Notes under the pieces: generated by a model | The model's database searches: none | What the model was told of the DNA's origin: nothing | The model's input: the letters and a program-made list of their open reading frames with translations, nothing else | DNA from: Antedon mediterranea | Taxonomy: Eukaryota; Animalia; Echinodermata | Direction of reading: 5' to 3' | NCBI RefSeq assembly: GCF_964355755.1 | Contig: NC_092675.1 | Span: 28,616,912-28,680,911, forward strand | Length of the DNA stretch: 64,000 nucleotides | Shown here: one piece after another, positions 1-64,000 of the stretch | How positions within the stretch are numbered: position 1 is the stretch's first letter | Layout: each line of letters starts with the position of its first letter | Made by a program: the position numbers and the translations under genes

Positions 1-457
1 GCCTAGTTCTTGTATAACAAAATGATTATCTTTACTTGTTTATTACAATGATAATATTAATAATTTTTCTAATTCGTCAGATAACGCATTGTACCTATAC
101 CACCAGGATCTCGAAAACTTCAATCAAATAATGTATATAATAAATTAATTCTTGGCCCTCTCCTTTTTTCATGTTTTTGCAAATGGATACAAAATCCAAT
201 GCTGGGAGTCTAAAAATATTGTAGCCCCGTAACAGATTATACCCTTCCAGTATCTATATACACCAAGGGATACAATATATCACGGTCGACTGTATAGGAA
301 AGGTACCCCCCCCCCCCCCTCCGTGACAGATTGAACACCCTATAACAGTTTAATAACTATCTATTATAGGGGGTGCAATTATTACGGTCGACTGTCCAGA
401 ATATTAGGTACCCCCGTGACAGATTGCACCCTCTATTATACCAGTTAATAACTATCT

Positions 458-2999
458 AATATGCAGTTTGTCCACCAGTGGGAGTTTTTTTTACTTTTTT
501 AACTAAATAATTTGGCTAGGTGTGATCGTGTATTTGAGCTTGGATGGGGAGGGGGGGGGAGTTTATGTTTGGTCGATAATGTTGAACGGAAGGGGTAGGA
601 GGGGGTATGGTGTGCATGGATATGCCTACATCGTGTGTAACTGTAACAGTGTCCGCCAGAAAGAGCTTTTAAGGGCTTCTTTACATTATTTTATATTTAC
701 ATTTATATGGATCAATTACAAATTATAACAGGCAACAGGTACGTTATACAATAAACATCAAATAAGCCGTTGATTTCATCGCCTAAAAAACGTGCCAATA
801 TTTGTTATAACGTAAAAGATATCCCAACTATCCACTAAAGAGAGAGGTTATTAAATTACAATATTCTGTCACCAAAAAAATGATATACATTTAATTTTTT
901 TAATGTGATAGGCCTACTTCCAGACGGTGACAAATTAGAGTCTTGACTATACATCGTACCGTTTTTTAATGTCCGTTTAAAAATAGCAGAACAGAGAAAT
1001 GCAGTTTGTTTTAAAGGCCTAAAGATATAGGCCTAATATGCAGTTTGTCCTCCAGAGAGAGTTTTTGGACGGGCCTAAGTTCTTTTTTAACTAAATAATT
1101 TGTCTGGTTGTGATCGTGTATTTGAGCTTGGATGGGGAGGGGGCGTTAGTTCATGTTTGGTCGATATGTTGAACGGAGGGTGCGGGGGGCGGGGGTATGG
1201 TGTGAAGGGATAAGCCTACACCGTGTGTAACTGGATTGTCCGCCAGAGAGATTTAAAGGGCATCTTTACATAAATTTGTATTTAGTACATTTATATGTAT
1301 CACTTACAAATTATAGAAACAGGTACGTTCTATATAAACATCAGATAAGCCGTTGAATTCATCGCCCAAAAACATGCCAATATTTGTTATAACGTAAAAG
1401 ATAGCCCAACTGTCCATAGAGAGAGAGTTTATTGAATTACAATATTCTGTCTGTCATCGAAAAATATATGATATACATTTAATTTTTTTAAATGTAATAT
1501 TTCCAGACGGTGACAAATTATGTCTTGACTATACATGATCGTACCGTTTTTTAATGTCCGTTTAAAAATAGCATAGAAATGCAGTTTGTTTTAATATAGA
1601 TAAGGCCTAATATGCAGTTTGTCCACCAGAGGGAGTTTTTGGACCTAAGTTCTTTTTTAACTAAATAATTTGTCTGGATGTGATCGTGTATTTGAGCAAA
1701 TGGGGAGGGAGTTCATGTTTGGTCGATATGTTGAACGGGGGGGGGGAGGGGGGATATGGTGTGTAGGGATAGGCCTACACCGTGTGTAACCGAATTGTCC
1801 GCCAGAGAGAGTTTAAGGGCATCTTTACATAAATTTGTATTGAGTACATTTATATGAATCAATTACAAATTATAGCAACAGGTACGTTCTATATAAACAT
1901 CAGATAAGCCGTTGATCTCATCTCCCAAAAACGTGCCAATATTTGGAATGAAGGGGGTTGGGGAGATATAGTGTGAAGGGATAGGCCTACATTTGGCGAT
2001 ATTCTGTCACCGAAAAAAATATGATATACATTTAATTTTTAAATGTGATACTTCTAGACTGAGACAAGTCTTGACTATACACATACACATCGTACCGTAT
2101 TTGAATGTCCGTTTAAAAATTGCAGAGAAATGCAGTTTGCTTTAATATAGATATAGGCCTAATATGCAGTTTGTCCACCAGAGGGAGTTTTTGGACCTAC
2201 GTTCTTTTTAAACTAAATAATTTGTCTAGGTGTGATCGTGTATTTGAGCTTGGATGTTTGGTGGGAGGGGGAATGGTGTGTAGAGATAGGCATACATCGT
2301 GTGTAAGTGTCCGCCAGAGAGAGTTTAAGTGCATCTTTACATTAATTTGTATTTAGTACATTATTTATATGGTTCAATTACAAATTATAGCAACAGGTAC
2401 GTTCTATATATAAACATCAGATAAACCGTTGATTTCACCGCCCAAAAACGTTCCAATATTTGTTAGCTGTCCACTAGAGAGAGAGAGTTTATTGAATTAC
2501 GATATTCTGTCGCCGAAAAAATTTGATTTACATTTAATTTTTTAAATTTAATAATTCCAGACTGAGATAAATTATGAGTCTTGATATACATCGTACCGTT
2601 TTTTTAATGTCCGTTTAAAAATAGCAGAGAAATGCAGTTTGTTTTAATATGGATATAGGCCTAATATGCAGTTTGTCTACCAGAGTGAGTTTTTGGACCT
2701 ATACGTTCTTTTTTAACTAAATAATTTGTCTGGGTGTGATCGTGTATTTGAGCATGGATGGGGAGGGGAGGGGGAGAGAGTTCATGTTTGGTAAATATGT
2801 TGAACGGAGGGGGAGGGGGTATGGTGTGAAGGGATAAGCTAAGCCTACACCTTGTGTAAGCGAATTGTCCGCCAGAGAGAGTTTAAGGGCATCTTTACAT
2901 AAATTTGTATTTAGTACATTTTATATGGATCCATTACAAATTATAGCAACCGGTACGTTCTATATAAACATCAGATAAGCCGTTGATGTCATCGCCCAA
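458..2999. repeat. Tandem satellite, 500-580 bp unit, about 4.6 copies
   Basis: Unit start aatatgcagtttgtc at 458, 1035, 1609, 2161 and 2663; variable G-runs. Confidence 0.9.
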
Positions 3000-3520
3000 C
3001 CGTTTACGTTTATTTATCAATGTTAATTTAGCGTTGAAATCCAGTCGATTTTGGTTAAAATGATATGTTTTCAATGTTGAAAAAAGATTGAAAGTAGGTA
3101 GTTATAAATTATGCTTACAGTATTACGTTTCTTTAGCAATCTCTTTTTAACGTTAATTTAACGTTAAAATCGTGTTGGCATTTTTGGTTAAAATGACAAC
3201 ATGTTTTCATCATTAATAAAGGTTGAAATTATGTTTTCATGTTTTAACTCCATTACAGTATTACGTTTCTATATCAATCTCATTTCAACGATAATTTAAC
3301 GTTATAATCGAGCTGGCTTTTGATTAAAATGGCAACATGATTTGAATTGAACATTGTGTTACGTTTATAACACAATATAATGTTAACGTTAATTCAACGT
3401 TAAAATCCAGTTGGCATTTCTGGTTAAAATGACAACATTTTTTCAACATTGAATAAAGGTTGAAATTACATTGTGTTAACGCCATTATTACGTTTGTTTT
3501 TCAATCTTATTTCACCGTTA
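3000..3520. repeat. Degenerate tandem repeat of about 100-140 bp (aacgtt-rich), probably TE-internal
   Basis: Recurrent ttacgttt...cgttaatttaacgttaaaatc...ttggttaaaatgacaacat. Confidence 0.7.
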
Positions 3521-4749
3521 AGATGTATTGTCCTTTTAATTATTTAAAAAAAATTAATATTTCGAAAAAAAGTTGGTCATTTTGAAGTATCATTAATAGT
3601 TATTAACTTTCACCAAAAATGTGTCGAAAAAAGTTGATTTAAAATTAAAACAAAACTGTAGACACAAGTATGAATATTTTCATAACCCAATTTATCCATT
3701 TTTACTAACTTAACCCTATTTTTGCATGCAGATGTCATTTTTCCATTCGTCTACAAGCCTTTCGTTTTACTATTACAAATGTCTTAATTAAATGCATGCA
3801 CTGTGTTGAAGGGTGACTGCAGTATGTTTGAATTTACAGTTTGTCTGTAATATTTCTGCTACAGTATTATTCTGTAGTATTCTTAAAGATATGCTACTTA
3901 AATTAGGGGTGTATTCAAAAAAATAATCATAATGAAGGTTACATTGATTAAACATTAGGCCTAAATTATTACCCGAACCTTACTTTCTTTAAAAAAAAAA
4001 ATACAAATAATAAGTCAATATTCATGATAGTTAATACGCTTGCTCCTATGGAATTTATAAATTATATCTTAGGTTTAGGAAGTCTTTTTATGTTTTACAT
4101 TGTAATGTAAAACTCAGACCAAAAATCCTTTTTTTAGATTTCACACATCATTTTTAAAAAGGTCATCTTGTCATCTGTTTTATAAAACTGTATGTACTGT
4201 GAAACAATAAAAATGATATGAAAAATTAATATGATTTTAAAATTATGAAGAATCAGATATACAGTAATTCGGTAAATAATGGACAATGTAGTACACAGTA
4301 GTATAACAATAATAGTATAATAATATGCTGCGCATGAGGCCCGGCCTTGCTAGTTAATAATAATATAGTATTATAATTATGCAAAGGCTGGCCACCGGCG
4401 ACGGTTTTCAGCCGTTCCTACAATACGGACAATGCAGTTATTTTTTTTAGGCCTACGTTGTGTGATGACTAGCATTAATTTGTTTGTTTTAAGATTGTTA
4501 TAGTTTTGATGTTATTTTTTAATGTATTCATCATGTGGAGATCTAAGATGGGATAAACCACCTGCAAGAAACAGGTTAGATTCACAGAATATTCTACTGA
4601 TAAAAATATTGTAGGCCTATATAAAAACCGAACAGAAAAGATTCGGTATAGGCTACAAAACACCTCGGATTATGGTTAGGTATATCAAACTGCCATTTGG
4701 ATATGTCGACGCAACTCTAGGAAAGGGACGCTTTAGTAACGCAATTTAC

Positions 4750-4978
4750 TTACAGAAACAAAGTACATATAATTTTTCCTTCTAAAAAAATGGTATCGTC
4801 AGGAATATGTTCCCCCTGGCAGACATACCGCCTTGCAGACATACCGCCTTGCAGACATTACAGAAACAAAGTACAGATATTTTCCCTTTAAAAAAAATGG
4901 TATCGTCGAAAATATGTTCCCCTGGCGGACATACCGCCTGGCAGACATACCGCATGGCAGACAGTCTGCAGCAGGATC
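4750..4978. mobile_element. MITE end fragment with a 108-bp duplication and gcagacataccgcc subrepeats
   Basis: Two copies of cagaaacaaagtaca...cccctggc-gacataccgcc; no partner TIR seen. Confidence 0.5.
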
Positions 4979-5783
4979 TCTATCAAAAAAGCTGCTCACG
5001 TTTTGTCTTGTGGTTGCTGTCACGCATCAGTGAGCATCGGTGGCTTACCGAAGAGTCGATTGAGTCCGAAACAAACCGATGGAGGAACTCTCGTACGGAA
5101 AAAAAATCGCTAGCTGGACACTGTGAAGCGGTATGGCCTGGTGTAGAACCACATTTATTACATTGCTTCGCTTGAGTTATTTTATTAACTGAATGATCTG
5201 CCTTAGTCTCGCCACTACGACTAGGCATACTACTACTAGTATTATCACCGTTCTCCATTTCATTAGATTGTTTAGTTGTTAGTTCATTTGTCCTACCATG
5301 TAGAAGTAACTTATCTAATGTACATCCACCCGTTTTCAAACCAAATTTTCTTAGCTTAGAATCTGTTGTCGATTGAATAATACTGTATGTGATTTAATCT
5401 CTCCACTAATATCATGGAAATCACACTTATCAGCTTGTTCACGTAGTCTAATGTGATACACGTCAATGCTCTCACCTTTATTTTGCTGTAACTTTCTAAA
5501 TTTCGATCTTTAAAATTCACTGTTCGATGATGGTAAGAAGTAATTTTTCAAAGCTTCTTTTGCCTGTACGTATGTTGTACCTTTATTTGGTAGCATTTCA
5601 AATGTGTTAAAGTTACCTGGGCCAATGAAGTGTAGCAGCAGTGCTCTCTTCCTTACGTCAGCAGTCACGTTCGCCGCCACTAAGTAGTTATCAAACCTGG
5701 CGATCCATCTCGCCCATTCTTGTATGGTTGGATCAAAATACTCCACCGATATGTCAAATTTAGACATTATTGCTTACTTATAA

Positions 5784-5811
5784 CAGGGAGTTGTTATTAG
5801 ACAACTCCCTG
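5784..5811. mobile_element. 28-bp TIR-only footprint of the CAGGGAG P-like family
   Basis: cagggagttgttattag + acaactccctg flanked by 7-bp TSD cttataa. Confidence 0.85.
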
Positions 5812-5900
5812 CTTATAATATCCACGGAGTTCACTTATCCACAATTCTCGTCGCCAATGTTGTATATTGTGCTCTGGGAATGAATGATTAGTAAGTATTT

Positions 5901-6740
5901 CCAAAGAATATATATCACAAGAATGAGTATTCCGCGATTTTCGCATGAGAAATTTGTAACAGAGAGCTCCAGAGAGTGATGCCCGCCCTCATAAGGGCGG
6001 ATGTATACATACTAAATAAGACTTGATTTAATAGATATTATACATGTCACATTAAATAGAATTATGATAATATATTTTGCAATTGTAAACTATTTTATAA
6101 TACGTATTTATTAACAAACTAGTGTACATTCACTTTTACAGACAATTATTTACTAACATGCTAAGTTAGTTCACAAAAAAAGCCTAACACAGCAACACCA
6201 AAAATCAACGAATCGTTACTCAGCACGGCCTATTCTTTACCATTGCCGTGTACTACTCTACGCCCGGTAAATTAAGTATTGTTTTTATGATATAAATTAG
6301 TATAAAATACATGTTATTAATAGGACAAAATGTTAAATATCATTAACATTTATTTGTTTTACCAGAAACAAGTTAAATATAGGAATATTATTAAACTATC
6401 GTTCGTGAAAACGCGTAAACACCAACACGCCCGGTCACGCTATCGTAGCGCCCGGTTGATAAAGCAAACTGTTTATACGGCAGTTTTTACTAAATAAATT
6501 GCATAAAACGAACAATTAAACATCCAAATAGTATTTAACATGATGTTGGCATGTAGTTTATAACATTTTTTATCATGAAAATACTACCGGTGGTCCAGCC
6601 TTTGATTAGTGAAACCGTCACAAAAAGTTGTATACATCCCAGATACATCCACACTTATGGCGGCGCCCTACCACATGGACAATATTACTGTTACAGGGAA
6701 AATCGCGGATTACTCATTCTTGTGATATTATATTCTTTGG
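5901..6740. mobile_element. Non-autonomous TIR element (MITE)
   Basis: About 40-bp TIR ccaaagaata..tcacaagaatgagta.tccgcgattt at both ends; 5-bp TSD tattt. Confidence 0.85.
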
Positions 6741-7086
6741 TATTTCACTGAGAAATCAGACCATGTGCTAATGTTCAGCCATCTTGTAGAACTCCTTTAT
6801 TAGTCTCCAATCCAGTCGTTAAATTGCTAATATGAATATATTACAAGAATGAACAATTATTATTTGATGAACATATTTAATGTGTTGTCTTTTGTAAAAT
6901 ATGAATTCTTTTTAAGTTGCAATTTTACAAAATAAAATTTTCATAAAATATCATTTTAATATTTGGATTTAAACGTTGAAAAATATTATTTTAAAGTAAC
7001 ATACTAAAGAAAAAAAGTAGTGAAATCATAAACTGTAGATACATTTCACTTTTAAATGTGATTCTTTGTTGTTGTTGTTTTTGCAG

Positions 7087-7158
7087 AACTTTGTATAACA
7101 ACCAAATTAGTAATTTACCAGCTGATATATTTAATGGATTGGGTAATTTGCTATACTT
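7087..7158 (+). CDS. LRR exon A (72 bp): TLYNNQISNLPADIFNGLGNLLYL
   Basis: ttgcag acceptor, gtaagt donor, typical 24-aa LRR consensus. Confidence 0.85.
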
Positions 7159-7543
7159 GTAAGTATGTTTGTACACATTGTGTTATTATATTCTTATTTC
7201 TTATTATTAATAATTGTTGATAATAATAACTGTAATTTATTGTAAACTAATTATGAAATACCGAATTTAAGTGAGTCATATTTAGAACATTCTTTTAGTA
7301 TAAATCAAAAATATTTAAGATGTTTGTTCTAACAAATTATTGTATTTAATGTTTTTTGTAATATGAATCTGTTTAAACTTGCAGTTTTACAAGATACTAG
7401 ATCATACGTAAATGTTTGGCTTAAAAATAAGTTAAAACACTAAAGAAAACAGGAAACAAAGTACTGTATAGTGAAATCATGGTAACGTCAAATGTAGATA
7501 AATTTCACTTTTAAATGTGATTCATTCGTGTTTCTTTTTTCAG

Positions 7544-7615
7544 GTTTTTGAGTTACAACCAATTTAGTAATTTACCAGCTAAAATGTTTCAGGGTTTGAA
7601 CAATTTGCAACGGTT
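7544..7615 (+). CDS. LRR exon B (72 bp): FLSYNQFSNLPAKMFQGLNNLQRL
   Basis: Polypyrimidine+cag acceptor, gtaagt donor, LRR consensus. Confidence 0.85.
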
Positions 7616-9910
7616 GTAAGTATGTTTGTATGTTTCATTAATAATTGGCGATAATAACAATTGTAATTTATTATAAAATAATTATGAAATGACCAATGTA
7701 AGTGGATCATATTTTGAACATTCTTTTGATATAAATAAACAATACTTAAGGTGTTTATTCTAACAAACTATTGTAGTTTTTTTTTTTTTCTTTCGTGGGA
7801 ATCGCCCACCTTTATTGTAATTTCTTCTCATTTTCATTAACATGACTTAACAGGTATTTATGAACGTATTCATTTACGAACCAATGTATAATAGTTAAAT
7901 ATTAAATTAAATACTTAAAACGATATAGATACATATTTGGCATAAAGGTAAATAGACTATACAGATGAAGCTATAATAGAAAAAAATACATTATACATAT
8001 TGCATATTTAAAATTTTACTGTACAGATAAATTAAAATATTGCATATATAAAAATAGTGAATGAAGTAAAATTAAGGTAAGTTCTCTAAAATGCTAGTTT
8101 TTACATTTTTCCATTTTTTGTCTGCTTTCATAAAATTGCATGCGTATTCATCTGTAATTAAGGATTTCAATTCAAATGCAAACAAATTCCATATCACTTT
8201 ATGTTTTTTCGTTTTTTCTAATTTTTCCAAAATGCATGATTTATAAATGCAAAATGTGAATAATGAAATAAGTTCATTTACAATTATGTTTCGTGTACCT
8301 GTTATTTTTTTATACCAATTGATAGTACCTTCTGTTGGAAAAAACTTAATTATGAGGTCATTAAATTTAAGCCATACATTTTGAATTGCTGTACATTCAA
8401 CTAGCATATGTAATTCACATTCAATTTCTTGTTTACACCTGTCGCATATATTGTTTTCTACTATTTTCCAATCTAAGCCTTTTTTTACAAGGTAAAATGT
8501 TGTGTAGTAATTTAAAATTAAATTGTACAATTTTATTTATGTGCTTAAAGTTGTGTATTTTATTTGTCCATACTTTATACCAATCTAGTTCAGCATTATT
8601 GAACACTACTTCCCATTTTGCCTCTGCAAAGGGATAGGTAGCAATTTCATTTACAAAATGTCTATAATAAAATTGACCTTTGTTCTCTTTTCGGAACAAG
8701 GATTTCTCAATTGTGTTCACCTGTTCGTCATCATATTGGTCTCTCGCTATAGATTCTTTCCATTCAACAGGTATGGCATTAATAAGCAACATGTATTCTA
8801 TTAGACCATTTTGTCTTTTGAATTATTTACTATAATATTGTAGCAGACCTACCACATAGCTTTTAAACAATTCAACATTTACTTTTAATTTGATTATTTA
8901 TACATCCTCTATATATCTCTTTATTTAACCTCACATTGACAGGTTACCTTCCTGTTACCTTCACTTTTCTAGCTAATGGATTTTAAGAATGTTAATGACT
9001 CTAACAGAAAACCACATTAATTCTCTTAATCCTAATTGGTCAGATGAGATGGGCCAAGCCCAATATTATCATGCACTGACCACATTATTACATTTACCAG
9101 CATCTTAGCTACACCGTTTATTGCATTGTCTTATCAAATATTGTATATTGTATATTTTATCTATTTATTGAGAATCCTCACTTGATTCACTTTGAATAAA
9201 TTGCATAGTTTACTGTATACATTTAGTAGTTTTATTTTACCGTTGTGCCGACAATTACTAAAGTGGTGACCCTCGACTTTCTTATACCGAATTTAACTTA
9301 AAATGGAAGGACAACAGCAACAACGACAGCTATACCGCAACCTCCAGCACAACCCCAGCACCAGGAACAACCTGTGGTGCCCGCTCCTGACGCAGCAACC
9401 GTCAACAGGCCAATTTATTCTGTAGCGTTGAAACTGCCTCCATACTGGCCCAATGATCCGATATTGTGGTTCACCCAAGTGGAAGCACAGTTCACAACGC
9501 GTGGGATTACAGTAGATGCTACAAAATACGCTTACTTACCGTAGTCGGATCATTGCAACCTGAAATTGCGCAGGAAGTTCGGGATCTACTTCTCAACCCG
9601 CCGACTGATAACAGGTATGTGAACTTGAAAGATACCTTAATACGTCGGACAACTGACTCCGACCAACAGCGCCTCCGCCAACTCCTGACGTCCGAGGAGT
9701 TGGGGGATAGGAAACCGTCGCAATTATACCGACGGATGTACACGAGAATTTAACCATGAAACGCTCGCAGCTGTTGCTTGAGTGAAAACCAAATATGCAG
9801 ACGCTATCAAGTCCATCTCTGGACACAAGATGGAAAAACAGACATACTTACGCACACTATGAAAAGAATCGTCATCTGTACGCGCTCGGATCTATCTCGG
9901 CATGCTCAAG

Positions 9911-10473
9911 CAGTGGTGGCGCCAGCGGGGGGGGGGCTACGGGGGCTCTAGCCCCCTCGTCGGGGAGCCTAGCCCCGCCGTCGGGGAACACGGGTACTTT
10001 TTGTCGGGGAATATAATAACAGTAAAAAGCGTTCGCGTTCACTTCGTAGCTAGCTTCAGCGCCTAGAAAACCGCGACGTTTCATTGACCGTGAGAGTACG
10101 TCAGAGTGATATTATGCATTCATTATTGCCAGCGATCTAACTTACTACTAAACAATAGTTAGGTTCGCACTTGTCTGGCGGTATCCCTTTGTACGAATCG
10201 TTCAACGTTGGGTCGAGACGCGTGATATCAAGTTCCATCCAGGGACCAAAATGTGTAATGTAGTTATTTTCCAGGCGAAGTTTACCGACGGTTACCGAAG
10301 GGAACACGGGTACTTTTTGTCGGGGAATATAATATACAGTAAAAAGCGTTCGCGTTCACTTCGTAGCTAGCTTCAGCGCCTAGAAAACCGTGACGTTTCA
10401 TTTGACTGTGAGAGTACGTCAGAGTGATATTATGCACTTTATATGCATCCATTATTGCCAGTGATCTAACTTA
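9911..10473 (+). mobile_element. Left end of a hAT-like non-autonomous element with an internal direct repeat spaced about 316 bp
   Basis: Starts cagtggtggcgccag+G-run; 9984-10144 is repeated at 10300-10473; right TIR not found. Confidence 0.55.
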
Positions 10474-11547
10474 GGCCCTGTTCAGACCCATGGCGTTAGA
10501 CCGTTTTAGCGTACGACGCTAAAAGAATGTGTGTCTGAACAGTTGGGGATTAGCGTACAACGCGTCGTACAACGGTTGTAGCGTTGTAGTGGAAAACGGT
10601 TGATAGTACCGTTTTAGCGTACGACGCTACTGTAAGTCAACGTTGTATCCAATCAGAACGTTTCCTGTTATGACGCGAAACAAGGTTTGACCCAGGCTGA
10701 CATCTTGTATCGTCAATGTGTGAGATGGATTTCAATAACAAAAAGGCCAGAATAAATAAGGCCTAACTACACTACAAATACAACTGTTACAAAGGCTACA
10801 AACTATTATCAACTGATTACCATTATATTTTCTAACAAATGACATAAATACATGCACCTTGTATTTAAACATAGGGACTACGATCCCATCCGCTTTTAGG
10901 CCTAGCTAGGCCTAGAGCCATTCACGCATTTCATTCAAGCTAAAAACTAGCGTGGGACATCAAGTCACTCATTCATCAAGGCAGACTAGACTGGACAAGT
11001 TTAATGCTGAAAACCCCCTAACTCCTAAAAAATCAGTAAACAAACAAGGGGAGCTGTGTCCCTTTTATTAGCAAGTTAAGGGTTATTTTCAACCGACTGA
11101 ACTAAAGAATATATATCTTTGACTGGACTGGATAGACTAATCACAATCATTGTTTTCTTCATCATTACGAGGCCTGCTTTATTTTCGTAACACAAGAGCC
11201 TGGGGAAAATGTTTTTTACTACAAAATAAAAACAATAGAAACAGAAATTTACTTTACTATATTTTTTTCTTAAATAAATGCTGAGGTATGTTTTATTTAC
11301 GGCAAATTTTGTCATAATTGTAGGGCTGAGATCTAGGCCTATATACAGTGGAAATAATGATGAAAACACGTGGGTAAGAGCACGTGAATATGCAACTAGA
11401 AACAACCTGGATGACGTACTTCCGTTGTAACGATAATCGTACGCTATGGGTCTGAACACCTCGTTTTTTTCTCTGCGGTTTGTAACGTGACCTTGATAGT
11501 AACGTTGTACGCTAAAACGGTCTAACGCCATGGGTCTGAACAGGGCC
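10474..11547. mobile_element. PIF/Harbinger-type MITE
   Basis: About 40-bp TIR ggccctgttcagacccatggcgttagaccgttttagcgtac; flanks tta/tca. Confidence 0.85.
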
Positions 11548-11893
11548 TCAGTAAGAATGACACCCCTGCCAGGATCAAAACAATGGCAACCAGCAACAGT
11601 AATTGAACATCACAATACACCACGATCTTATGTAGTAGAACACAATGGAAAGAAATATCGCAGAAACAGAAAAGATCTTAAAACAGCAACAAGTGCAGCA
11701 AACCGATACTTTGAACCAGATCTCACATATGATTATAACACCTATCCAACAACCACCGAGACCAAACAATCATCACCGGAAATAACCATTCCCAAACAGA
11801 AAACGCCAGCCAATGCTAAACCTGATACCAACGAACCACCAGCTTACATAACCAGAAGCGGACGCACCAGCAAGCCACCTAATCGGTTGGACC

Positions 11894-11923
<30 letters not shown>
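11548..11923 (+). mobile_element. Gypsy integrase C-terminal fragment, likely the inverted tail of element B
   Basis: VRM..W.PATV..TPRSYVV..YRRNR..L..TRSGR.SKPP.RLDL* followed by an A-run. Confidence 0.8.
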
Positions 11924-11924
<1 letters not shown>

Positions 11925-14800
11925 CATTAGGCGCAGGAGCCCCGGATAGCGTTACGTTTGAAAACCCCAAAAAGTGAGGTTTTCAACCATTAGCGGCATG
12001 ACTGATGTGAGTGATTAATATGTTTTACGGATGGTTTCAAGGACTATCCTACCAGTGGGCTGTTCACTGGTCAAATGATTGACACTTTGTATCACCGTTT
12101 GTAACTGGAGCTGTGACGACCTTTGTAACTGGAGCTGTGACGACCTTGCAAGAATACTAGGCCAGAATTTTTAATTGAAAATTGCCTTGGTATTAACATG
12201 GTAGTCCATGGGATTTAGCTAAAAAATGACCCTTTTCTCACACAAATTGCAAGAAAAGGTTTTTTTGATGAAATGTGTTCTTTAGACCCTACTGAACACA
12301 TTTATCAACGTTAGGACATTTTTCGACAACAGGAAGTAGCCTAATTTGCATAATTAAAAATGGCCGCCATTTTTAATAACGTACTCTGTATCTTGGAAAC
12401 CGCTAGTCACAGATACTTAATTATGGTGTCAAAATCGTTAGAATATATGTTTTTATATTCACTTTAATGAAAAAGTTTGTCCAAAAATGAATGGAAGTGC
12501 TATTTCTAACATTATTGACCTTTGACCTTGATTTATCATATCTCAGCAACCACTAATCGGAGATATACAAATTAGGGCTTAAATTGTTCAGAAACTACAC
12601 ATTTATATCCAGTCTAATGGCATGTTTTTGCAAAAAATGGCGGATTCTAACATTATTGACCTTTGACCTTGATTTATCATATCTTAGCAGCCACTAATCT
12701 GAGAGACACACAATATGGCTCAAACTGTTAAAAAACTACATATTTATATTTAGTCTAATGGCATGTTTTTGCAAAAAATGGCCGATTCTAACATTATTGA
12801 CCTTTGAACTTTGCACTACATAAAATCGCATAACTTTGAAAATATTGTACATATGAAATTATTTTTAGTGTCAAATTGTTTAGAACATACATGTTTCTAT
12901 AGAGTCCAATGATACATTATGTCCAATAATGGCCTATTGTATGGTTATTAACATTTGAACTATATTTGAAAATTCTTTAAACCCGGAATCTTCTTCATGT
13001 GGACATCCATTAGAACATGTGATTTGGCACTACTTGTTTAAAATATGGTGGTAATTTAAAGTGCATGTAACCAGTTGATTTAAATTAAATTTAAAAACTG
13101 AAAATATTCACTTAAAAAAAAAATATTAGACTATATATACATACATTATAGGTTTGGATTATTAATACATTTTTAATTCGGTCTTACATCTTACTCAGGA
13201 GAAAGTTGGTGTTGACACTATTAACAGAGCCAACAAAAATGTATTTTTTTTAAATGATATATTGTACATACTTTAAATAGGCCATGCCATTTTGCAGGTT
13301 TATTAACGTTTTTTTCAATTTAGTAATTTATTTTTTGAATTAAATGGCATATTCAAAAAAACAAATTTCTAAAGATTATTTAATTTATATTTTGCTAAGG
13401 ATAGCATCACTCTTGAGGGCATTCTTTTAGGTTGAAACATAGTCTTATTAAGAAGGCATTTTCTACTAATAGACGCATTGTTGACAACTGGAATTTTAAA
13501 AGATCGATATTAATGCAACATATTTAGTTTAGTTTAATTAATTGGCTATCGAGACTCATAATTAGGCTGACCACCACTTGCAATATTTTCGCCGTATACA
13601 GTAAAAACCTCAGTTTCTTATGGAATTTATTTATTTATTTCAATAACCATATACAGTACGACTACTAGTTGGTGTATAGTTTTTAACCTTCTATAACTTG
13701 TTTTTTTACTTTTTTTACGTGAATGTATTGTGTATGTACCATGTTTCTATGTGGTTTAATTTTTACCATTTTTTAACCATCAATTTTAATGCTTTTAATA
13801 TAAATATCTTGTAATTCAGCTTCAGCTGCGAAAACGATAAGAAATAAACTAAACAAACGTGTAAACTTGTAGGCAGTTTATGGATGAATGCAATAGTTTA
13901 TGCTTATAAATTTAATGTACCATGGCCTACTTTAAACTAAACATAATAAGTCAACGTTGCAACTCTTACATTTTAGAGTGCCAAATCACATGTTCTAATG
14001 GATGTCCACATGAAGAAGATTCCGGGTTTAAAGAATTTTCAAATATAGTTCAAATGTTAATAACCATACAATAGGCCATTATTGGACATAATGTGTCATT
14101 GGACTCTATAGAAACATGTATGTTCTGAACAATTTGACACTAAAAATAATTTCATATGTACAATATTTTCAAAGTTATGCGATTTTATGTAGTGCAAAGT
14201 TCAAAGGTCAATAATGTTAGAATCGGCCATTTTTTGCAAAAACATGCCATTAGACTAAATATAAATATGTAGTTTTTTAACAGTTTGAGCCATATTGTGT
14301 GTCTCTCAGATTAGTGGTTGCTAAGATATGATAAATCAAGGTCAAAGGTCAATAATGTTAGAATCCGCCATTTTTTGCAAAAACATGCCATTAGACTGGA
14401 TATAAATGTGTAGTTTCTGAACAATTTAAGCCCTAATTTGTATATCTCCGATTAGTAGTTGCTGAGATATAATAAATCAAGGTCAAAGGTCAATAATGTT
14501 AGAAATAGCACTTCCATTCATTTTTGGACAAACTTTTTCATTAAAGTGAATATAAAAACATATATTCTAACGATTTTGACACCATAATTAAGTATCTGTG
14601 ACTAGCGGTTTCCAAGATACAGAGTACGTTATTAAAAATGGCGGCCATTTTTAATTATGCAAATTAGGCTACTTCCTGTTGTCGAAAAATGTCCTAACGT
14701 TGATAAATGTGTTCAGTAGGGTCTAAAGAACACATTTCATCAAAAAAACCTTTTCTTGCAATTTGTGTGAGTTAAAAGTCTAAATCCCATTGACTATGGA
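11924..14800. repeat. Non-coding repeat element containing a 795-bp near-perfect inverted repeat
   Basis: Arms 12237-13031 and 13977-14771; internal subrepeat of about 140 bp with tgacctttgacc. Confidence 0.85.
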
Positions 14801-15490
14801 GATAGAAACAAATTTTTCTATCTTTCTTTCTAAAATAAATGGTCACTACAATTTCAAACTAGGCTTAGTCCACCACCGTAATAATTACGAATCGAAACCT
14901 AAATTAAAATTGTTGGTATTCTTTGGCCGTTGTTTGATTAATTACATCTTCATGCCATGTTTTTTTTTTCTAATGATTTGGCGATACGCTCCTATATTAA
15001 TTAGGCCTACTAGCAGAGGGTTCGATGAGTTTTGAAAAGTTATGGAAATGTGGTCTAACATATAGCAATTCAGTTTTTTAAGGCCTTTCTTCCATGTCCG
15101 AGCCTTTGGAAATATTAAAAAGTTATATTAATATAATATATTCCGTGTTTTCATGTTTTAAGAAATTGTATATCATTTCAGATTTTTCGCGATGCGTTTT
15201 TATTTGTTTCGCGCTTCGTCTTGTTGGCAAAAGTAACCCTCGACTTCCGCTCGAGCTTTCTCCGTACATACCGATAATTAATATGATTATTCATTTCATT
15301 TTTTGTACATTATTAAAAAATGAAATACAGAACTCCATACGGAACATACCCTGCTCTGAGAAAACACTTGTGGGCGATTCCCCGAATACGGCATGCTTTG
15401 GGGACTTTGACTTTGGAGTAAATCGAAACGTCAAGCAACTCAACAGTTCTTTTCAGAACTCTGGGAGTGAGTTGCCATGTTTTGATCATA

Positions 15491-16194
15491 GGGCGCGTTT
15501 ATACAACACGCTATTACACGCATATTCTACACGCCTACGAAAAGTGTGTTGTATAACAACAAAGGTCGTGTTTATACAACACCCTAAATTTGAACACGGC
15601 TTTAATTTTTAGCGTGTTGTTCGGACCGAGGTCAACCCACCTTAACGTTTGCTGTTATACTAGAAATCACGATACCGTGTTGTACCGGAAGTTTCATCAA
15701 CACGCAGTGCATGCTAGGATAAAAGGTCAAATCGTTGATCGCTTGAATTGAATTGTTGGCTGGGTTGTCAACAAATCATCGTCGCCTCCTCGCTGTCCGA
15801 TGTATTCGCGCGGTTTTTACCGTTTTCATTATTGTATTCGTTCACGTTTGCATTGTTGTTTATTTTGTTCTCGGTTCATTTATATTAATAAAAGTTATTT
15901 TAAGGGTTTCATTGTTTCATCTATACACTATGGAAGAAGATGCCATTTTTGCGATGTTATTTTTTATTCTGTTTGGAGTGGGAAACGATAGTCTATAGAG
16001 GCCTACTACCACTACGAGTTGGCCCTACCAGGCTAGGCGTAAGACGTGGTAGGAGGATGATTGCTGGCAGCAAAGCAGCAATAAATGGGCCCAATCTTGT
16101 TAGACGTCGCAATCGCATGACATTACAACATTACAACACACTTCTCGTAGGCGTGTAGAATATGCGTGTAATAGCGTGTTGTATAAACGCGCCC
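15491..16194. mobile_element. Harbinger-like MITE
   Basis: TIR gggcgcgtttatacaacacgctattacacgcatattctacacgcctacga at both ends. Confidence 0.85.
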
Positions 16195-16348
16195 AAAGAG
16201 ATTCCGTGTAATGAGATTTTAATTGCAAAAAAGGCTACTTGGCTGAATCCTAAAATTTGGTGGATTCCCGGTCGCCGTTACCGTGTTGGAAGTGTCCTCA
16301 GGGTATATTTTGACCTCTCGTTAAAACAGGTCGTAATATCAATCATTG

Positions 16349-16877
16349 CTAACAAGATTGGGCCCATTTATTGCTGCTTCGCTGCCAGCAATCATCCTCC
16401 TACCACGTCTTACGCCTAGCCTAGTGGGGCCAACTCGTAGTGGTAGTAGGCCTCTATCGTTTCCCGCTCCAAACAGAATTAAAAAAATAACATCGCAAAA
16501 ATGGCACCTTCTTCCATAGTGTAAGATGAAACAATGAAACCCTTAAAATAACTTTTATTAATTTAAATGAACCGAGAACAAAATAAACAACAATACAAAC
16601 GTGAACGAATACAATATAATGAAAATGGTAAAAACCGCGCGAATACATCGGAGAGCGAGGAGGCGACGATGATTGTTGACAACTCAGCCAATTCAAGCGC
16701 GATCAACGATTTGACCTTTTATCCTAGCATGCACTGCGTGTTGATGAAACTTCCGGTATAACACAGTATCGTGATTTCTAGTATAACAGCAAACGTTAAG
16801 GTGGGTTGACCTCGGTCCGAACAACACGCTAAAAATTAAAGCCGTGTTCAAATTTAGGGTGTTGTATAAACACGACC
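16349..16877 (-). mobile_element. Inverted partial copy of the 15491-16194 MITE interior
   Basis: Reverse complement of 15564-16103 with scattered differences; TIRs missing. Confidence 0.85.
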
Positions 16878-18881
16878 ATAGTAGTGTTTCTGTTTGCTCC
16901 GGTCTGCTTGAAATCGTTGCTTGGTGTCTGTTGTATCATATGACTTTGGCTGTAGAAGTGTTTTGGCTGTAGGAAGCAGGTTTCATGGTCTTCGTCCCAT
17001 TAGTAATTGAGCGGGTGATAATTTACAGCTTGCTAGTGGTGTAGTTCTGTAATCTAGCAAGGCTAGATTTTTGTCATTGTTCTTCTTCCATAGTCGTTTT
17101 ACTGTCTGTACAGCTCTCTCTACCTCACCGTTTGATTGTGGGTAGTATGGTGAAGAAGTGCTGTGCTGTATATCGTAGTCTTTGCAGAATTTGGTAAACT
17201 CTGCTGATGAGTATTGCGGACCATTATCTGTTCTTATCTTTTCGGGTATCCCGTGCCGACTGAATTGTTTCTTTAGTTGTCTATTACCGTGGAGCTATCA
17301 GTTTTCTGCAAATGGTCTACTTCGATGTACTTTGAGTAGTAATCGATGGTTATTACGTAGTCTTGTCGTTCAAACTCAAAGAGGTCACTTGCTACTTCAT
17401 TCCATGGTAATTGGTAATTCTGGTAGTTTATATGATTTAAGTGGTTCAGTGTGTTGACGATTTTGATAGGTATTGCATAGCTGGCAATCCTTGACTAATT
17501 CTTCCACTTGTACGCTCATACCGGGCCAATACAGAGATTCACGTGCCCGCTGTTTGCATTTTACTATGCTCTGATGGGATGAATGTATTTGGTTAAGCAT
17601 GTTTGATCTCATGCTCGGTGGAACGACAATATGCATTCCTTTGTATACTATTCCATCTGCAACTGACAGTTCATCTCTTGCGGTCCAGTATTGCCTAATT
17701 GCATGTGGTGTCTCTTCTTTTGTGTCTGGCCATCCTTTGAGAATCATGCTGTGCAGTTTGTTTAGTTCTTTGGCTGTGCAACTTTGAAATTCAGCATACC
17801 TGACTGGTGATACTGCTATGTAGTCTGTCATGTTAATTGTGATCGGTTTGATATCTGGTTCTGTGTCTGGTAAGTTAGCACGGCTTAATGCGTCACCGAT
17901 CGCAATTTCTTTGCCTGGTCTGTAGTTACATTAAGGTCATACGGTTGTAGTCTTAACAGCATGTTTTGAAGTCTCATCGGGGCGGAGAGTATTGGTTTTG
18001 AATATATAGCTTGCAGTGGCTTGTGGTCACTTTCTATTGTTACTTGGTTTCCAAACACATAGTGATGAAACTTCTTGCAACTGTGCACTATTGCCAGCAT
18101 TTCTTTTTCTATTTGTGCATATCTGCACTCTGTTGGGGTTAGTGCTCTTGAAGTGTATGCAACTGGATGTCCTTCTTGCAATAGCACACCACCCAGCGCA
18201 TAGCTGCTTGCATCACATTGTATGGTCACTTCTTAAGCTAGCACAGGTGTAGTGCTGCACATTTGTAGTAACTTGTCAAAGCTTTGTTGTTGGGGCTTGT
18301 CCCAGTAGAAGTCTATATCTTTGCTAGTAACTTTTCTGAGTGGTGCATCCACTTCACTAAGATTAGGTATAAATTTTGCCAAGTATTGTATCATACCCAG
18401 GAATCTTCGTACCTCTTCTTTTGATTGAGGCATTGGCATCTCAGTTAGAGCCTTTATCTTATCTGGATCAGGTTGAAGACCATCTGTTGACAAGATATGA
18501 CCAACATATTTGACTTTGTGTTTCTTCACTTGACATTTTGAAAAGTTTAGCTTTAGGTTCCAATTGGTAGCTCTGTCTACTACCTTTCTCATAATTTCAT
18601 CGTGGTGTGTCTCATCTCTGCCTGCAATTAGTATATCGTTCATGACTGCTCTAGCACCTTCAATTCCCTCTAACATGTTATCCATTATCTTTTGAAAGAC
18701 TTCTGGTGCACTCTTTATCCCAAATGGTAATCTTAGCCATCGGTACCGTCCTATTGGGGTGTTAAACGTTGTCACCAGACTAGATTCGTAGTCCAGCTCA
18801 ATTTGCAGGAATCCAGACTTTGCGTCAATAACTGAGAAAATCTTTGACCCTGCTACTGAAGCTACTATTTTTTCGACCGTT

Positions 18882-19052
18882 AATTTCTTCTAATTGTGTT
18901 AATTTGATAATTTTAGGTTCAATTTTATATTTTCTTTTGTCCATTTATATACTGTATTTTGTTTACATTTATGTAGTTAAGAACTGAACCACTTTGGAAA
19001 TCAGTACATTGTATTGAAAGTGTATTTCAGAATAAAGAAAGATTAAATGAAT
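18882..19052 (+). mobile_element. Short retroposed LINE/SINE 3' end inside Gypsy RT
   Basis: 6-bp TSD accgtt; ends in aataaagaaagattaaatgaat. Confidence 0.65.
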
Positions 19053-20455
19053 ACCGTTGGAATTGGATAGTGTTTTCTTCTGATTGCTTTGTTTAGATTC
19101 TTAGGATCAGAGCAGATTCTTATTTTGTCGCCTTTGACTACAACTACCATAGAACTGACCCAGTCAGTGGGCTCTGATATTTTAGTGATATGTCCATCTT
19201 TTTCCATCTCAGTCAACTTATGCTTTATCTGCTTTTGTAAGGCAAGTGGTTGTTTCCTTGGACCGTGCACTACTGGTCTAACATTAAGGTCAATTTTCAG
19301 TGAATATTTCCCTGGTAGTGTGCCAGTTGTCTTTCTTAATTGAGGATAGTCATTGATGCTGTTTATACGCTGTATCAGCTGCAGTTGTTTGCTTGCTGCT
19401 CCTGATAAGATTGGTACTTTATCAGTTTTCACAACATAATACATTATGTCAACTGTACATTTCTTGTATGTGGTTGGTAATGTTATACAACCTTTCACTT
19501 CTAAGGCGTGACTGGTATACGACTGAAGTTTTAAGCTAGTTGGTTTTAACTTATGATTGAGTTTCTTATTCTTAACCCAACTATATGACACGATGCTTGC
19601 CGCTGCTCCTGTGTCGATCTGAGTGCGCACTGGCTCTCCATCCACTATCACGGTTTCATGCCATTCACTATTAGATGTTTTTCCAATAGCATTTATCACA
19701 TCGATTAGATGCTGATATTCATCCTGACTTTCAGTGTCACTGTCGGTTTCTGCGTACTGTTCTTCCACTTGGTGAGCACCTTTAGGATTGGTACCCTTCT
19801 TTCTGCAGACTGCTGCAAAGTGGTTAAACTTATGACATACAGCACACGTTTTGCCTTTAGCTGGGCATTTATTATGTGTGTTGTCGTAGCCGCATTTAGT
19901 GCATTTATTGTTTCTTGGTGACGTTTTATTGTACTGTTTTGGCCTTTGTTTATAGTTTGACCTTTTCCTAACCTCATGTATTTTTGCGTCTTCATCTTTG
20001 TTTATTATTACTTCCATACTTTCTTGTGATGTTTCATAATTCTGACCTATGGTTATGGCTTTGTCTAAGGTCAGTTCATCGCCAAGATCTAGACATTTTT
20101 CTTTGACCTTTGAGTGCAGGGCGTTGCAGACAATAGAGTCTCTTAATATTCTATCTTCTTCTTGGTAATTACAGTCCTTTACTAAAACTCTCAGGTCTGT
20201 GACAAAATCATCAAATCTCTCACCTTCTAATTGTTTCCTTCTGTGGAAATTTACTGTAGCCCTTATAGTATTCTTTTTAGGTGCTACATATGCATCAAAT
20301 TTAGCATACACGCCGTTGAGAGTTTCGTTTTCTGCTGGTCGATCACCTTCGGCTCGTGCCCACGTGAATGTACCATATACTTCTCATCCTTTGTCGCCGA
20401 TGTAGGTCATCATATAATTGACCTTTTCCACTTCGCTCTTTGTTGCGAGTGGGCC

Positions 20456-21361
20456 TGTCACACCAAAATCAGTCCGGGCCAAAATCGGTCCGGTGGACCA
20501 GTTTTGGCTGCCAAAATCAGTCCGGGAGACCATTTATGGCTGCCAAAACCTGTCCGGCCGGACCAATTTTGGCCGCCAAAACTGGTCCGGCCTGGATAAA
20601 ATCGGTCCGGGCAGTAGGACTGTTTTTGGCCGTCCGGTCTTACAAATATATGGTGCGCAAAATGAGTCATAATGTATATATCATTTAAAAAAAGGCCATG
20701 ATTAGTCATTATTGAAAACTACGGGGATTTATTTGTTATTTTAATATTATAAATTAAGCTTGTTTTTTTTATTATCATTATTAGTAATAGTAGTAACTCA
20801 TCAATAATTAATACTAATTGTTAAGCTTTTTGTATACAATATGTATCTCTGCCTGTTTTTAATCCATTTTTTCTTTTTTAACATCTTCGTTTCCCCATGA
20901 TGTTAAAAACAATTTAATTTATTAATTAGTTATGGTTAATCAATCAATATATCAATTCAATACAATTATTATAAAACAATTATCCAATATTGATTAGGCT
21001 GAGGAAGGAAAAAGGCCTCAATCATAAATAAAATCTAGCTGGCAATATCAGCGTCTCATACCCGTTCATGTGAGTGTGTGGCAGGCCGAAATATGAGTGA
21101 ACACCTAAGTCATGTTTTTAGATAAAATACATTTATTTATAGTATTTATCCAACAAGATAACTTACTAATATATATCATGGGATATTTTTCTAGCCATAA
21201 ACAACTTAAAACAGCATCATAGGCCTAGTAATTCAATTAAAATCGACAGAAGAAAAGCCCGGACCGATTTTGGCAGTGGCGGACTGCTTTTGGCCACAAT
21301 TTTAGAGCCAAAACTGGTCCGGCCGGACCGATTTTGGCCCCGGACCATATTTATCGTGACA
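20456..21361. mobile_element. Ginger-like non-autonomous DNA transposon
   Basis: TGTCAC..GTGACA termini, 4-bp TSD ggcc, subterminal ccaaaatcggtccgg repeats; interrupts gag. Confidence 0.8.
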
Positions 21362-24300
21362 GGCCCTTAAATGTAAACTCACAGTGTTGTTTGAAACGTT
21401 TCCACTCTTTATTTAAGTCTGTGGCTGCCCAATTCATTGTAGGTTTGTGGACTTTATCCATTTTGGTTTATTTCGTTCTATAAACTAGAAAAAATATCCT
21501 ACTTTCTAACACCATGTAACGTATTAAATGTGCACATCGACATCACGTTGTAAGAGGAATTTATAGACGAACAAACAAACTGAATACATAAGTATATAGA
21601 GGGCGCATCCCATAAATATCTAACAGTCACTAGTAGTTTGGTTTATACAAATAAGCACAATTATATAATTTATACATTTACATATATTGAATCCACATGA
21701 ATTGTTTTATCTGCTGTATGAACGTTAATTCTGATTTTAAAAAATGTATCAATTGCAACAATATTTCACACAATCTATGTTGTAATGATGACAGCTGGCT
21801 GTGCATTGACTGCACAACCATTTTGTTTAAGAAATAAAACACTTCTTTGACCACAATATTAATCTAAACAGTTTGCAGCCTTTAACTTTAGATCCTTTTT
21901 GTATTTCATTAAACAATAAACTTAATGATGACTCTTTACTTTTAGATAACAATGATCCGTGTAATTATAACCTTATTGATGCTTTTAGGCCTAATTCAAA
22001 AATCACAAATATGTCTTCCTCATTTAGCATTTTTAATATGAATTCTCGCAGCCTTGTTAATCATTTTAATGATATAACGGACTTTATTAGTACCTTAAAA
22101 CATAATTTTTCTGCAATCTGTTTCACTGAAACCTTTTTTAATAATAACAAAACTTTTTTTTCTTTTTACAATATTCCAGGTTATACTTTATTGCATTCTT
22201 CTAGAACAAACAGAGCAGGGGGTGGCGTTGCCATATACTTAGACCAAAGATTTCAATATTCTGTTCGCAGTTATCTTTCTTCTATTATTTCTGAATCTGC
22301 CGAATCAATTTTTATCGAAGTTAAGACCGAGGCGAGGAATATTATTTTAGGTGTAGTTTACCGCTTACCCGAGTCATCATTATAGCCTACCTTCAATTCA
22401 AACGTATCCATTCTTTTAGACATAATAATAATGAAAATAAAATCTCATATATTACTGGGGATTTTAACATTGATCTTTTAAAATCAAACACTCATAAACA
22501 ATCATCCGAATTTTTGAGAAATATGTTTAAATTTAATTTTTACCACCTCATTGACAAACCTAAGCGAATAACAACTACAACAGCCACACTTATTGACAAC
22601 ATATTTTGTAACAATGTTTATGACAAAATATCTCCAGGAATTGTTTACTCTGACATCTCTGATCATTTTCCAGTGTATTCTATTACTTATTCTGAAGCTG
22701 TACATGCTTCTCTTAATGATAATAACAAATACGTTTGCTTCAGGAAAATAAATGATCAAGCTATTTCTTCTCTTGCAAATGACCTTCAAGAATCCGTTTG
22801 GTCCGATGTTTACAAAATGAAAAGTCCAAATGATGCCTATAACTTATTTTCAAAATCTTTTTCCAAACTATACGATACTCATATAAAAACAGTCAGGTGT
22901 AAACGAAACATCCGGAAGGAAAAGAAACCTTGGATTACAACTGGCATTATCAAATCTATTGATAAAAGAAACAGACTTTATAAAAAATATATTAAAACCA
23001 AAAAAGAGTCGGACAGAAACAAATACACACAATATAGAAACAAGTTGACTCATTTAATCAAAATTAACCGTAAAAAAACATTATAATGACAAATTCAATT
23101 CCCTTAAAGGCAATATTCAAAAGACCTGGCAAACCATCAATACAGTCTTAGGACGCAATACTAAAAACAAACTACCTTCCCATTTTATACACAACGGATC
23201 CAATCACTGACCCACTCACCATTGCGAATTCTTTTAATGACTATTTAGTAAACATCGGGCCAAACATTTCTAAGACAATAAAAACATCTACTAACCAGCA
23301 TTTCACTTCCTTCCTCAACGCACCTATCAAAGATTCTTTTTTTTTTTGCACCCACGTCAGAAGAAGAAATTGAAAATATTATCAACAATTTAAAAATTAA
23401 CAAAAGTGCAGGCTATGATGATATATCTAATAAGCTTATTAAAGCTATTTCCAAATTTATTTCTAAACCATTATCTTATATTTTCAACTTGTGCTTTTCT
23501 GAAGGAATTTTTCCTGACTTACTTAAAATTGCCAAGGTGGTTCCTATCTTTAAAAAAGATGATTTTCATTCATTTAGTAACTACAGACCCATCTCTTTAC
23601 TACCTTGTTTTTCAAAAATCCTTGAACAGCTAACCTATGATAGATTATTTAATTTTCTCACTAAACACAGCATTCTTCACGATCGTCAATATGGGTTTAG
23701 AAAGGGATACTCAACTGATCTTGTGCCTATGAATATATCGATAGTCTTAACAACAAATATTCAACACAAGATTATTCATTTAGTATCTTTCACTTAAACG
23801 CACGCAGCCTTGTTAAACATTTTAACGATATCAATGTATGCGTAGGTGCTATTAACCATGAATTCTCAGCACTATGCTTCACCGAAACTTTTTTTAATCA
23901 TAATACGCCCTTTTCCTTTTATAGTATTCCCAATTATAACCTTTTGCATGTTCCACGAGCTGATAGACCAGGAGGAGGCGTTGCCATTTACCTACACCAG
24001 AGATTTAAATATATTCTTCGCCTTGATTTATCATTTATCATTACTAATGGTTCGGAATCTCTTTTCATTGAAATCGATGCACAACCCAAAAACATAATCC
24101 TTGGAGTAGTATATCGTTTGCCTGAATTATCCATCAACACATTTAATAAAGATATCTCTAATTTAATTGACACCATTAATAATGAGAAAAAAACAGCATA
24201 TATTTCAGGAGACTTTAATATTAACTTGTTAAATTCTAAAACACACAAAGGAACTTCTGATTTTGTTAATACTTTATTTCAATCAAATTATTATCCTCTT

Positions 24301-26987
24301 ATTACTAGGCCAACTAGAATTACGCGTAATTCTGCAACTTTAATTGACAATATTTTTTGTAATAATCTATACGATAACATTTCTTCCGGAATTCTATATT
24401 CGGACATCTCGGATCACTTTCCTGTTTTCTTGTTAATACATAAATCAGAACCTCTCCAACACCTGAAACCAAATTCAAAATATATATACATAAAAAAGTC
24501 AATGATATTTCAATTTCTGCCTTAAGTAATGATTTGTCAAATGTGGACTGGACTAGTATTTATAACTCCAATGAACCCAATGAGGCATACGCATTATTCA
24601 ACGACATATTTAGTACATTATATAATAACAACATTAAAACCACTCGTTCCAGACGCAATATTCGGAAAGAAAAAAAACCTTGGATAACTAAAGGCTTAAT
24701 TAAATCTATCGACAAAAACACAAATTATATAAAACATTTCTTATATCTAAAAAGCAAAAGGACAAAGATAAATATGTTAAATATCGAAATGTATTTACCA
24801 AAATCCTTCGTACTGCCCAAAAGAATTACTTCAGTGACAAATTTGAATTCCATAAAAATAACATCCAAAAAACTGGCAAACAATAAATGGAGTCCTTGGC
24901 AAGAAATCTCGTAAACCGTTTCCTTCTCACTTTATTAACAATGACATTGAATTAAATAATCCTCAACAAATTGCAACTGAATTCAATAATTATTTTACTA
25001 ATATAGGGCCAAATTTAGTTAACAAAATACATGTGTCGGATAATGATAATTATACTTCTACCCTACCTCGTCCATGTGTGCACTCTCTCTTTCTTAGTCC
25101 AGTAACCGAACATGAAGTTGTCAGTATAATACTTTCCCTCAAAGATAATAAATCTACTGGGTTTGATGGGTTTTCCAATAAAATTATTAAACGTGTTTCT
25201 AATTTTATATGCAAACCCTTAACTCATATTTTTAATACTTCTTTTCAAACCGGTATTTTTCCAGATTCTTTTAAAATAGCTAAAGTCATCCCTATCTACA
25301 AGAAAGAAGATCCTCATCATTTCAATAACTACAGACCAATCTCCCTACTTCCTTGTTTCTCAAAATTAATTGAAAAAATAATGCATAATCGCATTTCTTC
25401 CTTTTTAACTAAACATAACATTTTATTTAAAGGCCAATATGGTTTCAGGAAAAAGTATTCAACAGATCTTGCTTTATTAAATATTTTTGACAAAATTACA
25501 ATTGCCCTGAGTAAAAATGAGTTTTCTGTTGGCATTTTCCTTGATTTATCTAAGGCCTTCGATACTATTAACCACGATATTTTAATTCATAAACCTTCAA
25601 ATTACGGTATCAGAGACCTTCCTTTAAAACTAATTAAAAGCTACCTTTTCAATCGTGTTCAGTTTACTTCCTTAAATAATTTTAACTCTTCCTATTCCCG
25701 TTTAACCTGTGGTGTTCCCCAATGATCGATTCTTGGACCACTCTTATTCTTGATTTTTGTTAACGATATACCAAACAGCTCTAAATTACTAAATTTTATC
25801 TTATTTGCTGACGACACAAATATTTTTTTCTCTCATCCTAAATTAAATACCTTGTTTAAAATTGTCAATGATGAGTTACTTAAAGTTTCAAATTGGCTCA
25901 AACACAATAAATTAACTCTTAATACATTCAAAACGAACTATATAATATTTTCTAAACGTAACATTTCAAATTCTTTAAATGAACAAATATACATTGATAA
26001 TAAAATGATCAAACGAGTTAATGAAACACAATTTTTAGGAGTAACCATAGATGCCTCTCTGACTTGGAAACTACATATAAATAAAATCAGTAATCTAGTT
26101 TCTAGAAATGTTGGAATATTGAACAAATTAAAACATATCTTCCCTTACCTTTCTTATGCCAATTTATGTTGGGCAATTATTCTAGATAAATTTAATACGT
26201 TATGCCCCTGGACAAGTCAAGAGAAAACCCAAATAGACCGCCTTTTTAAACTACAAAAACGTGCACTTCGGATTTGCGCGGGAGAATCATTTAGAGCCCA
26301 TACAAAATTACTTTTTAAAAGATTTAACGTTTTAAACATTTATGATTTAAATAAATTACAAGTTGCCTCATTTATGTACCGTTTATCTAACAATTTACTG
26401 CCTTCACATTTTAGTGCTTTATTTAGAAGAATTGACGAACGCCATTCCTATAAAACCCGATCCTCTGTTAACAATTATATCCTTGATAATTTAAATGTTA
26501 AGGCTTGACGATTTTCTATTTATTATTTTGGTCCCAAACTTTGGACTTCACACTCAAATGAACTTAAACAGAAATCTTCTTTTTCTAGTTTTAAATCTAA
26601 TTTCAAACACAAAATGGTGTCAGAATATGCTACATAATTTTTCGCCGATCTTTTATCCTTATTTATTTGGTGGTGATACATGGCATTAAATCCTTCACCC
26701 TGGTATTCAATAATCTCCGCTACATTGTATCGTTATACTTGTTATTATACCATATTTAATTATATTTCATATTGTACTATTGTTATCATTATCCCTTTTA
26801 TCATTATATTATATAATTGCCTGGTTTATCTTAACTTCTATAATTTAAATTTTTTTATTTTTGATTTTATGTACTTTCACTATTATATATTTATATTTTA
26901 GTCTACTCTGTAGCAATGTTAGTATACTTACAGGCATACGGGGTCACGACTTAAAGTTCAGTGAACTTACTGTGACCTCCATCCACC

Positions 26988-29885
26988 GAGCGGGGTTGGT
27001 GAAATCTGTCCATAATAGGTTACTTTTCTGTCCATAATAGGTTACTTTCTGTCCATAATAGGGACTAGAGGGCGCTGTTGTTTGTCCATAATAGGTGACT
27101 TTCATAATTGGCTGTCCAAAATAGGTGACTTTTTGTCCACAATAGGCAAGTTTATTGGAGTAGTGCGCCATCCATTGTGTTGTCCATAATAGGTGATTTT
27201 TTTTTTGCGTACTCGTACGTAGTAACGTACGTAGTTTATTTCGCGAGTAGAAGTAATAAATACTAATAGGAGGCCTAATTAGTATAAACATTTAAGTCTT
27301 TCTAGCCTAGGCCTAGGCTAGTCCTGTTAGTTAGGCTACCTCTATAGATAGGCATACTAGTACTACTAGCCCAGGCCTAGTCCATTTGTTATTGTCCACT
27401 AATAATAATGAAAATTTATTCAGCAACAAATAATTTAATTTGAACCTCATTTTAGGTTTGATAGTACAGACAGACATTACGCAACTTACCATACTATTGC
27501 AAGTTTAAATAAATCACCAAACCCACACATTCTTTTACAAAAATAAAAAATACCCCATAATACTCTAATACCGTAATAATATTGATAAAGTTTTATTTTT
27601 ATAAATGCATTGGTGTTTCAATGTAATTGTTGTATTTTTTTTTTCTTTGGACTTATTTTGTTTTGTTAACAGTAATAATAAAAATCAACTTTATCAATTT
27701 AATATTGAAAAAGACATCACAGTTCAGCACTTCATTTGTCATTTTAGGTCCTCCCCTATTTCAAAATTCTGGATCCACATAGCTCAATGACAAAGTCTAA
27801 AGTGGATTAACAGCAGCACATCTCATCCATTTATTATATTGTTTAATTTAATGAATCAATTTTAATGTTTAATAATAAGAAATACGACAATAAATCAAGT
27901 TTACATACACGCAGTGTACAATCAACACCTTTGTTCTGTATTCAGAACAGTTTATTCAAAATCTAAATCACATTTAAAAAATACTGAATTATATTATTTT
28001 TATAAGTGTAAAAACATGGTTAAACTACAATTTAAAAAATAGCAAGGATAAATAAAATACACCATAATTATTACGTTTATTACTATAATTATTGATCGAT
28101 GATTATGATCAAAAATAATATGTTGAAGTGATGTACTTTTTCATTTCAGCAGCATACTGTATATGAGCAGAATATCAAACATCTGTATGCCTATAATAAA
28201 AAAAAGAAGCATTTAAATACTATAATAATGTTTAAGTATTGTAACTAACTTCAATCTTAGTAATGATGAGACAAATTTTCATGTTGTATGGTGGGACACA
28301 GTTATGTTTAAATATTTTATTGCATTTAAAAAAAGATATGTATGATTGTTTTACTAAATTTAAGTTTATACCAGTTGTCAGAGTCAATTATTACCATACT
28401 CACTATATGAAAACTGATATTAAATGTTTTAAAGACAAAGGCTTTATTGAATGAATGCTTTAATAATATAACATTCAATTAAATTTTGAAATAGTTTCTG
28501 CATGAATTTTTTAGTGGATTATTTATTCTTTGTACTGTGATTGTAATGTTTATAATGAATGGAAATAAAAAGAAAATATCTACTTTTAATTTCTTAGCAA
28601 TTCAAATGAATAGTATTCAAATGAATAGAACATTTCAAATCAGAATGTTAAAAATTAATTTTCATGTATTGTCAGTTTTTCTACTACGGTACTGATAAAA
28701 TTTAGTCTGTCTCTCTGAAAATGTTTGACTAAATTGTATCCTTCTTTTCCGAAGATTACTTTTGCAAACAAATACTTTTTCTAAATAGGCTTCTTCTTGG
28801 GATTTTACAGTATCTCATATTGAAAAATGTCCTAAAAGATGTAGGTCTAGTGGGTTATATGTAAAGTATTTTTCTTCAATTGTAGGTTGGGCCTATCTGT
28901 TACTTACCCTAGTTAATAGAAATGTCCATGCTACTGTACTATAACATTGATCAGAAGATACACTGTACTCAATCTTTAATACATGCAAAAAATATGGGAA
29001 AAATTGAAATTTAAATAGATGACATAATTAATAACAGTAACAATAGCTCTGGCTCTACTATACTGCCAACCTATTAACTGTCCGAACTGTCTGGATAAGA
29101 CTCATTCATTCACAAAATAATAAAAAAAAAAAAAACATTTTAATAATAGGTCAATCTAGCAATCTAGATGTCTGTGATTTGAAGACAAACTACCAATAGG
29201 TCTAGTAGACTAGGCTAGTAGTACTAGTAGTAGCCGATTTCGGTCTTCAAAGTATAGTAGTAGTGGGCGGTGGTGGCAGTGGTATTAGTAAAAGACTGTA
29301 TAGTGACTAGTCCGCCAGAGCTGACCTGCAGTTAGGCAGTATAGTTACGAGTAGTCTGTAAAATATTCATATTAAAATAATAAAAAAACAGATAATGAGG
29401 ATAGGCCTAGTTGTTTGTAGACCTAATATGAGCCCATGGGCCATGTCATTTGTATTCCTAGTGTAGCAGGGAGGTATCCCCTGCTGTAAGCTAGGCCTAG
29501 AAAAAAAAGCTCATATTTCATCACAAATAATTATACTAATTAGGCCTCCTACTAGCTAGGCCTAGGCCTAGGTAGCCTCGAAGTCTGAAGAGAAAGCAAA
29601 TTAGTATTAACTAATATAATAATAATACTATTACTTCTACTCGCGAAAACGTACGTACGAGTACGCCAACAAAATCACCTATATTATGGACAACACAATG
29701 GATGGCGCACTACTCCAATAAACTCGCCTATTGTGGACAAAAAGTCGCCTATTTTGGACAGCCAATTATGAAAGTTACCTATTATGGACAAACAACAGCG
29801 CCCTCTAGTCCCTATTATGGACAGAAAGTCCCCTATTATGGACAGAAAAGTTACCTATTATGGACAGATTTCACCAACCCTATTG
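26988..29885. mobile_element. 2.9-kb non-autonomous element with about 250-bp TIRs
   Basis: gggttggtgaaatctgtccataatagg arms with gtccataatagg subrepeats; 7-8 bp TSD catccac(c). Confidence 0.85.
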
Positions 29886-30043
29886 CATCCACCCACATTT
29901 AATATATGTTATGTAAATGTAAATTATATATTTGATCTCTGGTGCGCGTGCGTACAACTGAGGACTAGTTGTGTTCCAGCCGTACCACGCCGAGAATGTT
30001 AAAGGGTCGTTATCCGATCGAGTTAAAGAACAATACCATGAAA

Positions 30044-30115
30044 GCCCCAGTGGTCTAATGGTTAGGGCAACTGCATATCAAGCAGACGGTCCGAGTTCGA
30101 GTCTCGGTTGGGGCG
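30044..30115 (+). tRNA. tRNA-like sequence, anticodon ATC, probably TE-borne pseudo-tRNA
   Basis: Acceptor GCCCCAG/TTGGGGC, A box TGGTCTAATGG, anticodon arm CTGC-ATATCAA-GCAG, T arm CCGAG-TTCGAGT-CTCGG, downstream T-run. Confidence 0.6.
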
Positions 30116-30225
30116 ACTTTTTCTCGTTCTCCCAGATATCCTCATCTTTATCGTTTCAAAAATTAATTAAATAATTTTCAGTGTATCACCGGGCGGTTTG
30201 GAATTTATTTCTATGCCTGTTGTGT

Positions 30226-30340
<115 letters not shown>

Positions 30341-32021
30341 AGTGAGTGGAAAAAATAAATAAACGAAACGAAACGAAACTACCTTGGCAACCGTAAACAA
30401 TTTGTCTCAGTTAAATCCTACTCTTCTTCTCATTCTAAAATTACATTACATACACAAGGATCTATACTTGGACCTTTACTATTTTTAATTTATGTTAATG
30501 ACTTACCTAATTCCTCTTCCCTCTTAAATTTTGTTCTTTTTGCTGATGACACTAACATTTTTTTTTCACACAAAAATATTACTGAACTTGTGCAAACTAC
30601 AAATAATGAATTAGTTAAGATTTCCAATTGGCTCAATTTAAATAAATTATCTTTGAATATTAATAAAACTAATTATATTTTTTTAAATTATAAAATAAAA
30701 AATATAGACTCTGTTGTTATTATAATTAATGATAGTGTAATCAAACAAGTTAATGAAACAAAATTTCTCGGTGTTATCCTAGACTCAAAGTTATCCTGGC
30801 AGTCCCATCGTAATATTATTTCAAATATCATTTCTAGAAACATTGGAATAATGAATAAACTAAAGCACTATCTCCCACAGCACATTCTTTTATCTTTATA
30901 TAACACCTTAGTTTTACCCTATATTAATTATTGTAACATATCTTGGGCTACCACAATTGATAAATTTCTTTACTTGTGTCCCTGGACGAGTCCTGAAGCA
31001 ACCAATATTGACAACATCTTTAAACTACAAAAACGTGCTATCAGGATTTGTGCAGGGTCAACCAGAATAGCTCACACCAAAAACTTATTTAATAAATTTA
31101 ATATACTTAATGTATTTGATTTACACAAATTACAAACTTATATTTTTATGTATCGTCTAAAAAATCACTCTTTACCAAATCATATTATTTCTTTATTTCC
31201 TAAACAACAACCTGATATTCACAATTACAATACAAGATTTGCTAAAACAAATATTTTATCTGAAAAGCATACATTTCATTTAAGAAGAAAATCGATTTTT
31301 TATAATGGTCCAAAACTATGGAATTTATTAAGTATTTCATTAAAATCTCTTCCTAATCTACCTTTGTTCAAATCTAACCTAAAAAAGTCTTTGGTCGCAG
31401 CATATGGCAGCTAAATCCCCTGTTCTTGTTCTTCTTGTTTCCTTTCTTCTTCGCTTAATTGAATTGAATACCTTATCATATTGTTCATCTTGTAATTGTA
31501 CTATTGTCTTAGCAATTTAAGCTTCTGTATTTTTAATGTAAGCCGGACTGCTATTGTATACCTTCATTATTTTTTTTAATTTATTTTTTTTTAAATTTTT
31601 AACCCTTTTTAACTGGTGGTCACGACTTAAAGTTGTCCGCAACTTATTTTGACCTCCATCCGCACATTTTTGATGTTTTTTTTGTTTATTGTAATTTTCT
31701 TATTTGCAATTTGTAATTTTTATCTTTTAATTTAAAATGTGTGGAGAAACTAATAAAACAAACAAAATAAACAACTCTTAGGCGACAGGCCACTCGAATC
31801 TTCAATTATGAAAAAACTATTCTTAAGTCGCCTCCCAACTAATGTACAGCTTATCCTAGCTTCAACCAAGGATGAGTTGGACCTGGGAAGCTTGACATCA
31901 TTGGCTGACAAAATTATTGAAGTATCTGTAACTGCAACTGCGCCAACATGTGTATCGGCAGTACACACGGACAATACACCCTCCTTGTCTGCGACCCTTG
32001 AAAACCTGCAAAAACAGATTC

Positions 32022-32614
32022 AACTAAAGGGTACTCCGAGAGTACAAACCTCCGCCTACTGTAAAATTCCCCTACATAAAATGGCCCCTGAATATTTTAT
32101 TTTTTTATTTTTTTTTTATTAGTTCTACCTAAGTGTATGTTAACTGCACACTACATAGTTGTGGATGACAGTGTGGTGTAATGGTTATGTATCCAGCCTG
32201 TCACAGTGGAGATCACTGGTTCAAGTCCCATTTTTTTTTTTTTTTTTTATTATTTTTTTATTTTTTTTTTTTTTTGTGGACCTTGATCTTTGACCCTGAC
32301 CCTTCAAAATTTAACCACAATTATATGATGTGTCATTGATCATTGTGGCTAAGTTTGGTGAGAATCGGATAAAAACTATGGTCTCTAGGCAGTAAAATAG
32401 TTTTTTGTTAGTTGTGACCTTGACCTATGACCTTTTCCCCTCAAATTCGAACTCGTCCGAGCTTTTGGGGCATAGATCATTGTTGCCAAATTTGGTGAGA
32501 ATCGGATAAAAACTGTGGCCTCCAGGCTGTTCACAGACACACACACAAACACACACACACACACACGCACCCCAACATACAGGGGTGAAAACATAACCTC
32601 CTTGGCGGAGGTAA
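32022..32614 (-). mobile_element. Helentron-associated non-autonomous element (HINE/DINE-1-like)
   Basis: Subterminal IR acctccgcc/ggcggaggt, terminal hairpin gtactccgagagtac, (CA)n, no TSD; contains a tRNA-Asp-like remnant at about 32170-32230. Confidence 0.75.
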
Positions 32615-32738
32615 CAACTGTCAACACAAGTTAATTCCTTGCAATCTGACCGACGGCACAACAGATATCAAAGTCGCAGCACAAGTCGACATCGAAATCG
32701 ATCGAGTGGTAGGCATTCATCTCCTGCTCAACCTGACA

Positions 32739-33825
32739 GGGTGTCACGAAAGCTCAGACCACGAAAGCTCAGACCCCCCTAAGACCTAAGATCACGAAAG
32801 CTAAGACCCAACACCTAAGATTACAAATATTTATCTTTCGCACCTGCCTTGTATTTTAACTTCCAACATTTATTCTGAATACCACACCTTAGAATTGGCA
32901 CTTTCATGAAAAAGAATCACATAAAAAGTAACAAATACATTTTTAAATTGATGATTTTACAGACGTTTTTCTCACACACAAAATGACTAGCCTACAGTAC
33001 AGTAGGCCTACCCCATGGGCCATGTTCAATGTTTTTGTTTCTATGGAACGTCAAAAGAGCAAAAATTATATAGAGGGCTGAAAACTCTGTGGAGTCCATC
33101 TACAGTGTGAATGGAACAATGTAAAATTAAAATTGTAATGATAATAGTATAATCATGCAAGTACGAAGAAATAAATACTGGCAAATAAATTTTAATTTAA
33201 AAATCATGATACGTTTTTTTGTTTCGTTTTCTTTCTGTTTTTATACTTGTACTATTATTGTTGCTCTTTTGGCGCTCCATAGAAACAAGAACATTGAGTA
33301 TGGGGAGCTCGAGGAGTTACATTGTCATTACAGTATACAAAGAAACACATCTGTAAAATCATCAATTTAAAGGATTTATTTATTTGTTATTATGTGTTTC
33401 TTCTTCTGAAAGTACTTATAAGTCCTAATTTTAAAGTGTGGTGTTCAGGATAAAGTTAGTCAACAAATTTGGAGTCAAAATACAAGAAAGGCAGGTGCGT
33501 AAGAAAAACATCCTCTGAACCAACACAATGGAGTAAATATATACCAACAAACAACCCGTCAAGTTTGTTTGTTGTAAAGAAAAAATATACATTTACTCAA
33601 CGGGCGAAAATAATGTGAGTTTATCTATGTTTTGCGGTAGTATTAAATTATATTTATGGTAATAAATGAAACCTACTGTGTTTAAAATTATGTATGGATA
33701 AACAAGTATTGTTTTTAAGCTGTAGTATATCTTAGTATTTGTAATCTTAGGTGTTGGGTCTTAGCTTTCGTGATCTTAGGTCTTAGGGGGTCTGAGCTTT
33801 CGTGGTCTGAGCTTTCGTGACACCC
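32739..33825. mobile_element. MITE with 10-bp TSD (MULE/Merlin-like)
   Basis: About 90-bp TIR gggtgtcacgaaagctcagacc; TSD caacctgaca. Confidence 0.88.
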
Positions 33826-34242
33826 CAACCTGACAGTACCAATCGCTCACCTCAACATTCAAACAACACTCGTCAACTCTGTTGGTACCATGACAAATTT
33901 GGAGTAGGCCTAAATGCTCGAAAATGCAATCCGCCGTGTTCGGAAAGTATATTTTATCTATTTATTGAGAATCCTCACTTGATTCACTTGGAATAAATTG
34001 CATAGTTTACTGTATACATTTAGTAGTTGTTTTATTTTGACGTTGCGCCGACAATTACTAAAATATCATTAATTACTTTATATCCAGAATGTAACCATGT
34101 TTCAAAATATATTGATTTTCCATTAGTTGTAATATACCTATTTTCCCACAATTGTTGTGTTTTAATTTCTTCTACATTTATTGGATGTCGACCTAAATAT
34201 TGTTGATGTGTACCACATCTTTTAACGTTTCTACATAGAAGT

Positions 34243-36827
34243 CTGGGGCGGATCCAGACATTTTTGAGAGGGGGGGCCCGTCGATAAAAAGGGCACATCA
34301 GATATTGAGTATTTGAGCCACAGCCCCCCCATGGTGGGGGTTGTGGCGAAGCGAATTTTGTTACAGGACACACTTCGATGGCCGGAAATGGCAGCCTCGC
34401 ACGCAAAATCCATGATAAATGGCACCTTTCTAGTTCGCCGGAAATGACACTTTATTAGCAGGGATAACGAGGCAAAATTAAAAGTTGTTATTTTTCAACC
34501 AATTTAAACATTATCTGTTGGTATTTTGTTTCAATATTCCAATAAAGAAAGAATTACGAAAATCTGACTTGTAGTTTTCGAAATATAGGGTCTAAAACAT
34601 TGCCGAAAATGATCGTTTTTAGCCACGAACGTTGTAAACAAATTGCGCCATTTTTCGCTAAAATAATTACATATAATTACGTTTTATAGTAATTTCTTTT
34701 ATATATCAACATTGGAAATATCAATAAAATATGTTATTAAATGTTTATAAAATATATAGAGTTGTTTATTTAACGGAATTCGTACAAATCCATTTCTCTA
34801 AATTTGTGTAGTACCGTTCAGTACAGAGAGATCACGTGACTTCTTGGTACACGCGAGAGAAAACATTCCGCTGTGGGTAATTCGCGTCCACCAATCAAAT
34901 AGCCAGAATCCAAAATCATTCAATCGTGAGCTCTGCCGATCGCGGGAAAGCTCAGCTTTGATTGGCTTACGATGACATCAAATCACAAAATGGTGGTTTT
35001 GTAGTTGAGCCTCACGTAATTTTCACAAATATTGTTTCAAAAATGAAATAAATGAACCTTCTTTATGGTATGTGTGATTTTTCTTTAAAAGATTTGAATA
35101 ATAAAGGCTTCATATCGAGAAAAAAACATTTTTTTGCACTTATAATAAATATTTCTCAGAGAAAAAAGCACATGGCTTGTAGAACTATATTATCTTGGCG
35201 TAGGAAGACAAACAAATCCCAGGTCATGAGAGGCTCAACTACAAGACCAAGGTTGAATAGTTTATTTATTTATTTGGAATTACACCTTTAGGTCGGTGGA
35301 ACACTTAGCACAAAGGTGCATCCTTCACAATATAAAATATAACAATTAACAGAAAAGTAAAAAAAAGGCAAAAGCAACTATCAACCCCTATCCTACCCCC
35401 CTCCCCCCCCCCCCAATTTACATCGATACATACAGTAGATCATTACTTTACACAATGAATACAAAACAAGATATAGTAAAAGTGTATAAAATAAAATAAA
35501 ATCAGCTGATAAACACAGCTTATTACAAAAAACCCCCAACTCCTCTCACCCCCCCCCCCCCCACTTTTTTTCAATTTACTTAATGTAGCAATGTAGATAA
35601 CATAGTTATTGAGTCATGGAATTCAGTGAATCATTTCGAAATTGCCATGCTTGTTTTAGGTATCTTTTACAAAAACTATCCAAAATATTTTCACACTCTT
35701 CATCAATTAAATTATCTGAGTATCCCAAAATATATTTAAGTTTGTCATTTTCAGGAGAAGTATAAAAAGTATCAAACATATCTTTGCTGCCATTTCTATA
35801 CATATCCACATATAAATTAAATAATTCCCGATTACGTATATTATTTACAAAGCTGGACAATTAAGGATGAAATGATGGATGTCTTCGTCCGAATTTGTAC
35901 CGCACAATTTACATTTTTTATTATTATCAATATTCCAATTTGCAGTTCTATCATTCAAAGGTAGAGTATTTGAACGAGCTTTAAATTTTAATGCAGCACC
36001 TTCAAAATTAGTTTTATCAATTAAGTAATTTTCAAGTCCAGGTTTTGATTTTAATGTTTCATAGATGTGGAGACTTGATTTATTTTGTAATTCAATTCTC
36101 CATTCATCTATCATTATATAGTTAAGTTTTCTTAAGATTTCAGAAATTGGAAAGTAGACTTCTTTATAATTTGAGAGAGTGGTGAAAATATTTTTGGATT
36201 CACAATTACACTTCAAGAGAATATCGTTTATACAAGATAAGATAGTGTATCGATGATTTTTGAGTAAACAATCTACCGCGTATGGTCGTACGCGCTAGAT
36301 AGTACGATATTTTAACTACATTTTTTACATGTTTGGTTGGATGTAATGGAAATAAAAAATAGTTGATCTGATGGAATGATATGTAAATAAACAAATACTC
36401 AAAGGAATTATGTTTACAGTTCAATTAGTTTCAGAATAATAATACATAAAAATGTGTTTACCAATGGACAAATAATCGCGTCAATGACATAGCGCGCATG
36501 GTAACGTACGCGGAGTTGAATCGTAAAAAGTTTACATGCGCCCTCTGTAGTATGTGAAACGATCTATTTTTAGAAGTTTAAGTAGAGATCATCTCGCGTC
36601 ACCACCTCTCACGATGCTCTTTGATCGGCCGCCGTAACTTAACATCGCGCTCATTGTGATAAATTTCTGTTTTTATTTTTGGGGTTAGTGTAGCCTACTC
36701 TGTGCATACTAATATACACACAAATATGTCACACGAATAAAATATTGAACCTCTAAAAAAAGGGCACCCTTAAAATTTAGGGGGAGGGGTCCGGACCCCG
36801 TGGACCCCCCCTCTGGATCCGCCCCAG
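34243..36827. mobile_element. Non-autonomous TIR element (ctggggcggatccag) with nested fragments
   Basis: Perfect 15-bp TIR; duplicated target gaagt (or gaagtctg); removing it restores the L1 frame LSDFYVETLK. Confidence 0.8.
35260..36216 (-). mobile_element. 3' fragment of a non-LTR retrotransposon
   Basis: FKARSNTLPL..CKLCG..EDIHHFILNCP C-terminal motif and (aaat)n tail. Confidence 0.75.
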
Positions 36828-38339
36828 GAAGTCTGATAAACCTCTTAATATGTGTTCTTCTAAATTGAGTAGGCTTGCATTTACAGTATATTCAATGGGA
36901 TACATATAATAGAGTGGTATGCACTTCCATTTACCGGAGTCTGGACTTAGAAGCCTTTTGACCCAATTTAAGATTTTACCATTGACTTAACATTAATCAT
37001 ATTAAGACCACCTTCACACACTTGCTTTATGAGTGTTGTTCTTTTAATTTTTTCTTTTTTCTTTCCCCAAAGAAAACTATATATTATTTTTTCTACTTTG
37101 GGATAGATGTAGTGTGGAACATTTATTATACTCTTGCATTATATACAATTTTTGAAATGGCAAGTGTCTTAATGATTGTAATTTTACCAAAGAATGTGAG
37201 GTTTCTTTTCTCCAACAACTTTAATACATTTTCTAAGTTAACAATCTTATTGTCCCAGTTCATTACATTTATCTTTATTGTAGCCTACATAAATTCCCAA
37301 AAATGTTACTGGTTCAATTGTCCATGTTATGTTACATGGTTTTAAACAACTATTTTTATTTGATCCAATCTGTAGTGTTTACGTAGTTATTTATGTAAAT
37401 AGCCTACTTGGTCTGCGAGTTGTTTTATTTGCATATTGGTCTACAGCTGGCCAGTTCTTTATAATAACGGGGTATACAATGACACGGGGACAATAGCGTT
37501 GGTTATAAGATGCGAGACATGCTAGTTAGCCGCCTACTGCACACGTTTGTTATATTATATGAATGTGGATACAAATAAAAGCACTTGACTTGAATACTGT
37601 TTTTATTCGGGGTACCCGAGTCTAGGACTTACTCATTTTCTCCTCTTCCTCCATCTGGACACTATTGAGTAAAAAGTTCGATTTTTAAAGTACTACTCCT
37701 CCCTTATTTGTTGTAGTATTGAGCTGGGATTTCGCATGAATATACTAAAGGCACATGTCCTCAAAGCTATAGCGCCGGATTTTTTATTTTCACACCGGAT
37801 GCAGCCATATGACGTCTCAAAGATGGTACCATATAGCCGTATTTGGTAGGTTATTGATGTGTATGTGACGTCACATCCTGTCTTATGACGTCATTACAGC
37901 TTCATTTGCTGTACACCGAGTATTGCACATTCGTGCTTATTTGTTAATAATTAATTTGTTTAATTAAGAAGCCACAATGTGTGATACACACCACACGCAG
38001 AAGGTCCCGGTTCGAGACCGGGCGAAACCTTTTTGTTTAAACTTTATGGTAAAAAGTACTGTATACGCAATATGATATACAGTATCTTTTTTAAATACTT
38101 ATTTTGTGTAATCGGTAATTATCACTTTTACACATGTTTATTTTGCTTTGTGCTTATTACTCTATTTATTTGTAATTTAAATGGATTAAAAAACTGTGTG
38201 TAACCCACATTTTTGGTGTAAGCCCTGGCGAAACCTATTTTTCTTAAACTTTATGGTGAAATATACTGTATACGTAATATGATATCAGCTCCCAAGAATA
38301 TTTTATATATCTTACTCCGAAAATTGAATTTCAAAATTT

Positions 38340-38471
38340 GCTGAACGTCGCCTGCTGTTATCACATACTTACACACATTCTGCCAGCTGCTTCCTGCTGT
38401 TATCACATACTTACACACATTCTGCCAGCTGCTTCCTGCTGTTATCACATACTTACACACATTCTGCCAGC
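38340..38471. repeat. 42-bp tandem repeat, three copies
   Basis: cctgctgttatcacatacttacacacattctgccagctgctt. Confidence 0.9.
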
Positions 38472-38539
38472 TACTTTAGTTGAAAACTTTATCAAGACTA
38501 AAACAGACATAGAATATAACAAAGCGTAATATCACACTA

Positions 38540-41500
38540 TGCCTCGTTCAAAAGCGCAAAGCTCATTTGAAAGAGGCGAGATCATCAAAGTATGGACAAC
38601 GGGAAACTCACGAAACCTCTCAATGCTCTACCGACTGCAGTAAGAAGAATACTGACTTAGTTGATGCAAATGTCACGGATATAGAAAGTCGATACATTTT
38701 CTCACCTCCTACTTTTAATTGGCAGGAAAGACAATGTCGTAGTCTGAATTTAGAGGTTGCTGTGCATCTAGTCCATTATGACGGTATAGAACGGACCTTG
38801 ACAAGTTCATTCAAGAAAAGAAACATATATCCAGATGGAAATTGGTTTTTTTAGCTTTGTCTTATGTAATTTTCGGAAATGAGTATATGCACGGGTTCCT
38901 CCGAGCTGCAGTGATTACTCACTTACACCAAACACAGAAACGACGCATCTGAAAAATTCGAGTTCAATGGTAATATAGATTCGCGTGAAAAGGCATTTCG
39001 TGAACATCTGGACAATTCCTCGCAATAACTGGTGCCGATAGTGTCCACTAGGCTACGATGCTAGAGGTAATTGCAGCTGCATCATTATTGGAAACGGATA
39101 TTTACGTCTATCAAAATCTCAATGCAAACACTACCGAACTAACCTGGGGCTGGCAGAGATATGCTGCTACTGCACTCTATGATTTTGGGTTGGAACAAGA
39201 ACGAGAGAATTGTTCCATATATTTAGTAAATTCAAGCAATGTGCATTTTGATGTAGTCGTTGAATTTGAAACTGAGGAACCCGAACAGTCAACTTGCGAA
39301 CAACCGGCTACTGATCAACCATCTCCAGATACATCAGTTCCCGAACAACCAGCTCCTGATCAACCATCTACAGACACAAAGGTTCCATCAGAGTCCATAT
39401 GTAAGGGTTGTGGCAAGTCTTTCAAGCGTCTTAAAGGTCACTTGGCAAAGAAAATGACGTGTAGAAAAATGTATCCAGATGATTACACTTCTAATAATAG
39501 ACGCGGATATAAACAGAAGCATGAAACAGAGCGACTTATGAATGAAAGCGATGAAAATCGTTCTAAGAGGCTAGGAGATTCAAAAGTTATTACGAATCTC
39601 ATCGAGATGATATCAGCGTTAAGAAGAAAAGTTATCACGAATCTCATCGAGATGATATCAGCGCTAAGAAGAAAAGTTATCACAAAACTCATTGAGATGA
39701 TATCAACGCTAAGAAGAAAGGTCATTACGAATCTCATCGTGATGGAAAAAAAAAGAGAAGTGTGTGAAACGATACACAAATAAAAAACATAGTAACACCG
39801 AGAACGATCGATTGAGCAAATTTCTAGAACATGTACGTTATGGTCCAATATACCCATGCATAGTTTGTCATCGGATGTTGTATAAATATGGTGTAACGGA
39901 AATTACCGAAAAGTTACGAACGAAAATGAACACGAACAACGCATATGAACTATACGTCATCAAAGCAGAATTGCTAACTACCGATAAAACAAAATACGTT
40001 TGTCATACATGTAAAGGTTACTTGGTGAAAGGTAAAATGTCACCTATGTGTGTGAGAAACGGCTTGAATCTTGATCCTATTCCACCAGATCTAGAGCTGT
40101 CTGAACTTGGTAGAGTACTCTTAGCTAGATCTATTTTATTCCTAAAATTACGTGTTCTACCGTCTAGTGGATGGTCAGCAATGAAAGACCGGGTCATTTA
40201 TGTACCTATAACTGATGATGATATATTGAATACTATGTCACAATTAACGAGTTTACCACGACTGCCAGATGATGCTGGTTTGATTCCAGTGTAACTCAAG
40301 CGACAGATAGAGAAACAGCCTTATGTGTTAAATGCATATATTGATCCGAAGAAGCTAATACCGTACAAGCTATAATGATACTTAAAGAGCTGGGACATCC
40401 TGGGTACACTGATGTCAGATCAACGAATTCTATCACGCACAAATCAAACAGGAGGTGGCTAATGATCCAGACGAAGAAGAAGATTCTCCCATAGATGAAA
40501 TAGTCAACGATGATGATGTAAATATCAAAACTAATGAGAATAATGATAGTAATGATAGAAGTGATACTAAAGAAACCAATGAAAATGAAGAAGACGGAAG
40601 AACTCGTTATCAAAGCTGTAATAATCTTTCCACGGTGATGTCAGACGATCATGCAGAAATACATCTAGTTTGTCCGGAGAGAGAAAAGAATCGGTCTGAT
40701 ACAGATAGCCTTTCTGTCGCACCTGGACAAGGTAAAACACCAACTAATTTCATGAGAGATGACAGTTGCGATATAAATTCATTTTCAACATTGTATCCCA
40801 CTGGTCGGTATGGTTTACTTACTTGCGTGCTATCAAATTGGCTCCTTGGAAGTTTTTCTGTCAAAGACTTTATAATGTAGACAGACGATTCATTTCTAGT
40901 GATGCATTCACTTTCGCTTCCTTATATTATCTCGAACGACACTCTATTGAAAATCAAATCAGTGTCAGTTACTTGAAGGGAAATGTCAATTCATCGCGGG
41001 AATTGCAAAATGTGGAGGACGCGTATACTGTTCTTGACCAACGTTTCTTTTCTTTTTCACACTGTCCTGTGCTGATACACGATGGCCAGAAAACATCACG
41101 TCTATCCTTTTACGGAACCATGACATCAGTTACCAAATGGAAGATGGGATCGAAACTATATATGTTGATGGTGAACCACTAGAGTATACGGAAGAAGGAA
41201 GAATAAAAATAGACAACTTGCGCAAGTTACTTCAAGAAAACACGGATATAGTGGCACGTAATTTCAACCAAAGAGTGAAGGCATTTATCAAAAACATAAT
41301 GATGGGTACAAACAGTCCTATGCATATTGAATCCTATAACTACAGGGTAGAGTTTCAAAAACGGGGTGCTGGACACATTCATGGAGTCTGTTGGCCAACT
41401 TTTGAGAAACTAGAAGAAGATTTTCCAGGAATTACATCATCATTGATTCCCTGCGGCAGAACAAGCATCTCTCTGATACTCAAAAAGATGTGACAGTAAA

Positions 41501-44500
41501 GTTGGTAGATAATTTCATCACCTGTGATACAAAACCGGAAAACGATCTATATTATATTGCCAAACAACTGCAAACTCACAGTCACACTAAATCCTGTCGC
41601 AAGTATGGAACAGATTGCAGATTCGGATTCCCACGTTTTCCTAGTGAAAGAACGATCATCGCACAGCCCTTGAACAAATCACAACTGACTGAAGATGAAT
41701 ACAAACAGATACTGGGCAATCATCATACTACACTGGAAGCAGTGAGGAAAACCTTGCTAGATCTGCAGAAAAAGAATAAATTAGACGAAACATCAGTAGA
41801 TCAACTACTGCGATTAGCGGATGTTTCACACGAAGACTATTACAGAGCGCTCGAAGTTAGCGAGAAAGGCACAGTAATTGTACTGAAACGAGTGGTGAAT
41901 GAAATAATGGTCAACAATTACAACAAAGAATGGATACGAGCGTTGAATGGTAATATGGATCTACAGGTCTGTTTGGACTATTATGCAGTGATCACTTATA
42001 TTACCGACTATTACATGAAGGATGATACCGGAACGATGAAATATCTCATAGATGCTGCCAAAGAAATTCGTGGGAGCGATAAAAGTAACCAAGAGAAAAT
42101 GAGATACCTAGCAAGAGTATTCTTGACATACAGAGAGAAATGTAAATTCGAGGCCATTTACCTTATGGATCCTAGCCTTCATCTGACAAATTCCAACATA
42201 AAGCCTGTTTGGGTTGACACTAATCTTCCGGAAAAACGGAGGAAATTCCTCATGCAAATAGATGATGGTGATTACAGTGATGATACAGATCCCGCAATGT
42301 CTGAGCCTGACGATGACGATGACGAGAATAATCGTACAATGAAAAAATCTAACAGAGCAAATAGTAATTTCATTACTATACCTGCCAAAAAAGGTAAATA
42401 CGTTCAGCGAAACCTCTCGATACATGAGAAATTCGAGAAACGACCTGGTCCCATACGTATTATGACCCTTGCTCAGTTCAGCACCATGTATGATACTTGT
42501 CCATTCAGTCAAACGAAAGGAAAAGTCTTTACAGACCGAGTATATGGTGTGAGTGATAAACCTATTGTTACTGCGGATGTGAGACCCACCAAATTCCTAC
42601 CAGCATTGATCAAACTCACTGATACATTGTATATGGAACTACGTCAACGACCAGCTATATTACGTCAACATAAATGCAATCAGATAAAAGAACCACATCA
42701 GTTTGCCTACTCGGAGCTCTTACTTTACTGGCCGTGGCTGAAAGAAAGTGATTGCATAAGCGATGACTTCCAAAAGTGCTTAGACTTGTATGAGAGCAAA
42801 CTAAACAAGATAAACATAGTGGAAAATATGCTATTCCCTCATCGTAACAATGTAGAAGCGGATCGAAACTTCATCGAATCGCAGGATAATGGTCATCGTG
42901 CTAACCATATTGGTGATATGCTGGATCCATCACTGGAACAGGAGAATGATGAACAGCGTGAGATTGGTACAAATGTCAACGTTCAGAACCTAGCAACTGA
43001 ACCAGAGGGTATCGTCGATACAAATGACGAAGTAACCAGTGATCTTGGATCGATATTCAGGCAAATTGACATATCTGATAAAGAACAAATGTGTCAGTCA
43101 GTGACAAAACTTGATGAGGATCAACGACAAGCTTTCAATTGGGTACTGAAATACTTGAGAGATATACGAAAATCTACTCAACTCGGGACCAGGGTAAAAG
43201 ATCCACCACTTTTGGTAGTTCATGGAGGTGCAGGTTCGGGAGAATCAGAGTTGATACGTGTAATAGCACAGTGGGCAGAAGCCACACTGAGAACAGACGA
43301 TGACAGAAATCCCGATCAACCACTTGTGATCCTTGCTGCTCCAAACAGGAACTGCAGCCAGTAACATCAAAGGTCTGACTATGCATACAGCGTTCAATCT
43401 GCCCTTTGGAAACAAATTTATCAGTTTGAATGATAAAAAGCGAGATGCAATGAGATCGTTGTTACAAGGATTGAAGTTAGTCGTGATAGATGAAATGTCA
43501 ATGATAAAAGCAGACCAGTTGTATCAGTTGAATCTACGACTTCAAGAGATATTGGGAAATCAGCGAGACTTTGCTGGAATTTCTATTGTCCTGTTCGGTG
43601 ATCTACTTCAGCTCCGACCCGTATCAGCAAGATATACATTCGATGAGCCATCAAACGAGAATTTCGCTCTTTCTTTCACACTCCGTTCCTTATGGGATCT
43701 CTTTACTATGATAGAGGTACGTTATAACCATCGTCAAGGCGATCATCGCGAATACGCAGCAGTTCTAGGACGTATCCGATATGGCCTGAAAGAACAGCCT
43801 GATATCGATCTCCTGAAAAAGAGAGTTACTAAAGATATCCCCATAGATGGGATACATTTGTTTGGAACTGACGCAGAAGTGAACCATTTCAATGGTGAGA
43901 GACTGAGCGATCTAGAAGGTACTGAATATACGATACATGCGGTAAATATACACCCTACACAGAAAACCTACAAGCCTAAGATCGGTAGAGATGGTTGCGT
44001 GAATAATACACCATTTCAAAGTACACTCAAACTGAAGGAAGGCGCATGCATAATGCTCACATATAACATCCAAATACAGGATCGTTTAGTGAATGGTAAT
44101 ATGGGTACAGTCAGTATTGTGAACACTAAACCAGACAGTAATAACCAGGCAGTTGTTACTGAAGTAATGATCAAGTTTGATGATGAGGAAGTTGGTGAGA
44201 TGTTGAGAAAATCTACTAAAAGAACTGATGGATTGACCGTAATCAAACCAATATCGTATGAGTACTCAATCGGAAGCAAAGAGAAAGAAAACACTACTAG
44301 CGTGAAACTCATTCAGATCCCACTACGACTTGCTACGACTTGCTTGGGGCTGTACCGTGCATAAATTTCAAGGACAGACTATAATAGCGCCAACTATAAT
44401 AGTCGGTCACATGGAGAAGATTTTTCACCCATCACAAGCTTATGTGCTCTTCGGTCGTATTCAGACACAAGATCAGTTGTTCCTAACATGTTTTGATGCG

Positions 44501-45183
44501 GAGAAAATGATAAACGTGAATACAGGCGCACTGCTAACAGCCCAGTTGATAAAAAATTCAGCTATCAACCCTCGATACCGAGAGTGGACTGACGTCAAAT
44601 CAACCAAAACTAAACTAGTGCAGCTGAATATTCGATCATTGCGTAAACATCTAGCTGATATTAGTTCTGATTTCGAACTTATGAATGCAGAGTGCATCTG
44701 CCTTACAGAAACATGGTTATTGAAGAATGTCCAAATTGACATTATACCGCTACCAAGATACAAACTGTTCACATGTAGTGAAGGTCGTGGTAAAGGAGTA
44801 GCAATATACGTGTATCACCTCTTCATTCAGAGGCTAAGAAGAACTATCAAATACTAAAAATCGGCTTGTCAAATTTTGAACTCATCTGTGTTTATAGGTC
44901 TCCAAATAGTTCGATCACAGAATTTACAGAGGCACTTTTACGTTGTATATCAAACAACAAGAAAACCGTAATCTGCGGCGATATAAACACCGATCCTACA
45001 GGAAACAAATTATTTGAAAGTTTGACAAATCTTGGCTTCACGCAAATAATCAACGAATCAACGCACATAGAAGGTAAAATACTGGATCACGTGTACCACA
45101 ACATGGAAAATAACGTTGATCATTTCCTCTATCCAGTATACTATTCTGATCATGATGCAACTTGTTTTAGCTTCCTTGAATGA
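38540..45183 (+). pseudogene. Helentron OTU-ZnF-Rep-PIF1 helicase-APE polyprotein pseudogene
   Basis: OTU-like PDGNxFF..HFDVV; C2H2 finger; HUH motif VEFQKRGAGHIHG; YITDYYMK; Walker A GGAGSGES (K to E); IDEMSM, FGDLLQL, TVHKFQG; APE NIRSL, ETWL, YSDHDA; many frameshifts. Confidence 0.92.
39582..39745 (+). repeat. 45-bp coding tandem repeat inside the Helentron ORF
   Basis: aaaagttatcacgaatctcatcgagatgatatcagcg.taagaag, about 3.5 copies. Confidence 0.85.
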
Positions 45184-48095
45184 ATATTATTGATTATGTT
45201 TATGAATTGATTAAATGATGTTTTTATGAAATCTTATATTATAGTTTATTTCTGCATTGCTTTCATGAATATAATTTATTACCTATCTATGCTATCTATG
45301 TCATAATTTATCTAAATCAATGAAAACAAATGTAGGGTAACCCCAGATATATGAATAGGTTTACAAAATAAAAATAATGAACCCACCCTACAAAATCCTC
45401 ATCAAATCCGTATCGTCTATAAACCCATCCTGATGAAATCCAATTTATGGAATGAACTCACCCTGACAAAATCGTTATCGTCTAAATCTACCCTAAAAAT
45501 CCGTAGCATGCAATGAACTCAACCCTGGAAAATAAGCCGTGTTTCGTATCACTTAAAAAGGATATTTCTTCTTTTCTTCTTTTTTTAAAGGAAATTACTT
45601 GGAGATTCATAATTTTTACAATAATGTCATTTCCGGTTATGTGACGTCACTTCCAGTTTACGAAAATCTTCGGATTATAGACGTGTTTAGTATCTTTGAA
45701 AAGAAAATCACTTTGAGATTTCATAATTTACTGTAATTATGCCATTTCCGGTTATGTGACGTAACTTTTCGGAATATAGCCGTATTTGGTAGCGAGGTTA
45801 TTTTTTTTATTATAGCGAGTGTATGTGACGTTACATCCCGTCTTATTTATAACGTCATTACAGCTTCTTTTGCTGTACCCCGAGTATCGCACATTCGTGC
45901 TTGTTTATTTGGTATATCACACAATCCACACACCTTTTGTTTTATATTTGTTTAAAGTCAAACCAGACGACTTACAGAAAATATCAACTTCGTTAAAAAA
46001 GTATTTCAGACTATTTCCATCTTGTGTAAAAATTACCGTGTCATCAGCTAGTTGGGCAATCTTAATTATATTATTGTCATTCTTCTCTATGCTCTTTAGT
46101 GCAATACTTGTGCATTGAGGGTTATCTCTTACATTTACTGCCATTAATTCTACTTATATACTAGTATGAATAATAAAGCAGAAAAAAGACATCCTTGGCG
46201 TACGCCACATTTCATGTTAAAACTTTCAGATACATATCCGTTATTTGTTATTACGCATTCGGTATCTGTGTATATTGTTTTTATCCAATTAATTAAAGAA
46301 TTTCCAAAACCAAAGTGAACCAGCACTTTAAGTATTACATTTCTATGTAAAGAATCAAAAGCTTTAGCAAAATCTAAAAATAAAATTTCTCCAGGTTTGT
46401 TTTTGTTACTTGAGTAATTTAGTATGTCTTCAACTAATCTTACGTTTTCACCTCCAAACCTGCCAAATATATATCCTTTTTGGTCATGATTAATTATAGA
46501 TCCTATTATTTTTTGTAATCTATTACATAGAACATGTGTCATTATCTTATAGCCAACGTTTAATAGAGTTTATGGGTCTCTAATTATCAAGACTCTCTCT
46601 TTGCCTTTTTTTAAATATTAAGTTTATTATTCCTCTCCTTTGAGTGTTAGATAATCTTTAGAGGGATCGAGTATGAATAATTCAGTGCATTACATACAAT
46701 CACTTTAATATAAACCCAAAACTTAAGGTAAAACTCAACACTTAAGCCGTCTGTTCCAGGGCTTTTATTAATTTTTATTTTAAAGACTGCTTTTGTACAT
46801 TCTTCCTTCTTCGGTTAACAGTCTTTCACATTTAGAATTTTCTTCTTTTGATAACTTTTTAACCTTAGAATTTTGATAAGTATGTATTTATTCTTTCGAC
46901 TGGAATATGTTTATTTTTATATAATTTTTTGTAGTATTTAAGTTTAACCTGTTCTTCTAAAATTTCATCTATTTCTGTTGTTATTTTACCATTATTCTTC
47001 AACAAAGACGTAATATGTTTTCTTTTAGCATTATTCTTTCTAATCCTAAGAAAAAATTATTGTTTTCTCTTCTCGAACCATTCGATTCTTGATCTTATCT
47101 TAGCTCCGTCTGCTTCTATGGAGTATACATCACTTAACTCTTTTCTTTTTTTATCAATTTTTTTTCTCAATTTTCTCGTCATACAGTATATTTAACGTAG
47201 TGGTAAGCTCCTTAACCTCTTTAATTAATTTGTACTTATTCGAATTTCTTTCTTTTTTCTTTCTTTCACAATATTTACAAAAAAATTCTTTTATTTTAAC
47301 TTTTAGATGCTCCCATTGCAAATCTGGGGTTAAATTGTGTTTATTTTGTTGTGTATCTTTAATCATAGAGATTATACGTTCAACATACACATCATCTTTT
47401 AAAATATTGTTATTTAGTTTCCAGATACCTGGTCCTTTTTTTAAGTGGTTGGTGACAATTTTAAGAGAAATTGCCTGGTGATGGGATAGAATTGATGGTC
47501 TGATATCTGTAGTACAAATTTTTAAAACCGTTTTTATAAAGGGAGTTGGATACACACCTTATATCTAGTCTTCCAAAAGTATCTTTTTTTCCTCCAATTG
47601 AACTGGGTTTCATTCTTGTGGCATTCCCTCCATATGTCTATTATTTTTTTTTTATAATACATTTTTTTTAAACAGTTGGAGACTTGTCATATTTAGGCGT
47701 AGGTAGACTATTTCTCTGATCTAGATTATGTTGCAAAATGCAATTAACATCTCCTCCCATTACAACGTATTCATCTTTTATGTTACATAAGTTATCAATT
47801 TTTCTTTTCGAAAAAAGGAGGTTCTTTCTTTATAGTTGTTTGGAGCATATATATTTATAAAGTTATACATTTTTTTATTGTGTTCTAAATTTAAGATCAG
47901 AATTCTGCCTTCTTCATCTATATATTTACAAACTATTGTATTTAATAAACATATTTAAAGTGTTTTGTAAAATTTGAATCTGTTTAATCATGCAATTTTA
48001 CAAGACAATAAATCATACATACATTTTTATAAATGTAGGACTTAAAAATTATGTTAAAACTTTTAAATGTGATTCATTCGTGTTTCTTTTTTCAG

Positions 48096-48108
48096 ATATT
48101 TGACAACC
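48096..48108 (+). pseudogene. Remnant of deleted LRR exon C
   Basis: Acceptor identical to that of exon F (gattcattcgtgtttcttttttcag|atatttgac), then jumps to downstream intron-like sequence; exon body and donor are missing. Confidence 0.7.
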
Positions 48109-48223
48109 TACTTTTGTGTTATTATATTCTTTTTTCATTAATAATTGTTGATGATAATAATTGTAATTTATTGTAAAATAATTATAAAATAACTAATGTG
48201 AGTCATTCCTTTTTTTTTTGCAG

Positions 48224-48295
48224 AGTATTGTTTAGCAACCAATTTAGTAATTTACCAGCTGATATATTTCAGGGTTTGAACAATTTGCAACTGTT
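48224..48295 (+). CDS. LRR exon D (72 bp): VLFSNQFSNLPADIFQGLNNLQLL
   Basis: tttgcag acceptor, gtaagt donor. Confidence 0.9.
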
Positions 48296-48648
48296 GTAAG
48301 TATGTTTGTACTTTTTGTGTTATTATATTTTTGTTTCATTAATAATTGACGATAAAAAAAAATTTTATATTATATTATTATTTTATAAATTAAATAACTC
48401 AGGAGTAAGTGGATCATATTTTGAAAATTCTTTTAATATAGATAAAAAATACTTTTAATTTAATGGACATATTTAAAATGTTGTTATTTGTAAAATATGA
48501 ATCTGTTTAAACTTGCAATTTTACAAGATACTAAATCATACATAAATTGTCATAAATGTTTGGCTTTAAAATTAACTAAAGAAAACACATTGAATATGTT
48601 CATTAAATACATGAAATAACTAATGTGATTCTTTCTTTCTTTTTGCAG

Positions 48649-48720
48649 ATATTTGATAAACAACCAACTTAGTAATTTACCATCTGATCTATTTAATGGA
48701 TTGGGTAATTTGCAATACTT
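48649..48720 (+). CDS. LRR exon E (72 bp): YLINNQLSNLPSDLFNGLGNLQYL
   Basis: tttgcag acceptor, gtaagt donor; paralog of exon A. Confidence 0.9.
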
Positions 48721-49065
48721 GTAAGTATGTTTGTACACATTGTGTTATTATTATTCTGTAATTTATTGTAAACTAATTATGAAATACCGAATTTAAGTGA
48801 GTCATATTTAGAACATTCTTTTAGTATAAATCAAAAATATTTAAGATGTTTGTTCTAACAAATTATTGTATTTAATGTTTTTTGTAATATGAATCTGTTT
48901 AAACTTGCAGTTTTACAAGATACTAGATCATACGTAAATGTTTGGCTTAAAAATTAAGTTAAAACACTAAAGAAAACAGGAAACAAAGTATAGTGAAATC
49001 ATGGTAACGTCAAATGTAGATAAATTTCACTTTTAAATGTGATTCATTCGTGTTTCTTTTTTCAG

Positions 49066-49137
49066 ATATTTGACTTACAACCAATTTAGTAATTTACCCG
49101 CTAAAATATTTCAGGGTTTGAACAAATTGCAACGGTT
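49066..49137 (+). CDS. LRR exon F (72 bp): YLTYNQFSNLPAKIFQGLNKLQRL
   Basis: ttcag acceptor, gtaagt donor; paralog of exon B. Confidence 0.9.
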
Positions 49138-49273
49138 GTAAGTATGTTTGTATATTCTTGTTTCATTCATAATTGGCGATAATAATAATTGTAATTATTA
49201 TTATAATTATAATTAAATTTATTATAAAATAATTATGAAATAACTAATGTGATTCTTTTTTTTCTTTTTGCAG

Positions 49274-49345
49274 ATGTATGCATAACAACCAAATTAGTAA
49301 TTTACCAGCTGATATATTTCAGGGTCTGAACAATTTGCAATGGTT
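49274..49345 (+). CDS. LRR exon G (72 bp): CMHNNQISNLPADIFQGLNNLQWL
   Basis: tttgcag acceptor, gtaagt donor. Confidence 0.9.
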
Positions 49346-49767
49346 GTAAGTATGTTTTGATGTACATTGTGTTATTATAATCTTATTTTATTACTAATTT
49401 TTGCCTAATAATAATAATCGTTATCAGACTACTTACGTCTGTATTAATGGTCACGCATGCCTTGATACTTCAAATCGTTCTTTATTTTATTTTTTTCATT
49501 TTTTATATGTTTTTATTCTGTATTTCGAATTGTTTATTATCATTTTATAAAAATGTTCACAATCTTTAAAATATTGTTTGTCTACCAGATGTCTATTTTT
49601 CCCCATTAAAAAAATGATATCTTACTGGAATTCATTACATATTTACAAGCACAACAAACATGTAAATTATATTTTGTGGAGTTTTAACGATATATTAGCC
49701 TACATATGATATTATATGAAGGAGAGCTTGTTCACGTCCGTCTCTCATGACATCCAATGACTTATTG

Positions 49768-52704
49768 GGTTTTTTTTGTCTTGTGTGGGTTCGTCCCACT
49801 TTTATTATAGTTCTCTGTTATAAATATGATAATTTATATATATGCACATTTATGTATTTCTCTTATTTATAAGGTACATTGCTAAAAAAATACACATTTT
49901 TTGAACAGTATATACATAGGCTAAGATTATTTTGATGTTAAAAAGAAACCACATTTACATACATATACATTTTTTTAAATACAATTAGTTAAAATATGTC
50001 GATGGCAATAAAATGACGATAAAAATTGATTTAAAAAAAACGTACTTATGAAAAAGTGATTATTGTTGTTTTATTCTGTTCGTGTTCGTGTCTGGGTAGA
50101 GAGGCTATAAACTCAGGGGAAGAATATAAAGTATCTTCCCTTTTCACCAAGAAAAAATGGATGAGATGAAAACGAAGAATGCAAAACCTTGAAAAAAGGG
50201 TGTTTAGAATGGATAGGATGGAATGATATATATAATGAAAACCGTAAGGGAGAGTCCATACAAAGTGCAAGTCCAAGGTAATATTTTGGCTCTGTGTGTA
50301 TGCGAGACGCTTCATACCCGGATGACATAAAAGTAATATAGTTACTAGGCCTATAGACAATATATTTAAGAGATACAAATACAAAGCATTTTTTTATTTC
50401 ATTAATTTAAGGAGATTTTGCTTTATATCTCCCCATTTACATTGAGCTTTAAAGTAGTAGCACTTATACTCATTTTCAATTAAATGCTTTACTTCTGTAA
50501 TAAAAAGATTCCAGATCTTTTTTTCATAGTTGTTTCCTTTTTTTTCAGGTTTTGTTAATATATGCAACTTATATATAGAGAATACAAATAATGAAATCAA
50601 TGCATTATATTTGGTCTTCGTTTGAAAAGCTCTTAGCTATGACATTTTTAAATTTGAGCCATATCCATTGAATTACACTGCATTTATATAACATGTGTTT
50701 GTCAGTTTCAACCTTGTTTATACATTTATCACATAAATCATTACCTGCTAAGTTCCAGATTTTCAATCGTTTTTTACATGGTAGTATTCTATGCAGAAGT
50801 TTAAAATTAAATTGAGCAACTTTGGGTATATGTTTTAGTCTATAAACTTTATAGTACCAAACATTACTCCAATCAATGTCTACCTTACCCAGTTCTATTT
50901 CCCATTTTATTTATGAATTTGGTATTTTATCTATTAATAAAATGATTATAGAAGACGGTTCCTTTATTTTTAGTCGCGTGGAAGCGACTCTATAGTTCAC
51001 TATGTCGGTCGGTCGGTCGGTCTGTCGGTCTGTCGGTCCGGTATCGCTATGCGTTTTATCGCTTTCTGACCTTATCTTGATATCAGTTTAATCTAGCTAG
51101 GTCAATTTTTCACAGTATATTCCTTATGGCCAGGAATCGATGTGGTTATGTTTTCACGGTGCGCAATAAAAAATTACGCGGTCTACGCATGATTTAACGA
51201 AATCACGTTTGTAATCATATCTTCACAACCATGAATCACAATTAAATAAAATTTGGTATTTGGTAAATTTCAGGGCATAAATCATCATATGGCAATACAA
51301 TTACGTGCGTAGCGCATGTAACGCATGCGTACGCGCGCTTAAAATTTTCAAAATTTATTTTCGATGAAATAAGAGTACGTTTCAGGCAATTTTAAGCGTT
51401 TACAAAATTGCCATGAGTGCGCATATTTTTGCGTGCGCACTGCGCGTTAAATGTTATTGCGCACTCTTTTTGCCCGATTTCTGTTTTCTTGACTTACTTT
51501 TCATCTCGAAATTACGTTATACGAGCACGTCAAAAGTGACGGGCTACGCACGTGTAAATTTAAAAAAATATAAATGTTTTTAAACATTTCAACATTTTTA
51601 AACATGTTCAGTAATTTCGGTCAGTATAGTTCACTATGTCGGTCGGTCGGTCGGTCTGTCTGTCGGTCTGTCGGTCTGTCTGTCGGTCCGGTATCACTAT
51701 GCATTGTAGCACGCGACTTAATGGCTGTTGGCCTTGTTCATATAAAGTCGTAGACTAGGAATACTATTGTCTTCCTTTTTTGTATTATCTTTTTCAATAA
51801 TTTCTTTCCACTCTTTTGGTATGGCTTTTAACAATTGCATATATTCAATTAAGGCGTTATGCCTTTTATACAGTTTAGGAAATATTTCACAAGGTGAAAG
51901 TACTCTATCATTCATGTAAATATCTCCGATTGTTTTAAACCCAGAAGATAACCATACTTTAAAATACATAGATTTGTTGTTCAATATGATATGTCTGTTT
52001 TCCCATAATTGTTGGCTTTTTATTTTCATAGTAGTTTTGGTTTTACATGTATGATATTGTTTAATTTTACAACAGACTTCGTCATATTTCTATAAAATAA
52101 AGGCATACTGCCTAAGTTAGCATGCTCTTCTAAATTCAACTGCGTTATATTAACTGTATATTCAATAGGTTGGTAAAACTTTGGAATGCATTTCCATTTA
52201 CCTGGATCTGGGCTTAAGAGTCTCTTAACCCAGGTTAGTTTGAAAGATTCTATCACCGAAGTAAGATCTGGCATATTCAAACCACCTTCTTCCACATTTC
52301 TAATTAATGTTGTTTGTTTAATTTTTTCTTTTTTATTTCCCCAAAGGAAGTCATATAACAGTGTTTCTATTTTTGCAATTATTTCCTTAGGCACCTCAAT
52401 CCTTGATATTGCTAGTGTTTTTATAATAGTAATTTTACCAAAAAAACTTAGGTTAAGTCTTTTCCATAATTTTAATACATTTTCTAAGTTAGTAATTTTT
52501 TTCTCCCTATTTCTGTATTCACATAATTGTTTATCATAACCTACATGTATTCCTAGAAATTGTACTGGTTCACTGGACCATACAATATTGAATGGTTTTG
52601 ACATATCATTTTTGTTTGAACCAATCCACATACCATTTGTCTTATTTTTATTTAGTTTTAATCCTGACACTCTACAGAATAGATCAATTTCATCAAAAAA
52701 ATAT
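49768..52704 (-). mobile_element. L1/Tx1-type LINE #2, 5'-truncated
   Basis: 10-bp TSD tgacttattg (49758-49767 and 52705-52714); post-RT ORF2 (SGLKLN..K, FLGI, FLWG, GGLNMP, LWENRHI); short polyA. Confidence 0.88.
50967..51738 (+). mobile_element. HINE/DINE-1-like element, copy 1
   Basis: Subterminal IR agtcgcgtg/cacgcgact, (gtcg/gtct)n microsatellites, TT ends, no TSD. Confidence 0.8.
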
Positions 52705-53957
52705 TGACTTATTGTTTGTTTAAACTTTAGTACTAATTTTTTCAATTCAATTCAATAGACATTTATTTACAAAATCTGAATACATACAGAAGGAAAACAA
52801 GAAACAGGATTGTACAGAATTATAAAAGTATATCAGAAAATGAAGGCAAGAGCCCTAAAAGATGTTTGTAACATATCATAATTCTTTATTCACCAAAAGG
52901 CAAAACGGTATAAACAAATAGCTTTCGCTAGTCAATGTTTTACACCTGATTAACAAATATTATACTGTTCAGTGCAAACGATTTTGATAATATAATTATA
53001 CAATAATGTGAAAAAAAACCACAATAATGACAAAAAGAAAGAGGTGGGCCAGCATTAATCAGTATCTCGATAATAGTAGTTCAGTTATATTTTTTACGAA
53101 ATTAATTTTTCATGTATTATTTTTTATGTCGAGTGATAAATTATCCCAAAATTTTGTGCCAGTAAACGAAATTCTAAATTGACCTGCCATAGTACGGGCT
53201 TTTGGGATAGATAGGTTTTTACCTTGTTTAAATCAGGGAGTTGTTGTTGTTATTAGATGGAGTAACAACAAATTTATCAACTGATCTACAGCCAATAAGC
53301 GACGAGCGGTATACAGGAACCTCAAAGGATTATGCAGTCAACTGGCACTAATTTCCTGCCTTTTGTTTGGAGTCTACTTTGCCGACGATGCCAGGCCCTC
53401 TATCGCCGGGATTCGTCCATTTTGAGTAAAGACTTTCGATGCATTCCTGACAAACAAACATTGTAGGCATGCGCAGATGATTCCTTCTTCGTCTGTAGCT
53501 TTACAATTTGTTTACGTCATTAGAGAATTCTGCAATATATATTTTACAAAAAACCGCTTTAAATTCCGACCTTTCGTTAAAAAGTTACGATAATTCAAAA
53601 TGTACGTTCATCTGTTTGTTTGTAGACCTTCTTTCGTGATTTTCAGAGACTTTTGGTAAGTTTTAAAGTTAATATTTGATATTTTCCGCACGTTTCTCCA
53701 TTTTAACACCAGCGCTAATATTTAAAAGAGTATGTCTTCTATCATTCTCTTGATATCTTATTTTCTTACAGTTTCTTACATAATCGTAATTTTGGTTAAA
53801 ATACAACATGTTTTTATAGGTGTGGGCATGTTGTCAGTAGTGATAAACGCCAGCGTGTAATCTGGGTAATTAACACCCTCCGATCGTATGTTTGTTGGCG
53901 GCTGGAATCGCCGATTCTGGTGATGCACTAGGTACACCACCAGGGCCTAGGCCTAGC

Positions 53958-53986
53958 CAGGGAGATGGTCTAATAACAAATCCCTG
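53958..53986. mobile_element. 29-bp TIR-only footprint of the same family
   Basis: cagggagatggt + ctaataacaaatccctg flanked by 7-bp TSD gcctagc. Confidence 0.8.
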
Positions 53987-54211
53987 GCCTAGCCCTCTCC
54001 CATAAATAGGCCTAGGCCCCTGCACGTATGCTAGGCGGGGAATTACCTATATAACTAAGCATAGCCTATAGAATAGGCCTATATAATTATAGGATGTCCA
54101 CTATAAATAATAATTAATATTAATACAACTCTATGACTATGTATGAATGTACTGACTGTAATTTATTTTGTTGTCTTCCTGTTATTCATTATAGGAATTT
54201 GTACTGTAATA

Positions 54212-54607
54212 ATGGAAATACAGGCTATTTGTCGTTTATGTGGGCGAGAGACTGCTGCATCTGACTCAAGACGTCTAATTTTGAAATCTGATTATTCAGA
54301 TTTAATCCAGCGTGCACTACAAGTAGATGTGAACACGGATATTCTCCCACCATACAGTTGTAACAACTGTAGAGTAAAACTTGACACATGGAAGAAGAAT
54401 ATGCGCTCTAAAAAGAAGGATGTAAAAATTGGAATAAACCTTGCTGATTTTGATTCCAGTGAAAAACAGACAGAAGAATCTTTTTTCTGTGAGGCAGCAG
54501 TAGTTGCATTGCATCTCAAATGGGATGCATTCTTTGGAAAGGAGAAGACAAACACATGTTTACAAACATTGTTATTTGTACATGATTGTACATGTATTTA
54601 TTTTTAA
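54212..54607 (+). pseudogene. N-terminal C2C2 zinc finger (RAG1-N/Chapaev or zf-AD-like), truncated transposase
   Basis: MEIQAICRLCG..LQVDVNTDILPPYSCNNC; acceptor at 54194 and upstream donor at about 53656. Confidence 0.6.
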
Positions 54608-54689
54608 ATATGTATTTAATACAAAGAATTAAAAAATGACTCAGTATATCGATTATTTTTATTTACAGTATATCATTCATTAAAAGCCT

Positions 54690-55498
54690 TGGTTACATTT
54701 AGATATACAGTACTGTACAGTACTTGATTTTTTCTTCTGCACTGTAGCCTCTTTCTTCTTTGTCTGTGCAGGGAGTTCCCTGGTCTGTGCAGGAACATCT
54801 TTGTCTAGAATTGAAAAAAAAAACAATTAACATAACTCCCTGGTCATACATTTAATCAGGCGTTGTCAATTTAACTCCCGGCATTTGTTAACAAATGAAA
54901 AATACATAAATCTTCCCAATTGTCAGTAGTGACAGCCCAGGTCATAATTAATAAATGGAAATAATACTGCATCATCAGAAAGTTGTTTTTATTGGGGTAG
55001 GCCTAGCCCCTAGTTGACCGTCCCTCCCTTCCTTCCTGATGAAATATTAAAGTTCAATGAATAAATACCTGTAAAAAAAAGGCAACGTAAAAGGCCTCCT
55101 TTCTTTCCTAGAGATTCTAGCTAGGAACGGTAGGCTGCAGTAGTATCAAATATTGAATAGGCTACACCAGTATACTAACCTGTTTTTTGAGTAGTAGTAC
55201 TACTACTAGGTCGCTTAACACTAGGCCTACTTGAGCCAGGCCTATGCCCAATATTATTAACGTCGTGTTGTGTTGACAGCATTGCTCACAAACCCATTTG
55301 CCAGCTGGAACTTCAGAAGATGTGAGCAGTGAGCTTCACACATTCAAAATGGAACCATTCATTAGGACATGCTTTTCCTTCACAAGCGATCATTTGATCG
55401 TCAGAACTTTCCCCACATGGGCAATACATTGGCACATTTTCATTTAGATCAACATCTTCTAAATCGCTATCATCTAAATCGGAAAAGTCTACGTACAT
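54690..55498 (-). pseudogene. Small acidic-stretch plus ING-type PHD finger gene, frameshifted
   Basis: YCPCG..MIACE..CPNEWFHFECV then, after a 7-bp duplication at 55321-55334, VPAGKWVCEQC; possible intron 55179-54805. Confidence 0.7.
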
Positions 55499-57007
55499 CG
55501 GTATAGAAGTCGTCAGTTGTCATTGTGTGTCGCGATTGTATCATCTGGCTTTCTGAAACACCATGACGATGTGTGACGTAGGCCAGAGTTATTCAAGCGA
55601 AGCGAAGCAACTATGACTTTTCTGCGCATGCGCGTGTCATTGATTACGTCAGGGAAAATTGTTTATTTGATGAGCAACTGTTTATCGGGGATTAAGTCTT
55701 ATCTATTTTACTTCCTGTCGGAAAAGTAGACTGATCAAAAGAACATACTATGATGTTACTCCATCTAATAACAACTCCCTGTTTAAATCTAGTAGTTCGT
55801 AAATGATCAACTGTACTAAAATAATAACTGATTTGATGTGCAGAGTTTCTATTATATAAATCAAAAACAAATTAAGTACACATAATTCGTATAGTTTATG
55901 AACATCTAGAATATTAAGTTGCTTAAATATCGGAGATGACGAAAAATCAGAAAAAGTTATACACCGCATACACATTTTTTGAATGACACAAATAGGTTGT
56001 AAATATGTTTTATACGTGCTACCCCAAACTTCTATGCCATAAGTGATACTTGGTTGTATAATCATTTTATATAATAAGATTAATATATCTGTGGGTACAA
56101 CATATCTTAGCTTAAATAAAATGCCTGCCTTCTTTCTAATATTGTTTTTAACATCGTTAATATGACTATTCCAAATTAAATGTTTATCAATCTTAACACC
56201 AACAAACTTTACTTCTTCTGCTTCATTAAGTTGTTTATGTTTTACGTATATATTACCGTTAGTAGAAACATTTTTATTCCTGTTACAGAATACAATATAA
56301 TTTGTTTTACCAACGTTAATAGTTAATTTGTTTGCATTGCACCATTCAATGACATGTTGAAAATTATAATTAATTATAGAGAGATCAATATTATTGCCAG
56401 AGAAATCATGAAATAAATTAGTATCATCTGCAAACAGCCTAAATTCAAAACAATTAGTAGAATGAGAAATATCATTTATGTAGATCAGAAACAGGGTTGG
56501 ACCCAATACTGATCCTTGTGGGACTCCACATGAGATTGGGAGTTTATCAGAACTAATTTGGTCAGCAGCCACATATTGAAATCTTCCTTTTAAATAGTCG
56601 GTTAACCAATATAATGGTTGATGACCTCTTATTCCATAGTGTTGTAGTTTAGATATTAATATTTCATGATTAATCGTGTCGAATGCTTTCATAAAGTCTA
56701 TAAATATGCCAATAGAATTATTTCCATCATCGAATTGTTGTAGAAGATGGTTAACTAAATTTATAAGTGACAATTTTGTGCTGTATTTTTCTCTAAACCC
56801 GTATTGATGCTGATGAAATATATTAAACTTTTCAAAGAAATATATAAGTCTATTATTTACAATTTTTTCGAGAATTTTGCTAAGAATTGGTAAAATTGAT
56901 ATGGGTCGATAATGTCCAGGATTATCCTTGGAACCTTTCTTAAATAAGGGAATGACTCTGGCTGTTTTAAATGAATCTGGGAATTTACCTTGAGAAAACG
57001 ATAAATT

Positions 57008-57723
57008 AACAAGGCCAACAGCCATTAAGTCGCGTGCTACAATGCATAGTGATACCGGACCGACAGACAGACCCACAGACAGACCGACAGACAGACAGAC
57101 AGAGAGACCGACCGACCGACATAGTGAACTATACTGACCGAAATTACTGAACATGTTTAAAAATGTTGAAATGTTTAAAAACATTTATTTTTTTTAATTT
57201 ACACGTGCGTAGCCTGTCACTTTCGACGTGCTCGTATAACGTAATTTCGAGTTGAAAAGTAAGTCAAGAAAACAGAAATCGGGCAAAAAGAGTGCGCAAT
57301 AACATTTAACGCGCAGTGCGCGCGCAAAAATATGCGCACTCATGGCAATTTTGTAAACGCTTAAAATTGCCTGAAATGTACTCTTATTTCATCGAAAATA
57401 AATTTTGAAAATGTTAAGCGCGCGTACGCATGCGTTACATGCGCTACGCACGTAATTGTATTGCCATATGATGATATTTTATGCCCTGAAATTTATGAGT
57501 ACCAAATTTTATTTAATTGTGATTCATGGTTGTGAAGATATGATTACAAACGTGATTTCGTTAAATCGTGCGTAGACCGCGTAATTTTTTATTGCGCACC
57601 GTGAAAACATAACCACATTGATTCCTGGCCATAAGGAATATACTGTGAAAAATTGACCTAGCTAGATTAAACTGATATCAAGATAAGGTCAGAAAGCGAT
57701 AAAACGCATAGTGATACCGGACC

Positions 57724-57758
<35 letters not shown>

Positions 57759-57851
57759 CGACAGACAGACCGACAGACAGACCGACAGACAGACCGACAG
57801 ACCGACCGACTGACATAGTGAACTATAGAGTCGCTTCCACGCGACTAAAAA
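57008..57851 (-). mobile_element. HINE/DINE-1-like element, copy 2
   Basis: Near-identical reverse complement of 50967-51738. Confidence 0.85.
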
Positions 57852-57962
57852 TGTAAGCTAATGGTATGGCAATGTACAAACGCGTTACGTCGTGCACTGT
57901 GTATCGAAGTACGCTATACAGCAAAAGGGTACGAATAATGTTGGCGATCTATTGTTTGTATG

Positions 57963-58717
57963 GGGTGTCTAGAAAACTGAGATCTAGAAAACTCAGATCT
58001 CAGATATATCTGAGTTTTCTAGATCTAGAAAACTCAGATATCTGAGTTTTCTAGATCTAGAAAACTCGGATATCAATATCTGACTTTTCTAGTTCCAGAA
58101 TGGAACTAGAAAACTCAGATCATCATTTGATTGGTTGGTAGGTCATTTGGATCGTTCCATTATTAATCAGCAGGTAGGTCATTTGAAATACTAGAGTATT
58201 GTTAAAACTGATTATTGTATACTAATATTGTAACATGTAGAAGCGGCCTACGGCTTAAATCATAAAGAAAATACAGTGCACGTTACCGTTAAAATGTAGG
58301 CTTAAAAATTAGGTATGTACGAGTTGGTGTGGGTACGAGTTGGTTGAGGTACGAGTTAGCCAAGTTGGGAATAGGGTACGAGTTATTTTGGGTACGAGTT
58401 GACCACTTCTAGCCTAGTAGGGCCAGGCCTACTCTTTGCAATACATCGCATTTTAAAATGTGTATACTGTTACAATAATTATTATTATTAATAAGAAAAC
58501 GTATAATACTGTAGTATTTCAAACAAGCTTCCCTCTATTAATAATGGATCGACCCATTTGATGATCTGAGTTTTGGTTCCATTTTGGAACTAGAAAACTC
58601 AGATCTTGATATCTGAGTTTCCTAGATCTAGAAAAGTCAGATCTGAGTTTTCTAGAGCTAGAAAACTCAGATATATCTGAGATCTGAGTTTTCTAGATCT
58701 GAATTTTCTAGACAGCC
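57963..58717. mobile_element. MITE with 9-bp TSD (MULE/Merlin-like)
   Basis: gggtgtctagaaaa..ttttctagacagcc termini, agaaaactcagat subrepeats, TSD gtttgtatg; internal ggtacgagtt repeats. Confidence 0.85.
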
Positions 58718-59064
58718 GTTTGTATGTTCGATTTTTTAATTTACGATTAACCCTCTGTACCGTCGGGTGCCTAAAATGTACGTTTCACTGTAGGCTCGCC
58801 TACTGTAGCCCACATTATTAAACAAAAATGTGCCATTTTCGTTTAGCCAACATCTTATTATAGCTAAATTATTACATTTCCAATGTCCTGTATATCATGA
58901 ACTGCTCATTGTAAATCGAAAGTCCAGATGGTACGCACGAATATTATACATCTGGGAAATATTCCCCGACGGAAAATGGTCTACGCTTGCGGACACATTC
59001 CCCTCCAAATAAAATAACCACTTTTTTTAGGCCTCTAGGCTTAATATTTTTATAAGTATAAGTG

Positions 59065-59760
59065 TAATTTTTGAAGACCTGCAGCTCCAGTTTTCAAAAT
59101 TTTCTTAGCTCAGCCCCAAATATAGAGCTGGTCATTCATATTTCAAAGTACAATACAGTCAGTGCACTGTCTGGGGACCTAGAGCTCTTTTTTTTTCAAT
59201 TTTGTTTTTATATCTCAGTCCCAACCATGGTACGGCTGGTTCTGGAGACTTACCGGTATATTTTGTATAATAAGTCCAATTTCCGGAACCTACCAACTCT
59301 AGCTCCACCCCAACCATGGTGGACTGGTCCTGTAGACCTATAATTTAGTTTCATATTTCAATGTTTGGCAGGGACCTAGCAGCTCTATTTTTCACAATTT
59401 CCTTAGCTCCACAATCCATGGCGGGCTAGTCCTGTATAGACTTATAATTTCGTTTCATTTATCAATAGGGCCTCTTTCCAGGGACCTGGCAGTTCTATTT
59501 TTCACAATTTTCTTAGCAGCTCAACCCTAATGGTAGGGCTGGTCCTTACTTATATATTTTGTTTCCTTTTTCGAAATACTATCCAATTTCTAGATTCCTA
59601 ACAATTCTATTTTTCTAAATGTTCTTAGCTCCATCCCAACCTCGGTTGGCTGGTTCTCTGTAGACTTGTAATTTCGTTTCATATATCAATGTATAATTGC
59701 AATTTCCGGGGACTTAGCAACTCTATTTTTCAAAATGTTCTTACCGATCAGCCCATGGGT
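59065..59760. repeat. Degenerate tandem repeat of about 100-125 bp, about 7 copies, likely within a non-autonomous DNA element
   Basis: Recurrent gggacctagcagctctatttttc..ttcttagctc..ccaaccatggt..gctggtc. Confidence 0.75.
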
Positions 59761-60218
59761 GGTAGTCTCGCGCATTTGCAATTTTCGCACCTCTAGACAG
59801 TAAACAGTCCCTGCGATTAACAATATACTTCTTGGCCCATGGGTAGATTTTACGTTCGTGTATATTTTCTATTATAGGCATATTGAACTTTAAAAACTTC
59901 ATTTTTAAAATTGAAAGAATGTATTTACACAGTCATCGCAACGGACTTTTTCACACAGTATTTTATTTATGTACCATAAAAAATGGAAAAGGTTGGATAC
60001 CCTAAATCTTATTAAAACGGCCTCAAATTAGCTATAACGCGTTGCCTGGACTCTCACCCCTTGGCGTCCCCCAGGCCCCCAGCCTAGTGATGCTTGCTTC
60101 ACTTACATAGCCCCCCCCCCCCCCCTCCCCCCACCATGGGGTAACATAAACATGTAAATTATATTTTGTGGAGATACATGGTTTTAACAACATTAGCCTA
60201 CATATGATATTATATGAG

Positions 60219-60648
60219 TGTCACGAACTCCTCTTACGTATGTTTCCGAGCGGTTGAAAATATTAGGAACTCCCTTGTGACATAAAAGTATACACACAAA
60301 ATCCACAAAGATGTAAAATAACTCAAAAGCTTTAATTTCAATCAACTTCAGCTTTCAACAATCCAGTAAGCACTTTAAACAACAGCTTCACAATAACTTT
60401 TACAATCGAATATCCAACAACCTTACAATAGTTTTACATCCCTTTATATACAAGATGTTCCTATCCTTCTAGATCATTCTTTATACTTCTTATTCTATTG
60501 GATTACAGTTTCTATTAATAGCATACTGGAATGTTCCTGATTGTTCTTATAATAATTATACATGGTTTCTTAAATCAAAACATCTTATTCTAGAATGTTC
60601 TTGTAGATACTAAGTAACTGTATCTGTTATGAATGGTAATTTATTACA
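60219..60648. mobile_element. Solo LTR (430 bp)
   Basis: tgtcac..attaca termini, 5-bp TSD atgag; paralogous empty site near 49715. Confidence 0.85.
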
Positions 60649-61083
60649 ATGAGAGAGAACTTGTTCACGTCCGTCTCTCATGACATCCAATGACTTATTG
60701 TTTGTTTAAACTTTAGTGCTAATTTTTTAAACAGTGAACAAGTATTATGTCCCCTTAAATACATGGCTTCACTAACGACAAAGTCACTACAATTTGATCA
60801 TCTCCAGTTTTAGACAATGACTAAATTTGGCATAATCCAGTGAAGAGAAAATTCCAGTTGAAAAATTATAGTTTAAAAAATCCAGTTGGAATTAACCGGT
60901 TCGAATTTAAATTGGTTACTTGTTTACCGGTACAAAACTGATTTTAATTGATATTTTAAAATTACCATTTGATTTTCATTGGCGTCAACAATCAGTTAAA
61001 ACCAGTTTACCTTTAATTTTGTATTTAGGCCTACAGGTGTCCGAAGGGAATTGATTTGATTTTTACTTTTACTTTGTTAACAG

Positions 61084-61155
61084 ATATTTGGATAGCAACA
61101 AAATTAGTAATTTATCAGCTGATATATTTCATGGATTGGAAAATTTGCAAAAGTT
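61084..61155 (+). CDS. LRR exon H (72 bp): YLDSNKISNLSADIFHGLENLQKL
   Basis: aacag acceptor, gtaagt donor. Confidence 0.9.
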
Positions 61156-61286
61156 GTAAGTTTGTTGATGATCATCATAGTTGATAGTACTAAATTATTG
61201 TAATAATTGTGAAATTTCTAATGTAAGTTCAAATTAAAACAAATATTTTTCTCCTGGGAATGATTTTTGTTCTTAATTGTTAACAG

Positions 61287-61361
61287 ATATTTAGAAAACA
61301 ACTCTATAACTACCATAGAGTATGGTGCATTTACTCCATTTGCTTCATCACTTTTATTTCT
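61287..61361 (+). CDS. LRR exon I (75 bp): YLENNSITTIEYGAFTPFASSLLFL
   Basis: aacag acceptor, gtaagt donor; divergent 25-aa LRR. Confidence 0.85.
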
Positions 61362-61732
61362 GTAAGTACATCATTTTTATGTTATTATATAGATATATTA
61401 TTATAGATAAAAATACATACGTTTTTTTTCAATTACCACGTTGTCATGATTAATCAACTAATATTTAGTTTCACTCAAAGGAAATATTGCAGTCATTCAC
61501 CAGTATTTATAAGCAGTGAGTGCAACTATTGTGAATATTATTGATAACGTAGCTGGCATGAACAATACTATTTTCACATTTGCATACATAACTGTGAACT
61601 CATCATAGTACTTAAAAAGTAGGAAAATAAACTACAGTAATAAAAACATCAGTAAATCATTTACTTTACTTTAGACCCAGGATAATTTAAAATTGTCAAA
61701 TGAACACATTTATTATTAATATCATCAAACAG

Positions 61733-61804
61733 GAACCTGACATACAACAACTTGAAAGATTATGAAGACAAGACTTTTAAAGAGTTGGTAAATTTAACAC
61801 ATTT
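61733..61804 (+). CDS. LRR exon J (72 bp): NLTYNNLKDYEDKTFKELVNLTHL
   Basis: aacag acceptor, gtgagt donor. Confidence 0.8.
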
Positions 61805-62301
61805 GTGAGTATTTCTAATTTAGGCCTATTTGACGTTCAAGTGTTCATACAACATAAAAAGAAAAAAATATATACGCAATATGCATTATCCTTTGAAAGA
61901 TAAAGATTGTCTTCGATGAAGTTCGGTATAAGTTCTTTATGTGATAAAAGAAATGCTAAATTTTGAGGAAAGTATAGACGATTTTCGTGCTACGGAAGCC
62001 ATCTTGCAACCAAGCGTAAAAAAAAATAACATAGCATTGGATTTCAGGATACAATTTAATTTAAAAATCGTAAGAAAAGAACTGTAAAACTGTAAAAGAT
62101 TTGCCTATGTCACTGTATGATGGAAAACAATTAGACAATTATGTTTTCATCGCTTAAAATCCATCGAAAAAACACCACAGTGTAAGCATAGGCGTTGCAA
62201 TCGTCTATATTGGAATTCATTTATACATATAAATATTTAAATAGAATGCGATACACAATGAAACAAATATATACTATAATATACTATATCCTTTTTTACA
62301 G

Positions 62302-63289
62302 CTATTCAGATTTTTTCCATCTTTGCTGTGTTGTTGGCAACATTGATGTCTGTGAGCCAACTGATGCTTTTGCGTCATGTCAAGATCTACTGAAAAGAAA
62401 ATCGCTTCGGGCGTTGATGCTGGTCATTGGCATATCCTCCATTATTGGCAATGCACTTGTTCTCATATCAAGGTGTTGCTGCAATAAAGAGAAAACCGTT
62501 GATTCCATGCTGATCACCAGTCTTGCCATCTCTGATCTATTTATGGCAGTGTATCTGCTAATTATTGCAGGGGCTGATATTCACTATAGAGATAGATACT
62601 CAGAAGTTCTAGAATATTGGAAAAGTAGTTTCACTTGCAGTTTTGCAGGTGCTATTTCTACTCTTTCCAGCGAATGTTCCGTGTTTACATTGATGGTTAT
62701 GAGCGTTGACCGCGCTGTAAACATTGTCACTCCTTTCAGCACTAGACGTCTCAGTCGTAAGACCTGTAAAATAGTCATCGTCATTGCTTGGGTTGTTATT
62801 GCTGCTATCAGTTTCCTTCCGGTAGCTGCAAATAAACTCAGCTTTATAAACCTGCCTTACTTCGGAGAGAACTATTACGGTAAACAGAGTGTCTGCCTTC
62901 CGTTACCGCTAACTCGAAGCCACTTACCAGGCTGGGAGTACGCCACTGCTATCTTCATTGCATTTAACGGTTTCGGTTTCTTGGTCATGGTCATCAGTTA
63001 TCTCACAATATTTTTTTCTGTTAAACGGTCAGCAGTGACTGTTAACAGAAGGAGAAGACTTGCAGAACAGTTGCGAATTGCACGGAAACTAGTGTTTATA
63101 ATTGGTACAGATTTTTGTTGCTGGTTTCCCATCATTTTGATGGGAATTTGCTCGGAAACTAAACATTGGGATATCCCGGCAGAAATGTATGTTTGGACAG
63201 CCACCTTCATTTTACCGATTAACTCGGCAGTTAATCCGTATCTGTACACAATCGTCTATACATGTTCAAGCGACAAAACTAAACGCTAA
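62302..63289 (+). CDS. Terminal exon: LGR hinge plus 7TM rhodopsin-class GPCR domain
   Basis: ttttacag acceptor at 62301. Hinge SDFFHLCC..CEPTDAFASCQDLL, then GN (TM1), LAISDLFM, MSVDR, CLPL, TDFCCWFP, LPINSAVNPYLY, all hallmarks of RXFP/GRL101-type receptors. Confidence 0.93.
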
Positions 63290-63578
63290 AGCTTGGTCAG
63301 TGGAGGTTATATTATTATTATTATATTTTTAATTCACATTTTTATTATATACTTATATCTGCTTGAATATTTTATTCTAGTTCTTACTTTTTTAAATGTT
63401 ATTTCAAAATTAATACAGTATTTCATCAAATAGATTATAAAAATGTACAGTAAATTTTTCAATGTTATTTCAAAATAATACAGTATTTCATCAAATAGGT
63501 TATATAAAATGTACAGTAAATTTTTATACCCTTAAATAATATTGATTAGAATCTGCTTTAAGCCTAATTAAATATCAT

Positions 63579-63728
63579 CAGTGGCGTATCACAGAGGTAT
63601 GAGGCACTTCTAAGTGGCCTCGGGCGTTTTTAGCCCTTTCGGCATATTTTAATACCTGTTTTTTTGTTTGTCTGGGTACTGTCCATGGGCCCCATAAGCT
63701 CCGGGGGCTCACATCCGTTACGCCACTG
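63579..63728. mobile_element. 150-bp hAT MITE
   Basis: TIR cagtggcgta/tacgccactg, 8-bp TSD aatatcat. Confidence 0.9.
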
Positions 63729-64000
63729 AATATCATCAAGGCTAGAATGAACAAATTTAAAGAGGAAGGTCGAAATGGTTCCAATCGTTATGTAACGAAT
63801 AAACAAAGATTAGTGAAATTATTTTCACTTTTCACTATTTTTTTTCTTTTAAATTGATCAACCCCACCCACGATATTACAGTTGTACAGTATTCGATTTT
63901 GTTTTAATTCTATTGAATACGTGTGATCATTGTATGTAACATAAGACATGCATATTTACACTGATATTTTTCAAGATTCACACTTCAACAGAAATACAAA

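Follow-up and report, generated by a model that had tools for sequence, protein, structure and literature searches.

The window analysed here, a stretch of 64,000 nucleotides from the feather star Antedon mediterranea, carries on its forward strand an array of leucine-rich repeat (LRR) exons that leads in frame into the seven-transmembrane (7TM) part of a receptor gene. Seven variable exons of 72 nt, each encoding one repeat, were located: the variable cassette A (7087–7158), B (7544–7615), D (48224–48295), E (48649–48720), F (49066–49137), G (49274–49345) and H (61084–61155). The initial annotation had described A, B and D to G as six 72-nt exons of phase 2-2, and the sizes, phases and residues that it listed proved exact; each of the six lies between AG and GTAAGT. 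H was absent from that annotation and is a seventh array copy, identical to the others at 54–60 of 72 nt. The array is followed by two divergent terminal LRR exons, also of phase 2-2, namely the constant penultimate repeat I (61287–61361, 75 nt) and the constant last repeat J (61733–61804, 72 nt). Exon I is common to the A. mediterranea paralogues and has 72% identity to the homologue P0031 (E 1e-5). Exon K (62302–63289), which encodes the hinge and an intronless 7TM domain (Pfam 7tm_1, E 7.5e-31), begins just past 61804, where the earlier description had ended. Together, the nine phase 2-2 LRR exons and the 7TM exon form 545 codons with no internal stop, and all nine introns are canonical with strong donors (GTAAGT or GTGAGT).

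When both strands of the window were searched with nhmmer, seven strong copies of the array exon were recovered, the next match having an E value of 0.78, and no antisense copy was found. A further exon, C (48096–48108, forward strand), retains an intact acceptor but has lost its donor and most of the exon; its acceptor region is identical to that of F at 46 of 46 positions. Exons A, B and D–H are recent tandem copies and C is dead, which supports the duplication and loss of exons proposed initially. Contigs of X2, a DNA-like run possibly derived from the source sample, match exon D and cover 48246–49058 and 49296–49767 with 0 differences, and the F–G stretch is matched as well; the D–G stretch is therefore not an assembly artefact. 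Five letters diagnostic of exon B are present in a contig of run X1.

All the 7TM motifs that were checked in exon K are intact, including DRA, CWFP, NPYLY and, in ECL2, CLPL (K residue 198), which represents the C-phi-P-phi motif (defined in 10.1101/2022.01.22.477343). The LRR ectodomain is in frame with the hinge and 7TM domain, a layout shared with P0031. The gene product is an LGR (LRR-containing class A GPCR), as had been stated earlier, and this assignment is borne out by the Pfam match to a rhodopsin-type 7TM domain, the open LRR-hinge-7TM frame and the ECL2 motif. In a 7TM tree obtained by a quick IQ-TREE search, from which Lymnaea GRL101 was left out, the domain grouped with GRL101-type receptors (SH-aLRT 97–100 for the crinoid clades), in a clade with ten A. 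mediterranea paralogues (SH-aLRT 100) nested among crinoid GRL101s that bear LDLa modules. The relatives are named GRL101-like by NCBI. The phase-1 introns in TM2 and TM5 given as a trait of C1 relaxin receptors in PMC11863921 are absent, the 7TM domain being a single exon.

The available models of the crinoid GRL101-derived clade are without LDLa. No LDLa was found in the window, from which the 5' end of the gene is missing, and in P0031 and P0001 the signal peptide is followed by LRRs. No start exon was found within the window, nor a signal-peptide or N-cap exon in the 7 kb upstream of the array. A tblastn search of the window with the N-terminal parts of seven relatives recovered no signal, N-cap, LDLa, CTL or CUB exon (best E 0.10), though such a search would miss short divergent exons, and the 5' exons may lie beyond the window. 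The public gene models of the relatives look, for the most part, truncated at the 5' end, and the family may have been missed for this reason; no description of this crinoid receptor family was found in the literature.

The introns of 40 kb and 12 kb are transposon insertions, with transposon sequence in the two totalling 52 kb. The first holds an antisense LINE (7776–47927, reverse strand), which is interrupted by nested insertions amounting to about 36 kb (elements of Gypsy, other LINE, Helitron and foldback type, with Pfam matches in the region) and flanked by a 13-bp target-site duplication (7763–7775 and 47928–47940) of a kind matched in 0 of 2000 random windows; without the insertion, the intron measures 315 nt. 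A second antisense LINE (49768–52704, reverse strand) lies in the G–H intron between 10-bp target-site duplications (49758–49767 and 52705–52714), and is followed by more insertions and a duplicated intron segment up to about 60700. An X1 contig joining 49726 to 60660 with 0 differences was considered as proof of an insertion-free allele and rejected: the gap lies between identical repeats of 41 bp, which an assembly graph could collapse.

The variation among the array exons is concentrated at four positions of the concave face. Across the six copies A, B and D–G, 4, 5, 6 and 3 distinct residues occur at x3, x5, x7 and x8, respectively, while the interleaved codons x2, L4, L6 and N9 are almost invariant; of the 1365 ways in which four x positions can be chosen, only 4 give as much variation. 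The ratio of variability at concave sites to that at other x sites is 3.3 for A–G and 2.8 for A–H, and among 68 other LRR-GPCR homologues used as a control none reached 2 (median 1.02; maximum 1.71, in a crinoid paralogue). Omega at the four concave codons was 14.0–17.0 on four trees (likelihood ratio test against 1, p 1e-7 to 3e-6) and 0.50–0.76 at scaffold codons, estimates drawn from 7 exons of 23 codons with few synonymous changes and with recombination that violates the tree model. At the other x sites it was 1.15–1.5, so that the exons are under weak purifying selection. For the concave codons, pN was 0.64 versus a pS of 0.23, with 0.17 at other codons. Pairwise, the concave codons differ at 97 of 180 nt, three times the value of the intron flanks (323/1921, or 0.17). 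In three independent exon pairs, 15 of 36 concave nucleotides differ compared with 11 of 180 elsewhere (Fisher 3e-7), and 11 of 12 concave columns are variable versus 20 of 60 others; between A and E, nine nucleotide differences fall in six codons and change the residue in all six. Judged from these sequence comparisons, selection has likely driven the four concave codons apart. The hypervariability of concave residues noted initially is thus upheld, and the codon-level dN/dS proposed as a check on it lies far above 1 at the concave codons.

The positions were mapped onto the AlphaFold model of P0031, which served as a stand-in for the spliced protein of the window. Strands 67–69, 91–93, 115–117 and 139–141 correspond to x3-L4-x5, the strand centre being the junction codon, with x7 and x8 directly after the strand; the exon junction does fall within the beta strand, as the initial annotation had placed it.

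It was also found that units of the array have exchanged sequence. Over 344 aligned bases the A–B and E–F introns show 0 differences, while their exons differ at 15 of 144. The sister of B is F (66/72) and that of E is A (63/72). The 5' half of A is nearest to G (32/36) and its 3' half to E (34/36); in both A and E, the nearest neighbour differs between the halves, which makes these exons mosaics. The mosaics point to germline unequal exchange inside the exon cores, and crossover or conversion in the conserved core is suggested by what is a small data set. Shuffling of exons, as first proposed, is consistent with this pattern. The accompanying idea that each new exon pairing makes a new strand is not, since with crossovers inside the cores whole strands would move with their intron and the junctions would yield no new strands. 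The contrast between exons and introns in A/E and B/F was rejected as a clean test of selection, the exchange breakpoints lying in exons; breakpoints so located could yield an intron-versus-exon contrast without selection.

Five intron-free exon–exon junctions with a 72-nt period, carrying new variable residues, were found in contigs of runs X8 and X9, which belong to two studies; none was seen among the matches listed for the DNA-like runs X2 and X5. From the intron-free junctions we infer that X8 and X9 are RNA and, therefore, that the receptor family is spliced. None of the five matches a junction of this gene exactly; they are assignable to the family and not to one gene, and no exon skip occurs among them. 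An X8 contig aligns from exactly 62302, the start of exon K, with about 92% identity. On comparing the D–K stretch with the run contigs, no LRR–LRR exon joint was seen among the matches listed. Splicing is most likely mainly constitutive. All the exons are indeed of phase 2-2, but the use of this symmetry as a sign of shuffling does not stand, because the constant exons I and J share it and frame symmetry is thus no evidence of splice shuffling.

On balance, the locus is best explained as a GRL101-derived feather-star LRR-GPCR, whose binding domain is likely rebuilt in the germline and which likely senses fast-changing foreign proteins; we hold this to be more probable than not. Exons of one repeat each would be duplicated in tandem, exchanged unequally and lost, which would remodel the binding domain in the germline, selection would favour new residues at x3, x5, x7 and x8, and some 100 such exons genome-wide may act as a pool, a figure obtained from summed contig depth that gives an order of magnitude only and not a copy number. 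By analogy to RXFP1, a ligand bound to the concave sheet is predicted to release inhibition by the LRR and hinge, upon which ECL2 would activate the 7TM domain. The genes would then belong to a receptor family that evolves by birth and death in the germline, is under diversifying selection and probably detects non-self proteins, with the microbial or parasitic nature of the ligand as the least certain part. A precedent is the GRL101 cluster within a snail schistosome-resistance region (PMC12297450). Counting against this explanation are the 52 kb of transposons in two introns, the signal-peptide or N-cap exon not found in the 7 kb upstream, and the LDLa module, which RXFP1 needs for ligand-driven signalling (PMC4561518) and which P0031 and P0001, two relatives with signal peptides, do not have.

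The same germline diversification might instead serve the sensing of protein cues (pheromones, settlement cues, gamete or self/non-self labels) with no immune role, a reading that we regard as unlikely. A G-protein output fits sensory cells, and every selection result fits this reading too. The sensory tentacles of the starfish Acanthaster (PMC6267866) and the snail Charonia (PMC13403566) show enrichment of GRL101-like transcripts. However, the sensory Acanthaster GRL101 has six LDLa repeats, unlike the architecture of the crinoid clade, and races between host and parasite typically bring recurrent change at the same four sites together with turnover of exons, according to the ROCO papers (PMC3341825; PMC11378527). 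Less likely still, the gene could be a decaying, transposon-invaded pseudogene or exon reservoir, with a pattern inherited from functional paralogues. This would account for the dead exon C, the lack of a start exon in the window, the bulk of the insertions and the limited identity of the X8 transcript-like contig to this 7TM domain, but the 545 open codons, the canonical introns (9/9) and the intact 7TM motifs argue against it; moreover, the 5' exons may fall outside the window and large introns are compatible with expression.

We consider it improbable that the array is read combinatorially, with regulated exon skipping giving many receptors per gene as reported for brown-algal ROCO genes. 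The phase 2-2 LRR exons, the junction codon at the strand centre and a 40.6-kb intron that might favour skipping would suit such a mechanism, and multiple splice variants are reported for ROCO genes with 72-nt phase-2 exons (PMC11378527). Yet all nine donors are of strong consensus, the symmetry extends to the constant exons I and J, the X8/X9 junctions show no skip (though these are not tied to one gene), and LRR–LRR joints are absent among the matches listed for D–K. An equally improbable extension is that combinatorial splicing or somatic exchange of the pool of about 100 exons within an individual yields cell-specific non-self receptors wired to G proteins. Finally, the view that conversion homogenises the exon core while the exon ends drift and so mimic hypervariability, in keeping with mosaic exons and variable codons all close to junctions, is very improbable and already largely refuted by the near-fixed interleaved codons, the identity of the first 12 donor-side intron bases in six of seven copies, and a concave divergence three times that of introns.

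Phase-2 LRR exons are a feature of canonical LGR genes. Lamprey variable lymphocyte receptors arise by somatic assembly within a germline gene that is itself incomplete, and they have no 7TM domain, whereas the cassettes here are spliceable exons of one open germline frame. What the two share are LRR modules of 24 residues whose concave face varies (PMC3341825). There is also a likeness to brown-algal LRR-ROCO genes (PMC3341825; PMC11378527): these carry each LRR on a 72-nt phase-2 exon of its own, include dead exons, are under positive selection at four concave sites and have a proposed immune role, and the symmetric one-repeat exons, the dead exon and positive selection on concave sites recur here. 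ROCO proteins differ in being intracellular GTPases; in their genes the intron occupies another place in the repeat, and both alternative splicing and antisense exons within introns are reported. The locus described here encodes a GPCR, with a 7TM domain and no Roc-COR GTPase domain in its C-terminal part, and the window yielded no antisense copy. The ROCO-like exon design of this locus is inferred to be of independent origin. With GRL101 and the other type C2 LGRs, the receptor shares the 7TM lineage and a short hinge. Ambulacrarian species are described as having one GRL101 gene each, with many LDLa repeats (PMC11863921; 10.1101/2021.04.15.440029), whereas the crinoid clade is multi-copy, its LRRs are young, near-identical and positively selected, and P0031 and P0001 have no LDLa. 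RXFP1/RXFP2 (PDB 7TMW) is the best solved-structure match for P0031 (E 5e-68), and the hinge Leu-Leu and the C-phi-P-phi motif are kept; in these receptors, however, the 10 LRRs are unlike one another and form a fixed set, the hormone ligand is conserved, LDLa is required and introns interrupt the 7TM region, which here is one exon. The Biomphalaria SudRes2 cluster likewise contains expanded GRL101-like paralogues, linked to parasite resistance and with structural variation between haplotypes, but these keep CTL and LDLa and vary by gene copy, and hypervariable LRR exon arrays are not described in the available portion of that report (PMC12297450).

LGRs are familiar as hormone receptors, in which the LRR set is fixed and the ligand is conserved; in one lineage here, the evolution of the binding face resembles that seen in immune receptors, and a feather-star LGR family converges on the brown-algal ROCO design. 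The family also offers a natural test of RXFP-like 7TM signalling without LDLa. Crinoid immunity is little studied, and these LGRs are concrete receptor candidates, the likely role of the family being that of an inherited, fast-evolving sensor of foreign molecules.

A scan of every AG...GT interval, together with blastn using exon A as the query, gave seven 72-nt LRR exons on the plus strand, starting at 7087 (A), 7544 (B), 48224 (D), 48649 (E), 49066 (F), 49274 (G) and 61084 (H). The same seven were recovered by nhmmer on both strands of the window, with no eighth array copy below an E-value of 0.78. At 48096 lies exon C, in which the acceptor of F survives but the donor and most of the exon are deleted. 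Downstream of the array copies come two further LRR exons of divergent sequence, I (61287-61361, 75 nt) and J (61733-61804), and then K (62302-63289), a single exon encoding the hinge and the 7TM domain (Pfam 7tm_1). All nine introns are in phase 2 (donor GTAAGT in eight, GTGAGT in one), and exons A, B and D-K joined give 545 stop-free codons; no start exon was found upstream of the array within the window. The residues listed in the initial annotation matched exactly on re-reading, its LGR assignment agrees with the open frame running from the LRR exons into K, and the exon duplication and loss that it proposed are seen in seven copies and one dead exon.

The 40.6-kb gap between B and D starts with a poly-T tract and is bordered by a 13-bp direct repeat that was matched as well in none of 2000 random windows. 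Antisense LINE pieces (RT and zf-RVT) lie at its two ends, the zf-RVT match at the 3′ end being weak (E 0.007); the stretch in between carries Gypsy-type, LINE and Helitron sequence. The B-C intron would be 315 nt long if the insertion were removed, close to the neighbouring introns (345-385 nt). In the 11.7-kb G-H intron there is another LINE, flanked by a 10-bp duplication, along with more insertions. A-H is thus a single array split by transposons and belongs to one gene rather than two. X2 contigs, from a DNA-like run, are identical to the D-G region with zero differences, which is an assembly check rather than independent support, as X2 may be the source sample. The B-D intron also holds a Helitron remnant (39052-45183; Rep, PIF1 helicase and endonuclease pieces), and a Gypsy-type remnant on the minus strand (16983-20383) has RT and integrase domains interrupted by stops or frameshifts. 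Two foldback-like elements are present, at 12228-14780 (inverted arms of 804 nt, 99%) and at 51003-57755 (arms of ~757 nt, 95%, enclosing a weak zf-AD frame and a LINE RT). An identical 41-bp repeat occurs at 49727-49767 and 60660-60700, inside a duplicated intron segment; a contig of run X1 bridges the copies and reflects either an insertion-free allele or graph collapse. Positions 450-3000 are taken up by some five tandem units, each 500-590 nt long, with no LRR exon found within them.

Variable codons fall at x3, x5, x7 and x8 of the LxxLxLxxN register. An AlphaFold model of the homologue P0031 (mean pLDDT 75.9, about 90-97 in the LRR part) has every strand formed by x3-L4-x5, the intron splitting codon L4. 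The concave sheet is established as the usual ligand-binding face (available part of PMC4561518). Across six exons, concave codons had pN 0.64 against pS 0.23, and the other 19 codons pN 0.13 and pS 0.17; only 4 of 1365 four-site sets were as variable. In three non-overlapping exon pairs, 15 of 36 concave bases differed against 11 of 180 elsewhere, and 323 of 1921 aligned bases differed in the intron flanks; the threefold concave excess over intron divergence is independent of any tree. The codon-level dN/dS comparison suggested in the initial annotation, was run with fixed site classes on four trees. Omega was 14.0-17.0 in the concave class (p 1e-7 to 3e-6 in the test against omega 1), 0.50-0.76 in the scaffold and 1.15-1.52 at the remaining x sites; these magnitudes are rough, as the sequences are seven in number and short, synonymous changes are few and recombination has occurred. 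As a control, 202 7TM-bearing homologues were fetched, of which 68 with at least four regular repeats were kept and 134 dropped. Their concave/other-x ratio had a median of 1.02 and a maximum of 1.71, against 3.3 (A-G) and 2.8 (A-H) in the array. Because saturation in older arrays extends to every x site, this control shows a young homogenised array with four sites already saturated, and says nothing against selection in older arrays. A milder excess (1.57-1.64) was noted in LRR proteins outside the family, the Capsaspora kinases P0063 and P0097 and the amphioxus P0061, where a like process may operate.

Introns A-B and E-F show no substitution across 344 aligned bases, three indels aside, while the exons on either side have 15 differences in 144 bases. 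The 5′ half of exon A is closest to G and its 3′ half to E; in exon E the halves are closest to F and A, respectively, with 5′ margins of just 1-2 bases. This pattern suggests that the copies have undergone unequal crossover or conversion, broken within the conserved core of the exon. Events of this kind would move both strand halves along with the intervening intron and alter the number and order of strands, and selected substitutions would be the main origin of new strand surfaces. Under the earlier idea, by contrast, a new strand comes with each new exon pairing, which would require skipping or intron breakpoints.

No run is recorded as RNA; X8, from organism A, and X9, from organism B and a different study, were taken as such from intron-free junctions. 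With exon G as the query, they contain four joints at which back-step and inserted letters together give 72, and X8 also has a single loose end of this kind; none was listed in the DNA-like runs X2 and X5, X2 having genomic spacings only (208, 425). Hand translation of the five junctions gave R, E, Y, W, R at x3 and Y, S, A, Y, W at x5; x7 and x8 also carried new residues, and the leucine at the junction was retained. None of the five is identical to a junction of this gene, the closest resembling G-H in organism B. One X8 contig continues into the intron. Another, of 1453 nt, aligns to the D-K stretch; its match begins exactly at the K acceptor and has 80 differences in ~990 nt, as would be expected of a spliced paralogue. 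Intronless paralogues or retrocopies are a possible source of the junctions; on the evidence of members other than this gene, the family appears to be spliced as predicted.

The closest relatives of the 7TM domain are crinoid GRL101-like proteins (A. mediterranea, at most 69% identity; Anneissia japonica, 57-60%). In a quick tree of 34 rows, K groups with 10 A. mediterranea paralogues (SH-aLRT 100). Three Anneissia proteins are sister to this clade, which is nested within a set of crinoid receptors bearing CTL and LDLa domains. An I-like penultimate repeat occurs in nine of the 10 paralogue models and a J-like last repeat in all; internal repeat number differs among them, the counts being lower bounds because most models look 5′-incomplete. 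P0004 has three LRRs duplicated near-exactly. P0006 has a homogenised scaffold of its own, and its model ends in sequence resembling a LINE endonuclease, which is probably a fusion made in annotation. In X2 the exon core has a summed depth of ~5,000-6,000 against 53-64 at single-locus contigs, which is no copy number but suggests LRR exon copies on the order of 100 genome-wide. GRL101 is described as single-copy per ambulacrarian species, Anneissia included (available part of Veenstra, 10.1101/2021.04.15.440029).

P0031 and P0001, relatives with a signal peptide and N-cap, are without LDLa. As far as the accessible text of 10.1101/2022.01.22.477343 goes, the LRRs and hinge of RXFP1 restrain a tethered agonist in ECL2, the ECL2 motif is common to all LGRs, and Ser397 to Ala raises basal signalling even without LDLa. 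K retains this motif and the hinge Leu-Leu, and its residue 24, which aligns with Ser397, is Ala. Among crinoid relatives this Ala occurs in 8 of the 13 whose models lack LDLa and in 0 of the 3 that have it; by analogy, this hints at a possible route to signalling in an LDLa-less receptor. A chemosensory or reproductive role is possible and is kept alive by sensory-tissue expression of GRL101s (PMC6267866 and PMC13403566, as available). A non-self protein ligand is favoured by selection acting repeatedly on fixed sites, by the turnover of exons, by the ROCO precedent for exon-cassette diversification (PMC3341825, PMC11378527) and by a snail resistance region with a GRL101 cluster (PMC12297450), each source as far as accessible.

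No description of a GPCR with arrays of hypervariable LRR exons was found in the non-subscription literature covered, in part as titles and abstract openings. The receptor is not a VLR, nor is it ROCO itself, which it is like in mode of diversification. Diversification within one individual is possible but improbable. Germline diversification under selection is highly probable; an immune ligand is the best guess, and the explanation as a whole is rated somewhat better than even. The receptor is GRL101-derived and diversifies in a ROCO-like manner.
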